From IMG/VR virus record IMGVR_UViG_3300045921_000146, positions 1-64,000 of that record: a stretch of 64,000 bases of DNA; one strand, 5' to 3'. The notes beneath the pieces were generated by a model that saw nothing but the letters and a program-made list of their open reading frames with translations, had not been told where the DNA came from and searched no databases. Both the position numbers and the translations under genes were made by a program. Of the stretch, positions 1 to 64,000 are shown piece after piece (position 1 is the stretch's first letter; each line of letters opens with the position of its first letter). The DNA comes from a virus.

Positions 1-2001
1 GGAGGAGTTATTTTTAATAACGACTTAGCTATCGGTTTTGGTTACAATTCAACTACTGGGGAGGTATCTTATAACTTTCCCGTAGATTTATTTGGAGTAG
101 CTCCTGGAGATGAATTTACAGACGGAGCGTCCAATACCTTTACTATTTTAGCTGTGGACGCTAAGAATAGCGTGATAACCATTCCTGAAGGTCAGACAGT
201 AAACACTACTCCTGGAGCAGGAGCAGGCGGATCTATTAGAAATGGAGCTACCACTTATCAAGGATTTAGAGCTTGGCAAAAAATACTGGGTAACGCCACT
301 AACTTAGCGGCGGACAGTATTACCGACAACAATCTCGATATTACCGTAGAGACTGGAGTGGCCGATCAGTTGTCAGCTAGAATACTTCTGGACAACAATC
401 AAGTATTCAAACCTTCGGAATACTCTACGGGAGATTTCTACCTTGTAGATTTCGCTAGTAACATTTGGGAAATTGTAGCTAATGATAGTAACACTATTAC
501 AACTTCAATTACTGCTGTAAACGACGCTTCTATTACTAGTGTAGCCGCCGGAGAATACAAGATCGTTAAACGTTTGTCTGGCACACAGTTAATTTTTAAT
601 AATAGTATTTTTACTATTCAATATAACAGTGACAGGACCTTATTTTCTGTAGGCGCACAGTTTAATCAAATCGGTACTATTGGCGACAAATTTGAAGTGG
701 CCATTTTACAAAACTCCGACGCTCGTTTAGGCGTAGCGGCAGATTTAATTAGTTACAGCCCTGGCACAGGTAAGGTTAGACTTAACGGCGCCCCTGATTT
801 GCAAGGAATCAGTAGCGACGACGTATTGATTGATAACACTGGGCAGATATTTAAAATTGTTGGCGTAGACAACATACCCAAACCAGCAGTAGATTATGCG
901 CAAACTAATTATAACGACGCAGTAATACTGCAAGGATCTGGATTAGGTTCTCAAGTTGCTCAAAAATTTCAAGTATTAGAAACTGATACTTACGCAGTAG
1001 TGAGTGCTTTTTTGAGAAGAGACGGTAATATTCTCGGCAACTTAACAGCTAGAATTGTAGAAGACGACGGTGCAGGATTGCCAGACCTGTCTACACCAGT
1101 TGCAGTATCAGAAATTATAAACGTAGTAAATGTAGGGACTGGAAGTTTTCAAAAAGTATTTTTTGGCTTCGTAGTGCCTCCAGTACTAAGTGCTGGGACA
1201 GATTATCATTTAGTTATTTCTACTGACGTAGCTTATTCAAACTCGGAACAAAGCGACGTAGTAGTTTTTGATAATACGGGGTTAGAAAGTTTTGCTTATT
1301 CCCCTATTACTGGAGTTGTTCAGTACGCAGGTCCAGTGAATTTAGCTCTTGCTCAGCCGGGCAATTTTTGGGTAGACAGCTCTGGAGATTTATACCCCAT
1401 CATAGCAGTAAATGACGCTGACGACACAGTTACAATTCCAGTAGGATTGACAGTAAACGACGCAACTCCTACAGTTTCTACTCATGGATCTATTGTAGCT
1501 AACGATAGAATTTTAGTAGGATTAGATACTTCTTCTCCAACTTATGCAGACGGAGAGTTTGCAGTATTTGACGGAGTGAGTCAATGGAGCAACTCTACTC
1601 AAGGTCCTAGCGATTTTACTAATAACCCATACCCCACTTTTCAGGGTAATACGTTTACTAATGCAGACATGATATTTTCTGTAGAAGGCACTAAAACTAT
1701 AACAGTTGAAAGTACTCTTACTCCCCAGTTAGGACCAAAAGCTACTATTAGCAGAAGGTACTACGACGACGAGCAGCAAATATCTTTAGTTGTAGGAATT
1801 TCATCTGGACTAATTACTCTAGCTTCTGATGTTAATGCTATAGGTATTGGTACAGTAGCTAGTGTTCCTAATAGAAAAGTTGATAACTTCGTATTTAGAA
1901 CGTCTAGGTTTGCAGATGATATCGTAAACTTAAGATTGAATGAAATACCTCAACTAAGACCAGAAGATATAGAAATAACTATTTTCGGAGGCATTGACTA
2001 A
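1..2001 (+). CDS. Baseplate/tail structural protein, 5'-partial (frame is open from base 1)
   Basis: No stop from position 1. Beta-rich, acidic, T/S/G-rich sequence. Lies directly upstream of a P2 gpI-like wedge gene with a TAATG overlap. Confidence 0.65.
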   Translation, partial: GGVIFNNDLAIGFGYNSTTGEVSYNFPVDLFGVAPGDEFTDGASNTFTILAVDAKNSVITIPEGQTVNTTPGAGAGGSIRNGATTYQGFRAWQKILGNATNLAADSITDNNLDITVETGVADQLSARILLDNNQVFKPSEYSTGDFYLVDFASNIWEIVANDSNTITTSITAVNDASITSVAAGEYKIVKRLSGTQLIFNNSIFTIQYNSDRTLFSVGAQFNQIGTIGDKFEVAILQNSDARLGVAADLISYSPGTGKVRLNGAPDLQGISSDDVLIDNTGQIFKIVGVDNIPKPAVDYAQTNYNDAVILQGSGLGSQVAQKFQVLETDTYAVVSAFLRRDGNILGNLTARIVEDDGAGLPDLSTPVAVSEIINVVNVGTGSFQKVFFGFVVPPVLSAGTDYHLVISTDVAYSNSEQSDVVVFDNTGLESFAYSPITGVVQYAGPVNLALAQPGNFWVDSSGDLYPIIAVNDADDTVTIPVGLTVNDATPTVSTHGSIVANDRILVGLDTSSPTYADGEFAVFDGVSQWSNSTQGPSDFTNNPYPTFQGNTFTNADMIFSVEGTKTITVESTLTPQLGPKATISRRYYDDEQQISLVVGISSGLITLASDVNAIGIGTVASVPNRKVDNFVFRTSRFADDIVNLRLNEIPQLRPEDIEITIFGGID

Positions 2002-3755
2002 TGGCTTTAGCGAGAAACTTTAAAGCTCAAACTGGCACCCAAAATACCATAAGGTTAAACTGGGACCAACCTCTAAATTTTAACGATTCTACGCAAGAGT
2101 TAATTGTAACTAAAACAATTACTCATTTTCCGGTAGAGCTGTTCAACCCAGATTTCCCGAACAGAGCTACTGACCCTAGACCAGTTGAAATTTTTAGAGG
2201 GCAAACAGTAGTGGGCACAGATCCTTTAACTATTTCAGTTTCTGGAAACGTGCTTACTGATACGGCGGCTAGTTTCTCGACTAACCCAAGCCTAAAAGGT
2301 AGATTACTTAGAGACTCAAACTCTAAAGTTCATAGAATAGTAGCTAATACCGCTACTACACTTACTTTAGACGGACCTCCGGCATTAGGAATATACGTAG
2401 TTTTACCTGATTTTTCTGAAAGCCTTAGAGTACAAGAAAACTACGAATTTGACGTTAGAACTACAGCGTCAGCAGGACTTGTATCTAACTTAGTTATTTC
2501 AATTAACGGCTCACTACAAGTAAAAAACTTCGTACCAGGAGAATTAGCTAACTTAATTTTTATGGACGCAGGAGGAACTAAATACGTAATTAAGTCTAAC
2601 GACTCTACTAACGTTTACCTCTATTCCGCCAGCACTCCAGTAATCGGAGTTGGAATGGCAATATTGAATAAGTTTTTCCAAGGCTCCCCGTTACCTTACG
2701 TTGATAACTTTCTCACTGAACAGGAAGCTGCTAGTAGAGAAGGTTCAGGACTACTAAACAATACTTTTTATTACTACACAGTTTTTAGTAAACCTATAAA
2801 TACTAACGTGGCTCAAGCTGATTATGCGACTACAGATAGCGGAGTTAGTACACAAGCGGTAGCTATTAGTTCAGACGAAACCAGAATGAGTAATTTGCTT
2901 TACCAACTTTGGCCTTCTTTGGACCGAGAACTGGACACTACTGGAGACCTCGAAGACTTGATGAAAGTTTTCTCTTTTCAGTTGAACGAAGTGTACGCCT
3001 TAATTGATTCTTACAACCTTCAAGACCCTGATAATGTATTAGTCACCGCACTACTGCCCTTATCAGAGCAGACTGGACTTCCTTCTGTAGGATTTTCTAT
3101 AGGAGCAGATACTCTAAGAAGAATCGCTAGAGATATGATTAGTGCTTGGAAACTTAAAGGTAGTAAAGAGGGTATAGCTCTTTTTATTAAGATTATTACC
3201 ACTTGGGACATTACCAACGGTACAGCAGATTTTGGGGCGGCTATACAAGACTTTCTACCAAACGTAGAAGCTTTGAGATTTTTCGACCCTAATTTAGGTT
3301 CTCTGAACACTAGAATTACTCAAACTGACCCTTTTGTTGCTGGAGGCAGGTTTGCTAAGTCTCTACCTGGAATAGTAATCCCAGGTTTTTTCACCTTTAG
3401 GGAGTTCGTAATTGATATCCCTAACGTGGCGCTCTACGAAGGTACTAGCGAGGCTTTTACTTCAGGCGTAGGCGAGACAACGCTAATAGACTTGAGCCAA
3501 AATTTCGGGCCCATAGACAGTTTAGTAGGCAATTTTCTTCTACCTAATACAGAAGAAGTAAATGATATTTTTGAAATTATAGGAAATACTTCCACCACAA
3601 TTACTGTTCGAGGAAGTATAAATAATAAAACTCCGGGTGGAGACTACGCAGTATTGTCTCCGCTAAACACAAACAGGTTTCAAATCTTAAACAAACTCTT
3701 GTCTTCTTATATTCCATTTGGAACACGAGCCGGTTTTAGATTCATTATTATTTAA
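2001..3755 (+). CDS. Baseplate wedge protein with P2 gpI-like domain
   Basis: LYQLWPSLDRELD..GDLEDLMKVF..DPD..LLPL..RRIARDMISAWKLKGSKEGI resembles Tail_P2_I; ends in a YIPFGT motif. Confidence 0.7.
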   Translation: MALARNFKAQTGTQNTIRLNWDQPLNFNDSTQELIVTKTITHFPVELFNPDFPNRATDPRPVEIFRGQTVVGTDPLTISVSGNVLTDTAASFSTNPSLKGRLLRDSNSKVHRIVANTATTLTLDGPPALGIYVVLPDFSESLRVQENYEFDVRTTASAGLVSNLVISINGSLQVKNFVPGELANLIFMDAGGTKYVIKSNDSTNVYLYSASTPVIGVGMAILNKFFQGSPLPYVDNFLTEQEAASREGSGLLNNTFYYYTVFSKPINTNVAQADYATTDSGVSTQAVAISSDETRMSNLLYQLWPSLDRELDTTGDLEDLMKVFSFQLNEVYALIDSYNLQDPDNVLVTALLPLSEQTGLPSVGFSIGADTLRRIARDMISAWKLKGSKEGIALFIKIITTWDITNGTADFGAAIQDFLPNVEALRFFDPNLGSLNTRITQTDPFVAGGRFAKSLPGIVIPGFFTFREFVIDIPNVALYEGTSEAFTSGVGETTLIDLSQNFGPIDSLVGNFLLPNTEEVNDIFEIIGNTSTTITVRGSINNKTPGGDYAVLSPLNTNRFQILNKLLSSYIPFGTRAGFRFIII

Positions 3756-3767
3756 AGAGGATATACA

Positions 3768-6700
3768 ATGGCCTTAAGATTTAATACTTTCAGATCTCAA
3801 AGATACCTAAGATCTAAGTTCGTAGAAGGGAAGTTTTTACTTGCTTCTGAAGGAACAGATTTGCAGCTTGAGATTTTGGACTTATTTAGACAACAGACAA
3901 AAGCTCTGTTTGGAGAAGCGGTCGCAGTAGAAGAAGCCTGGAAAGTGGAAAGGCTGAACAACAATCAGTTGCTTATCAAACCTGGAGAAGCTTGGATACA
4001 AGGTTTACCTTTCTCTATGCGAGGAGGTAAAGACCAATTAGTTTCCGGTTCTACTTTAGTTATTGGTACAGTACCAGTAGGAGTTAACGTAGCGGACGAC
4101 GCTACAGGTTTAGGTAAAGTTTTAACCTTTGAGTTAGGCACTACTCCATCTAATTTATATAGAGTTGTAGTTACTGCTAGAGAAGAGTTAATTACTGACA
4201 TTCAAGACCCATTCTTAAAGAATGTTAACCTTACAGAATCTACTCAACAAAAACTAAGAATCGTATTTCAATTAAACATAGTACCCGAGAATACTCAAGA
4301 CGAGTCTCCCATTCCTTACAGAAATGAAGCTTCGGTAGGAGTTGATCCCAGTTTGACACCTACTAATTTCCCAGGGACTGGCAATGACGCACAACCTAAT
4401 TTCGTTAATAAAATTAAAATTGAACCTACGTTAGGCGTAGGGCAACTTTTGAGTATTATTAATTTAACTGGTACGGAAGCTATTGACGGTAAAAACCTTG
4501 AGCTTATTATTGCTAACCCTTTAAATAATAACCCTATTCCGCAATCTCCAGGAACTCAAGTAGCTTTTAGTAACGGGCGGTTGATTGATAGTAACGGAAC
4601 AGAATTTCACATAAATTTCATCACTAACGATGCGGTAGGCGGCCAAGTAAAAATAGTAATTGACAAAGAGTTTCAACAACCAGACCCAGTAATTGACGCT
4701 CCAGGCGGTAGACCTTACTTTATTATTAAAAGAGATGTCTACGCTACTGACGACGTAAATGGAATACCTCAAGGTACTGCTCACTGGCCCGTAGCCACTG
4801 TAGAGTGGGACGATACTGATGGATTTGTCCACGAATCATCCATTACAGATTTAAGAAAGCAGATTGTCAGCCAATCTGAATTGCAAAGTACTCTCCCTAA
4901 CAAGCTAGATTTATTTATGGTAGGAGGAGGACAGATTAGTTGGGACGCAGGTCTACATACTGTAGATTGGACGGATGATGTAAAACTAGTAAATCCGTAC
5001 ACGCCAATACAAACTGTACCAGCAGGATCAGAAAAGATTCTGGACGGCGGAGCTATAGTATATAAAATGGACTTAGTTAACGGCGGAGTTATTACTCAAG
5101 GTACTTTAGCTATTTCATCTACAAGTTCTGGTACAACTATTAGTTTAACTGGAGCGCCGAACCTAAGTTCAGTAACAGTTGGAAACTTAGTAGCTGACGA
5201 TAACGGAGACGTAGCTGCAGTAGTGTCAGTAGACAATATAAACAAAGTACTCGTAATAGATTCTGCTTTGAGTTTTACTGCTGGTGGCGAAATTCACCTA
5301 GACAGCTACGCACCTAATACCGTAAAAAAATCTCTTACCAACTTTGTATTTGCGGTACGAGAAGGAAGTAAAATCTACTTAGGTTTAGACGGACTGGAGT
5401 TAGAAGACGGAGAGACGAGCCAAATTGGAGACGGAGTATCTGTTCAACTACTGACTTATATTGGAACACCTTCAGAGTCCGAACCTTCTCCAGATTATAC
5501 TTCTAACGTTTACGTTGCAGATGGCGACAGCCTTACTACAGCTATTGGTAAACTAGATGCGGCTTTAGACACACTAGAAACTAGCGTAAGTAACATTCAA
5601 TGGAAAGCTCCAGTAGCGGACGAAGCTTCTCTACCTCTATTAGGAAATGTAGACGGAGATGTGCGACTCGTATTAGATAATCGAGTAGCTTACACTTGGG
5701 TAGATGCAGACTCAGAATGGCTCCCCATTTCAGGAGCAGGCGGAGGAATCGTAAAAGTAAAATTTTACGACCCATTCTCCACTGCCCTGCCAACTGGAAC
5801 CTCTATTACCATTGACGGAGTAGCCGGTCAGAATGGCGACACAGTCCTATTTTCTAATTTAACTTCAGGCAATAACAGAGTTTATGAATTATCTGGAGTT
5901 GGCGTAAGTTTAGTTTGGACTCCCTTAAAGTTATTTAATAACGATTTTTCTCCTGTTCAAGGCGATTCTGTACGAATCACTCACGGAGATATCTACGGCT
6001 TCCAGTTAGCAGTATTTAACGGCACTACTTTTGATATCAACGATTTTGTAAGATATTTTGATACTACTTCTGGAAACTTCTGGGAGCAAAGCAGTTTAAA
6101 AACTAAAACGTTGAACAACGACCAAACAGACGTTCTAGACGATGAAATATTTACTGTAGGCTACGTAGGATCTGAAAATATTATAATGGACTACTCTATT
6201 ATTAGAGGTTCTACAAAAGCGGTAGGTACTTTGCATATAGTTACTGACGGTACTGACGTTAGTATTTCTGATACTTCAGCTTTTATTTTAGATACTGGAG
6301 TAGATTTTGAGGCTTACATAGATGGTACAGATCTAGTATTGAGTTATTTATCTACTGATACTGGAGACACGGCTTTACTTAAGTATTCAGTTAAACGTTG
6401 GTCAGATCAAGCAGGAGGCCCTAGCGGAATCCCTGATTACTCTGTAGACATTCCAAATTCCAACACGCCTGCTGCCGGAGCAATCGGAGACGTACAATTT
6501 CATGGAAGTTTAGGAAATCTAGCAGCCGACGTTAAGTTTAAGTGGAGCACCGCAGACTCATCTATTAACCTAAATGGTTTAAGAATAGCTGCTTTGTCGG
6601 ACAATTTTATTTTAAGTAATAACCAAACTTCACCAACTACTATTTTTAGTTACTCAGCTACCACTTACAAACACGCAATTATCGAATACTCGGCTGAGAG

Positions 6701-6902
6701 AAACGGAGAGTATAGAACAGGAAGACTTTTAGTTTCTAATGGAACTTCTGGCACCCCTGGATTTTCTGACGATTTTGTGGACACTGCAGCTTTAGGCATT
6801 ACTTTGAGTGCCGAAGTTTCAGGAGGAGATGTGTTGATTCGTTATACGACTACGAATACTGGATTTAGTGCTAATTTTAAATACTCCATAAGAAGGTGGT
6901 AA
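3768..6902 (+). CDS. Tail fibre/baseplate-attached fibre protein (1044 aa)
   Basis: N-terminal FVEGKFLLASEGTDLQ baseplate-anchor-like motif, a short coiled segment, and two C-terminal beta repeats. Confidence 0.7.
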   Translation: MALRFNTFRSQRYLRSKFVEGKFLLASEGTDLQLEILDLFRQQTKALFGEAVAVEEAWKVERLNNNQLLIKPGEAWIQGLPFSMRGGKDQLVSGSTLVIGTVPVGVNVADDATGLGKVLTFELGTTPSNLYRVVVTAREELITDIQDPFLKNVNLTESTQQKLRIVFQLNIVPENTQDESPIPYRNEASVGVDPSLTPTNFPGTGNDAQPNFVNKIKIEPTLGVGQLLSIINLTGTEAIDGKNLELIIANPLNNNPIPQSPGTQVAFSNGRLIDSNGTEFHINFITNDAVGGQVKIVIDKEFQQPDPVIDAPGGRPYFIIKRDVYATDDVNGIPQGTAHWPVATVEWDDTDGFVHESSITDLRKQIVSQSELQSTLPNKLDLFMVGGGQISWDAGLHTVDWTDDVKLVNPYTPIQTVPAGSEKILDGGAIVYKMDLVNGGVITQGTLAISSTSSGTTISLTGAPNLSSVTVGNLVADDNGDVAAVVSVDNINKVLVIDSALSFTAGGEIHLDSYAPNTVKKSLTNFVFAVREGSKIYLGLDGLELEDGETSQIGDGVSVQLLTYIGTPSESEPSPDYTSNVYVADGDSLTTAIGKLDAALDTLETSVSNIQWKAPVADEASLPLLGNVDGDVRLVLDNRVAYTWVDADSEWLPISGAGGGIVKVKFYDPFSTALPTGTSITIDGVAGQNGDTVLFSNLTSGNNRVYELSGVGVSLVWTPLKLFNNDFSPVQGDSVRITHGDIYGFQLAVFNGTTFDINDFVRYFDTTSGNFWEQSSLKTKTLNNDQTDVLDDEIFTVGYVGSENIIMDYSIIRGSTKAVGTLHIVTDGTDVSISDTSAFILDTGVDFEAYIDGTDLVLSYLSTDTGDTALLKYSVKRWSDQAGGPSGIPDYSVDIPNSNTPAAGAIGDVQFHGSLGNLAADVKFKWSTADSSINLNGLRIAALSDNFILSNNQTSPTTIFSYSATTYKHAIIEYSAERNGEYRTGRLLVSNGTSGTPGFSDDFVDTAALGITLSAEVSGGDVLIRYTTTNTGFSANFKYSIRRW

Positions 6903-6906
6903 CATA

Positions 6907-8880
6907 ATGAGTGCAAAATTAAATTTATCAGGCCCGTTAGTTTTGGGGCGGCTCGCTGCCGACCCCTCTAACCCTCAGCCAGGTATGCTGTATTACAATA
7001 CGGCCCAAAACGTATTTAGATTTTACCAGAACACTAGTTGGATCGACGTTAACGCAGCAGAGATTAACGAGCACATCGTACACCAATTGGCAGACCCAAC
7101 TAACGGAGCCCACGCAGCTTCCGAGATAGATTTTAGCCCTACTGGTTTACTAAACGTAAGTCAAGATGACGTACAAGGCGCTGTAGCAGATTTAGACGCT
7201 GCTATTGGCGCTTTACCTGGAGCGCCCTCAAACTACACTCCAGTAGACCCTGACGTAGTAGCTTCACATTTAGAAGCTATTGATACCGCTCTAGCAACTT
7301 CAGGAAGCACAGAGTTTTCTGACGCCGATTTTAGAATTGAAGACGACGTAGATGACACTAAAAAAATCGCTTTTCAGGCTTCTGGTATAGCTACAGGTAC
7401 AACTCGTACAATTACCATGCCAAATACTGACGTGGATCTTGGAGACATTGCCATATCTCTTAAGAGCGGCGGCCAAGTTCCAATGGAGCACGACACTTGG
7501 TTTAGTGCTTTAGATTCGAGTGATGCTGCCCAAGATTTATTTAAGTTAAATCCAGACGATCAAATGCAACTTGCTGTAGATCTTCATTTAGGTGAGAATA
7601 ACTTACGAAGAGTTAACTTAATAACCGACACTGATGATGTTGATGTTATTGACCTCGGTGGTCGAGCTTTAATGTCAGGACCTAATACCAAGTTATCTTG
7701 GGGCGCACCGGCTGAAATTGACGTACATTCTAGCCAAATTATCAATGTTTTAGACCCCACTGCAGACCAGCACGCTGCTACTAAAAAATACGTTGACGAT
7801 GAAATTGCCGCTATTCCTGTAGCGACTCCTGAATTTAGCGACGCAGATTTTAGAATACAAAATGACACTGACGCTACAAAAGAAGTAGCTTTTGACGTTT
7901 CTGCAGTAGATACAAATACTACTCGCACCATTACAATGCCAGACGCAGACGTTGATTTGGGTTTGATTGCTTCAGCTATACAGTCTTCAGAAAAGGGAGT
8001 AGCTAACGGAGTAGCGTCTCTTGACGGCAATGGTAAGGTTCCTTTGTCCCAGCTTCCTAACTCTATTATGGAGTATAAGGGCGTATGGAATGCGACCACT
8101 AACACGCCAGCCCTTGCTGACGGAGCAGGAAACCCCGACACAGCTATAGGAGACGTTTATCGAGTAACTACCGCAGGTACTCAGAATTTAGGTTCTGGTA
8201 ACATTACTTTTGAAGTTGGCGACTACGTAATTCTTAACGACAGTAAAGTATGGGAAAAAGCTCAAACTTCAGAAATCGTTGGTGGAGTTTCTTCTGTTAA
8301 CGGAGACGTTGGGGACGTAGTACTTAGTTCTTCAGATTTAGACCATACTCAAGCAAATACAGCAAACTGGACCATCTCAGACGGAAGCCCTATTTCAGGA
8401 CATTTAGAAGAACTTGCATCTAGAGCTAAAACACTAGAAGACGCTGGTTATATTACAGAAGTTGTTGAAGACACCACTCCTCAATTAGGTGGAGATTTAG
8501 ATCTTAACGACCAAGCTGTTCTTGGAATATTGAAACGTGGAGCTTCTGCTTCCGCTTTAGTACAAGAAGAATACGTAGACGCAGTCACTCTTTCTGCTTC
8601 TCAAACTAATACAGTAGCTTCAGGTTTAAGTTTTGCGGTAGCTGATTTTGAAGGCGCAGAAATTACTTATAAAATTAAATCTAACGGAGAAGTTCGTATT
8701 GGTACTCTGAGAGTAGTTACTGACGGTACTGCAGCTTTCTTACAAGATATGTATTCTGAAACAGACGATATTGATATGTCGTTTAGTGCAGACGTTAATT
8801 CTGGTAACGTTAGAATTTTATATACTTCTGGCAGTAACGCTGGAACTATGCGTGCAGACGTTAAAAGATTTAGAGTTTAA
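6907..8880 (+). CDS. Tail fibre protein with internal repeat
   Basis: Fibre motifs AATKKYVD, GVASLDGNGKVP and TPQLGGDLD; duplicated EFSDADFRI..TRTITMP..DVDLG block. Confidence 0.75.
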   Translation: MSAKLNLSGPLVLGRLAADPSNPQPGMLYYNTAQNVFRFYQNTSWIDVNAAEINEHIVHQLADPTNGAHAASEIDFSPTGLLNVSQDDVQGAVADLDAAIGALPGAPSNYTPVDPDVVASHLEAIDTALATSGSTEFSDADFRIEDDVDDTKKIAFQASGIATGTTRTITMPNTDVDLGDIAISLKSGGQVPMEHDTWFSALDSSDAAQDLFKLNPDDQMQLAVDLHLGENNLRRVNLITDTDDVDVIDLGGRALMSGPNTKLSWGAPAEIDVHSSQIINVLDPTADQHAATKKYVDDEIAAIPVATPEFSDADFRIQNDTDATKEVAFDVSAVDTNTTRTITMPDADVDLGLIASAIQSSEKGVANGVASLDGNGKVPLSQLPNSIMEYKGVWNATTNTPALADGAGNPDTAIGDVYRVTTAGTQNLGSGNITFEVGDYVILNDSKVWEKAQTSEIVGGVSSVNGDVGDVVLSSSDLDHTQANTANWTISDGSPISGHLEELASRAKTLEDAGYITEVVEDTTPQLGGDLDLNDQAVLGILKRGASASALVQEEYVDAVTLSASQTNTVASGLSFAVADFEGAEITYKIKSNGEVRIGTLRVVTDGTAAFLQDMYSETDDIDMSFSADVNSGNVRILYTSGSNAGTMRADVKRFRV

Positions 8881-8919
8881 TAACTATTCATCCAAGGATA
8901 GGGAATTGGAGATATAATA

Positions 8920-11202
8920 ATGTCAGGTAACAGTTTTCTTAAAATTAACAAGGGGCTTACTCTTAAGCCCCAAAGTGCGGAACCTACAAACCCTACTGAC
9001 GGCGCTATTTATTACGACGAACAATTAGGTAGAGGTAGAATTTATACTAATGGAGCCTGGAGAGATTTAGGCTCGGGCGGAGGAAGCGGAGGAAAGAACT
9101 ATTTTGAATCTGACTCTGCTGACTTTGAAACTTTGAGCATAGGCAACTGGCAATCTTCAAACGCAGGCTTAGCATTATCTGCTACTACTGTAACTGCTGA
9201 AATACTTGCTGGTAGTGCTTCTTTAAAGCTCGTTAAAGACGCAGCTAATAGAAATAACCAGTACATTAGTTTAGAGTCTTTGCCTATTGACCAAACAGAT
9301 AGAGGCAAGGTTCTTTTTGGTAGTTTTGCTTATAAAACTATCTCTGGTTATGTAAATGGCGACTTAGTTTTAGAGGTTTTTGATGTTACCAACTCTGTCG
9401 TTCTCTATTCAGGGCCAGCAGAAAATTTAAGTATCCTTAACGGATCAGGCCGTTTTGATTTTACTGCGGCTACCGAATTGACTACTGAGCAAGTTGAGCT
9501 TCGACTTAAAGTAGCAAACACAAATACAAACACGTTCACTATTGTTTTTGACGAGTTCAGACTTGGCCCTGCGGCAAGTGTTAATGTTGAGACTAGGACA
9601 AATTGGCAAAGTGTACCAAATCCGGCCTCTTTAATTAAAGCTACAGTAACAAACCCAACAACCGCCACGCCAGTAATGAAATGGCGGAGAATTGGCTCAG
9701 ATTTACTCCTAGAATTTAGTTATAACCATTCTTCCGCTCAAACTGCCGGATCTGGGGTTTATGAGATCGAACTTCCTTTTGGCTTAAGTTCTAACAGGCT
9801 TAGTACAGGACTACCTTTTATTCATGTGGGTAATGGTGCTATTAGCGCAGGTGTATCTAATGCAATTGACGTAACCGTACAGTTAAATAACGCCAATAGG
9901 CTACGATTTTTACTTGGTAACAGCACTACGGGCCAAACTTATTGGGAGTCAGCAAACGCAACTTATAATTTTGGGGTTACCGCTTTAAGGCTTAATTTTC
10001 AGGTAAGGGTTCCTGATATAGTTGGCTGGGACGTAAATCAAGTCCTCACCACAAACGAGCTGGGGTTGCAGGCAGGTGCTTTCAGGGCGAGTAGGAATGG
10101 CTCTAACCAGACTGTAGGCCCCAATAACTCAGGTATTAAAATTTTATTCAACTCTGTTAGTGCGCCGACAGACTATCAAAAGGGCCTAACCTATGACGCT
10201 GCAAACTCAAGGTTTGTTCACAAGGGACCTCCTGCAACGTATAATTTTGCTGGTTCCCTATCAATATCAAGCGGAACAAATGTTCTTGCTAATGGTTATT
10301 TTGCAGAAATCAGAGTTAATAATTCTTCTACGGCCAGGATTCTTGGTACAGAAGTAAAAGCGACGGCAGGTGTGGGTTTTACTCTAAATGTGTCAGGGGT
10401 AGTAAATTTAATAAACGATGATGTTGTAGAAATGTTCCTCTATGGTCGAGGTAATAACTCTAGCAGTCAAATTACAGTAAGTGGTGCAGCAATTGAGACT
10501 TATTTTTCCGGCTACAGGCTCCCCGACTTCACCGTCCTGGGAGCAGTCAGATCGCCTGGCACTTATGTAGAAGGACAAACCGAATACTTTACTAGTTCTG
10601 GCACATGGACAAAGCCTGCTGGACTTAAAGCGGTTGAGGTTGAAGTTGTTGGTGGTGGTGGAAGTGGTGGTGGAGCACAAGCAACTGGAGCCTCAGCCGT
10701 GGCTGAGGCTGGGGCTGGTGGTGGTGGCGGTTTTGCAAGAAAATTTATTCTTGCCTCTGCCCTTGGCAATACTGAGACAGTAACCGTAGGAGCCGCTGGA
10801 GCGGCGGCTTCAGCAGGAGCCGATGGAAACGGTGGTGGCACAAGTTCTTTTGGCGCACACTGCTCTGCAACTGGGGGAGCTGGCGGTACTGCGGGAACAG
10901 CCAGTTCTGGAAATGTTATTGCTGCTGGCGGCTCGGGCGGATCTGGCTCGGGTGGCAATTTAAATTTTTCAGGGTCTAGGGGCATCATAGGAAAGGTAGT
11001 TGGTGGAGTATTGCAACTGAACAATGTTTCATCTACTTCTTTTTATTCACAGACTACTTATACCACAGCCTCAAACACTAACGGGACGACCCCAGAAGGA
11101 TTTGGTGGGGGGTCAAGTGGAGCAAGAAATGCTTCTAGCCAATCCGCAAGGGCGAGTACGGCTGGCGCACCAGGAATCGTCATAATTAAGGAGTATTTCT
11201 AA
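8920..11202 (+). CDS. Distal tail fibre/receptor-binding protein with C1q-like segment and Gly-rich C-terminus
   Basis: FTSSGTWTKPAG..VEVVGGGGSGG Gly-rich domain ending GIVIIKEYF; followed by a chaperone-like gene. Confidence 0.75.
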   Translation: MSGNSFLKINKGLTLKPQSAEPTNPTDGAIYYDEQLGRGRIYTNGAWRDLGSGGGSGGKNYFESDSADFETLSIGNWQSSNAGLALSATTVTAEILAGSASLKLVKDAANRNNQYISLESLPIDQTDRGKVLFGSFAYKTISGYVNGDLVLEVFDVTNSVVLYSGPAENLSILNGSGRFDFTAATELTTEQVELRLKVANTNTNTFTIVFDEFRLGPAASVNVETRTNWQSVPNPASLIKATVTNPTTATPVMKWRRIGSDLLLEFSYNHSSAQTAGSGVYEIELPFGLSSNRLSTGLPFIHVGNGAISAGVSNAIDVTVQLNNANRLRFLLGNSTTGQTYWESANATYNFGVTALRLNFQVRVPDIVGWDVNQVLTTNELGLQAGAFRASRNGSNQTVGPNNSGIKILFNSVSAPTDYQKGLTYDAANSRFVHKGPPATYNFAGSLSISSGTNVLANGYFAEIRVNNSSTARILGTEVKATAGVGFTLNVSGVVNLINDDVVEMFLYGRGNNSSSQITVSGAAIETYFSGYRLPDFTVLGAVRSPGTYVEGQTEYFTSSGTWTKPAGLKAVEVEVVGGGGSGGGAQATGASAVAEAGAGGGGGFARKFILASALGNTETVTVGAAGAAASAGADGNGGGTSSFGAHCSATGGAGGTAGTASSGNVIAAGGSGGSGSGGNLNFSGSRGIIGKVVGGVLQLNNVSSTSFYSQTTYTTASNTNGTTPEGFGGGSSGARNASSQSARASTAGAPGIVIIKEYF

Positions 11203-11858
11203 TGTTTGTTAAACTTAATGAAAAAAACCAAGTTGTTGAAATTGTTCCCTACGATGACATTTCCGATAAGTTTCATCCAGACGTTCAGGCTCTTTTTTAC
11301 CCAATTGAAGGCGAGGTTCAGCTCAATGATTATGTCGAACTTCAACCAAGAAGTGAGATGCAAGAGGTTATCACTACAGAAATCGTACAAGTTCCTGTAG
11401 TAGACGAAGAAGGCAATCCTGTACTTGATGAACAGGGTGAGCCAACTTTTACTCAAGAGGAAAGACAAGTTGTCGAGCAAGTAGAAGTAGAGCTTAAACC
11501 TTTAGCAGTTAAGATAGATCCACCAGCAGATCCTCCTCTTAGTCCAGAGGAACAACAAGAGCAGCTTCGTTCAATGGTTCGAGCGGCCATAGCATTTGGT
11601 AATAACCTAATTGAAGAGTTCATAATGGAAAACATCGTATTAGGTATTACTCAAGACGGAATGTCAGCTACAGTTCTTAATGTAATGGCTCCAGCTTCTG
11701 AAGCTCTACGTTTTGGTAGCTTATATGTAGCAATTGAGAGATTAAAAGCAATACCCGCTGAAAGCAAGGACGCTAAATACGTCACTGATGCAAGATTGCT
11801 ACAAGCTGTTAACAAGATTGAGCAGTATTTGAACGTACCTCTAAGTGAAACACTATAA
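11202..11858 (+). CDS. Putative tail fibre assembly chaperone
   Basis: Translationally coupled to the fibre gene; acidic; VVDEEGNPVLDEQGEP motif. Confidence 0.55.
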   Translation: MFVKLNEKNQVVEIVPYDDISDKFHPDVQALFYPIEGEVQLNDYVELQPRSEMQEVITTEIVQVPVVDEEGNPVLDEQGEPTFTQEERQVVEQVEVELKPLAVKIDPPADPPLSPEEQQEQLRSMVRAAIAFGNNLIEEFIMENIVLGITQDGMSATVLNVMAPASEALRFGSLYVAIERLKAIPAESKDAKYVTDARLLQAVNKIEQYLNVPLSETL

Positions 11859-11885
11859 CAACAAATAGCTATACAAGGAGTTTAA

Positions 11886-12170
11886 GTGTTACAAAAATAT
11901 AAAGAATTTATAGTAAAGCTAAACTGCTTAGGAGTACCTGTACCAATGGTAAGAGACCCTAAAACAAAAGTAGGGTCAGTATCATTGACTTTAGTATTTC
12001 TAAGTTTCAACGTATGGCTATTTTCAGTAATTGGTAAAATAGCAGGCAAGGCAGGGGGCATTGATACCTCTGCCTGCCTACAAATGTTTATAGCTTGTGC
12101 TGGTTTGTATTACGGCAGAAAACTTAGCACTAAAGGTAAAGATATAGAATTACAATCAAAAGAGGAGTAA
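11886..12170 (+). CDS. Putative holin (2 TM)
   Basis: Small, two hydrophobic helices, charged C-terminus, near the endolysin. Confidence 0.55.
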   Translation: MLQKYKEFIVKLNCLGVPVPMVRDPKTKVGSVSLTLVFLSFNVWLFSVIGKIAGKAGGIDTSACLQMFIACAGLYYGRKLSTKGKDIELQSKEE

Positions 12171-12172
12171 CT

Positions 12173-12295
12173 GTGCCAGCTAAAAGCAAACAACAATTTA
12201 AATTTATGAAAGCTGTAGAATCTGGAGCAATTAAAAAACTTCAGCTAAGTAAAAAAAAAGCTAAAAATTTATTAAGAGGAGATTACAATGGCTAA
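12173..12295 (+). CDS. Small basic protein (MPAKSKQQFKFMKAVESG..., 40 aa)
   Basis: GTG start after GAGGAG; Lys-rich; too short for the ORF track. Confidence 0.55.
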   Translation: MPAKSKQQFKFMKAVESGAIKKLQLSKKKAKNLLRGDYNG

Positions 12296-12455
12296 ACAAG
12301 GTCTTTACGCAAATATTCACGCTAAAAGAGAAAGAATCAAAAAGGGTAGTAAGGAGAAAATGCGACCAGTAGGAGCGAAAGGCGCCCCTAAAAAATCAGA
12401 TTTTAAAGCCGCTGCTAAAACGGCTAAGAAACCTGGAGGCAGCCGTGGCCGCTAA
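12288..12455 (+). CDS. Small basic protein (MAKQGLYANIHAKRERIKKGSKEKMR..., 55 aa)
   Basis: RBS GAGGAG; GLYANIHAKR motif familiar from aquatic phage small basic proteins. Confidence 0.7.
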   Translation: MAKQGLYANIHAKRERIKKGSKEKMRPVGAKGAPKKSDFKAAAKTAKKPGGSRGR

Positions 12456-12720
12456 AAAAACTAGCTCTAAACCTTTCCACGGTTACAATAAGAAGAAACA
12501 CTCAAAAGAAGGCGGCCTCAACGACGCCTACCGCAAGAAAATTAATAGAGAAGAAGGTAGCAACCTTAAAAGGCCAGTAACAGGTAAAGTTAAGCCTGGT
12601 TCTAAGGCCGCAGCTCGCCGTAAAAGTTTTTGCGCTAGAATGTCAGGAGTGCCTGGGCCGACCAGTAAAGGCGGCAAACTAACTCCAAAGGGCGCAGCCC
12701 TAAAACGTTGGAAGTGTTAG
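12445..12720 (+). CDS. Small basic protein (RRKSFCARM..LKRWKC family)
   Basis: Conserved phage motif AARRKSFCARMSG and a C-terminal WKC. Confidence 0.7.
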   Translation: MAAKKTSSKPFHGYNKKKHSKEGGLNDAYRKKINREEGSNLKRPVTGKVKPGSKAAARRKSFCARMSGVPGPTSKGGKLTPKGAALKRWKC

Positions 12721-12728
12721 GAGTACTT

Positions 12729-13100
12729 ATGATTCTACCTCACGAAATACTAATGGGAAGAGATAGCCAAGCTCCATTAGACGAAATACAATGGCGCAAT
12801 TTGACTGATTTAATTGCAAGACTAAACGCACTACGAGTACATTACGGCAAGCCTATGACAGTTAGTTCTGGTTATAGGCCGCCCAATATCAACTCAGGCG
12901 TAGGGGGCGCTAAAAGCAGCGCCCACATGAGTTGCCAAGCAGTAGACTTTAGGGACCCTAACGGCGAATTAGCCGCATGGTGCTTAAAGAACATGAAGTT
13001 ATTAGTACAATTAGGACTATACTTAGAAGACCCAGCATTTACTAAAGGTTGGGTACACCTTCAGAGTAGACCTACAAATAACAACCCTTTTAAACCCTAA
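12729..13100 (+). CDS. Peptidase M15A-family endolysin
   Basis: SSGYRPP, SAHMSCQAVD and WVHL zinc motifs; start assigned at MILPHE. Confidence 0.85.
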   Translation: MILPHEILMGRDSQAPLDEIQWRNLTDLIARLNALRVHYGKPMTVSSGYRPPNINSGVGGAKSSAHMSCQAVDFRDPNGELAAWCLKNMKLLVQLGLYLEDPAFTKGWVHLQSRPTNNNPFKP

Positions 13101-13194
13101 CCAACTAATACTAACATAAACCCTCCTTCCTTTACTTCTTTAGGTAATAGCAGAAATGGAGCGAAATTTAGTATTAAAAATTAAAGGAGTATTA

Positions 13195-13680
13195 ATGGCA
13201 ATCGCACAAAGATTAGTCAATAAATTAAAGCGGCGCCGCAAGGCCGCCAATAAAAATAGAGGTTTTGGCCGCCAAGACAAGATCGACCGAAAGGACGAAG
13301 TACTGGCTGACAGCCCAGGAGTATTTAAGTACTTAAGAGGCATCCAACGCCGACAAGACAGAAATTTCGGCCAGCAAATGCAGCCTAGCGCAGAGTACAA
13401 ACCTGATAAACAACTCTTAGCCGTAGTAGACCTAGACCTGCTCGACACTCCGGATAGAATTGAAGCTACGTTCGCTACTGCCGCCTTAGTAGAAGCTATC
13501 GGCGTTCAAGTAGGAGACGTAGTTAAAGTACTAAGCGGAGTTTTAAAAGGTAGAGAGTTAGCAGTAACTGCTGTAGCTGCCAACGTAGTTACCTTAGAAG
13601 CTGACTTAGACCTAGTAAGTCCTGAAACTGACGTACCAGTAAAAGTACAAATTAGCGGAACTAAGACTTCATTTAAATAA
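13195..13680 (+). CDS. Hypothetical protein with basic N-terminus, possibly virion-associated
   Basis: RBS AAGGAG before MAIAQRL; last gene of the + strand block. Confidence 0.6.
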   Translation: MAIAQRLVNKLKRRRKAANKNRGFGRQDKIDRKDEVLADSPGVFKYLRGIQRRQDRNFGQQMQPSAEYKPDKQLLAVVDLDLLDTPDRIEATFATAALVEAIGVQVGDVVKVLSGVLKGRELAVTAVAANVVTLEADLDLVSPETDVPVKVQISGTKTSFK

Positions 13681-13715
13681 TTAACTTTTAAAACTGCTCA
13701 GGACGAGCGGTTTAT

Positions 13716-13763
13716 AGGGGTTCGTTTGGGCTACTCTCCTCGGCCTGGGCGAGCCCCTTTTTT
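13716..13763 (+). terminator. Intrinsic terminator of the late operon
   Basis: GGGGTTCGTTTGGGC/GCCTGGGCGAGCCCC stem followed by a T tract. Confidence 0.75.
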
Positions 13764-13904
13764 GTTTTTAAGGCTAACCAGTAATTAGCTCAAGTAGTAA
13801 GCTCAATTTTAAGCCCTTTAACGGGCCTAGGTTCGATTTTTAGGGGGCAGGGGCTACCCAAGGTAGGGGTTAGCTAAAGAGCTATTAGGAGGGCTTTAAA
13901 AGCT

Positions 13905-14201
13905 TTAAGAGCCGCTTTTACTACCGTATAATATTTTGACAGTTTCTAATTCTACGTCGTTTGGAAAAACTAATATACTTTTAGTACTAGTTAATACGTC
14001 AAAAGCGTAAGAACTTAAAGTTTGGTCCAATTCTTCGTATTCTTTTCTATTTTGCTCTATACTTTTAGGGGTAAATACAAGAGTTCTACTATTTATACGG
14101 TAACCTTCAAAATCAAGCTTAAACATAGGTTCGGCTTGGTATAGGTAGCCTACGTCGTCCCAACGTTCTGAAATTACTAAGTATTTAAAAGGTTTGTCCA
14201 T
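13905..14201 (-). CDS. Hypothetical protein with C-terminal KILYG tag
   Basis: RBS GGAG; ends ETVKILYGSKSGS. Confidence 0.7.
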   Translation of the reverse strand: MDKPFKYLVISERWDDVGYLYQAEPMFKLDFEGYRINSRTLVFTPKSIEQNRKEYEELDQTLSSYAFDVLTSTKSILVFPNDVELETVKILYGSKSGS

Positions 14202-14213
14202 AAGTAAACTCCG

Positions 14214-14288
14214 CTGGGAAAGCAGGAATCGAACCTGCCCCGTTCTCGATTAACAGTCGAGTGCAAACACCTTGCTCGCTCTTTCCCA
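14214..14288 (-). tRNA. tRNA-Asn (GTT), atypical
   Basis: Acceptor TGGGAAA/TTTCCCA-G; anticodon arm CTCGA-CTGTTAA-TCGAG; T arm GCAGG-TTCGATT-CCTGC; no encoded CCA. Confidence 0.85.
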
Positions 14289-14295
14289 ACGCAAC

Positions 14296-14562
14296 TTACC
14301 GTACAAACAGCACCTTTTCCATTTCAGTTACTTCAAGTAGTTCTGCTAGTTTAACTACTTTAGGCCACAAATGAGGGCTAAACGTCCAATTACTAACCTT
14401 ATAACTCGCCTGGCCAAGGCTGTTTAAATACAACTTATTAAAGGTTATGTGTTGTACTCCCTCTTCGTCAACGTATATTTTTAAGCTTTGTCCTGCTTCG
14501 TAGTCCCAAGCTATTTCTTTAAACAGTTCTGGAAAGATTTGCATGGTATAAGGTTTACTCAT
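14296..14562 (-). CDS. Hypothetical protein (ends EKVLFVR)
   Basis: ORF with GGAG RBS, coupled to the upstream gene. Confidence 0.6.
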   Translation of the reverse strand: MSKPYTMQIFPELFKEIAWDYEAGQSLKIYVDEEGVQHITFNKLYLNSLGQASYKVSNWTFSPHLWPKVVKLAELLEVTEMEKVLFVR

Positions 14563-14884
14563 TAGTTTCTCCAAACAACGCTTTCTCTGCGTACACTCTA
14601 TCGTCTCCCAAACCTAAAACTTTGTCAAGAGCTTTACAGTAACATTCCTGGCAAATAGTTCTATTTAGTTCTTCTGAAAGTCCTTCTTTCCAAGTATAAA
14701 CTACTCCTACAGGTACGTCTTTCTTTTTACATTTTATGCAGTCAATACGGCCAGTAAGTTTAAAACTTTTAGCTGTAACGTCCTCAGCTATGATATCTCC
14801 GGTGTTTAAATAGGGTTTTGGGACTGCGTAAACTGGAGCGGAGTTTGTAGTAACCTTAGTAGGTAACTTTGAGGAGCTACTCAT
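14555..14884 (-). CDS. Zn-finger hypothetical protein (ends EKALFGE..)
   Basis: CIKC...CQEC pairs. Confidence 0.6.
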   Translation of the reverse strand: MSSSSKLPTKVTTNSAPVYAVPKPYLNTGDIIAEDVTAKSFKLTGRIDCIKCKKKDVPVGVVYTWKEGLSEELNRTICQECYCKALDKVLGLGDDRVYAEKALFGETNE

Positions 14885-15167
14885 CTTCGTCTTCTCCAAA
14901 ACCGGAACTGGTGTTAGTTAAATTCTTAGGTGGGGCGCTATACAAAATTTCTTTAATTTTAGTTTCTTTACTTTTCCAAATAACTTTATTTCTATGCTCC
15001 GCTAGAAACTCTATAAGCAATATCAATAAATGTAGAGGGCCAAAGAAGGAGAACAGGCCAGCTACTATAATGTCGTCTATTGTCAATAGCCCTTGCCTTT
15101 TAGCTTTAGTTCGCACTCCTATAAAGAACCCTATAAGCACCCATAACGCTAAAATCTTGTATTCCAT
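14877..15167 (-). CDS. Small membrane protein (KEILYS motif)
   Basis: Two hydrophobic segments. Confidence 0.6.
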   Translation of the reverse strand: MEYKILALWVLIGFFIGVRTKAKRQGLLTIDDIIVAGLFSFFGPLHLLILLIEFLAEHRNKVIWKSKETKIKEILYSAPPKNLTNTSSGFGEDEDE

Positions 15168-15174
15168 AAACCCT

Positions 15175-15588
15175 CTAAATAGTCTGTTTATGCTGTTTTT
15201 TAAGCGCCTTAACTCTAATCAAGCTTTCTTTATAATTATTATTTAAAGTAGTTACAAAATCAATAACTTCTTTGAGTTGGCTTTTAAGGTCGTCGCTAAC
15301 GCAAGGGAGGTTTAGAATTTTATTAGCCTCGTCCAGGTAAACTTGAGTGTCGTTAATTTGGTCTTCTAGTAATTCAATTATTGAATCGTATTCGAGTAGC
15401 AATAAAGTTGGAGGGCTTAGTAAGTCAACCCTTTTAATAATTTGAGTTCTGGCAGAGTCTGCTAATTCAACACTAGCTCGTACTTGGTCCTGGCAGGAAA
15501 TAGCTTTTACTTCAACAGGTCGTTTCTTTGTAGAAGTACAATTAACTGTAAATAGCATTAAAGTTAGTAAGTATTTTAGTTTGTTCAT
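15175..15588 (-). CDS. Putative lipoprotein
   Basis: MNKLKYLLTLMLFTVNC lipobox-like signal. Confidence 0.55.
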   Translation of the reverse strand: MNKLKYLLTLMLFTVNCTSTKKRPVEVKAISCQDQVRASVELADSARTQIIKRVDLLSPPTLLLLEYDSIIELLEDQINDTQVYLDEANKILNLPCVSDDLKSQLKEVIDFVTTLNNNYKESLIRVKALKKQHKQTI

Positions 15589-16079
15589 TAGTCCCACCAG
15601 TAGTGTGAATATTTACCTATAATAGCATAAGCTAATTTAGTATCTCTAACTCTCTGCCGCTCGTCGGCGTCATAAGCTTCGTTATATTCTTTACGCTGTT
15701 GTTTCTTCTTTTCGGGAGTGTCTGCTTTATCCGCTACGGCAGTTAAAAAAGAACCTTCAGAGCCTTCTACTTTTTCAAAAACATATTTTATAGGTCCCCA
15801 CTTCTTTTCGTGTAAATCCATAAACTTGCTGTATTCATTTTTACAAAGCCTATCTAATAGTTTAATAGCCAAGGCTAGAGATTTCCTCTTAGGTTCGTAG
15901 TTCTGACATTCTTCCGAATGATTTGCGTAATGAGTAAATTCGTATTCTAATCGTTTTAGTTTGAATAATACTAATTGATTCAAGTAGTCGTAATCCCAAT
16001 CGTGATTACCCCAACCTATTCTAGCAAAAGCTAAAGCTCTACAGAAACATCTATAATAACGTTTAATTGAACTCAACAT
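15588..16079 (-). CDS. Conserved phage hypothetical protein
   Basis: DWDYDYL..LFKL and a C-terminal WWD, typical of a widespread phage family. Confidence 0.65.
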   Translation of the reverse strand: MLSSIKRYYRCFCRALAFARIGWGNHDWDYDYLNQLVLFKLKRLEYEFTHYANHSEECQNYEPKRKSLALAIKLLDRLCKNEYSKFMDLHEKKWGPIKYVFEKVEGSEGSFLTAVADKADTPEKKKQQRKEYNEAYDADERQRVRDTKLAYAIIGKYSHYWWD

Positions 16080-16190
16080 TTAAAACATCTCCCGAGTCTC
16101 CGACTTCAATAAGAATTTCAATCTCTTCTTCGGACAAAGCCTCGCAGTACTGCAAGCCTAAAGCTCCACCTAGTAACATCCCCAACCAAA

Positions 16191-16442
16191 TCATACGTCC
16201 CCATTCTCCTCTTTAATAGCTTTTTCGTAAGGGTGTAAAAACTCAGTTCTAATCTGCTCTGCCGCCTCGTTAAGTTCTCCGCAATAGTTTTTCATAGAAT
16301 TATACCGACGTTCTACGTTGTACTTGAAGTACTTGAACAGGATGTAGTTTAAGTCCCCATCAGCTTTTACAGAAATTTCTTCCATAGCTTTAACTACTTT
16401 ATCACATTCAGCTCTGCGGTTCATATCTTTAAGGTACGGCAT
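16191..16442 (-). CDS. Conserved phage hypothetical protein
   Basis: MPYLK..GDLNY..PYE..ENGDV pattern. Confidence 0.65.
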   Translation of the reverse strand: MPYLKDMNRRAECDKVVKAMEEISVKADGDLNYILFKYFKYNVERRYNSMKNYCGELNEAAEQIRTEFLHPYEKAIKEENGDV

Positions 16443-16448
16443 ATATCC

Positions 16449-16664
16449 TCACAAATGTTCAGCTTTTTCTATTATAGCTTTTAATAGAGCCTTTTCGGAC
16501 CCGTCTACGCTATACATAGTAATCTTAGTCATACGTTCGTATTTATCTTCTACTACAAACTTTAACCTACGTCCGTCCTCAATGTCAACTTCTATTGCTA
16601 CAGCTTTTGAATTTTCTTGAACCCACTTAACTGCCTTTTTTAAATCTTCCAAACTTACTCTCAT
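16449..16664 (-). CDS. Hypothetical protein
   Basis: ORF with GGGAG RBS. Confidence 0.6.
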   Translation of the reverse strand: MRVSLEDLKKAVKWVQENSKAVAIEVDIEDGRRLKFVVEDKYERMTKITMYSVDGSEKALLKAIIEKAEHL

Positions 16665-16711
16665 GTGACTCCCTTAAAATTGGGTATTTTTAATTTTTAT
16701 TTTACCTTGTT

Positions 16712-16954
16712 TTATTCTAATGTTGTAGGCCGATACAATACCGCAGCCGGGTCGTCATGGCTAAACACTTCAAATCTGTCGGCAGAAAATGCGCCAAAGT
16801 ACTTACGACCTTCAGCGTTACAGACAGAACAAGTAATGGTGCCGCTAATTAAATTAATACGAGTAGGGCTAACTACTTGTTTAGGTACAGTCCCGTAGCG
16901 TTTACTTTTAGTTCCTGTAAATATATAAACCAAATCTCTTACTTGTAGTTTCAC
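16712..16954 (-). CDS. Small SH3/KOW-like protein (ends AAVLYRP..)
   Basis: LQVRDLV start; overlaps the def stop codon. Confidence 0.55.
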   Translation of the reverse strand: MKLQVRDLVYIFTGTKSKRYGTVPKQVVSPTRINLISGTITCSVCNAEGRKYFGAFSADRFEVFSHDDPAAVLYRPTTLE

Positions 16955-17412
16955 AACTTGTAACCTCTACCCTTCTCTATAAAAGTCACGCCGTCCAGAT
17001 GGTCTAGTTCGTGTTGAATTACCTGGGCCGCTAACCCAACAAACTCATGAGTAAGCTCGTCGCCTTGCGTGTTCTGGTACTTAACTTTAACTATTCTAGG
17101 TCTTTTTACTGTAACAACTTTATTCCCAAAAGACAAACATTTTTCTTCGATGGCTTGCTCTCCAGAAGTACTTAAAATTACTGGGTTTATCATAAACGTA
17201 CAAAAATGGGCGTCGCTAAAAGTGCTAGAATTAATTACTGTAATACGTTTATTTACCCCTACTTGAGGGGCGGCCAACCCTACGCCTCCGGCTAACTTCA
17301 TAGTTATACACATACGTACACATATTTCTCGAACCTCTAGAGAAATATCTTTTACCTCTTGGGCAGGAGTAGTAGCTAGTTCTGAATCTTTTAAGATTTT
17401 GTAAGGCTTCAT
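16951..17412 (-). CDS. def: Peptide deformylase
   Basis: GVGLAAPQVG, EKCLS (variant of EGCLS) and HELDHLDG motifs. Confidence 0.92.
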   Translation of the reverse strand: MKPYKILKDSELATTPAQEVKDISLEVREICVRMCITMKLAGGVGLAAPQVGVNKRITVINSSTFSDAHFCTFMINPVILSTSGEQAIEEKCLSFGNKVVTVKRPRIVKVKYQNTQGDELTHEFVGLAAQVIQHELDHLDGVTFIEKGRGYKL

Positions 17413-18683
17413 TATTTACTCGTACTTCCGCACAACACTTCCGCAGGATACTCAAACTTATCTATTAGGATTTCTCGAACTTGTTGTGCTAATAGTTGTA
17501 CTTCGTACTGAGCCCCTTCGTGGTCTCTAAGCTTAATAAATTGCACCCAGTTTCTTAAGTTTCCAGTCATATAAAACTCAGTGATTAAATCTTGAGGTAG
17601 TACGCCTCTAGCTTGTTCTTTACACACTCCCATAGCTAGCATATCTTCGTATAGTTTTAATGATTGTGCGTGGTGTTCAGCTACTTCTATTTTTAGAGCT
17701 TGTTGGTGTTCTTCCGCTAACGCCCCTTCAGAAGCTTGTCTATTGCTTTTGTGTTGTTTGCGGTACTCATCAGGTAAATAGAACTCCATATTCTTTTCTG
17801 TGTACCTGCGAGAAACTTCGTTGTAAGAATTATGTACGACCATTCCGTTAGCTACAAAATTGTGATTTGGACCTTTTACGCTTAAATCATAAGTTATCTC
17901 TTCTCCTACATATCTGACACTAACTATTTTTTCTTTTTTACCAACTAAAATATTACCTTTTGATTTAACTCTCCAAGATAAAGCGTGTTTTTTGTGTACG
18001 ACTCTATGACAGGATTCGTCTAAAGAGCTTAAGCCGACCAATTCACCATTTGTTATGACGAAACTTTGTTTACTCATAGTAGCGATATTATTTTTAGTTA
18101 GTTCTAAACCTACCGCATCTTCCAACCTTTGCCAGCCACTATCAGTAAGAAGTTTATGATCCTTAGTACATTTAAGTTTTTTACCTGATTCTGTCTCTAA
18201 TTCAAAGATATGTTTTTTGCCACTATATATAACATCAGTTAAATTACTGACAGTAAACTTGTGCGCCTTCTCATCATAACAGCGAATCAACATCTTCTGT
18301 AATCTGCTTTTGTGTACCGGATTGTTCCACAGTTTAAACAAGCGAGTTAATGTAAATTTTTGACCCTTGTTTCCAATCTGCTTAACGTGCACACCTTTTT
18401 TCCATTCAGCAGGACGATTGAAAGTTATTTCTGTGTCTCCAGATAAACAAAATGTACGATGCCTGTGAATTTGACTTCTAATATAAAGTGGACAAGTAAC
18501 TTTAACCGTTAGAGTGCAATGCTCAAACGGACTCATGTGCTGATGGTCAGCTAAGTATTTAATAAGTTTTTTGTCTTTATCGTCTAGTTCAGTTTTAGTA
18601 TTACCAAAACTTACACGAGCGGCATTAACTACTGTAAGGGCTGAGCCCATATGATCTATATACTCTACTTTAAGGTTACTCAT
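17412..18683 (-). CDS. thyX: Flavin-dependent thymidylate synthase, intein-containing
   Basis: VNAARVS and HMSPFEH motifs; the ThyX motif RHRTF|SYNEVSRRY is split by an intein. Confidence 0.93.
   Translation of the reverse strand: MSNLKVEYIDHMGSALTVVNAARVSFGNTKTELDDKDKKLIKYLADHQHMSPFEHCTLTVKVTCPLYIRSQIHRHRTFCLSGDTEITFNRPAEWKKGVHVKQIGNKGQKFTLTRLFKLWNNPVHKSRLQKMLIRCYDEKAHKFTVSNLTDVIYSGKKHIFELETESGKKLKCTKDHKLLTDSGWQRLEDAVGLELTKNNIATMSKQSFVITNGELVGLSSLDESCHRVVHKKHALSWRVKSKGNILVGKKEKIVSVRYVGEEITYDLSVKGPNHNFVANGMVVHNSYNEVSRRYTEKNMEFYLPDEYRKQHKSNRQASEGALAEEHQQALKIEVAEHHAQSLKLYEDMLAMGVCKEQARGVLPQDLITEFYMTGNLRNWVQFIKLRDHEGAQYEVQLLAQQVREILIDKFEYPAEVLCGSTSK
17829..18449 (-). mobile_element. Intein in ThyX (207 aa, no recognisable homing endonuclease)
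   Basis: Starts CLSGDT; block B CTKDHKLLT; ends VVHN followed by Ser. Confidence 0.9.
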
Positions 18684-18919
18684 TCTTCTATCTCCCTCAT
18701 TAGTAGTCTATATTCTTCTTCCAATTTATCTAGAAGTTTTCTGCCTGTTTTTGTCTTACTCAACTTATCTAATTCTGCATCTGAGTACCCGTGTTTGTGT
18801 GCTGGTCTGAATAATTTTTCCCAGACTTGGTCAAGCGTATGTTTATACTTCCAAGCTTTTTGAGCGTCCTCGAAATCTTCTTTTTCTTCGGGTAAATCAA
18901 ATTGTAATATACCTTTCAT
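18680..18919 (-). CDS. Conserved phage hypothetical protein (MKGILQFDLPEE..)
   Basis: RBS GGAGG; the longer ORF-track version is an artefact of the Ala repeat. Confidence 0.7.
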   Translation of the reverse strand: MKGILQFDLPEEKEDFEDAQKAWKYKHTLDQVWEKLFRPAHKHGYSDAELDKLSKTKTGRKLLDKLEEEYRLLMREIEE

Positions 18920-18947
18920 AACCCCTCCAACAACATAATCATCACAG

Positions 18948-19475
18948 CTAGTTGGCTCTCTCTCTCTCTTGGTCGTAGGCGGCAGCAGCAGCAGCATTAG
19001 CGGCAGGAGTATTAGCGGTGGCAGCGGCAGCAAAAGCGGCAGCAGCATCAGCGGCAGCATCAGCAGCATCAACAGCAGCATCAACAGCAGCATCAGCGGC
19101 AGCATAAGCGGCAGCAAAAATGGCAGCATAAGTGACAGAATCAGCAGCGGCGGTAGCAAAAGCGGTAGAAGCAACATAAGCACAAGATACCTTATCCGCC
19201 TCAGCAGAAGCAGCAAAAGCACAGTCTATTGCAAAACACTCGACTAAAAACCTTGGAGCAAGCCGGACAAAAACCCATATTTTATCCTGTGGCGTAATGT
19301 TTTCCAGCTTTAAGAACTCAGTGAGTGTGCCCTCAAATTCTGAATGATGATTGAGGTAGTTTTCCCATCGGTCGTTGCACGGGTTTAGACTTTTAAGGAC
19401 TTGTCTTGTGATTTTAATTGGCTCTTTTTTGTTAGAAGATTTCATATTATACCTCGCCTTGCGATTCTCGCTCAA
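18948..19475 (-). CDS. Ala-rich repeat protein
   Basis: N-terminal LNPC..W domain followed by an AAADAAY low-complexity tract. Confidence 0.65.
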   Translation of the reverse strand: MSENRKARYNMKSSNKKEPIKITRQVLKSLNPCNDRWENYLNHHSEFEGTLTEFLKLENITPQDKIWVFVRLAPRFLVECFAIDCAFAASAEADKVSCAYVASTAFATAAADSVTYAAIFAAAYAAADAAVDAAVDAADAAADAAAAFAAAATANTPAANAAAAAAYDQERERAN

Positions 19476-19708
19476 GCTGAGACAGATTTAGGTTTTTTTA
19501 CGACTAGCTCTTTTGTGTCTTCATTGGTTAGCTCGTTTTCGTCTAAAGCTAATTCTTTTATTGTTACCCAATCATATCTAGCAGAGCACTTAGAAAGCCT
19601 TTTTGCTTCTTCTGTGGCGTTTTCTAAGGTGCTCCATATAGACTCTAGGTTTTCTTCGTATTTGTACGTTGGCTCGTATTGAGTAAAAATTGCATATATC
19701 TTATTCAC
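19472..19708 (-). CDS. Hypothetical protein
   Basis: GTG start overlapping the upstream stop; GGAGG RBS. Confidence 0.55.
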   Translation of the reverse strand: MNKIYAIFTQYEPTYKYEENLESIWSTLENATEEAKRLSKCSARYDWVTIKELALDENELTNEDTKELVVKKPKSVSA

Positions 19709-19977
19709 TTTTCCTCCGGGCCATAATAGTCTTCTTCCCAGCAATCTAAGGTAAACTCAAACTCATCTCCGGCAAAATGTCCAGGATCTTTACCTGTAAA
19801 TTGAGGAGGGCGCATACCAATAAAATCCTCACTGATCATTAATGCTTTTTCTGCTAAAATTTCTGTAAACCTTCCCCAGCTAATTTCGGCGCTCTGAAAG
19901 CGAAGAGCCGCATCGTAGATTTCTGGGTCTAGTTTTAAATTTGATCTCATGACCATGTAGGCTTCATTTCTTTTCAT
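19705..19977 (-). CDS. Hypothetical protein, paralog-like to 19964-20179
   Basis: MKRNE..GMRPP..WE, compared with MKRSE..GMLPP..WE. Confidence 0.6.
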   Translation of the reverse strand: MKRNEAYMVMRSNLKLDPEIYDAALRFQSAEISWGRFTEILAEKALMISEDFIGMRPPQFTGKDPGHFAGDEFEFTLDCWEEDYYGPEEK

Positions 19978-20179
19978 CTTCAGGTTCCCATTCGCAGTAA
20001 GCTATAGAAGCTGAATCTTCTACTATTGGAGGCAACATTCCCATTCCTTCGATCATAGCTAACAATCCCTTTGCGTGTCTAGTAAAAAACTTTAAATCAG
20101 TTTCGTTGCTATACTGACGTTTTTCGTAAATCTCCATAAGTTCATCTGTAATAAATTCAACCATCTCACTTCGCTTCAT
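19964..20179 (-). CDS. Hypothetical protein (MKRSEM..GMLPP..WEPE)
   Basis: RBS AAGGAG. Confidence 0.65.
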   Translation of the reverse strand: MKRSEMVEFITDELMEIYEKRQYSNETDLKFFTRHAKGLLAMIEGMGMLPPIVEDSASIAYCEWEPEDEKK

Positions 20180-20221
20180 GTTTCATCTCCTTAGACTATT
20201 TTATCTAGCTTAGGTTTTTGC

Positions 20222-20509
20222 TTATAATTCCCTACAAATAAATTGCAACTCTGGAGGCACTTTTCCTTCTGGACAAGCTACCTGAACTGTTCCGTCTACT
20301 GATAAGTTTAAAACGTCTAAGTTCTCTAGAGTACACTCTGCTACAGCTTTAGGGTCTGGTCCAACAGAAGCCTCGCAAAGCTTTCTAATTTGCTCTAGAA
20401 ACTGAAGTTCTACGACCACTCGGTGTTTAGTTTCTCCCTCAGTGGTAATTCTTTGGTTTCCGTTAAAGCCGCAACCAACTAGTAGTAACAAACTGGCTAA
20501 TAATTTCAC
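20222..20509 (-). CDS. Putative lipoprotein
   Basis: MKLLASLLLLVGC lipobox. Confidence 0.65.
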   Translation of the reverse strand: MKLLASLLLLVGCGFNGNQRITTEGETKHRVVVELQFLEQIRKLCEASVGPDPKAVAECTLENLDVLNLSVDGTVQVACPEGKVPPELQFICREL

Positions 20510-21001
20510 ATGGCCCTCCAGATTTTACTGTGCTCTTTTTTAACCTGTTTCTTAGCTTTAACTACTCTAATTCTATTAGCAGCTTTATCTAATGCTAATA
20601 CTATAAAAACAGTTACTACCATTAACGTTACTACAAAAAGTGCAGTTAAATCAGTTAAGTTATCTAATACTGACATACTAAAATTTCCTCAAATAAAGTA
20701 GTATTAAAGCTAAAGCTATAGCCAAATTTAAAGTTTCTCCAGAAACAACGTATACCCCTAAGTTAAATGTTGCCAAAGGTAATATTGTAGAGTCTAGAAA
20801 CTTAACTAAGCGGCCCACAAATTAATCCTCTCTTCTGACACCTTCTGACTTTAACACAGCGTCCTCAATTTTGTCAATACGGTAGTGTAGGTGAAAATTC
20901 ATTCCCAAAAGAAAACACAGGATACTGGCAGGGTTTTGAGTCAACAAGAAATACATTCCCAACCCAAATAGGGCTAAAGCCAAAGTTCCGTTAAGGTTCA
21001 T
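20506..21001 (-). CDS. Three tandem tiny membrane-protein ORFs (first starts at 21001; last is 20506-20676)
   Basis: Each is under 60 aa, hydrophobic and preceded by an AGGA/GAGG RBS. Confidence 0.45.
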
Positions 21002-21029
21002 TTTTTACTCCTGGTTAGTTTAGTTAATT

Positions 21030-21275
21030 TTACCATTCAATGTGGACTACGGAATAGTCGAAAGCTTCTTCAGGTTCTACAAATACTCTAAAACCTTGTT
21101 CTTCCAATTTAGCCTTTAAGCTTCGTTCTACTAAAGAATTTTCTACGTCAAGAATTATATTAGTAAAACCTAAGCCTGCATGACGTTTAATATTTTCTTC
21201 TACCTGTTTTAAAGTAGTTATAAGTGTAGGTATTCGTTTTTCTGTTATCTGTCTAGCTCTTTTTGCTGATAGCAT
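21030..21275 (-). CDS. Hypothetical protein
   Basis: MLSA..AR..L...GF.V..IEW pattern common in phages. Confidence 0.6.
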   Translation of the reverse strand: MLSAKRARQITEKRIPTLITTLKQVEENIKRHAGLGFTNIILDVENSLVERSLKAKLEEQGFRVFVEPEEAFDYSVVHIEW

Positions 21276-21927
21276 TTATTACCTCGTCTACAGCTTTGTG
21301 TAACTGCTTAATAGTACCTTTATTTTCGATAGTAAACTCAAAATTATAATTATCTAAGTCTCTTTCAGATGGGTCTGTAGTATTAATACTAGCGTGTCGG
21401 TTAATACGAATACAAGCAATATTTGGAAATTCTTTTTTAAGAGCTTCTATTTCAGACCTATACCGTACGTCCGTAATGACCACTCCTTCAGCCCAAGCCA
21501 CTACGTTAGGCAGGTTAATACAGCTAGGGTCAGCCATCTCCTCTTTAATATCTTTAATAGTGACTTTAAGCCAATGGTCTGAGTCCACGGCTCTACAGGT
21601 AGACCCTTTAAGGATACAGAGGGCTCTGGGGGTCCAGTAGCCTAGTTTTAGCTCGTCTTTGAGTAGTTCTGCTATAGCCTCTGAAAATTTGTCTTTAGGC
21701 GCAACAGGAAGCCTTGCAATAGGTTTTTCCTTGTAATGGGGGTCGTGGCACCATTCTAGGGGTATGTTGAATTCTGAGGCAACCTGGGCCTTCAAGGGGT
21801 CAGCCAGGGCTACCCTGTGGAGGAAGTACTTTTCCTTGAGGTATTTAGCTACTTCGTCCTTGCCGCTACCCTTCCAACCTGAGAGGGCTATAATTTTGAA
21901 TTGGGACATAAGCTCTCCTTTACACAA
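21253..21927 (-). CDS. Deoxynucleoside monophosphate kinase
   Basis: P-loop SGWKGSGKD; LADPLK, ITDVRY and SE motifs. Confidence 0.85.
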   Translation of the reverse strand: MCKGELMSQFKIIALSGWKGSGKDEVAKYLKEKYFLHRVALADPLKAQVASEFNIPLEWCHDPHYKEKPIARLPVAPKDKFSEAIAELLKDELKLGYWTPRALCILKGSTCRAVDSDHWLKVTIKDIKEEMADPSCINLPNVVAWAEGVVITDVRYRSEIEALKKEFPNIACIRINRHASINTTDPSERDLDNYNFEFTIENKGTIKQLHKAVDEVINAISKKS

Positions 21928-21992
21928 ACTATACCCTAAATATTAGGGATAGCAAATTAAATATTTTTATGGGAGGTATAAAATTTAGTAAT

Positions 21993-22016
21993 AAAAAAGG
22001 CGGCCTAAAGCCGCCC
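21993..22016 (-). terminator. Intrinsic terminator after RNR
   Basis: GGCGGC-TTTAG-GCCGCC followed by a T6 tract on the - strand. Confidence 0.75.
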
Positions 22017-22042
22017 TGACACCTTCAAACTTTAAGCTACCC

Positions 22043-24796
22043 TTATTTTACTGGGCAAACTCCGCCCTCACATTCAAAGGAATCTAAAATAGCCTGTTCG
22101 TCAATTTCTTCAATTTTACTTATAGGCTTACAGTTCTTTACCATTTGCTGGTACTGTTCTTCAGTAATCTCCTCTAAAGGGGCCTGGTCAAACCCGTGTT
22201 CAGAGTGTAGCAAAAAGCTGCAAGTCTTAACCGAGTTGTTGTAGTTTTTATACAACCATTGCTTAATGTCCTCCAACTCCTCTTTTTTATAGTAGATAGT
22301 GACAGATACAGCATTGTCAGACCAGTTACTTTGTAATTCTTTAACTACTTCAAGTTGGTCTACCGCAGTCATATCTTTAGCTACTATAGTATTGTTTGGA
22401 AACTTACAAGGGAAACTAACTACTACAGTACTCATGTCGTTTGAGCCGTCGAAGTTGCGTTGGTACTCTACTGGATAGCCAGCCTTTCTACACAACTCTA
22501 CCAAAGGAATGTTACTAGCCATACGAATTCTTCTAATGTGGTAGTGGCTGTAACCTGGGTGAGCCCCTGGAGTAACGCCAGCTAACAAACTCAAAGTCCC
22601 AGAAGGTTTAACTGTGGTTAATTTAATACTAGTAGGAAAGTCGTGTTTAGCACTGTACTTTCTGTCGTAAATTCTAAGTTGTTCGTACACTTCAGGCAGC
22701 CAACTCTTTTGTTTTTTAGAAGCTTGCATATAACCAGTAACTCCTATACCCATGCGCATATTCTTGTGTACGATGGTTTCTGTTTCTTCTAAATGACAAC
22801 CTAAAGCTAAACTATGTTTATTAATTCTGTATAAGTAAGTAGCTACTTCTAGTAACTCTTCTTTGGATTCTATATTAGGTAAAAATATTTCTGCTAAACA
22901 ACAAGTCTCGTAAGGGGCTAAGCTTTGTTCTGCACAATTAGAAACGTCTAAGCCGCCAGTCCAATAGGTATGTGAAGCGTTGTCTACAGTAATATCGTAA
23001 ACTTCGTGTTCTCCCAGGTAATTTACTTCTCTAACTTCTGCGAAAGTCTCTTCGTCGTTAGGCTTATACAATTCTAAAGCTTCTCTCATTTTTTGCATTT
23101 CGTATTCTTGCAAAAAACCAATTCTAGAGTAAAACTCCCTAAAATCTTTAGTAATGTTTACGTCGTAGTACTCTTTGCCAAACTCCTCGCCGCTATAAAA
23201 TTCTACGGAGGTTGATTTGTTGGTTGTTATGTAAGACCTAATACCTAAACTAGAAAGAACCAGTTGTAATTCTTCTGCTAATTTTTTAGAAGTGGTTTTA
23301 TATGAAACTTTTACTGAATTATCTTTTTGTTTTACAACTGTGCCATTTGCTGAATACAAGCCTCTCAAAAAAGACAGAAGTTCCAACTTATTCAATTTGT
23401 TGCAGTAGTCCAATAGGCTTGTATTTTCATTTCCGTAAATTTTTGTAACTTCTTTTTTACAGTAATCGTTCCCAATAAATTGCCCAGCCCTAATCTGTTC
23501 AGGCATAAAGTCTTCTGGTTTTTCAGCTAGAGGTCCAGAAATTACGTGAACTTCTTTACAAAACTTAGCCTCAACTTTACCTTGCTTAGTTACTAATCTG
23601 TGGTTTTCAGTACCCACGAAACTACCACTAGAAGTTTTATACTCAAAAACAGGTTTGACTCCAGTACTCCATTTATTAACGATCTTAGTCCAACCTTCTT
23701 TAGACCAAATAAAATCCCCAATAGAAATGTCATTAAAGGTTTTTATACCGTCCTTAGTTAGCACTGTAGCAAAACTAGGTTGACACGGATTGAAACCTAG
23801 GACTTCAGGATCTGGATACTGAGTCTCATCTATACGTCCCATACGCTGAGAGTTTCGCAGATTAATGAGTCCGTAAGGCTCTCCATTACCCTTATAACCT
23901 TCCCAAAATTGCACTGGAAGTTGCGAGATATCGTTACATACTATGGAGTTATTTGACATAGCTCTCCAGTTGGGAATGTTGCCCAAGTCCCAACGTTTAG
24001 CATTTAAAAATTGTAAATCGTCCATATCGCCAATAGCTATTTGAGCTGAACGCCGAACATTTCCAGCTACTACAATTTTACCAATAATATTCATAATGTC
24101 TAAGCAGTCAATTGGTCTAACCTTTTTTCCTGCTCTATTATTCAACAACTTATTAATTTCTTCAATGCCCCAGCATAACTCGTCCGGCCCTGAAGCGGAG
24201 CCTCCAAAACCTTTAATAGGAGAACCTTTACTTCTGATACAGATAGTAGAGTAACTAAAACCTTTACCAGTTACGTAGTGAGCTTCCAACGTTTTCTTTA
24301 ACAACTCTACCCAACCTTCTCTACTATCAGGTACGATAAAGTCTGCGTCAGCAGAATCTTTTCTAGTTACTTTAACTTTTTTAGGTTTAGGTAATTCGTA
24401 AACATACTCTTTTTGTATGTTGTACCCCACTCCAGAACCAAGCATCAACATATCCATACACCAAGTAAAAGGTCGAATAGGGTGGTCTACTACGGTAAAG
24501 GCACAGTTCTGTAAACTAGCCAGTCCTAATTTCTTAACTGTTTTAGTGCCCAACTGCCAAAGAAATCTACCTGCTACAGTACCTTTTAGTTGTAACATAA
24601 TTTCTTTTAGTCGTTTTTGTTCTTTGGGCGTGAAACCTACTTTAAGTTGTTTGTCGCAAGCTTCAACTACCCTATCAACAGTCTGCTCCCACTCTTCTGT
24701 AGGAGAATTAGGGTCTGCGTCTTTTAATCTACGAGCATAAGTTCTTTTGTACGAAATGTAACCTACTGGTCCCCAAGGAATTTCTATATTTGACAT
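22043..24796 (-). CDS. nrdJ: Class II (adenosylcobalamin-dependent) ribonucleotide reductase, intein-containing
   Basis: YKRTYAR, AGRFLW, VAGNVRRSA, NP|CAEQ and TVKPSGT motifs; C-terminal CEGGVCP; no beta subunit nearby. Confidence 0.9.
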   Translation of the reverse strand: MSNIEIPWGPVGYISYKRTYARRLKDADPNSPTEEWEQTVDRVVEACDKQLKVGFTPKEQKRLKEIMLQLKGTVAGRFLWQLGTKTVKKLGLASLQNCAFTVVDHPIRPFTWCMDMLMLGSGVGYNIQKEYVYELPKPKKVKVTRKDSADADFIVPDSREGWVELLKKTLEAHYVTGKGFSYSTICIRSKGSPIKGFGGSASGPDELCWGIEEINKLLNNRAGKKVRPIDCLDIMNIIGKIVVAGNVRRSAQIAIGDMDDLQFLNAKRWDLGNIPNWRAMSNNSIVCNDISQLPVQFWEGYKGNGEPYGLINLRNSQRMGRIDETQYPDPEVLGFNPCQPSFATVLTKDGIKTFNDISIGDFIWSKEGWTKIVNKWSTGVKPVFEYKTSSGSFVGTENHRLVTKQGKVEAKFCKEVHVISGPLAEKPEDFMPEQIRAGQFIGNDYCKKEVTKIYGNENTSLLDYCNKLNKLELLSFLRGLYSANGTVVKQKDNSVKVSYKTTSKKLAEELQLVLSSLGIRSYITTNKSTSVEFYSGEEFGKEYYDVNITKDFREFYSRIGFLQEYEMQKMREALELYKPNDEETFAEVREVNYLGEHEVYDITVDNASHTYWTGGLDVSNCAEQSLAPYETCCLAEIFLPNIESKEELLEVATYLYRINKHSLALGCHLEETETIVHKNMRMGIGVTGYMQASKKQKSWLPEVYEQLRIYDRKYSAKHDFPTSIKLTTVKPSGTLSLLAGVTPGAHPGYSHYHIRRIRMASNIPLVELCRKAGYPVEYQRNFDGSNDMSTVVVSFPCKFPNNTIVAKDMTAVDQLEVVKELQSNWSDNAVSVTIYYKKEELEDIKQWLYKNYNNSVKTCSFLLHSEHGFDQAPLEEITEEQYQQMVKNCKPISKIEEIDEQAILDSFECEGGVCPVK
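22937..23785 (-). mobile_element. Intein in RNR (283 aa, degenerate LAGLIDADG)
   Basis: Starts CQPSFAT; GTENHRL; FLRGLYSANG; ends DVSN followed by the catalytic Cys. Confidence 0.88.
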
Positions 24797-24803
24797 ACTA
24801 CCC

Positions 24804-25325
24804 CTACTGCTTGTCGTCTTTAGTTGATTTATGTTTAACGCCTTTTTCGTCAATACGAATTTCAGCGTAATTAATTCTTCCAGTTTTTACAATATTTTTA
24901 ATAATTTTTTGTCTGCGTGAAGGCTTAGAATTGCCAGTCTTAACTTCTATAAAAGTTATTTCTCCCTGGTCAAAGTCGAAGCATATAAAGTCGCAAGGAT
25001 TTCCAAGGAATGAAAGGTCTTTAGGGTTGTATGGACAACCAGATAAGAAAGGTACTAAGTGTTCCCCGATTTGTCCCAATCTAGTTTCGCTAGATTTTTT
25101 TTGAGACAAAAGTGTTCTATTCTTCTCCCTTTCTCTACCTAACTCGTCCTCCAAATTTCTTTGCTCTAGTATAAGTTCTCTTACACTCTGAGTTAATTCT
25201 TTGTTGCTAACTTTAGAATCAATAACTTCTTTTTCGTACGCTCGTAGTTTTTTAATCTCTACTGACAATACAAATACTAAGCCTAATAAAAATACAAAGG
25301 CTCCTGCTACTAGTAAACTAGTCAT
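24804..25325 (-). CDS. Archaeal-type Holliday junction resolvase-like endonuclease with N-terminal TM
   Basis: GQIGEHLVPF..FLGNPCDFICF..IEVKTG. Confidence 0.8.
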   Translation of the reverse strand: MTSLLVAGAFVFLLGLVFVLSVEIKKLRAYEKEVIDSKVSNKELTQSVRELILEQRNLEDELGREREKNRTLLSQKKSSETRLGQIGEHLVPFLSGCPYNPKDLSFLGNPCDFICFDFDQGEITFIEVKTGNSKPSRRQKIIKNIVKTGRINYAEIRIDEKGVKHKSTKDDKQ

Positions 25326-25608
25326 TATCTTTTTCTCCTAAGAGAGCTTCATTAGCAGCTTCCGATAACATCTTAACTTTATCTGTTAAGTGATTAATAC
25401 CTGTTACTTGGCGCAGAATTTCTACTTCGCTCTTGATTAGCTCTTTGAGTTCTTTATCTTCGTTAATCAATAATTGTTTAATTTTCTGGATACGCACAAT
25501 TTTTTCTCGTACGTGAGGTAACTTATTAATTACGTATTCTTCAGGTGAGAAGGGACCTTTCATACCGTCCCGAGGCTCGTTCTTTACTTCTTCTTTATTT
25601 TCTTCCAT
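25318..25608 (-). CDS. Hypothetical protein
   Basis: ORF within a compact operon. Confidence 0.6.
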   Translation of the reverse strand: MEENKEEVKNEPRDGMKGPFSPEEYVINKLPHVREKIVRIQKIKQLLINEDKELKELIKSEVEILRQVTGINHLTDKVKMLSEAANEALLGEKDND

Positions 25609-25609
25609 A

Positions 25610-26071
25610 CTAAAACTCCACGCTTAAACTAGCGCCATAAGATCCAAAACGAGTTTCGGACCAGGCTCCTAAAAATACAGGTCCGATTATTCTTCTTTCA
25701 ATTCCAACTCTAATATTGTCACTGTCCAAGCCGCCATTACCAATAGTGGCCGCTACTTGTGCTCTCCATTGAGGTTTAAAGTTTTCAACAATCTTACTAG
25801 TATTAGTCTGCTTATCAGTTTCTTTACTAGTTTTCTTTTTAGAGTCGCTAATATTTTCTGTAGTTGTTTCTACTACTTTAGTGCCGTCAGGTTTAGTAGT
25901 TTCTTTAACTATAGTGCGAACTTCTGTCTTCACTCTTTCTACTTCTACTTCAACTACTTGCACTTTAGTTTCAGTCTTAGTAACTACTTTAGCTGGTTGT
26001 AGGTAACGCCCGAAGGCGTAACCTAACAAACCTACCAAAACTACAATAAGTAGTCCTGCTTTTAAATTCAT
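25610..26071 (-). CDS. Envelope protein with C-terminal beta strands ending in Phe (spanin/OMP-like)
   Basis: N-terminal TM, T/K/E-rich linker, ends GASLSVEF. Confidence 0.55.
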   Translation of the reverse strand: MNLKAGLLIVVLVGLLGYAFGRYLQPAKVVTKTETKVQVVEVEVERVKTEVRTIVKETTKPDGTKVVETTTENISDSKKKTSKETDKQTNTSKIVENFKPQWRAQVAATIGNGGLDSDNIRVGIERRIIGPVFLGAWSETRFGSYGASLSVEF

Positions 26072-26907
26072 AGATATACTCCAACATCACCATTTTTAGA
26101 ATGTTGCTCTACAAATTCCTTCTTTTTAAGGTAAGGCATTTTAATAGCATTTTCGGCTTTAATGCGCTCTTTGGGGTCCAACATCCACAAGTTAGTATCT
26201 TCAAAGTCAAAAGCTAGGGGAGCAGAGACTAGAGGGCATTTAGACATTGTAAGCTTGACCACGCCAAAGAAAGTGTAGATCTTTTCAATTTGCGTTCCTT
26301 CCAAAGAAGAGTCGCAAACTACATTAGCAATTACGTCGGCAGCATTATCCTTGATTGCGTGTTTACCTACTACCCAGTACTCGTTTAAAATTAATTTTTG
26401 GTAGGAAGCTAGGGACATTTTCATTCTTTTAGCCATGTCACGCTCAATGTCTTCAATAGTCTTATGAATCCAGGCGCTACGAGTAGTCATCTCTCCAGGA
26501 ATTTGACCACTGACTCCGCCTCTGGCTCTATGTGACATCAAAGTAGCATTAGGTAGGATTACTCGGCGGCCAAGACTTTGTACGGTAATAAAACCCATAG
26601 AAGCTGCAAAAGAAGTAACAGTCACTACTTCTTGCGGAATACTTTTAAGAGTATCAATCAAAGCCATTCCTGCTCCTACACTGCCACCTGGAGTATCCAA
26701 GTACAGATAAATAGTAGAATTTTTAGACAAGCTATTGCTTAGAGCTACCAACTTTTGCTGAAGTTGCGCCACGGAACTATATGTAACAGGTCCCTGCAAA
26801 GCTAAAGTATTACTTTTACTAAGTGTGATTTTCGGCGTAGCCGTCTGCTGCCCTAAGCACACAGAAGCCGTAAAAGTTAGTACTGCCGATAGAATAAATT
26901 TAATCAT
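26068..26907 (-). CDS. ClpP-like serine protease with signal peptide
   Basis: LDTPGGSV, FAASMG and MSH motifs; hydrophobic N-terminus. Confidence 0.8.
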   Translation of the reverse strand: MIKFILSAVLTFTASVCLGQQTATPKITLSKSNTLALQGPVTYSSVAQLQQKLVALSNSLSKNSTIYLYLDTPGGSVGAGMALIDTLKSIPQEVVTVTSFAASMGFITVQSLGRRVILPNATLMSHRARGGVSGQIPGEMTTRSAWIHKTIEDIERDMAKRMKMSLASYQKLILNEYWVVGKHAIKDNAADVIANVVCDSSLEGTQIEKIYTFFGVVKLTMSKCPLVSAPLAFDFEDTNLWMLDPKERIKAENAIKMPYLKKKEFVEQHSKNGDVGVYL

Positions 26908-26916
26908 TGTCTCTCC

Positions 26917-27582
26917 TTATTTGCCCCAAGTATGACCTACGTGAGGGTTAAACTTAATATTATTAAAACTCATATTTTTTTCTTCTAGGCCCAATCTAAT
27001 AAGCCAACCTATAGCTACTCCAAAAGCATCGTAAACGTCTGAAGGAGTTTTTCTATTTGTTTTTGTAATATTGGATACACTTTGTTCTGGTACTTGTACG
27101 TATTCTAATATTTTTTGTTTTGTAGGCTCTTTAAAATCTTTCTTATCATTACGCTTAATCCCTAACGTGGAGCGCCAGCTCTGAGGTAGGATAGAGTCAA
27201 CTGTCACTCCGTTCTCCCATGCGCCAGCTTTAATGGCTCCCTGCATTTCCGGCACTACTTGTACTCCCATCATCTTCTTGGAATTAATAGTGTACTGCTC
27301 AACTACAATGTAGTCAATATTTTGTACGATCCAAAAGTAATTGCACAGAGCATTAAACATATAGTTGTACTTTTGTTGGTGCGGCCACTTAGGGTCCAAC
27401 CAAATAGCTCCTGCGCACTTAAAATCTACTTTTTTAGTCTTAAAGTCTACAGAAGTTACCACATACCCCGTACAACTTGAACTAATATCTAGAAATAGGA
27501 GGTTACTATGTCCTACTTCCATTAGCTTTTCTTGCTGTAGCTGAGATTGTAATTGTTCTAAATCTTGTACTTTATCGCCCAT
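26917..27582 (-). CDS. RuvC-like Holliday junction resolvase
   Basis: FLDISSSCTG, VVEQ and SDVYDA acidic catalytic residues. Confidence 0.75.
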   Translation of the reverse strand: MGDKVQDLEQLQSQLQQEKLMEVGHSNLLFLDISSSCTGYVVTSVDFKTKKVDFKCAGAIWLDPKWPHQQKYNYMFNALCNYFWIVQNIDYIVVEQYTINSKKMMGVQVVPEMQGAIKAGAWENGVTVDSILPQSWRSTLGIKRNDKKDFKEPTKQKILEYVQVPEQSVSNITKTNRKTPSDVYDAFGVAIGWLIRLGLEEKNMSFNNIKFNPHVGHTWGK

Positions 27583-28096
27583 ATTTTGTAAAAAACTCCT
27601 TCTCTAGTTCTTCAGCTAATTTTAGGTCTTGAGCCTTTTTAGCTTGTCTAATTTTTTTTGAAAGTTCTCGTCTTTCCTTCTGCTCCCACATCTGCTTAGT
27701 ATATTCTATCTTAGAATCTACCATTTTGGCAAAATCTTTTGCAGTCTTAACGTCTTTTCCTCTTTTAATGTGGGCAGAATATAAAGCTTCTTTAATCTGT
27801 TTTAAATTGTCATCGTCTCGCTCAGCCAGAGGAATAAGATCTTCAAACATCTTGAGTTTAGCTTCATACTCTTCTCTAGTTTTTGCAGTAACAATAGAAT
27901 TAATAGTCCTTTTAATCTTTCCAATACCTTCTTTGTAAAGCATTTGTTGAGCTTCAATAACTATTTCATTTACTGCTCTAGTATTTAGATCTGGCTTGGA
28001 GTCCTTGTCATCTAACCACAATAATAACTCTAAATACTTAGTTCCTAACCAAGTACCATAGAACCAGTATAGTAATCTATTAAACATCTTCTCCAT
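27572..28096 (-). CDS. Hypothetical helical protein
   Basis: Overlapping ORF within the operon. Confidence 0.6.
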   Translation of the reverse strand: MEKMFNRLLYWFYGTWLGTKYLELLLWLDDKDSKPDLNTRAVNEIVIEAQQMLYKEGIGKIKRTINSIVTAKTREEYEAKLKMFEDLIPLAERDDDNLKQIKEALYSAHIKRGKDVKTAKDFAKMVDSKIEYTKQMWEQKERRELSKKIRQAKKAQDLKLAEELEKEFFTKYGR

Positions 28097-28460
28097 CTTT
28101 AATACCTTCTACTTTATCGTTGTAAGGTTTTACCTTTGTTCGATTCTGGCAGCTTGTGCATTTGCGAAAATAATGCACTCCGTCCCTACGACTTATAGTA
28201 AAAATTTTCATAAACCCAGTACGACAAACAAAACATTCCCACTTTTGTTTTAACTTCTTTCTTTCTTCTTTTATACTTTCTTGTAAGTCTTCTATTGATT
28301 GTTGATATACTAAATCTCTAAGATTTGTAAATCTATCAATGTCTACTCGTTGTAATTGTTTCCTTAAAGAACTTATTTGATTTTTTAACCTTTTGTTTTC
28401 ACATTTTAATTTTTGTAACTGATCTAATTCTTTATCTGCGTATCGGTTTCTGCGACTCAT
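28080..28460 (-). CDS. Coiled-coil plus Zn-ribbon protein
   Basis: CFVC...CTSC. Confidence 0.65.
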   Translation of the reverse strand: MSRRNRYADKELDQLQKLKCENKRLKNQISSLRKQLQRVDIDRFTNLRDLVYQQSIEDLQESIKEERKKLKQKWECFVCRTGFMKIFTISRRDGVHYFRKCTSCQNRTKVKPYNDKVEGIKDGEDV

Positions 28461-28468
28461 ACAGTCCT

Positions 28469-28909
28469 TTAGTTACCGCTGGAACCAAACCCTTCGGAAC
28501 CTCTGTTAGTTTCACTCAAACTGGTAACTTCTTCTAGTTCTAAATTAGGGCAAGGTACTACTAGTAATTGTCCTACTCTGTCCCCTACGTAATATTCTTC
28601 GGCGTTTTCTTTTGTGGGTTTGTATCTAAACTTAAGTTCTCCTCTGTAATTAGAGTCAATCACTCCTACTCCATTAGTCAAGAATAAATCTTTTTTAGAT
28701 AAGCTAGACCTAGCAAACAACAGCCCTACGTGCCCTGGAGGAATCTCTACAGCTATACCAGTGCCGTACTCGATAAATCCAAATTCTTGGTCATGGTAGA
28801 GGTCCACCGCCACTAGGTCCAGAGCAGCATCCCCTTCTCTAGTATATTTTGGAATTTCTGCGTGTTCCACAAGTCTCTGAAATTTCAGCTTAATGGAAGG
28901 TCGGGTCAC
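28469..28909 (-). CDS. dut: Trimeric dUTPase
   Basis: AALDL, ARSS, GVIDSNYRGE and RGSEGFGSSG motifs. Confidence 0.95.
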   Translation of the reverse strand: MTRPSIKLKFQRLVEHAEIPKYTREGDAALDLVAVDLYHDQEFGFIEYGTGIAVEIPPGHVGLLFARSSLSKKDLFLTNGVGVIDSNYRGELKFRYKPTKENAEEYYVGDRVGQLLVVPCPNLELEEVTSLSETNRGSEGFGSSGN

Positions 28910-29195
28910 TATTTCCTCCGTTACTAATAATATTAACCAGACGGTTACTAGTATTTACGTTATTTTTAACAGCACTTTTCTGGAACTTTTCTTGTAGTTG
29001 CTTGGCAGTCTCTTGCAAAGCTCTTAGCTCTTGCTCAGCCCGAATAAGTTTTACACCTGTAGGAGTTTTCATTTTAATGTGCAAAGTTCCTCCTAAGTAA
29101 ACTAATTTGTTTACTGCATAAGATAGAACTTTAATTACTAGTTCAATAGGCAAGGCTGCGTAGAACGGTATATTAGCAAACAAAGTTTTAATCAT
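28890..29195 (-). CDS. Hypothetical protein (start MIKTLF)
   Basis: Coupled to the recA stop; AGGAG RBS. Confidence 0.55.
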   Translation of the reverse strand: MIKTLFANIPFYAALPIELVIKVLSYAVNKLVYLGGTLHIKMKTPTGVKLIRAEQELRALQETAKQLQEKFQKSAVKNNVNTSNRLVNIISNGGNSDPTFH

Positions 29196-30117
29196 TTTCC
29201 GCCACTCCTTCTTCAAGTAGGTAGGAATCTCCCCACATAGCTCTATTACGTTTCTTGTAATCTTCAATAGCTCCTGACTCATTAGCGAAAATGCTGTCAG
29301 CAGTGATAACAAACTCGCCAGTATTCTTAATATTTGAGATATGATTTTTCTCAACTTTAATCTTACTGACAATACCAAACGTCTTAGTCTTACCTTCAAC
29401 TATAGCAGAAAGTTCTTTAACTTTGCTAGTTTTAATTTGCAACGAAGAAGTATACTTCAACTGTTTACCGCCTCTAAATTGATGTTTCATAATTCCTGAA
29501 GGAGTCATAGACTCATACATTTGATTTAGAATTACCATACCAATATAATGATTGTGAGTTTCATAGCGAGTATCGCAAACTCGATCAGACATCAATCTCA
29601 TGTGCTCTGATATAACCTTTGCGTTCTTCTGGTGAATGTTCTTTAGTTCAACAGTACCGTCTTTGTTTTCTTTCCGAGCTTCTCTAGAATTCACATTTCC
29701 TAAAGAATCAATGAAAATCATAACGTCGTGAGGTAGGCGGCCTTTATTTACATCAGCCAAAATCTTATCGCAGAACTCAAAGATGTCTTCTACGCTACGG
29801 CAGTTAAGATTAATGATAGCGTTTTCTGTATCTAGACCCATCATTCTAGCTCTATCTTCTCTATACTTTTTCTCTACGATGATTAATACAGGCAGGATGT
29901 CTTGCTGTTGGCATTTAGCCGCAGCTTCTAACATTAATGTGGATTTGCCTGTGTCGGAATCTCCGTAGATTTGCGTAATATCTCCCAAAGGGAAACCAGG
30001 AAGACCTAAAGCACTTTGTAGATCCTCGTTAAGAACTACGTACTTAGGTTTTTTTTCTTGTAGCTCGGTGGTTTTTAATGTGTCTTTGTACGCTTGTAAA
30101 TCAAATTTTTTTGCCAT
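29188..30117 (-). CDS. recA: RecA/UvsX-like recombinase
   Basis: GFPLGDITQIYGDSDTGKST, IDSLG, ILNQ, GGKQLKY and KNH motifs. Confidence 0.88.
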   Translation of the reverse strand: MAKKFDLQAYKDTLKTTELQEKKPKYVVLNEDLQSALGLPGFPLGDITQIYGDSDTGKSTLMLEAAAKCQQQDILPVLIIVEKKYREDRARMMGLDTENAIINLNCRSVEDIFEFCDKILADVNKGRLPHDVMIFIDSLGNVNSREARKENKDGTVELKNIHQKNAKVISEHMRLMSDRVCDTRYETHNHYIGMVILNQMYESMTPSGIMKHQFRGGKQLKYTSSLQIKTSKVKELSAIVEGKTKTFGIVSKIKVEKNHISNIKNTGEFVITADSIFANESGAIEDYKKRNRAMWGDSYLLEEGVAEND

Positions 30118-30135
30118 ACGTTCTCCAAATAAAAA

Positions 30136-30335
30136 TGTGTGGGCCAGGCGCTACTCTGACTCGAGGCCAACAGACCGTGGATTGCACTCAGTTCATCCAT
30201 TACTGGATCGCCTACGTCTAGGCCGCCACGTATCTGCCTGCGTGTCTCCAGTGGTTTGCGCAAGTTATTATAAGGGGGTATACCTTGCGCTCAAAAGTGC
30301 TGTAACACTCCCACAGCTTTCCACGCCGCCACACA
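30136..30335 (-). ncRNA. 200-nt tRNA-shaped structured RNA with expanded D and anticodon arms
   Basis: Terminal stem TGTGTGG/CCACACA, GCGTG/CACGC, several internal hairpins and a T-arm-like GTCAG/CTGGC; a GC-rich intergenic island. Confidence 0.7.
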
Positions 30336-30342
30336 AAACAAA

Positions 30343-30684
30343 TTACACGGTTTTAGAAATATTATTACGATAATCGCCCATACCAATAACTGCTCCCGTA
30401 TAGAACAGCAAGAATTCGTTAATGTCGATAGCATCAGTACGGCTATTGATACGACTATTCTTAATGTCGTTACGGATTAAGTTATAAACTGAACGAAGTT
30501 TTCTGCCTAAGCCTACATTACGAGTAGCGTCCGAACTAGTCAAAAAACGGACCACCTGATTTACAGTAAGTGTGCGGTGGTTGTTTGTAGAATCTCCGAT
30601 AATACTCTTTACTTCTTGAGGGTCCAGACCTACGATTGTATTGGCCAGTTGCTCGTAAAAATTAATATATTTTGGTGCGCTCAT
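30343..30684 (-). CDS. Hypothetical protein
   Basis: GGAGG RBS; TAATG coupling. Confidence 0.65.
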   Translation of the reverse strand: MSAPKYINFYEQLANTIVGLDPQEVKSIIGDSTNNHRTLTVNQVVRFLTSSDATRNVGLGRKLRSVYNLIRNDIKNSRINSRTDAIDINEFLLFYTGAVIGMGDYRNNISKTV

Positions 30685-31262
30685 TATTTATCCTCCTTTT
30701 TATAGATTTCAAATAAGCTTCTTTTCATTCTATTTTTCTTGGTTACTCCAAGAATTTCTAACTTCTTCTCTAAAGTTTCTAACTCTTCTTTTAATTTGTC
30801 AACTGAAATATTTTTTAGGCTATCTTTATTTACTTCGACCTCTAAATACCTACCAATCTCTTTCATATTTTCGTCATACACAGTATAATATACCATATTA
30901 GTATTCTCAAACCAGTATATAAAACAAGACTTGTAGATTTTAAAGTTCTTAACGTACCCATCCAGACCTACGTAAGTCGTGACAAGTTTTTCGTTAATTC
31001 TGGAGCTATCCAAAGGTAAGTCAATCTCAATGCGTTCCCAATTATTAGCCTGCCTAGTCTTTACTTTTTTAGTAAGTTCGGGAGTATCAGACTCTCTGTA
31101 CCGTTGAAAGGCTCCTTCCACTCCAGGCTTGGTGAAATATACGTCCCAAGAACTTACGTCTATCTTTTTTACGGGGTTTAGCTCGTCTGCCAGCTTCATA
31201 AAATCTGTAAGCTTTACGTCACTAGCTTCGTACTTATACTCTAGTTCTAGATACTCGTTCAT
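30684..31262 (-). CDS. CYTH-domain triphosphatase/adenylate cyclase-like protein
   Basis: N-terminal ExExK (ELEYK); DVYF, RYRE, ELTKK and YLEVE. Confidence 0.8.
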   Translation of the reverse strand: MNEYLELEYKYEASDVKLTDFMKLADELNPVKKIDVSSWDVYFTKPGVEGAFQRYRESDTPELTKKVKTRQANNWERIEIDLPLDSSRINEKLVTTYVGLDGYVKNFKIYKSCFIYWFENTNMVYYTVYDENMKEIGRYLEVEVNKDSLKNISVDKLKEELETLEKKLEILGVTKKNRMKRSLFEIYKKEDK

Positions 31263-31789
31263 CTTAGCCTCTTGTTAAGATCCTTTGAATAAGCCTTCAA
31301 GCTTTCTTTAGTTGTAGGTCTTTGATAAGGATACATAATATCGTGTCGGTTGTCAATATGTTCGTAACCGAAACAATGTAAATATTCGTGAATTAAAGTT
31401 CTTATAAATCTGTCGCTAGAAGAAGTTCGGGCTCTAGATATAGTTATGTCGCAGGAGCCCCATTTTACGTGCGCTAAACCATTCAAGTATACCCCATCTA
31501 CTGCGAACTCGTTCTGAATAAAATCGTCAATATAAGTTATAGTAATAGGTCTCCAACCTAAGCCAGGTATTTTACTATTGCTACCATCAGCGGCGTGAAA
31601 ATCTCCTAAAACTTGTAAAGTACTCGTTATTTCTTGAGGGCTACCTTTTACGTCAGATAGGTAACTAAATCTTCCTGTAGTGTGTTTAATTATCGTTAAG
31701 TAGTTAAAAGATAAATACCCCACTATTAGTGGTACAAACTGTATAAATAATATAAATCGTAGGTATAAACCAATTATATTTTTATTCAT
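31259..31789 (-). CDS. Membrane-anchored metzincin (matrixin-like) metalloprotease
   Basis: HEYLHCFGYEH plus Met-turn IMYP; N-terminal TM. Confidence 0.8.
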   Translation of the reverse strand: MNKNIIGLYLRFILFIQFVPLIVGYLSFNYLTIIKHTTGRFSYLSDVKGSPQEITSTLQVLGDFHAADGSNSKIPGLGWRPITITYIDDFIQNEFAVDGVYLNGLAHVKWGSCDITISRARTSSSDRFIRTLIHEYLHCFGYEHIDNRHDIMYPYQRPTTKESLKAYSKDLNKRLR

Positions 31790-34068
31790 TAATGAGACTC
31801 CTTTAGATTGTAGGCTATTTGAGGTTCTGCAATTAGTGGCACAGAAATCTTTGTAGTATTTTCCATACAATCTCTCATAATATTTTTAGCTAATTCTGCG
31901 TGTTCTTCTTTTACTACAGATACTATCTGATCGTGGATCTGTAACGCTACGTAACCTTCTACGCCTTGAGCTTTAAACTGCCTAGTTATGGCTAACATAG
32001 CTCTATTAACAATATGGGCAGCTAGACCTTGAATCTTAAAGTTCTTAGCGTTATTAAGACTATTTTTAAACTTTCTACGAACTTCAGTTTGGTTCATTTT
32101 TTGAGCCCATTTAAAATCTAATACATTGTCACCGTATAATGTGTAGATAGCTCTACAATCTTTTAAGTGTCTAATACGGCCAAATTCTGTAGCTACGAAA
32201 CCTTTCTTTTTAGCTTCTTGATTACAAATAGCCATATATTTTTTAAGATTGGGATAAGCGTTCAGATAAGCTTTTACGATTTTATCCGCCTCTTGATAAG
32301 AAGTTTTCATCTCTTGAGAAATTCTGGAAGCTTCTGCCCCATAAGGAACAGACAAGCAGAACACCTTAGCCTTATGCCGAAATTCGGGGTAAACTTTTTT
32401 CAGGTAATTTTCGTGTTTAGGGTCGGCGCTAATATCTTGCAATTTGAAAACATCTATAGCGATTCTAGAATATAAGTCCTCACCTTTACGGAAAACTCCT
32501 CTAAGCCCTTCGTCGTTACTCATGTGAGCAAAGGCTCTTGGCTCTAAGGCCGAGTAGTCTGCGTCCACTAGAACGTGGTTTTTGGGCGCTACAAAGCCTT
32601 CTCTAATTGAGTTAGTGTACTTTAAAACTATAGGGTGCATCCCAGAGTCTTCTTCTCTAGGTCTTGGTAGGTTTTGTAAATTGGGGTCTCGACTACTAAA
32701 TCTGCCGGAGGTAGTACCAAATTGTAGCATAGAAGTATAAATTACTCCGTCTACTTGACGACCTAAAATGCCCTCTACATAAGTGGACTGCAACTTGTTA
32801 AGTTTCTTGTAAATGTGCAACTTTTCAGCAATAGTATCTCTTTGGGCCGCCAGTTCAATAAACTTATCGTCAACTTTAGGTTTACCTTTTTCTGTTTTGT
32901 CTATAGGTCGTAAACCTTTAATGTTAAAAAATAGTTCAATCAAGTGGTCGTTAGATTTAAAATTAAATACTCGATCTGATCCGTATTTGTTCTTCCAAAG
33001 GTTCATCTGAACTTTTTCTTTTAAGTCATAGTCGTATTGTTTGGCTACCTCATCAAAAGTAGTCAAACCTAGTACCCACTCATAAAAAGTTTGAAATTGA
33101 GGGGTAACTTTTAGTTGCTGTTCTACCGCCTTCTTAGCTAAAGTTTCTTTGCCGCTCTTTTTATTTACGGGGAGGGGCGCACCCAAACACTCGGCTACTA
33201 CTTTAGGGAAGTTACCCGAGTTATTAACTGCAAATTCTTTTTCTAGTAGAGCATTTTCAAATTGAACTACTTGCTGTTTCGCTTCAGCATACATAGCGTC
33301 TTCTAATTTTGTTAGTTCGTGAGATATCTCTTCGTGTAGTTTTTGAAAATGTTCAACGTCTACACTAAATCCTCTACGCTTCATAACTATAGTACATTCT
33401 CTATACACAGGCATGATTTCGTCGTGGTAGAATAACTGCTCAAGACCTTCTTCTTGTAGTTTTTTTGAATACAAGTCGTACAGAAGTTTAGTTAGGATTA
33501 CGTCCCAACAACAATAAGTACCTAAAGTTTTAGTACTAGCAAGGTACATATCTTTATTTTCTTTGGTCCACTTACCGCCAGCGGCTAACACTTCGTTTTT
33601 TAATTCGTCTTGGGCGTTATCTGCCCATTCGCCCAGCTCTCTAACCGCTATCTCTTTAAGGCCAAATGGCGGCTCCTCATCTACAGTATGTTTCATTAGA
33701 ATAGTGTCAGCTTTGATGTGTAAGTCGAGAACCGCTCCCCCATTTCTGCTGTAGACAATACAATCGTAAACAATATTGTGACCAATAACTCCACGAGAAA
33801 TGAGAGTATTATCTAACCATTTAATAATAGAAGATTCTTCGGAGGTTGACCAAAACTTAGATCCGTCTGGATTTCTAATGGGGATGTAGAAAGCTTTTTG
33901 ATCGGTAAAGCAAATACCTATTCCGAACAAGTCTGCTTTTACTTCTTCAACGCTATTAGTTTCAACGTCAAATACTACAGGTAGTTGCGGATCTGTGGCA
34001 GCTTCATAAGACTTTAGTCGCTCAAACAACGACCAGTTAGTAATTAAGTATGTTTGGAAACTGTGCAT
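31789..34068 (-). CDS. polA: Family A DNA polymerase with 3'-5' exonuclease
   Basis: FDVET, GHNIVYD, TTSGRFSS.PNLQN, DADYSALE, KAKVFCLSVPYG and QIHD motifs. Confidence 0.95.
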   Translation of the reverse strand: MHSFQTYLITNWSLFERLKSYEAATDPQLPVVFDVETNSVEEVKADLFGIGICFTDQKAFYIPIRNPDGSKFWSTSEESSIIKWLDNTLISRGVIGHNIVYDCIVYSRNGGAVLDLHIKADTILMKHTVDEEPPFGLKEIAVRELGEWADNAQDELKNEVLAAGGKWTKENKDMYLASTKTLGTYCCWDVILTKLLYDLYSKKLQEEGLEQLFYHDEIMPVYRECTIVMKRRGFSVDVEHFQKLHEEISHELTKLEDAMYAEAKQQVVQFENALLEKEFAVNNSGNFPKVVAECLGAPLPVNKKSGKETLAKKAVEQQLKVTPQFQTFYEWVLGLTTFDEVAKQYDYDLKEKVQMNLWKNKYGSDRVFNFKSNDHLIELFFNIKGLRPIDKTEKGKPKVDDKFIELAAQRDTIAEKLHIYKKLNKLQSTYVEGILGRQVDGVIYTSMLQFGTTSGRFSSRDPNLQNLPRPREEDSGMHPIVLKYTNSIREGFVAPKNHVLVDADYSALEPRAFAHMSNDEGLRGVFRKGEDLYSRIAIDVFKLQDISADPKHENYLKKVYPEFRHKAKVFCLSVPYGAEASRISQEMKTSYQEADKIVKAYLNAYPNLKKYMAICNQEAKKKGFVATEFGRIRHLKDCRAIYTLYGDNVLDFKWAQKMNQTEVRRKFKNSLNNAKNFKIQGLAAHIVNRAMLAITRQFKAQGVEGYVALQIHDQIVSVVKEEHAELAKNIMRDCMENTTKISVPLIAEPQIAYNLKESH

Positions 34069-34325
34069 CTAGACCTCGGATAATAAATATACTTAAGTAT
34101 AACCAAAATAAACAACGTGTTCAAGGTTAAATTAAAAAATATTACCGGATCTAGTCCGTGAGTAAAATAAATATAAGGCATAGTGAATATCTCACCAGCC
34201 AACCAAATCCACATAAAAGGTCTAGAAATGCCTTCTCCGTGGCCCTGCTTGTAACATAAGTACGCTTGTGGTAAACTGCATACAGCGAAGCATATGGCCC
34301 CTAACCAACCTATAACCTCAATCAT
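34044..34325 (-). CDS. PQ-loop/SemiSWEET-like 3-TM protein
   Basis: IGWLGAICFAVCSLPQAY..GEGIS..GE; three TM helices. Confidence 0.8.
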   Translation of the reverse strand: MIEVIGWLGAICFAVCSLPQAYLCYKQGHGEGISRPFMWIWLAGEIFTMPYIYFTHGLDPVIFFNLTLNTLFILVILKYIYYPRSRCTVSKHT

Positions 34326-35121
34326 TAGAAGTATCTCCAGCATTAGGGATGTCTAAAGGCTCAATAACTAATCTATCGTCTTCTGGCTCAGGCTTAATTT
34401 CTCTAATAACTATTTCCATTTTCTTGGGTGCTGCGCCAATTCTTCCTAGAAGCTTGTCAGCAAGCCTCGTAAGTTTTTTCTGGTCCACTTGTTGAGTAAG
34501 GTGGTGTTGTCTAATTTTCCTCAAAGTGCCTCGTTTTTTTGGGTGGACTATTCTGTCAGCCAGTCCCAACTGCACACATTCTTCAGCACTCAAAAACAAA
34601 TCTCTCTTGCAGGCTTCGTGCCAAAAGTTTTTAGGCATACGAGAATTATCTTCAAATATTTGCTCCATCTTTTCTTGCTGGTAACCAGATTCTTCTATGT
34701 TAATTTTGGTATCTAACATTGTACCAGACATCTCAGTACTAACAGCATGAATCATAACTCTACTATTAGGGTAAAGATATCTTTCATCGCAGCCACACAT
34801 AATAATTGTAGCTGCGCTCATAATAGCACCTTTACCATAAAACTTAATTTGACAACTACTATTTTGAATAACATCATACAAAGCCAGCATAGGGTAGATA
34901 TCCCCTCCGTAAGAATTCATGTGAATTTCTATAGGAGTTTTTGGTCTATCTTGAGACATTCTTTCTATGGCTCTTATAGCAAATTCAACAGAGTTTTGAG
35001 TTACGTCTCCGATATCCTCACTGTCGGAAGATAAAAGATGAGTTCCAAAATGAATCTTCCTATTTAGTTCGTCTATTCCATAAACTAAATAATTTTCTAA
35101 CTCTGTCTTAGCTCTAGACAT
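34318..35121 (-). CDS. ClpP-like protease (cytoplasmic)
   Basis: MNSYGGD, MSAA, MIH and RDLFLSAEEC..GLAD. Confidence 0.85.
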   Translation of the reverse strand: MSRAKTELENYLVYGIDELNRKIHFGTHLLSSDSEDIGDVTQNSVEFAIRAIERMSQDRPKTPIEIHMNSYGGDIYPMLALYDVIQNSSCQIKFYGKGAIMSAATIIMCGCDERYLYPNSRVMIHAVSTEMSGTMLDTKINIEESGYQQEKMEQIFEDNSRMPKNFWHEACKRDLFLSAEECVQLGLADRIVHPKKRGTLRKIRQHHLTQQVDQKKLTRLADKLLGRIGAAPKKMEIVIREIKPEPEDDRLVIEPLDIPNAGDTSND

Positions 35122-35125
35122 ATAA

Positions 35126-35752
35126 CTACTCTGTTAGTTGTTTTAATTTCGCTTTCATTTTTAAATAAACTTCAGCACACAACTTAGCGTCTTCTGCGGC
35201 TGTGTGCAAATTTCTATTGGTAACATCAATGCCAAGACTCAAGGCTAGTTTTTGTAGTCCTGAACCTTTAACATTAATATTGTTGTTGGATAATAGACCA
35301 ACATCAGCAAAAAACAGACCTAAACTTGCAGTATCTAGTATCTTATAGCTAACTATGTCATGTAAGCCTGACAAGTTATTTCTACTCATAGCAGCTTCAA
35401 TAAATTTTATATCGAAGGCTACGTTTTGTCCACAAAAATGTAAGGGTCCGTCTACTTTACTTCTCATATCCAACAACCAGTCACAAAATTCTTCGATAAC
35501 AATTTTCTCTTCCTGTTGAATAAAGTCTCTTTCTACGGCGTCCATTCTAGGCTTTCTCAGAGAAAGTTTGTTTACCGCTAGAGCACCTAAACTTACAGTA
35601 AGTCCGGCAGCTTGTTGTTTTCTCATAGAAACGGCAGCATTATAATTACTTACTAACTCGTCGTCGCAATACAAGTAGGCGGCCAGCTCTACTATACCGT
35701 TACATTTACTATCAATCCCAGTAGTTTCGGTATCAATAAAAATAATATTCAT
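35126..35752 (-). CDS. DEDDh 3'-5' exonuclease (DnaQ-like)
   Basis: IDTETTG, GQNVAFD and HTAAED. Confidence 0.88.
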   Translation of the reverse strand: MNIIFIDTETTGIDSKCNGIVELAAYLYCDDELVSNYNAAVSMRKQQAAGLTVSLGALAVNKLSLRKPRMDAVERDFIQQEEKIVIEEFCDWLLDMRSKVDGPLHFCGQNVAFDIKFIEAAMSRNNLSGLHDIVSYKILDTASLGLFFADVGLLSNNNINVKGSGLQKLALSLGIDVTNRNLHTAAEDAKLCAEVYLKMKAKLKQLTE

Positions 35753-36073
35753 TTATTCCTCACTAGGCTTACTAAGTTCTTTATAAATTCTAAAAGATGG
35801 ACGTTTAGAATTAGGTTCTTCCTTTTTATTTGGAAAAGCAATAAAACTAACGGTAACTTTACCTTCGTTGTCAAGACTAGAATCTTCAATTAACTTTAGT
35901 AATTCAGACTTTGGAATTTTAAATCTAATATTCATATACTTAGATTGACTCTTAGTAGTGTTCTCCCAAATTGCGCCAACTTCGGGTCTTTCTGACCGTT
36001 TCTTTTGGATGTCTTCATAACTGCCCTCTTGTTTGGGGCCCAGGCTCACTCCAAATGTAGGTTTATTTACCAT
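35753..36073 (-). CDS. Small putative ssDNA-binding (DUF736-like) protein
   Basis: VGAIWE..KYM..FPNK..KRPSFRIY. Confidence 0.5.
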   Translation of the reverse strand: MVNKPTFGVSLGPKQEGSYEDIQKKRSERPEVGAIWENTTKSQSKYMNIRFKIPKSELLKLIEDSSLDNEGKVTVSFIAFPNKKEEPNSKRPSFRIYKELSKPSEE

Positions 36074-36530
36074 TTAATACCTCCTTAATTACAGTATTAA
36101 TATCATTAAATACAACATCAGCCAAGGGCACTTGAAAAAACAACTCACCCTTATAAACGTATTTATTCGGTACTTCCACTAGAGGAGAAGCGAGTAAAGT
36201 TTTATCCTTAATAACTAAATAATCCGTTTGATCTTCATTGAACATTACAAATAAAGTCGGAACTTCTAGTCCAGTAAATTTTTTCTTTCTTTCTGGAATT
36301 TGAACACTGTCGTATTTAAAGTTTGACCCTTTCCAAACTTTCTTAATTTCAGTTTCTATGTTTAGAACGTGTTGTCCTTTATTATATACTAAAAGATCCA
36401 CACCAGTCTTTTTAGAATTTTCCTCAATCTTAAACTTACGTTTATCAATAATTTTCCTGACGGTAGACTTGGCTAGTTCGTCATTTATTCTATAGAGTTC
36501 TGGGTCAAATCTTTTTCTTATACTTGACAT
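36063..36530 (-). CDS. PD-(D/E)XK nuclease-like protein
   Basis: GVDLL..ETEIKKVW..RKKKF. Confidence 0.6.
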   Translation of the reverse strand: MSSIRKRFDPELYRINDELAKSTVRKIIDKRKFKIEENSKKTGVDLLVYNKGQHVLNIETEIKKVWKGSNFKYDSVQIPERKKKFTGLEVPTLFVMFNEDQTDYLVIKDKTLLASPLVEVPNKYVYKGELFFQVPLADVVFNDINTVIKEVLNGK

Positions 36531-36549
36531 TTATCCTCACTTCCTTAAC

Positions 36550-37770
36550 TTAATCTTTTTCCGGTCGGAATCTGCAAAAGCTTGGATGCCTGAGCGAACC
36601 ATCTGGAGTCTTTTCAAAATACCTGATCTCAACTGTCTTGCCGATAAAGTCATTTGGTGATTCGGCCATTTCTTTTCTAGTAATATCATCAAAGCCAGTA
36701 CCAACACGAACGGAGACACCAGCATTATCAACAACCACACCGCCTGCCATACCTTTAAACTTACCTTCTCCCTCATATATATCAGTGATAACTAAATCCA
36801 GTGTAGTGTAAGGCTTTAGTTTAACCATCTCTCCTGTGGATAGCGTGACCCGTTTCCATTGATAGGAACCATTCACATTCTTTATCATAACTCCTTCATA
36901 ACCTTCTTGCAAATACTTTTTATATATCTCCAACGCCTCGCCTGGAGTGTCACATTCATGGCTAGGAGTGTCTATAATCTTAGCATAATCACATATAGTA
37001 TCATTTAATAGTTCTCTAGCTCTGTTTAATCTAGTTTTATAGCTAGGAGTTTTACTTTGTTTGAACCAAGAGTCCTCGCCTACACAATCATAAACGTAAT
37101 ACTTTAAATTATTAGGTAATTTAGCATCTTCTGCATTAAGAATCTTAGTTAAAGAGTTGAAGTTTATGCCGTGGACGTATAATTCTCCGTCAAGCACATA
37201 ACCTTTAACTGATTCCAAGCTATTAAAGTAAGGTTGTAAATTTTTATTTCCGAATGGTTTACCTGCCCTACTAAACAACTTACCTTTGATGTAAAGGCAT
37301 CTATAACCGTCTAATTTAGGTTGAACTACACAAGGGTAATGTACCGAAGCCAGGTCTGGAATTTTGTTAGGGGCTAACATTAAGTCGAATTTTGGTACTA
37401 GGTTGGGCCAAACTTTATTTATAGTTTTAGCACCTACACCTATGGAGGATTTAGATATGACCTTAGCAAACAACTTGGCGTATTCTTCAGGTTGACTCTC
37501 AAGAAAATCTTTAACTTCTTTCTTAGCTTCATTACCCACTAAGGTTTTTTTGCTTAATTTTTCGCATAATTGGAAAAATTTTTTAAAGCATACGACCCCG
37601 CTTTTATTAAGCTCAAAGTCGGGTAGCTTATTCATATGAAATAGGGTGTAAGGGTCTAGTGCTAGTTTTAGGACTAGCTTAAAATTTTCATTGTCTGAGT
37701 TTAATTTCAATATCTCAGCTTTTCGTACTACGGAGTTTGTGGCTTCGAGTTCTTGGAATATCTGATACAC
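36550..37770 (-). CDS. ATP-dependent DNA ligase
   Basis: QPKLDGYR, LDGEL, EGVMIK, VGTGF and SLRHP motifs. Confidence 0.93.
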   Translation of the reverse strand: MYQIFQELEATNSVVRKAEILKLNSDNENFKLVLKLALDPYTLFHMNKLPDFELNKSGVVCFKKFFQLCEKLSKKTLVGNEAKKEVKDFLESQPEEYAKLFAKVISKSSIGVGAKTINKVWPNLVPKFDLMLAPNKIPDLASVHYPCVVQPKLDGYRCLYIKGKLFSRAGKPFGNKNLQPYFNSLESVKGYVLDGELYVHGINFNSLTKILNAEDAKLPNNLKYYVYDCVGEDSWFKQSKTPSYKTRLNRARELLNDTICDYAKIIDTPSHECDTPGEALEIYKKYLQEGYEGVMIKNVNGSYQWKRVTLSTGEMVKLKPYTTLDLVITDIYEGEGKFKGMAGGVVVDNAGVSVRVGTGFDDITRKEMAESPNDFIGKTVEIRYFEKTPDGSLRHPSFCRFRPEKD

Positions 37771-37771
37771 A

Positions 37772-40700
37772 TTAGCCTCCTGTCTTGGCTGCGTACTTAG
37801 ACTTTAGATACTCCTTCTCCTCTTTTTGCCCTCTAGTCTCTTCATATAGAGCCAGCTCATCTTCATCCATGTCTCTAATAATACCTTTAGAACCATCCCA
37901 ATGCAAAACTTGCTCTAATTGTTGCCCCATACGGTTTTTAGCTAGGTAAAGTCGCATAACATCGTCTCGTACAGGGTCGCCCTCAAAAGGCCGCCACACA
38001 GTAACCACATTCGTTGCAGACTCTTCCCAGTCTCCAGACTCCTTAGCGGCTCTCTTAGTTCTTAGAGGAGTACAACTGTCCCCTACTTGGCGAGATACTT
38101 GAGAGATATACAACCAAGCAGCATTAGTGTCCACAGCTACTCCAGTAGAGCCTAGAGCGTTAGCTCTGGCCTGAGAGTAGGAATCCTTAAACTCCCCAGT
38201 AATACGAGAAGCATAGTCTACTAGCACTAATTTTACATCTACACCATTCTTATCTTGAATGTCTAGTACCTTGTCTCGCATTTGTTGAAGGGTCAACGTA
38301 CTATTAAAGTCAAAGAACGTCATTCCGTATTTTTCAGCAATAACGGCTCGAATTTCATCCATCTTGTCTTTCTGTCTAGTTTGAAAGATATGAAGAATCT
38401 GTTTTTGGCTATAGTTAGTCAACTTTTGAGCTAATTTTAGGTACACAAGATTTTGATGCATATCTAAACTAAAAAATACGGTATGTTGACCTAGAGCATT
38501 GGCTCTTTCCATTATATTTAGCCCTAGAGTAGTCTTACCACTATTATGAGTTATAGTGAAATCTTCAAGTAGGTATAAATTATCTCCGTCAACGTGGAAA
38601 CCAAAATACTCTTCTTGCTCTGCTACTTTGTGTACTTGGAATCCAGTCTTTAAGACATCTTTAGTATGCTGCCGTTTAGTAGCTTTTTTTCTATGCAGCT
38701 TAGTAGGTATCTCACTAACGTCTCCGCTAATACTGACTTTATAATATAAACCAGATTTACCAGTTTGACTAGATTTCGTACACGGAGTCAAATAAGCGGC
38801 GAAACCTAAGCTTCTGCTCAGAAAAACTATATCTTCAGCTAAAGTTTTTCTTTTTTGAATTATATCAAAGCAATTAGTATTTAAATGTCCATCAGTATCC
38901 AATAGACCTGCCAGCAATTCTAGTCTTTGATGTCTACTAGCCGTCTTAAAATCGTGTGGAATGTGTTTATTATTAACTAGACCATAAAATCTCAAATTAT
39001 TTAAAAATTTTGCGGTTTTGCTAGAGACTGAGTAGTTGGTAATTGTATTTTTAACGGGTTGTTCTGCAAACTGTAAACCTTGGGAATGACAGTACTGTTT
39101 TACATAGTCTATAAGTTCTCTGTCTAGGAAAGTAAATGTTGATCCCGAAGAGTGTCCATCTCCCAACCAGATACCTAACATATAAGGGTCTACCTTAAGT
39201 TCTTTTTCTGGAAAATCTACACCAGTTCTAACTAGTTTTCTACCAGTATTTTTTGAAGTTTGTCTTCGTGCCAACAATTCATTAATAGTTAAATGTTGCC
39301 AATTATTGTGCGAGTTTAAATGACTCAACACATGATTACCATTTACGTAAAATGCGGAGCCTTTTACAGGAGTCACTTTATACATGGCATCTATTCCACG
39401 GCAAAGTTGTAATACTGTCCTAGGTTTAGAATCTGGCCCCATAAGTTTGTCATTAATTTCAATGTCCTCTACTTTCTTAATTGTACCATCGTACATCAAA
39501 ACTTTCTCACCTTTTCGATGGCAGCCCGATGCTCCCACAATAAGAGTAGTAGTGCCTACGGAAATATTCATATTCTTATCAATAAACTCAATACCTGTTC
39601 TAACACTATTGCGATCAAAATTTTCTGCGAAGTTTCTGAAGTTATCAAAAACATCACTAATTTGAACAGGTTCGTCTCTTTTAGTAGACGACGTGTGTAG
39701 GGAGCATTTTTTTTCAGTAAATCGGTCACAGGCTAGGCAGTATTTCTTCAAAAGAGAGTTTTCGGCATCTGTGCCTGTAGCTCCAGGTACTTGTTTCCAA
39801 GTATCACTATAAACGCTATTAATTACCGTATTCCATATTTCTTCTTTCGTGACTGGACCTGACTCAGGGTATAATCTAAAGTTTTCTCTAGCAACACCTT
39901 TAAGAGTGTTGTAGCAGACTTCTTTAGTCATACCTTGATTGCGATAGTAAGCCGCTAAACGAAAGAACAAGTGATTTCTTTCTCCTGGAGCCATAACTCC
40001 ATGAGACAGCGCATAAAGGCATCTAGGCATACCTTTGGGCATTTTAGAAAAGTCAATCTGATCTAGTCCTCTAATTCCATCGACATCTTCTACATCAACT
40101 TCTACTGGTTTAGCTAGGGGCGAAAAACTGCCTTCGTACTTCTTTAGGAAGTCTAAATTTTTTACTGGAGTAAGTTCATACTCTGGATATTCTACTGGAG
40201 TTTTAGCTTTATCTCTAATTTGTTCTACAGAGAGATTAAGAATGTCGTCTGGAGAAATTTCAATTTTATACAATCCAGACTCTTGGTGTTTAGTATTAAC
40301 TAAACGGATAAGTCTGGTAGTATTATAGACTGAGGTATCAAAAGTTTTTAAATCTACAGCAAGATTAGCGCATATAGGTTTAAGTTCTTCTGGTTTGAAG
40401 TGTCGGTCTACTAAGACTTCTACATGAAAACCTTTATTGCCGGAAAAGAACACTCGGCAAGAATTAGCTACATCAACACCCTCATTAGCCAGCCTTTCAA
40501 GTAAAGTGCAAGCGTCATCTTTAGCTTGTTCAGGGTCTAATTTGCTATCGAAGTCAAAAAGAAGTCTGTTAGTGTAAGCAGACCCCTTATAACCTTTCAT
40601 GGACTGATGCGTGTCCCAGTGAGTTTTTGCGTCAGATCCGTAGTAGTAGAGTGAAGAGTACCAATCTTTATTAGTGTTTCCGATCTTTTGTAATAGCTTA

Positions 40701-40822
40701 TCTTTTTTCCTGATTACGTCTACTTCTACCAGCTCACCTTTAGTTGAAACTGTTTCACATAGACGAACCCAAAAAGGACCATTCAAGGCTTCGTTTTGTT
40801 GACTGACTTGCATACTCTTCAC
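37772..40822 (-). CDS. AEP primase-DnaB-like helicase fusion, intein-containing
   Basis: FDFD and FSGNKGFH (AEP); GERN (PriCT); Walker A GASG|SGKTT; LVDY and AKNRMG. Confidence 0.9.
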   Translation of the reverse strand: MKSMQVSQQNEALNGPFWVRLCETVSTKGELVEVDVIRKKDKLLQKIGNTNKDWYSSLYYYGSDAKTHWDTHQSMKGYKGSAYTNRLLFDFDSKLDPEQAKDDACTLLERLANEGVDVANSCRVFFSGNKGFHVEVLVDRHFKPEELKPICANLAVDLKTFDTSVYNTTRLIRLVNTKHQESGLYKIEISPDDILNLSVEQIRDKAKTPVEYPEYELTPVKNLDFLKKYEGSFSPLAKPVEVDVEDVDGIRGLDQIDFSKMPKGMPRCLYALSHGVMAPGERNHLFFRLAAYYRNQGMTKEVCYNTLKGVARENFRLYPESGPVTKEEIWNTVINSVYSDTWKQVPGATGTDAENSLLKKYCLACDRFTEKKCSLHTSSTKRDEPVQISDVFDNFRNFAENFDRNSVRTGIEFIDKNMNISVGTTTLIVGASGCHRKGEKVLMYDGTIKKVEDIEINDKLMGPDSKPRTVLQLCRGIDAMYKVTPVKGSAFYVNGNHVLSHLNSHNNWQHLTINELLARRQTSKNTGRKLVRTGVDFPEKELKVDPYMLGIWLGDGHSSGSTFTFLDRELIDYVKQYCHSQGLQFAEQPVKNTITNYSVSSKTAKFLNNLRFYGLVNNKHIPHDFKTASRHQRLELLAGLLDTDGHLNTNCFDIIQKRKTLAEDIVFLSRSLGFAAYLTPCTKSSQTGKSGLYYKVSISGDVSEIPTKLHRKKATKRQHTKDVLKTGFQVHKVAEQEEYFGFHVDGDNLYLLEDFTITHNSGKTTLGLNIMERANALGQHTVFFSLDMHQNLVYLKLAQKLTNYSQKQILHIFQTRQKDKMDEIRAVIAEKYGMTFFDFNSTLTLQQMRDKVLDIQDKNGVDVKLVLVDYASRITGEFKDSYSQARANALGSTGVAVDTNAAWLYISQVSRQVGDSCTPLRTKRAAKESGDWEESATNVVTVWRPFEGDPVRDDVMRLYLAKNRMGQQLEQVLHWDGSKGIIRDMDEDELALYEETRGQKEEKEYLKSKYAAKTGG
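38543..39523 (-). mobile_element. Intein with LAGLIDADG homing endonuclease in helicase P-loop (327 aa)
   Basis: Starts CHRKGE; LGIWLGDG and LAGLLDTDG; ends ITHN followed by Ser. Confidence 0.92.
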
Positions 40823-40857
40823 TCCCTATCAAAAAACCTGTTCAAAAGCAATTTAAA

Positions 40858-41097
40858 TTAGTCTTTAAGTGTTGCAGTAAAAGAAACTTGTGGAGCCTTT
40901 GGGTTCTCGCCTGGGGGAGAGAAAAAGACTGCAAAGTTCTCTACAACGTGCTGATTGCCAGCTTGGTCTTCGACCAATAACTTTACAGGGTTCTTACGGT
41001 CCCCTCCAGTTACAGCCGAAATGTATTCTTGAGTTTGACCTGTCTTTTTGTCAGTAAACTCTCGAAGCCAGCCTACAGCGAATTGTACTTTACTCAT
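40858..41097 (-). CDS. Small hypothetical protein (start MSKVQF), possibly ssDNA-binding
   Basis: GGAGG RBS; beta-rich. Confidence 0.55.
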   Translation of the reverse strand: MSKVQFAVGWLREFTDKKTGQTQEYISAVTGGDRKNPVKLLVEDQAGNQHVVENFAVFFSPPGENPKAPQVSFTATLKD

Positions 41098-41494
41098 GCG
41101 CATCCTCCTTTTTGGATTGTTCTTCTTTGTGTTTTTTAATAATTTCTTCTGAAGTATGGTAAAACAATACAGTAAACATAGCACGAATTGTACTCTGCAT
41201 CAAGCGAAAAGCCATTTTTTCGTCGTCCCCTAGAAGTCGAACTGGTTCTCCGTCTTTAGGGAGGTCGATAGCCGCCAATACTGCCCTCTGCAACGCTTTT
41301 TTACCTAGTTTAGGCATAATATTCGCCAAGTGTTTTCGATTAGCAATAATAGCCATACTTGAGTTTGCTACCAATTCCTCTGGGCTAGGCATAGGAATAG
41401 ATTTACCTGTTCGTTGCTCCTCTTGGGCAATAGAAGTGACCTCTGTTAGAATTTCTTTTTTCTCTTGACTTTCTTCTACTTTTAATTCTTCCAT
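41090..41494 (-). CDS. Hypothetical protein
   Basis: Coupled ORF. Confidence 0.6.
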   Translation of the reverse strand: MEELKVEESQEKKEILTEVTSIAQEEQRTGKSIPMPSPEELVANSSMAIIANRKHLANIMPKLGKKALQRAVLAAIDLPKDGEPVRLLGDDEKMAFRLMQSTIRAMFTVLFYHTSEEIIKKHKEEQSKKEDAHE

Positions 41495-42132
41495 TAGAAA
41501 TTTGCCTCCGTTTTCACAAATTTACGTTGTCCAAAAGTCTTTCTCTCTACAGGAGCTGCCTCTTCTTTTTTAGCTTCTACCTTTGGAGCTTCTACTTTAG
41601 TTTCTACTTTTGTAGGTTCTACGTCAACTTTTTTAATCGGTTTTGAAAAACTTTTTGGTGCGGAAATTGCAGGAGCTGGCACTGTAGATTTAGAGCTATC
41701 GCCTCGAACATAAGAAGCATTTGCACTATCGTTTTCGGGGTCGTCGTTAGACTCCACTAGAAAATTCTTCCAAAGCATATATTTAGTGCTGCCAGTGATA
41801 GCCTTATAGATACCTTTATCTTGTTGGTCTGCGCCTTGTCCTGCGGAACGAACTTCATAACTTTCACCTGTCTCACTATCGACAAAAGTATGTTTAGTGA
41901 TAACCGTAGTAATAAGATTCTCGTCGCCTTTTTTTGTAGTACTTTTGGTGACTTCTACTGTGTCTACAGAGCTAAATACAAAGATCCCATGCTTTACTAG
42001 CTGAGGTCTAATAAGTTCAAGCAAATCCGACTCTGTAGTGTACTGGTAGTTAGCAAATTTATTAACTCCAGACTTTTTTACTTTCTGAGCCTCGGACAAG
42101 ATCAGAACTAATTTTTTGGCTAATGACTTCAT
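41494..42132 (-). CDS. ERF-family ssDNA annealing protein
   Basis: KSGVNKF.YQY..GQGADQQDKGIYKAITGSTKY..DDPE. Confidence 0.85.
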   Translation of the reverse strand: MKSLAKKLVLILSEAQKVKKSGVNKFANYQYTTESDLLELIRPQLVKHGIFVFSSVDTVEVTKSTTKKGDENLITTVITKHTFVDSETGESYEVRSAGQGADQQDKGIYKAITGSTKYMLWKNFLVESNDDPENDSANASYVRGDSSKSTVPAPAISAPKSFSKPIKKVDVEPTKVETKVEAPKVEAKKEEAAPVERKTFGQRKFVKTEANF

Positions 42133-42141
42133 AATTTCCTC

Positions 42142-43257
42142 CTACTTTTTTACAAGTCCAGTTAAATCGTTTTTATGGCAAGCATTATAATACTGACATC
42201 TACTACCGTACCAATTCTCGCATTTACTTGTATCTTTGTAAATGATTTTTTGTTTCATGGCAGAAATAATATTACCCATATCCATAAATACACTATTAAT
42301 TTCTTCTTGACTTTTTTCTTGGACCATGACTTGTACCTCTGGCTTAGGGACAATCTTCTCGTCCCATTCTCCACCGCAGCGAATACCCTTAATATCAGCA
42401 TCACAAGTTTTATGTCTACCATTACGAACATTACCACAAGATTTACAGGTAGCAACTTTTTCTTTGTTGATATTTTTACAAAGAACTACATACCCAACTA
42501 AATTAGTGTTGTACTCTGGACCCTTCATACCAGCATAAAGAGTCAACTGTGCGCTATGGTCTATCTGGTCTTGGGTGTAGGGTCTGGCGGCAGTTTTTAA
42601 GTCAAAGATGATAGGTTTATCGTAACCTTCAATCTCTAATATCATATCTATAAAACCTTGAATACTGTCTCCAGTTGAGGGGTCTTTAATAAAAGCTTGA
42701 GTTTGAGTAGACAAGACTTTAGTAATCTTAGGGTAAAATTGTTCTTTAAAGGACTCGATCATATAATACCCTTTACGTTTAAGAGAAAGCCATGAAGCTC
42801 TATTAAAGAACATTTTTTGTGCCGAAGTCATTTTTTTGTACGGATTCTTCTTAATTTTAACAATACCTTCATACAAGCTTACCATATCTTGTCTAAGTTT
42901 GTATCCACTTTGATTGGCGTTGGCGTAAAGTTTTAAATCTAATGCCCAAGTTTTTAATTGGTCTATGTCTGAATCAGTTAGTAACTCTTTGTCAAAATCT
43001 GAGTAGCTATACACTACTGCTGGATTATCGAAGAATACTATTTGTTTTCCGAAGTGAAACTGCACATCCATAGCTTTTTCGTATTTTTGAATATAGTTTT
43101 GGTCGCCTTTGAGCATATGTTCAATAGCTCCGTCTAACGCAGAACCAAAGTGTAAACTAGCACCTTGTTCTGGACCTTGTAACTTTTCGTTATATAACCA
43201 ATTCCAATAAGTCGGGCAAGAAATATACGTCTGGCTTTGACTGTAAGAACATTTCAT
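42142..43257 (-). CDS. PD-(D/E)XK exonuclease (Cas4/AddB-like) with Cys clusters
   Basis: SYSQ..CP, GFIDMI, FDLKT and QLTLY; C-terminal C..C..C. Confidence 0.85.
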   Translation of the reverse strand: MKCSYSQSQTYISCPTYWNWLYNEKLQGPEQGASLHFGSALDGAIEHMLKGDQNYIQKYEKAMDVQFHFGKQIVFFDNPAVVYSYSDFDKELLTDSDIDQLKTWALDLKLYANANQSGYKLRQDMVSLYEGIVKIKKNPYKKMTSAQKMFFNRASWLSLKRKGYYMIESFKEQFYPKITKVLSTQTQAFIKDPSTGDSIQGFIDMILEIEGYDKPIIFDLKTAARPYTQDQIDHSAQLTLYAGMKGPEYNTNLVGYVVLCKNINKEKVATCKSCGNVRNGRHKTCDADIKGIRCGGEWDEKIVPKPEVQVMVQEKSQEEINSVFMDMGNIISAMKQKIIYKDTSKCENWYGSRCQYYNACHKNDLTGLVKK

Positions 43258-43511
43258 AAATTGTAGTCCTTTATATACCTATCATAAATATGCTGCACAT
43301 GGAGCCTAAAGGCTTCTGAATGAGCGTGTTTAAGAAAGTATTTTGTTAGTGTTACTAATCTTACTGCTTCTGTAGCGTCCATATTCATAGAATACATCAA
43401 CTTTGCTCTTAATATATCAAATTCTTCTAATAAAGATATGTAATGTCCGTTTTTTTCTAATTTAGCTACTCTTTTACTGTCTATATGTGTCACTTTTTTA
43501 TCTCTGTCCAT
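43254..43511 (-). CDS. Hypothetical protein
   Basis: Coupled ORF. Confidence 0.55.
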   Translation of the reverse strand: MDRDKKVTHIDSKRVAKLEKNGHYISLLEEFDILRAKLMYSMNMDATEAVRLVTLTKYFLKHAHSEAFRLHVQHIYDRYIKDYNL

Positions 43512-43986
43512 ATGCTCTTTTTATTGCATTTTTAATGTCTAATTGAAAATTTTCATAGCTGTTAGCTACTCTACCTAAAAAAGAAGGGTGATAAGTAGGT
43601 ACTACAAAGTAACCTTCCAAAGTGGGTCTTGCGACTCCTCTCTCTGTTGTTATTTTGATGTTTTGTCCTAGTAAAGCTTCAGTAGCGACTCTTCCTAGAG
43701 TAACTACTACTTCAGGTTTAATTAAAGCTAGTTCAGCTCTAAGTAGTGGTAGGAATTGTTGTACTTCTGAGTCTGTGGGAGTTCTGTTTTCTGGAGGTCT
43801 AAATTTAACTACATTAGTAAGGTAGACTTGATCTCGAAATACTCCATAACTCATAAGAGTTTCTAGTAGAATACTACCGGATCTACCTACAAAAGGTTTG
43901 CCGCAAATTTCCTCCTGCTCTCCAGGGGCTTCGCCTACAAATACTATTTTAGACTTAAGATTGCCTTCGCCGTTAATTAGTTTCAT
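43498..43986 (-). CDS. Uracil-DNA glycosylase, family 4-like
   Basis: VGEAPG.QE, PFVGRSG, TNVVK.RPP.NR.P and YHPS. Confidence 0.9.
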   Translation of the reverse strand: MKLINGEGNLKSKIVFVGEAPGEQEEICGKPFVGRSGSILLETLMSYGVFRDQVYLTNVVKFRPPENRTPTDSEVQQFLPLLRAELALIKPEVVVTLGRVATEALLGQNIKITTERGVARPTLEGYFVVPTYHPSFLGRVANSYENFQLDIKNAIKRAYGQR

Positions 43987-44212
43987 TTTTGTTTACCTGC
44001 TCCAATAAATCTTCTAAACACATTTTACACGCTTTATGAAATAGTAATTTATCTTTCAGTACAGCTAATTTACTTAATTCTTTTATATCTGGAGATTTGC
44101 CCGATGTCAAGTTTTTTTGTTTTCCGTCCATATTAGCTTGAACCAACATCAATTCTTTTTCGTGCTCGGCAATGTTATTCTTAATAATTTTAATTATTTT
44201 AGCCATTTCCAT
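43973..44212 (-). CDS. Hypothetical coiled-coil protein
   Basis: GAGGT RBS. Confidence 0.55.
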   Translation of the reverse strand: MEMAKIIKIIKNNIAEHEKELMLVQANMDGKQKNLTSGKSPDIKELSKLAVLKDKLLFHKACKMCLEDLLEQVNKNETN

Positions 44213-44711
44213 ATAATACCTCTAAAACTTGAGCTTTTTCAGGCCATTTATGTTTTGCTAAAGTTATACATACCTCTTTAAAAAAATTAGACTCTTCCAT
44301 ACTATCTTCGGTAGGAGCTATATTCAAGGAATAACTTAAAGTTCCTAGCATATAAAAACCGTCCTCGCCCTTGGCGGCGGAAATTATAGAGTGTACGCAA
44401 GATTGAAACAAATGGAAAAAACCCGTCTCCATTGCAGAAAATTTAGCTCCTAACTCTTCTAATATAGCTAAATCTTTAGTTTTTAGGTAGTTTTCACAGT
44501 AATGTGAAACTTCTTTCATAGCGTTTGAGTACGATCTAAATTGAGATTTCTTAAATATACTTAATAAGATAGTAAATCTTTGCTCTGGCGACAGGGACAA
44601 TAATAATTTGTGGGCCGCCTCTTCGTAACGACCCTCCTTGTAAGTTTTCATTAAACTATCAAAATCTTCCCTTTTAGTTTTGTTTTTAAGAACTTGTAGT
44701 GCCTTATTCAT
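44199..44711 (-). CDS. Hypothetical protein (ends EVLYGNG)
   Basis: Coupled ORF. Confidence 0.6.
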   Translation of the reverse strand: MNKALQVLKNKTKREDFDSLMKTYKEGRYEEAAHKLLLSLSPEQRFTILLSIFKKSQFRSYSNAMKEVSHYCENYLKTKDLAILEELGAKFSAMETGFFHLFQSCVHSIISAAKGEDGFYMLGTLSYSLNIAPTEDSMEESNFFKEVCITLAKHKWPEKAQVLEVLYGNG

Positions 44712-45595
44712 TCAGACCTCAAAACTTCTGGTATAGAGTAAATAATCTCTGTTTTACCTGCAACTTTAACTTTTTTAACAAACTTATGCCAAGTAACGTT
44801 ATGTTTTTTAAATATAGTATTAACTTTTTCGGAAACAGTGCTGGGACTCAGGTTATATAATTTAGAAACTTCTGTCAAAGTTTTTTTATCTACATACATT
44901 TTGTTGAGTAAGTCTAGGTGTTTGGGTTTTAATTGATGACCTTTTTCAGTCAAAAATTTTCTAACTGCCGCAAATTGGCTCAATCTAGTGAGACTAGAGT
45001 AGAAAACATAGGTAGCATCTTTTTGATTATACAACCCTTCTTCTTTAGCTATAGTTGCGAAGTCTTTTTGCAGGTGTAATCTTTTTTTTACTATTCTTTG
45101 TTTTTCTTCTGTTAGTACGTCCCAAGGCACTTCTTGATCTGTTATGGTGGGTATAGTAAAAGAAGGGTTTTCATCTACATGGGGGTCTAAATTTTCTACT
45201 AAAACTACTTCTACTTCAGGTTTTTTCCACCTATTTATAAAGTCATTAACTTGACTACAAGTTGCAGTACATTTTTTAACGATTGGGCAAGTATCGCAAT
45301 TAGACAGGTATAACTCGTTATCCTTTATTGTGTGCGTTTCTTTAAGCTTTTCTAAGTAGGGGGCGGCTGTTTCAGATTTCCAAGGTAAAGGGCGGCCCAT
45401 ACACTCTTTACCAATGCACACAAACCTCTTAGGGCACTCGTCGTAACTTTCTCCGTAGTGAAAGTTAGCCTCTTCTCGAATCTTAGCTAGTACCTTATTC
45501 TGGTCGTCGCCAGTAATAAATTTAGCCCAAGGAGGCTTAGTACACGCCGCAGGTTTGAATTTAATTTTAAAGTCTTTCTCTTTCATTACAACCAA
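44708..45595 (-). CDS. Putative transcription factor: Cys-cluster N-terminus plus tandem sigma4-like HTH
   Basis: CxxCx5Cx3C; LTEEKQRIV..FATIAKE and LKPKH..TLTEVSKLYNLSPSTVS. Confidence 0.55.
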   Translation of the reverse strand: MVVMKEKDFKIKFKPAACTKPPWAKFITGDDQNKVLAKIREEANFHYGESYDECPKRFVCIGKECMGRPLPWKSETAAPYLEKLKETHTIKDNELYLSNCDTCPIVKKCTATCSQVNDFINRWKKPEVEVVLVENLDPHVDENPSFTIPTITDQEVPWDVLTEEKQRIVKKRLHLQKDFATIAKEEGLYNQKDATYVFYSSLTRLSQFAAVRKFLTEKGHQLKPKHLDLLNKMYVDKKTLTEVSKLYNLSPSTVSEKVNTIFKKHNVTWHKFVKKVKVAGKTEIIYSIPEVLRSE

Positions 45596-46131
45596 CGCAA
45601 TACGTCTTTACGGTATTTTTCTGCATACTCCTGAGTGCTTGAGTGATATCTGGTCCACCAATATTTTTCTTTGCTACCATAAACTCTTTTGTAGGTTCTA
45701 AGTATTTTAATAGTCTGTTCCACGCTGTACTCTAAATCGTTAATTAATCTGTAAGGGTGTAAGTCATAAGCCACTATAGTCTTGTAATTAATTTGACCTA
45801 TACCAAAATCTCTACAAGTATTACCTTCAAAGTATATTAGTCGCTCTAAACCTTTGTTATCAGGTATGTTTACTTCTACTAGACCTTCAGTACAGTTCTT
45901 CGCTTTATGATTGTAAGTAGATTCTTGCATAAAAATAGCAGAAACTAGAAAAGGGTTTATTTCATAGTGAGCAGCTCTACGCCTAATAATAGAAGCTAAT
46001 TCTTTAGCATAGTTTTTATTAATTTTGGGATTATTCTTTAAAATGTGGCAATATACTGGAAATTTTTGGCAATCTTCTGCTTGAAGTAGGCCTACTGTAA
46101 ATAAGCTGAGTATTAGATTAAGCATAATCAC
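45586..46131 (-). CDS. Lytic transglycosylase (SLT) with signal peptide
   Basis: AIFMQES, DFGIGQIN and RYHS. Confidence 0.85.
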   Translation of the reverse strand: MIMLNLILSLFTVGLLQAEDCQKFPVYCHILKNNPKINKNYAKELASIIRRRAAHYEINPFLVSAIFMQESTYNHKAKNCTEGLVEVNIPDNKGLERLIYFEGNTCRDFGIGQINYKTIVAYDLHPYRLINDLEYSVEQTIKILRTYKRVYGSKEKYWWTRYHSSTQEYAEKYRKDVLRWL

Positions 46132-46612
46132 TCCAATCGGGAGCCTTTCTCCCCGTCCATTGAGGGGGTCTAGCGTCAGTGGACCACCTTGCGTTTAAAT
46201 ACAGCTTATAAGCGTCTGTAACAGGCGAAATTAATTTGAAGTTAAACCCCTTTCCTTGGTGGGCGGCACAGTTAGCAAAGGTCGTCAGAGGGCCTTCTGG
46301 TAAGTTTAAGCGCATTTCTAGTAGTTGTTTTAATATGTCGTCGCACTTATGCACCTTACCGTATCGAAAAGTATATTCTTCTGACAAAGCCTTGCCATGA
46401 AGCCATAGCCAAGTCCAATTAGCTCTAGTTTCTCGACACCAAACATTTGAAGGGTGGTTCTTATGAGTACTTTTATAGGGAGCTTTTCCGCCATTTTCGT
46501 TAATAGCCGTAGAAAGCATTTGGCAAGTCTCTAAGACCATCTTCACGACTCTTTTGTCGTCGAGACTTATAGCAGCTTTATGAGGGTCGGTGTCCGTAAA
46601 AAATATGTTCAT
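46118..46612 (-). CDS. Pyrimidine-dimer DNA glycosylase-like protein
   Basis: MNIF..D.RVVKMVLETCQMLST..YKSTHKNHP..W..EYT.RYGKVH. Confidence 0.8.
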   Translation of the reverse strand: MNIFFTDTDPHKAAISLDDKRVVKMVLETCQMLSTAINENGGKAPYKSTHKNHPSNVWCRETRANWTWLWLHGKALSEEYTFRYGKVHKCDDILKQLLEMRLNLPEGPLTTFANCAAHQGKGFNFKLISPVTDAYKLYLNARWSTDARPPQWTGRKAPDWSDYA

Positions 46613-46935
46613 CCTTCTATTCCATACAGTATTTTAACTGTTGTCAAGTCTTTATCTTTTAAGCTTACAAAGTTAGTATGTTTCCATCCATTACTTTGAT
46701 TTTGGTCGTCTTTTTTAATGGGCACTAAGTTCTGCCAAGCCAAGTCTAGGCCTGTTTTATTTTTTATTATTTTAGCTAACTCTTGTTTGCAACCGTTAAA
46801 ATATTTTCCCCCTACAACATAAGTTTTTCCTTTAGTAAAACTTCCCCCATTAAAGCTAATTTCATTACTCTCTGTTTCTAAGCACAAAACTAAATCGCCT
46901 CTTTTTAAGTCTAGTAAATCTTGTAAAGTCATCAT
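46609..46935 (-). CDS. Small SH3/KOW-like protein (ends VKILYGIEG)
   Basis: KRGDLVLC..FTKGKTYVV. Confidence 0.65.
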   Translation of the reverse strand: MMTLQDLLDLKRGDLVLCLETESNEISFNGGSFTKGKTYVVGGKYFNGCKQELAKIIKNKTGLDLAWQNLVPIKKDDQNQSNGWKHTNFVSLKDKDLTTVKILYGIEG

Positions 46936-46940
46936 CAGTA

Positions 46941-47507
46941 TTATACCTCGTCTGGTATAGTAATAATAGGTATTACTACTTTTTTAGCGTTTTTGCGCCA
47001 CTTAGTTAAGTATTGGCCTTTATAGTACCATAAATCAACTTCTCCAAGTATTTCTTCTTCAGTTAAATTTCTACCTAATTGCCTTTCTATTCTCTTAGTA
47101 AAAAGAGGGTCGGGCAGCCTCGATTTATTAGAGGCTATGGGAGGGTATAGCCTGTTAGTGTAGCCACAATGGGTAAGCCCAGTGCCGCCACTTTCAATCG
47201 AAACTGCCCAACGCCAGTAAAGTTCTTGAAATTTATCTTTATCTGACAAAGTATTCATTATTTGATCTTTAGTTTGGTCGTCTGCTTCGTGGTACACTTT
47301 ACAAAGATTCTCCCAAGTTTTAAGTAAAGATCCGTCACAATCTAATGCTCCTACTTCATCCACATACAAATTAGAGCCGCACTCTGGACATTTAGCAGTA
47401 GCTCGTTTCTTGTTAAAGTTCTTAGCCTTCTTATGAGGCTTTAGAACTTTAACGGTAACTTGCTGACCGTTAATTTCTTCTATGTATCGACTCAGTTTTT
47501 TTCCCAC
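46941..47507 (-). CDS. Zn-ribbon hypothetical protein
   Basis: CPECGS..C..CGY. Confidence 0.6.
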   Translation of the reverse strand: MGKKLSRYIEEINGQQVTVKVLKPHKKAKNFNKKRATAKCPECGSNLYVDEVGALDCDGSLLKTWENLCKVYHEADDQTKDQIMNTLSDKDKFQELYWRWAVSIESGGTGLTHCGYTNRLYPPIASNKSRLPDPLFTKRIERQLGRNLTEEEILGEVDLWYYKGQYLTKWRKNAKKVVIPIITIPDEV

Positions 47508-47512
47508 AACTA

Positions 47513-48907
47513 CTACCTACGGACTTTTTTAGTTACTTCAATCTCTGTTTTAGATCCCCAAGACCAATTAAAGTTTTTAGCATAACTTTTTAGCACAGCC
47601 CACATAACAGGATAACGAGGCTTTTCAATATCTGAAGAAGACTCCCAACATCCGCCGTCAGTTAAATAGATTAAGCCATCGACGTCCATTTTGTTATTTT
47701 TAATGTGCTCGAACACTGGAGCAAATCGAGTGCCTCCTCTACCTTTAACTTGAATTTTCTTTCTTGGGTCAAAATCGTAAACAGCTTGGACTTCTGCGTC
47801 ACACTCAATAACAGTAACTTTAACATTTAATTTATGGATTCTATCAATTTCAGCGATGAATTGAGCCAACTCTTCGTCATTTACTGAGCCTGAAGTGTCG
47901 ATAGCGACTGCTAGGTGCATTACTGGTAATTTTTGTAGTCCTGGGTAAAGGATACCGTACCTACGATTTCTACGTTTTCTGGTAGACTCTACGAGTATTT
48001 CAATTTGTCTAGCTACAAATCTTTGCAAGTCTTGTCTCCAGTCTTTGGGTACATGATTAAGAGCTTCTATAGCAGCTTGAACATCGGCAGGTAAATTTCC
48101 AATAGCTCTCTGGTCAGTTTGCTCTACAGCCTTATTAACTACTTCTTTTACTTTTGCTGTAATTTCTTCTTCGCTAGCGTTACCTTGGTGCCACATACTA
48201 TGGTCGTCAAGTAACATACCTTGACCTTGACCACTTTGAGGATTTTTTTCATTTTCTTGACACAAAATCTCATAATAGTACTCAGTGTTTTGTCTGTTCT
48301 TAACGCCCTTGATCTGTTTCTTAAGTTCATCAACTAAAAGGCAGCCAGTTTGAATAGCTTTTCCAGCATTAGGATTAGCTATTTTTTTTGTCGGGTCTTT
48401 GGGGTCTTGCATTTCTTTGTCGTGAACTATAGGATTGCCTTCTTTGTCGAAAATTTTAAAATTCTTAGGTAAATTTGGCAAGTACTCATTGATTGCATAA
48501 TCTGCCGCTTTATTAAGCGTACTAGCGTTCATAGCATCTTCAATTTTACTACTGATAGATTTAGGATTTTTCTCATCATAAATTTGCGGCTCTAGGTCTC
48601 GAAAACGGACAAAATGGTTCATAATTACATGGTGACATTCGTGTTTCAATACTTCTACTCTTTCTTTTAATGTCAATGAACAAAAGAAGTAGGGATTAAC
48701 AATAAGCGCAATCTGGTCTCCAGACATTTCCGTACCTGGAGGCATAACTCCTAAAGTGGGAATATCAGTAGTGAACATTCTTTTCATATTAAGCATTAAG
48801 TTAGCATAAAAAGGCTCAGAAAATACCAACTCCATCATAGTCTCTTCAAGAACGTCTTGTGGGTCTTGCTTAATGTCTTGTTCTTCTACTTTCTTTTTCT
48901 TTGCCAC
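47513..48907 (-). CDS. DUF2201-type metallopeptidase-like plus VWA domain protein
   Basis: HECHH, NKAADYAIN, MIDAS DTSGS, GRGGT.F and LTDG. Confidence 0.88.
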   Translation of the reverse strand: MAKKKKVEEQDIKQDPQDVLEETMMELVFSEPFYANLMLNMKRMFTTDIPTLGVMPPGTEMSGDQIALIVNPYFFCSLTLKERVEVLKHECHHVIMNHFVRFRDLEPQIYDEKNPKSISSKIEDAMNASTLNKAADYAINEYLPNLPKNFKIFDKEGNPIVHDKEMQDPKDPTKKIANPNAGKAIQTGCLLVDELKKQIKGVKNRQNTEYYYEILCQENEKNPQSGQGQGMLLDDHSMWHQGNASEEEITAKVKEVVNKAVEQTDQRAIGNLPADVQAAIEALNHVPKDWRQDLQRFVARQIEILVESTRKRRNRRYGILYPGLQKLPVMHLAVAIDTSGSVNDEELAQFIAEIDRIHKLNVKVTVIECDAEVQAVYDFDPRKKIQVKGRGGTRFAPVFEHIKNNKMDVDGLIYLTDGGCWESSSDIEKPRYPVMWAVLKSYAKNFNWSWGSKTEIEVTKKVRR

Positions 48908-48935
48908 AAATCCTCCCAGATTGGCATTTTATTTC

Positions 48936-48964
48936 AATATAAACCCTTTTCTAAAAATTGTCAA
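48936..48964 (-). promoter_or_regulatory. Sigma70-like promoter
   Basis: TTGACA-N17-TATATT upstream of the VWA gene. Confidence 0.65.
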
Positions 48965-48996
48965 ATTAGGCGGCCACATTAGGCCGCCCTCAATAA

Positions 48997-50085
48997 TTAA
49001 TTAATACCTTCAATTTCCAATTTACGAGCATCAGCAAACAATTTAAGAAGTTCTTTGCTTTCTTCAATAACTTTGCGTGCAGACTCTTCCATGTAAAGTT
49101 CACGGCACAAGGCGAAAGCTAAATCTTTGGGGATAGCCAACAAGAATTGTCCCAAATTATCTTTTTCTGAAGCTTCAAACTGTTTACCGTTTTGAGTGTA
49201 CTGTTGAGCCAACTCAAGAATAGAGTCGCTAGTATATTTAAGCATATCAATACGACCTCCAGTTTTAGCGTTAGAATACTTTTTAATGCGAGCCTTCACA
49301 TTTTCAAAATTTTCCACGACTTCTCTAGCCGTGATAGGTTTGTCTTCGCTTTCCAAAGATTTAAGGTATGCTGTGCCAGCCGTTGTGCCTACAAGTCCGC
49401 AAATAAGGTCTCTACGCAAGTGGACAGGCAGTTTGGCCTTCATAAGCTTGTCTACAGCCTCCCAAGACCGACGAGAAGGGGTCACGCCAAGGTCGTAGGC
49501 TTCCAACTCTCCCTGAAGCATTGCAGGTTGTTCAGAAATGAACTGCACGATAGAAGGGTCAAAACCTTTCTTTTTTGCGTAAGAAAGCCACTCTGTTTTG
49601 GAGGGAGCCAATTTAATCTGACAAAAGCGATCCAAAAAAGCTCGGTCAGAAATATCTGTTACTACATAGTCTTGGGTAGAAGGGTTGGCCGCAGCAATAA
49701 CTGACCAACCTTTAGGCAACTTATATTCGTGAAGGCGTTTATCCAATACCAGTTGAAATACAGCTTGCAATACGTCACGGCGGCCACGGTTGATTTCATC
49801 AAGAAAAATAACACCTTGCGACTCTGGGTCTGTAGGAAACCAAGTAGGCTGCATGAATTTAGTAGCTACTTTTTCTCCTCGCTCATTGACTTTAAAGTCG
49901 GCAAGACCTAACAAGTCTCCAACGTCTTGAGTACCAAGGCGCAAGTCAACAAAGCCTAGTTGATTTTCGTCGCAATACTGCCGAACAGCTTGAGACTTAC
50001 CCACTCCATGATGCCCCCATACCAGTACAGCTACTCCAGTTTCTCGGATGAAAGGCAAGCTTTCTTTAAATTGGTTGATATTCAT
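48997..50085 (-). CDS. MoxR-like AAA+ ATPase
   Basis: GHHGVGKS, FLDEINR, AAANP, DRF and SRRSWE. Confidence 0.88.
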   Translation of the reverse strand: MNINQFKESLPFIRETGVAVLVWGHHGVGKSQAVRQYCDENQLGFVDLRLGTQDVGDLLGLADFKVNERGEKVATKFMQPTWFPTDPESQGVIFLDEINRGRRDVLQAVFQLVLDKRLHEYKLPKGWSVIAAANPSTQDYVVTDISDRAFLDRFCQIKLAPSKTEWLSYAKKKGFDPSIVQFISEQPAMLQGELEAYDLGVTPSRRSWEAVDKLMKAKLPVHLRRDLICGLVGTTAGTAYLKSLESEDKPITAREVVENFENVKARIKKYSNAKTGGRIDMLKYTSDSILELAQQYTQNGKQFEASEKDNLGQFLLAIPKDLAFALCRELYMEESARKVIEESKELLKLFADARKLEIEGIN

Positions 50086-50115
50086 TATTCCTCCCTATTA
50101 GTTAATTTTTAATTA

Positions 50116-50985
50116 TTACTTTACTTGTTCTTCTTTGTCAACTTGTTCAAGGTATCCCATTCTATACCATCTACTCAAATCAGTAGCAGGTTTTATGCCA
50201 AAACTTTCTAATTGTGATTTCAATACGTTAGGCTTAGGACTGCGAACTATTTCTGTCAACTTTTTAGCCGCTTGTGCGTCACAAATGCCGAATCTAAGGT
50301 TTTGTGCTGAAGCTAGAAACTTAGCAAACTGTTCATTAGTGGCATTTTTTGGTAACTTTTTTCCCCAGAAATATTCAATAAGGAAGGCTATAGAATGCTT
50401 ATAGTTAGAAAATATATTTCGTTTTAGGCTTCCTTCAGAAAAAGGAGACCCCCAAGAACCTCTATAGCCGCCCTTTACTGCATTAAGGACACCCTCATTA
50501 ATTTTAGAGCCAAATACTTTATTTAAAACTTCTTCTGGAGTACCCCCTAACAAATTATTAAAATACTCAGTTCTAGCTTGCTCATCTCTGGTACGAGTAA
50601 TAGTCATAGTCATATTAACTTGTTTAGGAAAAGAATTACTGTTACCTAAAAGTTTAAAAAGTATTTCATTAAAACTTATAGACTTAAATTCTGTTCCACT
50701 ACCCTCCAGTAAATATTTCTCACCATTCATCAAAACTTCGGATTTAACAAACTCACATTTAGAGTCTATTAAGAAGTGCTCAGGTAGGTAGGAGGTTAAC
50801 ATTGGATTTTGATTTAGAAACGGAGCATTGGATGTGTAGCTAAATCCGCCCCAACTTAAACGTAATTCAAGGTCAGTAGAAATAGTGGTTGTGTTAGACA
50901 AATCCGCATCTAACAGTTGTTCAGAATTGTAAGGCACTTGCAACAAATTCATCATGTCTATTTTATTTTTAAGTTCTTCAGTCAA
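50116..50985 (-). CDS. Hypothetical protein
   Basis: Long ORF with GGGAGG upstream. Confidence 0.6.
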   Translation of the reverse strand: MTEELKNKIDMMNLLQVPYNSEQLLDADLSNTTTISTDLELRLSWGGFSYTSNAPFLNQNPMLTSYLPEHFLIDSKCEFVKSEVLMNGEKYLLEGSGTEFKSISFNEILFKLLGNSNSFPKQVNMTMTITRTRDEQARTEYFNNLLGGTPEEVLNKVFGSKINEGVLNAVKGGYRGSWGSPFSEGSLKRNIFSNYKHSIAFLIEYFWGKKLPKNATNEQFAKFLASAQNLRFGICDAQAAKKLTEIVRSPKPNVLKSQLESFGIKPATDLSRWYRMGYLEQVDKEEQVK

Positions 50986-50997
50986 GTGAGACCTCCC

Positions 50998-51130
50998 TAG
51001 TATTATTTTAATATATATAATAAATTTTATATTGTGTATACTAATATTAATTTATATTATATATAATAAGTAATAAAAATTTATTTAATTTTTATTACTT
51101 ATTTATACTATACTTATGTATTATTTAAAA
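50998..51130. other. Extremely AT-rich divergent intergenic tract with 16-bp inverted repeat (candidate origin)
   Basis: ATAAGTAATAAAAATT (51066-51081) / AATTTTTATTACTTAT (51087-51102). Confidence 0.45.
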
Positions 51131-51204
51131 GCAATTTATATACCATACATAAGTATTTAATAACACTGGTGTCGCCCAAAATATATAGATTAATATTTTT
51201 ACAC

Positions 51205-51233
51205 TTGACATTATTTTTTTGACAGAGTACAGT
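51205..51233 (+). promoter_or_regulatory. Sigma70-like promoter
   Basis: TTGACA-N17-TACAGT. Confidence 0.6.
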
Positions 51234-51263
51234 TTAAGTAACCCAATCCGGATGGAGGTCGTT

Positions 51264-51488
51264 ATGAGTAAAAATAAGTTCGAGTTTGACGTTTTCTTTG
51301 ACATCGCAGATCGCAATGGCACTAAGTTATTGGTGGATAACTACGGCTATATTTGCGGCGTTTATAGGTCTTTTAAAGAAGCTAAACAGGCAATGAAACC
51401 TATTCGTAGGAATATTGTGGCAGAGTTTAAGAAACGAAAAAAATTGGGGAAGTCACTCCCCAATCCAATCAAACTGAGCCGCAGTTAA
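51264..51488 (+). CDS. Lone + strand small basic protein
   Basis: Has its own promoter and a GGAGG RBS. Confidence 0.6.
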   Translation: MSKNKFEFDVFFDIADRNGTKLLVDNYGYICGVYRSFKEAKQAMKPIRRNIVAEFKKRKKLGKSLPNPIKLSRS

Positions 51489-51695
51489 AGTTTTCTTTAC
51501 TTGCGGCGTAAGAACGTCTAAAGTAGTTTGAGAGGTACATTGCTTAACAATTCGTACCTCTTGAACTTCTTCAGTAATGCGCATACTCTTAACATATTTT
51601 CTGGCTTTAGACAGTTTATCGTAAGTAGTGTCTAAACTACCGTTAATAAGTACAGCGTACATAGTCTCTACAACTTTAGGAGCGTATTTTTTCAT
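51453..51695 (-). CDS. Hypothetical protein
   Basis: Coupled ORF. Confidence 0.55.
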   Translation of the reverse strand: MKKYAPKVVETMYAVLINGSLDTTYDKLSKARKYVKSMRITEEVQEVRIVKQCTSQTTLDVLTPQVKKTLTAAQFDWIGE

Positions 51696-51900
51696 TTACC
51701 ACCAACCTATCGTGAGCAAACAAAGTAGGATAAGTAATCCTCTCTAAATTTTTAAGGTCAAACAATTCGTAACTATTACCATAAATAGGATGGTCAGGTA
51801 CTTGTTGTAAGACCATAAAACTTTCCGAGGAAAAGAACTTCTTAGCAGTTTGTTTGACAACTAAGAATTGATTAGGTTTAAAATTAAACACTCTTTCCAT
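51676..51900 (-). CDS. Small SH3-like hypothetical protein
   Basis: GGAGG RBS; FKPNQFLVV. Confidence 0.55.
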   Translation of the reverse strand: MERVFNFKPNQFLVVKQTAKKFFSSESFMVLQQVPDHPIYGNSYELFDLKNLERITYPTLFAHDRLVVNEKIRS

Positions 51901-52126
51901 AAAGAACCTCCGCTACATCCTTACGAGTAATTATAGCGCATTTGTCTTCAAGCTTACTTTCATAGTAACGCTTCCACTCGTCGTTAGAACCCTTATTGCT
52001 AGTAGGATTCATAACCTTGAGAGTGTATAAATTTTGATTTTTAACAAAATCTACAGCGTCAACAAATAAAAATACTTTTTGTTCTTTGTGAAACAGAATG
52101 TCTGAAACTTTATATTTACTCTTCAT
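51884..52126 (-). CDS. Small SH3/KOW-like protein (ends AEVLYGKSV)
   Basis: KYKVSDIL start. Confidence 0.65.
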   Translation of the reverse strand: MKSKYKVSDILFHKEQKVFLFVDAVDFVKNQNLYTLKVMNPTSNKGSNDEWKRYYESKLEDKCAIITRKDVAEVLYGKSV

Positions 52127-52283
52127 TATCGTTCTCCTCTGTAATTTCTTTAGTTAAAAAAATTTCATTTTCTAGTTCTTCTAATTTACGCTCAATGTCG
52201 TAATATTCCTCACCTTCAGCTTCAATAAGCATAAAACACAACATTTCTCTTTCTGAAATTAATTCTTGTAAATCTTTAATCAT
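52116..52283 (-). CDS. Small acidic protein (55 aa)
   Basis: AGGAG RBS; very Glu-rich. Confidence 0.5.
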   Translation of the reverse strand: MIKDLQELISEREMLCFMLIEAEGEEYYDIERKLEELENEIFLTKEITEENDNEE

Positions 52284-52312
52284 ATTTTCTCCTAATAATT
52301 TTTTATATTGTT

Positions 52313-52672
52313 TTATTGTTTATAGTAACAGTTTTCAGGTTCGTGCAAATAACTGAAAACGATAGTTTTTGGAAATTTTAAATTTAAAAAAGTATTCATA
52401 CGACTCTTAGAGCAATCTAAAGTATAGTGCGGCATTTTAACCAATTCAGCACGCTCAAAAGCCACTACCTTACAGTCAAACTTAGCCTGGTCTACTACAT
52501 AGTTATGGTCTACAGTCTCCAATAGAACAGGAAATTCGCATATCAAGTTACTACCTATCTTCCAACTTAACTCACTAGGTTCGTTTTTAAGGGACTCTTG
52601 GTAGTTAAGGTAGTGCAGGTACAAGCCCACAGAAAAACTTGCGACTATAGCTAAATCCCACATAAATTTCAT
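52313..52672 (-). CDS. Membrane-anchored hypothetical protein
   Basis: N-terminal TM; four Cys. Confidence 0.55.
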   Translation of the reverse strand: MKFMWDLAIVASFSVGLYLHYLNYQESLKNEPSELSWKIGSNLICEFPVLLETVDHNYVVDQAKFDCKVVAFERAELVKMPHYTLDCSKSRMNTFLNLKFPKTIVFSYLHEPENCYYKQ

Positions 52673-52673
52673 A

Positions 52674-52937
52674 TTAAAACTCCCAACGCCAATTTAGCCT
52701 TTTATTGACTATAATCTCATGTATTGCAATACCTGTGCCCACATAAGGCTCAATATCTTTAGGTACATAGCGTTTCTGTAGTCGTTGAACTTTTTTATCT
52801 ATGTTAAAATGTTTTACAAAAGCCTCCCCAGCCATAGGTAAAGCTTGGTTACTGCAATGCAGTTCTTGCTCCAGCTCAAAGGTGGGCGTTTTGGCGGCCA
52901 CTGGAACCATTAAAATAAGTGTCAAAATATTAATCAT
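52674..52937 (-). CDS. Secreted small protein ending WRWEF
   Basis: Signal peptide; beta-signal-like C-terminus. Confidence 0.55.
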   Translation of the reverse strand: MINILTLILMVPVAAKTPTFELEQELHCSNQALPMAGEAFVKHFNIDKKVQRLQKRYVPKDIEPYVGTGIAIHEIIVNKRLNWRWEF

Positions 52938-53160
52938 TTTGTTCCTGCATTTTAGAGTAAAGAACTTTAGCTACTTGAGGGTCTACTTTCATATAAGCAA
53001 TATTGACCATACGTTTAGGAATGGTTAGTAATTGGTCGTCGCTCTCTCTACGAAGAAATACTTTATGTAAGTCAGTCTTTATAACGAAATATAAGTCTTC
53101 GGGATTAGTCTTTTGGCAAATGTAATCATTTTTTTGTAGGTTTACTTTTAATTTACTCAT
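52930..53160 (-). CDS. Small SH3/KOW-like protein (VAKVLYSK)
   Basis: LQKNDYIC; AGGAG RBS. Confidence 0.65.
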   Translation of the reverse strand: MSKLKVNLQKNDYICQKTNPEDLYFVIKTDLHKVFLRRESDDQLLTIPKRMVNIAYMKVDPQVAKVLYSKMQEQND

Positions 53161-53172
53161 AACTTACTCCTG

Positions 53173-53424
53173 TTACAAAGGTCTCCAAGTTTGCTCTCTT
53201 AAACATTTAGCCCAAGGATTGTTACATATTAACCACTCATTTTTGTCTTGAAACATTATTTTAAATTTAATTTTTTTATTAATAATAAAACTTTCAACGT
53301 ATCCTTGGTTAATAAATATACCCTTCACTTTATAATAACCTTTTTCGGAGTCTATAATTACTTTATTTACATATATTGCTACGTCCATAAATCTGTAGTG
53401 TTTAATTACGTCAGAGGACTTCAT
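53173..53424 (-). CDS. Hypothetical protein
   Basis: GAGG RBS before MKSSDV. Confidence 0.55.
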   Translation of the reverse strand: MKSSDVIKHYRFMDVAIYVNKVIIDSEKGYYKVKGIFINQGYVESFIINKKIKFKIMFQDKNEWLICNNPWAKCLREQTWRPL

Positions 53425-53593
53425 CTGGAGCCTCTTTAACACATTGGATGATATCTTCATCCGTAAAATCTGGTCCCTTGTCTACTATACAGTTGTTAAA
53501 ATGGTCGATACACTGTAAGTCCCTGACCGTTAATTGGTCAGGGCCTACTGTAATACCACACAAAGAAATAATGGTGCTTACAATGATTTCCAT
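53411..53593 (-). CDS. Small Cys-containing protein
   Basis: Coupled ORF; four Cys. Confidence 0.5.
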   Translation of the reverse strand: MEIIVSTIISLCGITVGPDQLTVRDLQCIDHFNNCIVDKGPDFTDEDIIQCVKEAPDEVL

Positions 53594-54027
53594 TAGAAGT
53601 CCACTCCTACGTCAAAAGTAATAGTTTCGTTAGTATGAATAGTACCACCAATACTAAACTCTTCATTAAGTTTTCTGCTATAAGAAATACCCAGCAAAGC
53701 GTCACGACTCTGAGAGATTGTGTACGCACCGCTTAAATAACTATCTCGCATTTTATAGTACCCAGTACCAGCGTGCATAGTCACTCGGTTTTTCTTTTCT
53801 TCTTTTTTGACGATTAACACAATTGGATTAGACTCTTCAGCGACCATACTTGGTTTAGAAGCTTCGGAGCCACGTTTTACTACTGCGTATTCGTCCGCAG
53901 AAAAGGTATAGCTTTTACCATCTTTAAGGGTCACGGTAATAGTACCGCCCTTAAGGTATTCTGGAGCTGGACCTACTGCTAGTGCTGGTACGGCAAACAT
54001 CATTAAAATTACAGTTAAAGATTTCAT
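53593..54027 (-). CDS. Secreted protein with OMP-like C-terminal beta strands
   Basis: Signal peptide (ALA); ends FDVGVDF. Confidence 0.6.
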   Translation of the reverse strand: MKSLTVILMMFAVPALAVGPAPEYLKGGTITVTLKDGKSYTFSADEYAVVKRGSEASKPSMVAEESNPIVLIVKKEEKKNRVTMHAGTGYYKMRDSYLSGAYTISQSRDALLGISYSRKLNEEFSIGGTIHTNETITFDVGVDF

Positions 54028-54038
54028 AAGTATCTCCA

Positions 54039-55313
54039 TTAGTTATTACAAGCTTTAGTTTGTTGTGTTCCTACAGACTGTGGAGTTGCGATAACAGTGT
54101 TACGAGAGTCGAATGTTACCAAAGTTTCTCGTCCAGCCTCTACCAACATAGTAATTTCATTAGAATTAGTCTGTTTAACTTTAACATTTTGCGTAACGCT
54201 AGTTCTAATTCGTACTTTAGAAGCATTGAGTAACACAGACTCGTCAGCAATACAGGTAAGTTGAATACCATTGCTAGGCTCTGAGCCAGTTAGGGGGCGG
54301 CTATAAGCCCTAACTCCAGATTTGTTAGTTGGAATGCCTCTTTCTACTACGTTACCGCTGATAACATCAAAATGGCAGCTTTGACTATCAGTAGTAGCAT
54401 ATTTACCGTCAAGCAATTCTACTAGACCCAAGTTAAGATACCAAGCTAACAAAGAGCCTTCGCTAGTTTGTAACAAAACTTCATCGGGATTGTTAGGAGA
54501 TTGGTTACTCATAGGGCCACAAGGGTCGATAACCTTAGTAATAGTTTGACCAAGGTTGCTCAAGTCGTCTTTCAAGTCTTGAATATCTAAGTAGTTCTGA
54601 TTTACAAGGCTAGTAAGCGAAGTAAGTTCCTCGCCCAAAGAACTTAAATCGTTGAAAATTTGAGTAATATCACCTTCTACATCACTCATTCGACTTTTTA
54701 AATTATTAATTTGAGTTTGAAAAGACAAATTAATAAAGAATTGCGCCAAACCCAGCGCATTTAGTTGCAATTGCAAGTTAGAGATAAGGTTAGAATTAAA
54801 ATTTACTGCCGCTTCAACTAAAAACATCCTATCCTCTAAAGAACTAACTTCATGTTGTAGATCGGCAACTTGAGTTTGCAAGTCTTGGATATCGTTTTCA
54901 AGATTGTCTACTCGAACCTTTAAAGTAGAAATTCTACTAAGAGCCAAATTAGCTTTAGTATTAATACTTGCAATTTGAAACTGAACAAATGCGTTAATTG
55001 CTGATTGCAAAACAATAGAACTAGCAAGACTGTCAGCTAGTGCCTCATCTCCAGCAATTCTGGCAGCCTGTTCTTCCTCAATAAGCTGCTTTAATTCCAA
55101 TTCAAGTGCATTTAGTTGTTGTTGTAGCAGAGTAATACTGGCGGTATTAGCAGCAATAGCAATATCTCGCATAGAGTCTAATTGGTCGTTAAGGTCAGCT
55201 CTACGCTCCAGCTCTACAATTCTAGCAAGGTGGTCAGGCAGCACGATTGTCTTTTTTGAACAACCGATAGCTACTAGAGCTACTAGGGTTAAGAGTGTAA
55301 AAAGTTTTTGCAT
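54039..55313 (-). CDS. Lipoprotein with long coiled coil and C-terminal DPCG domain
   Basis: AIGC lipobox; heptad repeats; DPCG..EVLL..G.Y.TTD..C.F. Confidence 0.7.
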   Translation of the reverse strand: MQKLFTLLTLVALVAIGCSKKTIVLPDHLARIVELERRADLNDQLDSMRDIAIAANTASITLLQQQLNALELELKQLIEEEQAARIAGDEALADSLASSIVLQSAINAFVQFQIASINTKANLALSRISTLKVRVDNLENDIQDLQTQVADLQHEVSSLEDRMFLVEAAVNFNSNLISNLQLQLNALGLAQFFINLSFQTQINNLKSRMSDVEGDITQIFNDLSSLGEELTSLTSLVNQNYLDIQDLKDDLSNLGQTITKVIDPCGPMSNQSPNNPDEVLLQTSEGSLLAWYLNLGLVELLDGKYATTDSQSCHFDVISGNVVERGIPTNKSGVRAYSRPLTGSEPSNGIQLTCIADESVLLNASKVRIRTSVTQNVKVKQTNSNEITMLVEAGRETLVTFDSRNTVIATPQSVGTQQTKACNN

Positions 55314-55366
55314 ATTTCTTCTCCTCGGCGGTTTGGTTTATTCTCCGCTCGTTCAACTCTAATAGT

Positions 55367-55382
55367 AGCAATTACCGTACCA
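55367..55382 (-). promoter_or_regulatory. Sigma54-like -24/-12 motif
   Basis: TGGTACGGTAATTGCT upstream of 54039-55313. Confidence 0.55.
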
Positions 55383-55450
55383 CCCCTAAATGCAAATGGC
55401 GGCCAGCTAACCCCTTTAAACCGCCTACTAATTATAATAATGTATAAAAA

Positions 55451-56014
55451 TTAGTCGTCCCCGAACAGTATCTTCTGTACGTCACTGACAATTTGGCTCT
55501 TGGGTATCCAAATAGGGCCAATAATACCAGCAATTTTGGCCTCTTCTTCAATCTTAGCTATAATTTCTTGAGCCTTGTCTATAGTAGGCCGTTCAATCTT
55601 AAAGTATTTCTTAGCGCAAACAGGGCCAATACCTGTAGCTTTACTAATCTGGTTGTCTAATCCTCTACCGCAACAATGGCAAACAGAAGCTATCTTAGAG
55701 CTAAAAGAAACCTTAACTTGGATAGCTCTGTTACTTTCTGAAACGACCTCTTCAATAACTAAGTTACGAAAAAAGAAAGGTAGCTTTTGAGTTTTAGCAA
55801 GACTTTGAGCTAACCACTTCCTAATAGTAATAGTTTGCCGTACTTTATAAGTAAACTCTTTGGTAGCCTCTTGCTTGGTAAAGAAATTAACAGCGCATTC
55901 TAATTGTTTAGGGGATAGTTGGCCGTACTTCTTAGCTTGGTACTTTAAACTCAGGATAAAAGAATTAGAACCTGAGTAATTGCTAAGTTTTTCGAGAGTT
56001 TGTTGGTTGTCCAT
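55451..56014 (-). CDS. DUF6011-like Zn-finger protein (ends QKILFGDD)
   Basis: LSPKQ; CHCCGRGL..S.ATGIGPVC. Confidence 0.75.
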   Translation of the reverse strand: MDNQQTLEKLSNYSGSNSFILSLKYQAKKYGQLSPKQLECAVNFFTKQEATKEFTYKVRQTITIRKWLAQSLAKTQKLPFFFRNLVIEEVVSESNRAIQVKVSFSSKIASVCHCCGRGLDNQISKATGIGPVCAKKYFKIERPTIDKAQEIIAKIEEEAKIAGIIGPIWIPKSQIVSDVQKILFGDD

Positions 56015-56039
56015 TTGGCCTCCGTTTACTATTTAAACT

Positions 56040-56055
56040 AGCAAACGCAGTGCCA
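56040..56055 (-). promoter_or_regulatory. Sigma54 consensus -24/-12 motif
   Basis: TGGCACTGCGTTTGCT about 25 nt before an ATG with a GGAGG RBS. Confidence 0.7.
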
Positions 56056-56058
56056 GGT

Positions 56059-56526
56059 CTAACGCCAATAGCTTCGATATGACTCCCAATATTTGTCTAA
56101 ACAGTAGGGCACTGTCAACATTGAGAACATTAAATTCTGAGGGCAGCCGTCTGGCCGCAAGTCTTCGATATGATAAGGGATTTTAAACTCACAATGGATT
56201 AGTTCGTGGTAAATTAAAGCCAAACGACTTTGAGTACTCATATAAATCCATTTATTTTCAAGCACTTCCACTTCTGTAAAAGTTTTAGTCGTTACAAAAG
56301 GCTGTATTCCTTTCTTAGCAGTCCAAACTCTACATTGCGCCAGCCTCCTATTCGGTAGGCTTTTAACGAAATTCACTGAGCTACTAACTGTTACGCCGTA
56401 ATACGCTTCAAAATCAGCTACGTAAGGTTTTAAGCTTGGGGCTATACCTACCTGGCCTCTAGGGTCAGGAAACGAACCGCAAGCCGTTAAAAGCGTTAAA
56501 AAGGCTAAAAGCGACCACTTATTCAT
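56059..56526 (-). CDS. Lipoprotein zinc metallopeptidase
   Basis: LTAC lipobox; HELIHC...H. Confidence 0.75.
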   Translation of the reverse strand: MNKWSLLAFLTLLTACGSFPDPRGQVGIAPSLKPYVADFEAYYGVTVSSSVNFVKSLPNRRLAQCRVWTAKKGIQPFVTTKTFTEVEVLENKWIYMSTQSRLALIYHELIHCEFKIPYHIEDLRPDGCPQNLMFSMLTVPYCLDKYWESYRSYWR

Positions 56527-56773
56527 TTTGGCCTTTCAAAAATAGTATTTTAACCGCTTTAGGTATTTCTGTGGCGGACTCTAAAGGGATAGAGTCATTT
56601 TCATAACTTCTCTGGTAAACTTGATTTTCTGCGCACCAATCTGTTTGACCCCTAAAGTTCTTACATTTAAAATTTTTGGAGCAAAAAACCCTCCTAGCAA
56701 GACCATCGTCTAAAATTTCATCAATATGATAACCTTCGTCGTAAATCATGATTTTTAACTCATACTTAGACAT
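56519..56773 (-). CDS. Hypothetical protein (AVKILFLK)
   Basis: Coupled ORF. Confidence 0.6.
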   Translation of the reverse strand: MSKYELKIMIYDEGYHIDEILDDGLARRVFCSKNFKCKNFRGQTDWCAENQVYQRSYENDSIPLESATEIPKAVKILFLKGQNE

Positions 56774-56910
56774 TATTGCTCCTGGAAAAATTCTTTATAT
56801 TCAGTTAATTTTTGTAGAAGTACTAGAATATCTCCTTCTCTTAAAATTGCTACGTTATTAAGGTAAGCTACATAAAAATTATATTCTGCGTCTTTTCTAA
56901 TCGTAATCAT
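56773..56910 (-). CDS. Small hypothetical protein (45 aa)
   Basis: GGAGG RBS; TAATG coupling. Confidence 0.5.
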   Translation of the reverse strand: MITIRKDAEYNFYVAYLNNVAILREGDILVLLQKLTEYKEFFQEQ

Positions 56911-57410
56911 AACCCCTCCAGTTTAGTTTTTACTAATACAACTACTGTGCCGACTTGTACTAGCCGTAATTTAATTCTGGCAGTTATAAGTTGTATAAAT
57001 TTTTGAAAACGTGTAAAATTTAAACACTCAAAACGTAGTAATAAAGTGGAGAATAAAGCGTTAAACGGACTAAGTTGTTGAATACTTTGTCCCCTCTACG
57101 TTCTGAAAGGGCTATAAATAGGCCAAAAAAGTGTAGGGCGATTAAAATACCTACGTAAGTTGCCATTAATTAGCCTCCAAGTTAATTTGCGTTAAGGGCC
57201 TACCAGCTACTTCGCTGTAAATAGTTTTAGGCTTAGTAGGTTTAGTCTTTGTTGTTTTGCTCATTTAAAACCTCTAAAGTTTGTAGCGTAGGTTAAGCTT
57301 ACCTTACTGCAATTTCTTTGCCGCCCCCAGCTCTAAATGGCGGCCACCTTAACCTCAGTAAAGCGTATAACTTTTATAAATTGTATATTTTGTAAACACT
57401 TAATAGGCTT

Positions 57411-57578
57411 TTATGATGATCTATATAGCATCGTATACCAATTGTCCAGCCTAGTAAAAAAACTTATGCTACCTAAATAAATTATAAACTTTAATATAGG
57501 GGTCAAAACGTATTTAACGAAAGCTAAAGTAATAACAAAATTAGCTAACAGTTGTTGGATTAAATTAAAGTTGCTCAT
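57411..57578 (-). CDS. Small membrane protein (55 aa)
   Basis: ATGA overlap with the third Ser-rich peptide; hydrophobic. Confidence 0.45.
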   Translation of the reverse strand: MSNFNLIQQLLANFVITLAFVKYVLTPILKFIIYLGSISFFTRLDNWYTMLYRSS

Positions 57579-57787
57579 TCAATGCCCCTACTTAATTTAT
57601 TTTTTTTACCAAATCTAGAGCTAGAATTAACTCCCGATTTAGAATTAAACATTGTAATACTCCCAAACAAAGACCTAGACGCACAAATAGACCAAGATTT
57701 ATAGGTAGTTATGGACCTTGGTTTAACTCCAGTTTTAGATTTATAATTTGAATACATATATTGTGGTAGTTTATTATAGTAGTTCAT
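57575..57787 (-). CDS. Ser-rich peptide paralog 3 (MNYYNKLPQYMY..)
   Basis: Shared leader; AAGGA RBS. Confidence 0.65.
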   Translation of the reverse strand: MNYYNKLPQYMYSNYKSKTGVKPRSITTYKSWSICASRSLFGSITMFNSKSGVNSSSRFGKKNKLSRGIE

Positions 57788-57788
57788 A

Positions 57789-57989
57789 CTACTTACTTTC
57801 CTTACCAGACCTAGACCTAGAACCAAACCTAGAACCAGACCAATAATTAGACCAAGAACTAGACCAAGAACTAGACCGAGGCCTAGACCAAGAACTAGAC
57901 CGAGGCCTAGACCCAGAACTAGACCCAGACTCAGACCTAGACCTAGAACCTTGATATAACCAATTTGGTAGCTTATTGTAGTAGCTCAT
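57789..57989 (-). CDS. Ser/Arg/Trp-rich peptide paralog 2 (MSYYNKLPNWLYQGS..)
   Basis: Shared leader; hexamer repeats. Confidence 0.7.
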   Translation of the reverse strand: MSYYNKLPNWLYQGSRSRSESGSSSGSRPRSSSWSRPRSSSWSSSWSNYWSGSRFGSRSRSGKESK

Positions 57990-57990
57990 A

Positions 57991-58182
57991 CTATCTAGTT
58001 TCCTTACCAGACCTAGAAATAGACCAAGAACTAAACCGAGACCTAGACCCAGACTCAGACCAGCAAGACATAGGCCAAGAGCCAGACCCAGACCCAGACC
58101 AAAACCCAGACCAAGACCTAGACCTAAAACCAGACTTAGAACCTTGATATACCCAACTTGGTAGTTTATTATAGTAGTTCAC
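57991..58182 (-). CDS. Ser/Arg/Trp-rich peptide paralog 1 (MNYYNKLPSWVYQGS..)
   Basis: Shared leader; hexamer repeats. Confidence 0.7.
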   Translation of the reverse strand: MNYYNKLPSWVYQGSKSGFRSRSWSGFWSGSGSGSWPMSCWSESGSRSRFSSWSISRSGKETR

Positions 58183-58231
58183 AGTTTAGTAGCCTTTTAA
58201 ATAGGCCCTAGTTTAGGCTAGGGCCAGTTGT

Positions 58232-58510
58232 TTAAATAGTAGGCACCAAGCAAATGTCCATAATAAAGCCCGTGTTCTTAAATTCTTTAATGGTCTCAGG
58301 GTAAGCCTCGGCCTCTTTAACGAACTTTTGGGGGTTGGTGAAAAACTGGTGGAGGTCTCCAGTTTGCCCTACCCACTTTACTCCAGTTAAAACTATGTAG
58401 CTTTCTTGTACTTCTAGTAGCGTGCCTAGGTAGTAGTAAGTTGGAGTTCTAACGAAAACTTTAGCTCCTACCTCGAAAACCTGGGCGGCCATACCTACCT
58501 TTAAATTCAT
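58232..58510 (-). CDS. Sm/LSm-like fold protein
   Basis: GAKVFVRT.TYYYLGTL.EV..YIVL..VKWV..TG; AGGAGG RBS. Confidence 0.65.
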   Translation of the reverse strand: MNLKVGMAAQVFEVGAKVFVRTPTYYYLGTLLEVQESYIVLTGVKWVGQTGDLHQFFTNPQKFVKEAEAYPETIKEFKNTGFIMDICLVPTI

Positions 58511-58949
58511 AAATCCTCCTATAGTGTATAAGTTAGTTAGTATATAAGTTAGTTATAGTTAATTAAAGTTTTAAAACTCCTACCCCTTTTTATAATATAT
58601 AAATAAAGGGAGTAGAAGAGGTTACCCTTTGACTCAAGTACAGTAAAGGTACGACCTCCTTTTATAACCCCCCTTATAGAAAATAGGGGTACTTTTAGTA
58701 GTAGCAATAAAGAAGCCAAACCAATTTGAACCTAGTGCCCTTTCAGCTTCCGTAGTAGTGTAAATAGTGGACAAGTGAGAAGTAGTAGTACAGTTAGTAG
58801 GGGAGTTGGTTTTAGAAGTAGTAGAATTAGAGTAAGTAGTTGAAATTGTTGGAGTATTGATATGGGTATTAGTGGTAATAATAGCTAGTTTTTGAACCAC
58901 AGGTCGCATAACAGCCTCCCAAACCCCTAAAATCACTAATAAAACTACC

Positions 58950-59006
58950 ATTTTTACCACTTTTACCTCTATTTCCACTATTTCCACCACTTTTACCACT
59001 ATTTCT
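58950..59006. repeat. Degenerate ~9-nt tandem repeat (TTTTACCAC/ATTTCCACT)
   Basis: Directly visible periodicity. Confidence 0.6.
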
Positions 59007-59063
59007 AATATTAAAAACCAAATTTAATTTGAACGTAGTCCCTTTTCGTATATTACTAACACT

Positions 59064-59196
59064 AATACGCCTCAAATTGATACGGCTCATATTGGTACGG
59101 CTCAAAACGATATACGGCCTAAAAATTGCATAATAGCAATAATTATACCAACTCATATTGGTACGGCTCAAACTAATACAGCTCATAATGGTACGC
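59064..59196. repeat. Iteron-like ~15-nt repeats (TGGTACGGCTCA[AT]A)
   Basis: About 8 degenerate copies, with further copies near 59398 and 59431. Confidence 0.7.
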
Positions 59197-59534
59197 TTGC
59201 AAGCCTTATGCCAATGCCAATTAAGGTTAGCTTATCCGGACAATAACGTAAATTATTGATATTATTAATAATAAAACCAATTCTACCCATTGTACGCCTA
59301 CCCATACTGTATTAAAAATAGACGACTCACTATAAAACACTATACAGTGCCAATATAAGGCCGACAATCCGGTTTTAAGCCCCTATTGACTCAATATAGT
59401 ACGGCTAAGGTTTATACGAATTAAAACTGTTATACGGCTCATAGTGGTACGTTATTAAGGAATACAAGGGGTTAGCGGCGGCCCGACCATTGCTAGTAGG
59501 GTTAACAAGATTAACTTAAAGAAGAGGAGACTGT

Positions 59535-59756
59535 ATGAGAACACCAAGCATTGAGATTAAGAAGCTTAACTTGCAAAAGGTTGAGATACAATTGGCCGTC
59601 TTAGAGCAAAGAATTGATGATGCTAAGGCTAAGGTAGCGGACCTAGAGTCTAAACACGACGAAAGACTGGCCCTACTACAAAGCTTGCAAGCGGAACTGA
59701 ACGGCTTAGTGGCCTCTAAGACTGAAGACATCCAATCCCCCTTTGGCAAGCAATAA
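59535..59756 (+). CDS. Small coiled-coil protein
   Basis: GAGGAG RBS; heptad repeats. Confidence 0.7.
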   Translation: MRTPSIEIKKLNLQKVEIQLAVLEQRIDDAKAKVADLESKHDERLALLQSLQAELNGLVASKTEDIQSPFGKQ

Positions 59757-59765
59757 GCGTGCCAA

Positions 59766-59790
59766 GCAGCCCGAAAGGGCTGTTTTTTAT
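59766..59790 (+). terminator. Intrinsic terminator
   Basis: GCAGCCC-GAAA-GGGCTGT followed by a T tract. Confidence 0.8.
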
Positions 59791-59915
59791 TTGCCTTGGT
59801 CCGGACCGATCTAGCGTAAAGTGTCACCGTCTCAATTTGAGCCGTAAATACGACTATAACTTATACAACTGCCAAACTACTGTAAACACGACTAATTTTC
59901 ATATTAATACACTTA

Positions 59916-59944
59916 TTGACCAAATTATAGCCTATTCTTATATT
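59916..59944 (+). promoter_or_regulatory. Sigma70-like promoter
   Basis: TTGACC-N17-TATATT. Confidence 0.5.
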
Positions 59945-60018
59945 GATACCTTAATGATTACAATAACTTACAATTGGCAGCAATATTGCTACTAATAATA
60001 AGCAAAGGAGACCGTACT

Positions 60019-60159
60019 ATGTATAAGATCATACTAAGTCAAGATAGAACCAGAGCAGTGATTCACTTTGAGACGCATTCAGTTCAGGTTACAGCTACCA
60101 ATAGTAGCTTGAATGTGCTTTATTTACTTGAAACGTTGGGTTTTATTAAACTGAAATAA
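60019..60159 (+). CDS. Small hypothetical protein
   Basis: AAGGAG RBS before MYKIILS. Confidence 0.6.
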   Translation: MYKIILSQDRTRAVIHFETHSVQVTATNSSLNVLYLLETLGFIKLK

Positions 60160-60172
60160 CCGAGGAGATGAT

Positions 60173-60841
60173 ATGCAATATCTAAGTCAAAATGAAAAAA
60201 TGAAGCGTAGCTCTACTGTTTTTGATCTATACAATTGGGGAATCCCGGCCTTCCTAAGCAAGGACGGACTGAAGACCTGTCCCAATGCGAAACACTGCGT
60301 CGCAGGTTGTTATGCAAAGAGCGGTGCTTATCTGTTCTCCAATGTTGCGGCTAAATACGAACAGCGGCTGGGCTTGGCCTTATCTCCGCATTTTGTGGAC
60401 ACTATCAGTCTTGATATCGCTAAGGCTTGCAAGACTGCCTCAAAACGAAGCAAGAGTCCCCTCATAAGAGTACACGATAGCGGCGATTTTTTTAGCCTGG
60501 ACTATACTCTTTCTTGGTTTAGGGTTATGAAAGCCTTCCCTCACGTTCCCTTTTATGCTTATACGAAGCAAGTCGAGCTTTTAAAGGACTTAAAGAATGC
60601 AAATACCATACCCGATAACCTCACTCTTATTTACTCTTATGGCGGTAAACAGGATTATTTAATCGACCCGACTAAGGACCGACACTCTAGGGTTTTTGAG
60701 ACATTAGAGCAAGCCTTAAAAGAAGGTTACGCCGATGCGTCTCACGATGATACAGTGGCGCTAGGGGAGAATCACCGTATCGGACTAGTATATCACGGAG
60801 TGAAGCGGTACGACAATACTGCTTGGGATAAGGTGAAATAA
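60173..60841 (+). CDS. GP88-like (radical-SAM-related) phage protein
   Basis: TCPNAKHCVAGCYA, IRVHDSGDF and YAYTK. Confidence 0.8.
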   Translation: MQYLSQNEKMKRSSTVFDLYNWGIPAFLSKDGLKTCPNAKHCVAGCYAKSGAYLFSNVAAKYEQRLGLALSPHFVDTISLDIAKACKTASKRSKSPLIRVHDSGDFFSLDYTLSWFRVMKAFPHVPFYAYTKQVELLKDLKNANTIPDNLTLIYSYGGKQDYLIDPTKDRHSRVFETLEQALKEGYADASHDDTVALGENHRIGLVYHGVKRYDNTAWDKVK

Positions 60842-60856
60842 AAATTAAGGCGGCCC

Positions 60857-60883
60857 TTTAGGTTTTTTTGAGGCCGCCGATAA
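60857..60883 (+). promoter_or_regulatory. Sigma28-like promoter
   Basis: TTTA-N15-GCCGATAA. Confidence 0.55.
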
Positions 60884-60905
60884 GAAAATAACCAAGGGAG
60901 ACAGT

Positions 60906-61166
60906 ATGCTTAAGCTTGACCATACCAAACTAAGTCACTATGACTTCACTGAAGACATGATTTTTACCGTGACTTTTACCAATTTTCAGCATAGATATAT
61001 TGGTTTCGAGGTTGTATCATCTAACGCAATTGAAGCCTATTTAAATGCATTAGATAAGGCAAAAAATCATAATATGAATGAGTTTAAATGGGTTTTGGAA
61101 TCTATTCATTTAAAAGATTCTGTAAAAAACTGCACTAATGAATTAAAAAAATACCAGACAGACTAA
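60906..61166 (+). CDS. Hypothetical early protein
   Basis: AAGGGAG RBS. Confidence 0.6.
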   Translation: MLKLDHTKLSHYDFTEDMIFTVTFTNFQHRYIGFEVVSSNAIEAYLNALDKAKNHNMNEFKWVLESIHLKDSVKNCTNELKKYQTD

Positions 61167-61190
61167 AGTAAACCACAATCAGACCGATAA
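61164..61190 (+). promoter_or_regulatory. Sigma28-like promoter
   Basis: TAAA(G)-N15-ACCGATAA. Confidence 0.6.
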
Positions 61191-61214
61191 GAACAAATAA
61201 CCAAGGGAGAGAGC

Positions 61215-61403
61215 ATGATTGACTTAGATAAGTTACACAATATCGAATTGGACGGTGTATTTTTTTGGGACTACCCCGATTTTTGTGACGCATACATCGG
61301 GTATGCAGAGATTGACGGCGTCCCATTGACTGAAGAGGAATTGAATGAGGTCAATGAAAACAGCCAATTCGTTTACGAACAAGTGATCAAAAAATTATAC
61401 TAG
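61215..61403 (+). CDS. Small acidic conserved phage protein (DYPDFCDAYI motif)
   Basis: Recognisable phage motif DYPDF.DAYI..A...G..LT.EEL. Confidence 0.7.
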   Translation: MIDLDKLHNIELDGVFFWDYPDFCDAYIGYAEIDGVPLTEEELNEVNENSQFVYEQVIKKLY

Positions 61404-61544
61404 GAGGAGGAATTATGACTAGAATTGAGACTTTTATTATCGGTACTTTTATTATCTTTACTGCCTTTGTTATAAGTTATACAGCAAAGACCATACCAAC
61501 TAAGGCTGAAATTAAAACCACTATAACTAAATAAGGGAGACATT

Positions 61545-61790
61545 ATGCGCAAGATGAGAAACAAAGACGGCCACACCATTAATGTGATAGAGCATATCAT
61601 TTTGAGAAATTTTTGGGAATATTATGTCACCGACCAGAATTATGGAGAAGGCCTTCAGTTTTGTCTAGTATTGGGCGACTATGAGGAGCTGGGAGACGTT
61701 TACTTGCCCGAGCTTAGTCCCTATATTGTGTCTAGGACCAAAAAACTGGCGTCCGTCATGCCAGCCCCTGGCTGGGAATGGGAGTCTTAA
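61545..61790 (+). CDS. Hypothetical protein (G..ELG.V.L.EL motif)
   Basis: AAGGGAG RBS; DUF2958-like motif. Confidence 0.6.
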   Translation: MRKMRNKDGHTINVIEHIILRNFWEYYVTDQNYGEGLQFCLVLGDYEELGDVYLPELSPYIVSRTKKLASVMPAPGWEWES

Positions 61791-61869
61791 AATGAGACAA
61801 AGACTAGAATTGGCTCTATATATGGTATTGATTTTATTGATGATTTTAATTTTTTAATGGAGGATCATT

Positions 61870-62106
61870 ATGAGAATTATGACAATGACTGTAAAGTGCA
61901 GTGATATGTTTTATTGCGACATAAAGGACGGAGATAAGTATCTTGTGGAAGGTTATGAGGGGTATGTCCCCGATTTTATGCCCGACGAACACTACGGGGA
62001 TTATGTAGTCCTGGACATTGACTTAGATTCAGGGCGAATCGTGAATTGGAGAACGGACTCCGCTTTTAAGTCAGACATTAAAAGATTCCTAGACAAGCAC
62101 AAGTAA
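61870..62106 (+). CDS. Conserved phage protein (GYVPDFMP..HYGDYV.LDID..G.I.NW)
   Basis: GGAGG RBS; recognisable motif. Confidence 0.7.
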   Translation: MRIMTMTVKCSDMFYCDIKDGDKYLVEGYEGYVPDFMPDEHYGDYVVLDIDLDSGRIVNWRTDSAFKSDIKRFLDKHK

Positions 62107-62112
62107 ACCTCT

Positions 62113-62141
62113 AAGGCCTCATAATTGAGGCCCTGTTTTTT
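62113..62141 (+). terminator. Intrinsic terminator
   Basis: GGCCTCA-TAAT-TGAGGCC followed by a T tract. Confidence 0.7.
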
Positions 62142-62381
62142 GTCGGCCAATCCGGTCTGAGTCTCAATATAAGCCACACTGTCAAATTAATATATTATGT
62201 ATATAAGTTCTACAATAGCCTAAGTAGCTGTATTTGTTGTGCTATTTTAAATAATTATCGTATTGGTACGAATAATGTAAATAAAATAAACACGTCTCAA
62301 TCCGGTATAACTAGCAATTTCAGTCACTTATGAATGGCATGGCTAATGCAATAGAGTATTGTGTAACAAGTGAGGGACAAG

Positions 62382-62531
62382 ATGAACAAGCAAGTAATCT
62401 ACAGACCAAACAAAGGCGGACAAAACGGCTGGCTGGACGTATATGTAAACGGTAAACTGAAAATTAGTTTCACCGTTGACGCCGAGCAAGCTCAAGAAAA
62501 AATGGCCGCCATTAAAGAATTGTTGAAATAA
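62382..62531 (+). CDS. Small hypothetical protein (49 aa)
   Basis: GAGGG RBS; downstream of a sigma54-like motif. Confidence 0.55.
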   Translation: MNKQVIYRPNKGGQNGWLDVYVNGKLKISFTVDAEQAQEKMAAIKELLK

Positions 62532-62593
62532 TTGCTTAAGTTATATTAAAAAAAACCGATATAATAATAACAATAAAACAAAGGAGAGATGAG

Positions 62594-62812
62594 ATGAAAA
62601 AACAAGATGTATTTAAAAGACTAGAAGAAGAAGTGATTCGTTCCGGTAAAACTAAGGCTGAATTCATTGCAGAATTGGACAAATCAGCTAGACCAAAGGT
62701 CGGTTTGGCTTATGCTTTCGGCTTAGTTACAGCGGCTTATACAGGTACGTTTAATAATGAGACTGTTTGTCGGTATATCAGAGAATGGAAAAAATCAGGC
62801 CGAGTGTCTTAA
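62594..62812 (+). CDS. Hypothetical protein
   Basis: AAGGAG RBS; sigma28-like motif at 62536-62562. Confidence 0.6.
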   Translation: MKKQDVFKRLEEEVIRSGKTKAEFIAELDKSARPKVGLAYAFGLVTAAYTGTFNNETVCRYIREWKKSGRVS

Positions 62813-62996
62813 TACAAGACGCTTGGTTGGTCGGGTGCCCCTACTCCCCCCAAAGGGGGGACCCGTACCATTTCGATACGCCCACAATAACCAGAGGGAC
62901 ACAGACCTTAAAATTAAAAATCAAAAAACTAACACCACTACCACTTATACCACTTCAATTACAACGAACACAATTAGCCGTAGTTCAATTTAAACC

Positions 62997-63326
62997 TCAA
63001 GGGGTATGGTCAGGTATAGGGTCGGGCTTAAAAACCAACCTGAGCCCTTTTAAAGGGGCGACTTTGTGTTGACTCCCGTACAGGATCATCTCAGTTTTAG
63101 TTATAGGCTTAACTAAACTAATAGGCCAACTATCGTAAGTATTTGTTTTTATTTGTATTATATCTCCGTAGTGAGTTAGTACTGTATATACGCCTTTAAA
63201 TACGTCTAGTATTATTTCTACTCCTACTATCTTTCCTTTTAAAGTTAAACCTAGTACTTGGCCTCGTACGAACTTAGGGGGGGAGTCGGAAGGGGGGTGC
63301 TTTAATTTTTCGTTTTTATTTTTCAT
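62997..63326 (-). CDS. Small SH3/KOW-like protein (TEMILYGS)
   Basis: KFVRGQVL..G.IVGV. Confidence 0.6.
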   Translation of the reverse strand: MKNKNEKLKHPPSDSPPKFVRGQVLGLTLKGKIVGVEIILDVFKGVYTVLTHYGDIIQIKTNTYDSWPISLVKPITKTEMILYGSQHKVAPLKGLRLVFKPDPIPDHTP

Positions 63327-63349
63327 CTAGTTCTAAAATTTTAAAAAAA

Positions 63350-63577
63350 TTATTTTTCGGGGTTGCTGTATAGTATTTCAGCTACTGGGTCTACTATTTT
63401 AAATCTTTTACTATGTATTCTACTAGTACCTACGGTGTAAGTTCTACCTGTGCCTAAGTTTTTTACGTGGTAGCCTATCAAGTATTTGTCTACGTAGTGG
63501 TGCCCTGTTATTTGGTATTCGTACATGGACGTCTTCAAAATCAAACCTACGGGGTATCGGCTAAAGTTTGGGGGCAT
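63350..63577 (-). CDS. Small SH3/KOW-like protein (ends VAEILYSNPEK)
   Basis: RYPVGLIL start. Confidence 0.65.
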   Translation of the reverse strand: MPPNFSRYPVGLILKTSMYEYQITGHHYVDKYLIGYHVKNLGTGRTYTVGTSRIHSKRFKIVDPVAEILYSNPEK

Positions 63578-63587
63578 CGTTAAGCCT

Positions 63588-63866
63588 TTAGTCCTCGTCA
63601 GGTTGACTTAATTGGTTTAAGTGTTCTTTTTTTACGTACAAGGTAATTTCTGCTTGAGTCAAGGGTCTAGTTTTAAGGGTAGTTTCTTTTATTGGGAATA
63701 TTTTGTTCATGGTCATTATACTTAGTATTGTAGTTACTGTTTCGTCGTCTACTACTACGAATTCTAATTTTAGTCCTTCTGGTAGTACTTCTACTACCTT
63801 ACAATAGGTGAACCCCTTCTCCCCAGGATTTATGGCCGTACGTAGGTCTCCTACCTTAAAGCTCAC
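63588..63866 (-). CDS. Small SH3/KOW-like protein (AEITLYV)
   Basis: MSFKVGDL start; GGAGG RBS. Confidence 0.65.
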   Translation of the reverse strand: MSFKVGDLRTAINPGEKGFTYCKVVEVLPEGLKLEFVVVDDETVTTILSIMTMNKIFPIKETTLKTRPLTQAEITLYVKKEHLNQLSQPDED

Positions 63867-64000
63867 TTAGCCTCCGGCCCGTACAGGATAAGTTCAGCGT
63901 CAGTAGCCTTTCTAAACATAGTGTGTACTAAGGCGGTAGCCAATTCTGTACCTACTCCTTGGTAAACCAAACCTGGGTAGGCTACGACGTACCTAGGGAC
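63863..64000 (-). CDS. Partial ORF ending AELILYGPEAK
   Basis: Open frame from the window end to TGA at 63863, overlapping the next GTG. Confidence 0.55.
   Translation of the reverse strand, partial: VPRYVVAYPGLVYQGVGTELATALVHTMFRKATDAELILYGPEAK

Follow-up and report, generated by a model that had tools for sequence, protein, structure and literature searches.

A candidate C-terminal docking helix on dissimilar small proteins of an uncultured phage and its relatives

Results

Tagged open reading frames in the source phage

The source phage is uncultured and has a genome of ~100 kb; the window is the 64,000-nucleotide (64-kb) stretch of it that was analyzed. Fifteen near-terminal peptides had been picked out by a sequence-only reading, and all 15 were verified near the C-termini of minus-strand ORFs, with matching coordinates. 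Their consensus is hydrophobic-x-x-[I/V]-L-[Y/F]-G, a short C-terminal helix (hereafter, the tag).

The canonical form, phi-L-[YF]-[GS] followed by 3–8 residues, is present in 9 of the 15. These are a 98-aa ORF that is last in its leftward operon (13905–14201; LETVKILYG at 13923–13949, stop 6 residues on), a 114-aa Cys-rich ORF (14555–14899; VYAEKALFG at 14570–14596), a 170-aa, helical-looking orphan for which no homologue was found among 5.8e9 proteins (44199–44711; AQVLEVLYG at 44208–44234), ORFs of 108 aa (46609–46935; LTTVKILYG at 46621–46647), 80 aa (51884–52126; KDVAEVLYG at 51896–51922) and 76 aa (52930–53160; PQVAKVLYS at 52954–52980), a 187-aa DUF6011 zinc-ribbon protein in which the tag follows the conserved end WIPKSQI (55451–56014; SDVQKILFG at 55460–55486), a 75-aa ORF (63350–63577; DPVAEILYS at 63365–63391), and the 3′ part, at 63863–64000, of an 89-aa ORF that occupies 63863–64132 in the genome (TDAELILYG at 63878–63904). 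Three variants have a residue other than Gly or Ser after Y/F: a 92-aa ORF separated from the next gene by 95 nt (14296–14574; TEMEKVLFV at 14302–14328), an 80-aa ORF (16712–16954; DDPAAVLYR at 16730–16756) and an 84-aa ORF (56519–56773; PKAVKILFL at 56537–56563). In the remaining three, the tag lies 15–26 residues from the C-terminus: a 96-aa ORF containing a pair of hydrophobic segments that probably span the membrane (14877–15167; TKIKEILYS at 14937–14963, then a 20-residue acidic tail), a 109-aa ORF (62997–63326; TKTEMILYG at 63075–63101, then a 26-residue Pro-rich tail) and a 92-aa ORF with a weak variant 15 residues before its end (63588–63866; TQAEITLYV at 63633–63659). Four further tags stand just past the window, in ORFs 64238(-), 65276(+), 65544(+) and 65773(+).

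Across the source phage genome (G000), 14 of 117 small ORFs carry strict tags; 2000 residue shuffles averaged 1.3 and never exceeded 7. The pattern [IVLA]L[YF][GS] was counted 11 times in the terminal 15 residues and 10 times at all remaining positions (28,111), a 12-fold enrichment at C-termini. Structural proteins lack the tag, as had been noted; the sole apparent match, ORF 69652–69930 (MLYKKKK), has an ending that its orthologues do not share. The original observation is confirmed and extends further than first described.

Distribution across the lineage

Strict tags were counted in 112 of 655 small ORFs in the lineage (nine relatives), or ~1 in 6, versus 10 of 1699 in 80 unrelated viral loci. 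The tag is ~25–30 times commoner in the lineage than in other phages: it occurs throughout the lineage and hardly at all outside it. No ORF among the 1699 ends in LYG, while in de novo counts of C-terminal tripeptides LYG ranks first in five lineage genomes or loci (pooled, 43 terminal occurrences versus 3.4 expected). Each lineage genome encodes 14–33 tagged proteins, of median length 88 aa; tagged genes form head-to-tail arrays of 7–13 genes, and in some arrays up to one small protein in two is tagged. Endings vary among relatives: ORF 14555 has two paralogues in G003, ending EDVLYGE and EEVLYDD, and the orthologues of ORFs 51884 and 52930 in G001 end VKNLYL and ATLLYKDD..., respectively.

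Codon usage and overlap with downstream start codons

All six Leu codons are used in the tag, third codon positions carry 0.1–0.5 bits and are nearly free, and the Y/F codons across lineage tags are TAT (69), TAC (21), TTT (19) and TTC (3). The synonymous variation on which the first description relied is borne out by the Leu codons and the third positions, and the tag is conserved and selected at the protein level.

The tag codons also serve a second role, in starting translation of the next gene. In 52 of the 112 strict tags (46%), a downstream ORF of 40 aa or more begins at the ATG contained in TAT-G of the Tyr-Gly codons. Within the window, GAGGT and TAT-G of the ORF 44199 tag serve as RBS and ATG of the gene at 43973–44212, TAT-G of the ORF 51884 tag contains the ATG of the gene at 51676–51900, and GGAGAA, from the F-G-E codons of ORF 14555, is the RBS of the next gene. 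These three overlaps had been recognized from the start, but as a minor caveat, which understated their frequency in the lineage.

Such overlaps raise the possibility that the peptide is a functionless relic of tandem cassette duplication, in which the 3′ end of each gene supplied the RBS and ATG of the next and the junction was frozen as the bodies diverged. Besides the proportion of tags that contain a downstream ATG, the frequent provision of a Shine-Dalgarno sequence by the [KER][VI] codons (AAGGT, GAGGT, AGGA), the use of the Tyr-Gly/ATG frame in 157 of 181 overlapping lineage junctions and the head-to-tail arrays are all in keeping with this history. However, when ATG-overlapping tags were removed, 60 of 655 ORFs were still tagged (odds ratio 17, p = 1e-24 versus unrelated loci), and the source phage alone retained 10 tags (p = 9e-8), so that the doubt raised with the original description, that the motif might fall to background once overlaps are set aside, is answered by a persisting 17-fold excess. 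In addition, the Y/F codon of 43 of the 112 tags is TAC, TTT or TTC, none of which can yield ATG, and this counts against a relic; the invariant Leu falls in the spacer, where six codons are used with free third positions. In overlaps of the form xAT-G in other phages, N, Y, H and D are similarly frequent and no Leu precedes them, whereas those of the lineage have Y in 61 of 121 and a preceding L in 56 of 121. The tag is also kept in ORF 13905, the operon-final gene, where the lack of a downstream gene and a Tyr codon of TAC leave no ATG or RBS explanation, and in the DUF6011 gene, which has a 138-nt gap downstream and the Phe codon TTC. A relic is improbable on this evidence.

Bodies of the tagged proteins

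The tagged proteins form 100 BLAST components among 115, and no BLAST, Pfam or PHROG link was found between tagged bodies. Most tagged proteins of the source phage have no homologue even in close relatives, and all of them retain the tag. Weak similarity among the tagged bodies of one genome is nevertheless in 4-fold excess, from which some bodies are taken to be paralogues.

All 62 DUF6011 homologues share a body that ends at WIPKSQI; the 24 closest add [VL][ST]xAxQ[VI]LF[GED], and ~30 more distant ones end without it. This comparison supports secondary gain of the tag by the family. Small ORFs of the viral loci that encode full-length DUF6011 homologues (L037-L050) carry essentially no tags. 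Sequence comparison likewise supports portability of the tag across proteins with no detectable sequence similarity, and the DUF6011 acquisition and the lineage-wide spread uphold the original proposal that dissimilar proteins share a protein-level C-terminal helix.

Both modeled bodies are predicted to be SH3-like small barrels, with best Z scores of only 5–6. The AF2 model of the ORF 65276 family (49 clusters among 1.8e9 representatives) has barrel strands at residues 20–24, 27–36, 44–50 and 67–70 and a linker-free helix at 80–90 with pLDDT above 90, as expected if the helix packs on its own barrel; by conservation, L89 and Y90 rank in the top four columns of the family, above every barrel-core position. 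The DUF6011 model is an SH3/Sm-like barrel whose last strand, IIGPIWIP, directly precedes the tag helix, and its last block, including the tag core, has a pLDDT of 64, versus 92 for the body. The earlier statement that the bodies differ therefore stands for sequence similarity but not for fold in the two modeled cases.

Both modeled bodies are SH3-like, and in both the helix comes straight after the final strand. The tag may therefore act structurally in cis, and the lack of a flexible linker makes a free docking tail less likely. It might then be the capping helix, and the slowest-evolving piece, of a hyper-divergent superfamily of SH3-like barrels, with no external reader, packing on the barrel or mediating self or mutual oligomerization. 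We consider this a serious alternative, though on the unlikely side. The high confidence of the ORF 65276 family helix, the uninterrupted run from barrel to helix in DUF6011, the wide hydrophobic face of the helix, the small size of the tagged proteins and the within-genome similarity of bodies all favor it, and the sequence-only reading had itself noted SH3/KOW-like miniproteins. But the same DUF6011 barrel ends at WIPKSQIK, without the helix, in ~30 homologues, so the fold does not require it, and the confidence of the DUF6011 tag core is lower than that of its body. The L and Y/F are far stricter than the other hydrophobic positions, and two tagged bodies appear from sequence to be non-barrel, the putative transmembrane hairpin of ORF 14877 and the probably helical ORF 44199. 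Small barrels are also abundant in other phages, in which LYG endings are absent (0 of 1699 small ORFs, 80 loci).

Properties of the helix

The tag profile is phi-phi-[KER]-[VI]-L-[YF]-G, with position -5 mostly E/D. Five of eight helix positions are hydrophobic and span an arc of ~200 degrees, a width seen more often in buried helices than in linear motifs. The residues after Y/F number 1–11 (up to 26) and are variable and mostly charged. The net charge of the tag region averages -0.37, with 49% at -1 or below and 16% at +2 or above, and the mean hydrophobic moment is 0.39.

E. coli MinD ends in FLKRLFGG, and helices of the MinD/FtsA type resemble the tag in length, position and L-[FY]-G ending. 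A short amphipathic C-terminal helix with this moment could make the inner face of the cell membrane the common hub; however, MinD-type helices are cationic (+3 for the MinD peptide), whereas the tags are neutral to acidic, with E/D prevailing at position -5, and membrane binding is very improbable.

Search for a reader

Clamp profiles PF02916, PF09116, PF00712 and PF02768 gave no match at E<=1 in the source phage, and PF02916 and PF02768 gave none in relatives G001-G005; a clamp may be too divergent for profiles, or the host clamp may be in use. The PolA, ligase, primase-helicase, RecA and exonuclease of the phage have C-termini without the tag. The gene immediately upstream of that for the capsid protein encodes a 315-aa scaffold-like protein (L001:8644-9591) that lacks the tag and terminates in NSAFKTR; the C-terminus of the L034 homologue is NTAFRMK. 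The earlier suggestion of virion loading is therefore left without support.

Two motif classes were rejected. A C-terminal degron with a free carboxylate (ssrA/ClpX type or tail-specific protease) does not fit a Y/F followed by further residues, although an internal hydrophobic degron of the Lon type may. The bacterial beta-clamp motif QL[SD]LF, with L-x-L-F spacing, does not fit a consensus with no Gln preference anywhere.

Discussion

The reading we prefer, tentatively and with a probability of roughly 45%, is that the tag is a common docking helix read in trans. The lineage would attach a portable ~9-residue C-terminal module to a large, fast-changing set of small accessory proteins, probably mostly early or middle and many of them small SH3-like barrels. 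The proposed module would consist of an N-cap (T/S/D/P), a two-turn amphipathic helix (E/D, phi, phi, K/E/R, V/I/L/T, L, Y/F), then Gly (or K/D/S/E) and 1–6 mostly charged residues. Its three consecutive hydrophobics ([IV]-L-[YF]) would plug into a hydrophobic pocket of a common partner, and all tagged proteins would in that case be handled together.

Docking is supported by the survival of the excess after all ATG overlaps are removed, by the rank of L89/Y90 above the barrel core in the ORF 65276 family, by the lineage-limited addition of the tag to a constant DUF6011 body, by the free third positions and six Leu codons, by the sharing of the tag among so many BLAST components and among members without homologues, by its likely presence on two non-barrel bodies, and by its hydrophobic and acidic character, like that of the T4 epitope discussed below. 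It is opposed by the failure to find a reader or clamp gene, by the untagged scaffold-like protein, and by the absence of a linker, the wide hydrophobic arc, the SH3-like barrels and the paralogy of some bodies. The initial idea of routing to one hub is thus sustained for the shared portable helix and not for the hub. Among possible readers, a protease or AAA+ machine (degron or adaptor handle) takes the largest share of the docking probability, though unlikely in itself; the procapsid, a host hub (for example the beta clamp) and another phage protein take smaller and equal shares, each improbable alone.

The closest parallel is the gp45-binding epitope of T4, an amphipathic helix at the C-terminus of gp43 (EKASLDFLFG) and in ligase (LDFLF) that inserts three consecutive hydrophobics into the gp45 pocket (PMC6212786) and is also found at the gp33 and gp55 C-termini (PMC6212786, PMC2988020). 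Like the tag, it is a short, acidic amphipathic helix with three consecutive hydrophobics and then Gly, at or near the C-terminus of unrelated proteins, which in T4 all dock to one partner. It differs in that a flexible linker precedes it and its carriers are 4–5 proteins of replication and transcription, whereas the tag is linker-free on 14–33 small proteins; here, unlike in T4, polymerase, ligase and helicase are untagged and no clamp gene was detected by profile search.

The internal proteins of T4-type phages are hypervariable, unrelated small proteins that share a capsid targeting sequence, an N-terminal peptide of ~10 residues that is read by the scaffolding core and cleaved by the prohead protease. 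The tagged set likewise comprises hypervariable small proteins with only a targeting-like peptide in common, but the tag is C-terminal, with no cleavage evident and with a scaffold-like protein that lacks it. SspB has a small-barrel body, a long flexible linker and a C-terminal ClpX-binding peptide with the basic motif LRVVK, and viral F-box and BC-box families join a variable target-binding body to a constant short C-terminal docking peptide. The tagged set would have this arrangement; SspB differs in its long linker and basic motif, and a protease partner for the tag is a candidate only.

By extension, the tagged proteins could form an adaptor library, in which variable, often SH3-like bodies each grip a different host or phage target and the constant helix enters one machine, for example the capsid during its assembly or a protease or AAA+ partner. 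We regard this as a speculative and rather unlikely elaboration. If true, the library would be to bacteriophages what the F-box, BC-box and PRANC families are to eukaryotic viruses, or would amount to T4-style capsid targeting moved to the C-terminus, and as many as one in five of the phage's genes would belong to it.

A C-terminal hydrophobic-hydrophobic-Tyr-helix-breaker common to unrelated proteins also occurs in phage epsilon15, in which gp6 (scaffold/protease) ends SAFYPKK and gp10 (small head protein) ends DAFYPDGEDD. A capsid-docking tail of this kind (epsilon15 gp6/gp10 or 80alpha/SaPI1 type) was rejected for the tag on the ending of the scaffold-like protein, and the capsid protein of the source phage is not epsilon15-like. 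Two head-module proteins carry the tail in epsilon15, whereas here the tag is carried by dozens of non-structural small proteins.

Phage and gene content

The window, the first 64 kb of the 97.5-kb viral contig G000 (CheckV 85% complete), 38% G+C, opens with tail and fibre genes on the plus strand (1-13.7 kb), which are followed by a long leftward block (13.9-64.6 kb, minus strand) where many small ORFs are interspersed with replication and nucleotide-metabolism genes. The block encodes PolA, primase-helicase, ligase, RecA, Erf, RNR, ThyX, dUTPase and dNMP kinase, together with two ClpP-like proteases and MoxR (48997-50085) plus a DUF2201 VWA/metallopeptidase protein (47513-48907). No close cultured relative was found in INPHARED, whose best terminase match reaches no more than 27% identity. 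In its capsid protein the phage is similar to Pseudomonas and Xanthomonas siphoviruses and unlike epsilon15. Three essential genes on the minus strand, those for ThyX (17412-18683), class II RNR (22043-24853) and primase-helicase (37772-40822), bear intein or homing-endonuclease inserts.

Frequency and distribution of the C-terminal tag

The sequence-only reading had listed 15 small proteins with a shared C-terminal peptide, here called the tag (LYG in shorthand), and all 15 peptides were found where it had placed them: nine are canonical, three have another residue after the Tyr or Phe, and three are located 15-26 residues before the end. Four further tags lie in G000 outside the window, on ORFs starting at 64238, 65276, 65544 and 65773, the last three on the plus strand immediately upstream of the terminase gene. 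In G000 proteins, [IVLA]L[YF][GS] is found at 11 sites in the C-terminal 15 residues, compared with 10 sites over all other positions. Matches to the strict form of the motif numbered 14, compared with a mean of 1.3 and a maximum of 7 in 2000 trials in which residues were permuted inside each small protein. When all tripeptides were counted without reference to any motif, LYG was the top C-terminal tripeptide in G000 and four relatives (pooled, 43 observed, 3.4 expected).

Searches with the terminase identified related IMG/VR contigs at 66-73% identity. Complete or nearly complete sequences were obtained for six relatives, G001-G005 and G009, and all six carry the tag, with 14-33 small tagged ORFs per genome. 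In G001, 13 tagged genes form a tandem run; in G009 (91% complete), about 33 of 122 small ORFs are tagged; and at L004, L006 and L007 the 10 kb preceding the terminase gene contain 11 tagged small ORFs in each case. Across the lineage, 112 of 655 small ORFs fit the strict pattern, compared with 10 of 1699, and no LYG endings, in a control set of 80 unrelated viral loci from a search with the DUF6011 protein (1.2 Mb, AT-rich loci included). The odds ratio was ~31 (p = 1e-42), calculated with the lineage set lacking G009 (83 of 533 small ORFs). The tag is thus a trait of the lineage, and chance as its source is ruled out by the terminal excess, the tripeptide counts, the shuffles and the comparison with the control loci. 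The original observation thus holds firmly, and its extent exceeds what was first described.

Several apparent additions were set aside. The sole tag on a large protein (521 aa, tail module of G003) is not conserved in orthologues and was attributed to chance, and the tag-like ends of ThyX (AEVLCG), 36063 (KEVLNG) and 25318 (NEALLG) had no orthologue support. Among viral contigs, the one with the closest tag-less homologue of the DUF6011 protein (G006) was considered as a sister lineage without the tag for gene-content subtraction and rejected, as it has no related terminase.

Protein-level signal and gene junctions

The sequence-only reading had cautioned that a few tags coincide with the ribosome-binding site and ATG of the next gene. 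This overlap is real, and its extent was far underestimated: at 52 of the 112 tags lineage-wide, the next gene's ATG is formed by the TAT-G of Tyr-Gly, Tyr-Asp or Tyr-Glu, and the [KER][VI] codons of the tag often serve as its Shine-Dalgarno sequence, so that genes overlap by 14, 17, 20 or 23 nt (window examples, 44208-44215 and 51896-51903). Among 181 overlapping junctions of 5-45 nt across the lineage, 157 are in frame xAT-Gxx; for ATG starts in this frame, 61 of 121 sit in a tag's Tyr codon and 56 of 121 have a preceding Leu. In other phages, by contrast, xAT-G overlaps use N, Y, H and D at near-equal frequencies, with no preceding Leu.

The density of these junctions is what a tag that is a gene-junction relic would leave. 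After tags sharing an ATG were removed, 60 of 655 small ORFs still fit the pattern, 17-fold above background (p = 1e-24), and G000 alone retained 10 tags (p = 9e-8). Third codon positions within the tag carry only 0.1-0.5 bits; the Leu uses all six codons, and the Tyr or Phe is encoded by TAT (69), TAC (21), TTT (19) and TTC (3). A DNA-level signal or ribosome-binding-site artefact was therefore rejected as sole cause, and the relic explanation is improbable, weaker than addressing to a partner or action in cis, both discussed below. The free third positions, the excess without ATG overlaps and the contrast between junctions together indicate that the tag is selected as a peptide, whose codons are reused by compact gene arrays. 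In about half of tags, one 15-nt stretch serves two genes, an unusual economy.

Structure of the tag and its carriers

Sequences were aligned on the Leu (position 0). Positions -7 to -5 are N/D, T/S/P and E/D/P; positions -4 and -3 are small or hydrophobic; positions -2 and -1 are K/E/R/Q and V/I/L/T; and the Leu is followed by Y (77%) or F and then by G (42%) or K/D/S/E, with the stop codon mostly 1-6 residues past the tag. The profile is that of a predicted two-turn helix with an N-cap at its start and a Gly C-cap. It would present a hydrophobic arc of ~200 degrees and a narrow polar stripe, and its net charge is slightly negative. This is the wrong charge for a MinD-like membrane helix, and a membrane-helix role is very unlikely, a weaker explanation than addressing or action in cis. 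The tag follows a beta-strand-like segment directly, with no flexible linker (e.g., FKIV-DP, ILVF-PND, WIPKSQI-VS).

BLAST found no links among the tagged proteins of G000, most of which had no homologue even among the relatives (44199 had none among 5.8 billion proteins), and 115 loosely defined tagged proteins of the lineage fell into 100 components. Apart from DUF6011, tagged proteins had no match in Pfam or PHROGs, and only sub-threshold matches in the ESM Atlas. Wherever orthologues exist, the tag is retained. Within genomes, tag-trimmed bodies matched one another at 20 bits or more in 1.2% of pairs, compared with 0.25% of tagged-untagged pairs, and this 4-fold excess of weak matches points to some paralogy among them.

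The family of 65276 comprises 49 clusters in 1.8 billion representatives, nearly all ending ...EITDKxxhxxLxhLYG, with L89 and Y90 within the four most conserved columns. The AF2 model of this family (pLDDT 83) shows a small barrel and, after it, a helix at residues 80-90 (pLDDT >90); fold searches returned generic SH3, Tudor, CAP-Gly and R67-DHFR matches only (Z ≤6.1). The DUF6011 protein (187 aa; 55451-56014, minus strand) is modelled (pLDDT 92) as an N-terminal three-helix bundle and an SH3/Sm-like barrel at ~52-177, into which a CxxC...C zinc ribbon and two helices are inserted; the tag helix, residues 178-183, comes directly after the last strand, and the final block has pLDDT 64. No solved structure is near this model (best Z 5.3). 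Both models thus put the tag helix in the same local context, after a barrel. The serious rival to an addressing role is that the tagged proteins are an expanded family of small barrels whose helix acts in cis or serves their oligomerisation, a reading that is possible but doubtful. 14877 (two transmembrane segments) and 44199 (a helical orphan) appear from their sequences to be non-barrel carriers.

The main test of whether the tag is portable comes from homologues of the DUF6011 protein. The 62 homologues have a common body ending GPIWIPKSQI. The 24 closest (47-64% identity) extend with [VL][ST]xAxQ[VI]LF[GED]xE, and ~30 more distant ones end a few residues past KSQIK or have unrelated tails. 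The loci of full-length homologues at 32-47% identity (L037-L050) have essentially no tags on small ORFs. The distant homologues and these loci show that the helix is an add-on, dispensable for the fold, which was gained and retained in one lineage; the local context common to both models calls for some caution here.

Candidate partners and related systems

The sequence-only reading proposed that the tag routes its carriers to one hub. Addressing to a common partner is the best single explanation; it is unproven, and we give it a probability of about 0.45. A phage clamp as the hub was rejected, as no clamp family was detected in G000 (four Pfam models) or in five relatives (two models). Replication enzymes do not carry the tag. 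G000, G001 and G009 have 24 non-structural genes in common, and if the reader is encoded by the phage, it would most obviously be sought among them. They include the DUF2201 VWA protein, both ClpP-like proteases and five conserved genes of unassigned function (27572-28096, 30343-30684, 30684-31262, 41090-41494 and 44708-45595). The two ClpP/S49-like proteases (26068-26907 and 34318-35121, minus strand), themselves candidates, lie in the replication module, distant from the head genes, and both are kept in G001 and G009.

Phage genomes abound in small, rapidly evolving orphan genes whose roles have yet to be assigned; here, a sizeable fraction of them, 14-33 per genome, bears one recognisable handle. 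What is remarkable is its scale, together with its dual use as the next gene's start region. If one partner reads the tag, identifying that partner would give a common pathway for dozens of orphan proteins and a simple sequence rule to detect them in metagenomes; if the helix is a structural cap only, the result still delimits a set of small barrel proteins that has expanded greatly in this lineage.

No description of the LYG motif was found in the literature. The nearest system in design is the gp45-binding epitope of T4. In the gp43 C-terminus (EKASLDFLFG), as in a loop of the ligase (LDFLF), it is an amphipathic helix that places three consecutive hydrophobic residues in one clamp pocket (PMC6212786), and the ends of gp33 and gp55 can be exchanged with it (PMC2988020). 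The tag has the same form and differs in having no clamp, no linker and another kind of carrier. In epsilon15, gp6 (protease/scaffold; L123, 5224-5940) and gp10 (7705-8040) end ...ISAFYPKK and ...KDAFYPDGEDD, sharing a C-terminal AFYP, and this hydrophobic-hydrophobic-Tyr-breaker hook on two head proteins is real. The tag is another case of short terminal peptides common to unrelated phage proteins.

Capsid docking shared with a scaffold was rejected, the capsid protein being unlike that of epsilon15 and the scaffold-like protein, whose gene precedes that of the capsid protein (L001:8644-9591; genome 72644-73591, plus strand), lacking the tag and ending NSAFKTR. The C-terminus of this scaffold-like protein, ...LDAI[RK]SGxxN[ST]AF[KR]xx, is kept in G000 and L034, and it may be here that the lineage has its real tail for docking to the coat.

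A conserved 192-aa protein encoded beside the PolA gene (30684-31262, minus strand), for which no Pfam or PHROG match was found, ends RSLFEIYKKEDK; the orthologous C-termini are RSLFDMYADKL in G001 and RSLFEIFVKG in G009. This ending is distinct from the LYG tag. Although no clamp gene was detected in G000, it recalls PIP-like or clamp-binding peptides such as T4 LDFLF and the RB69 polymerase C-terminus SLFDMFDF.
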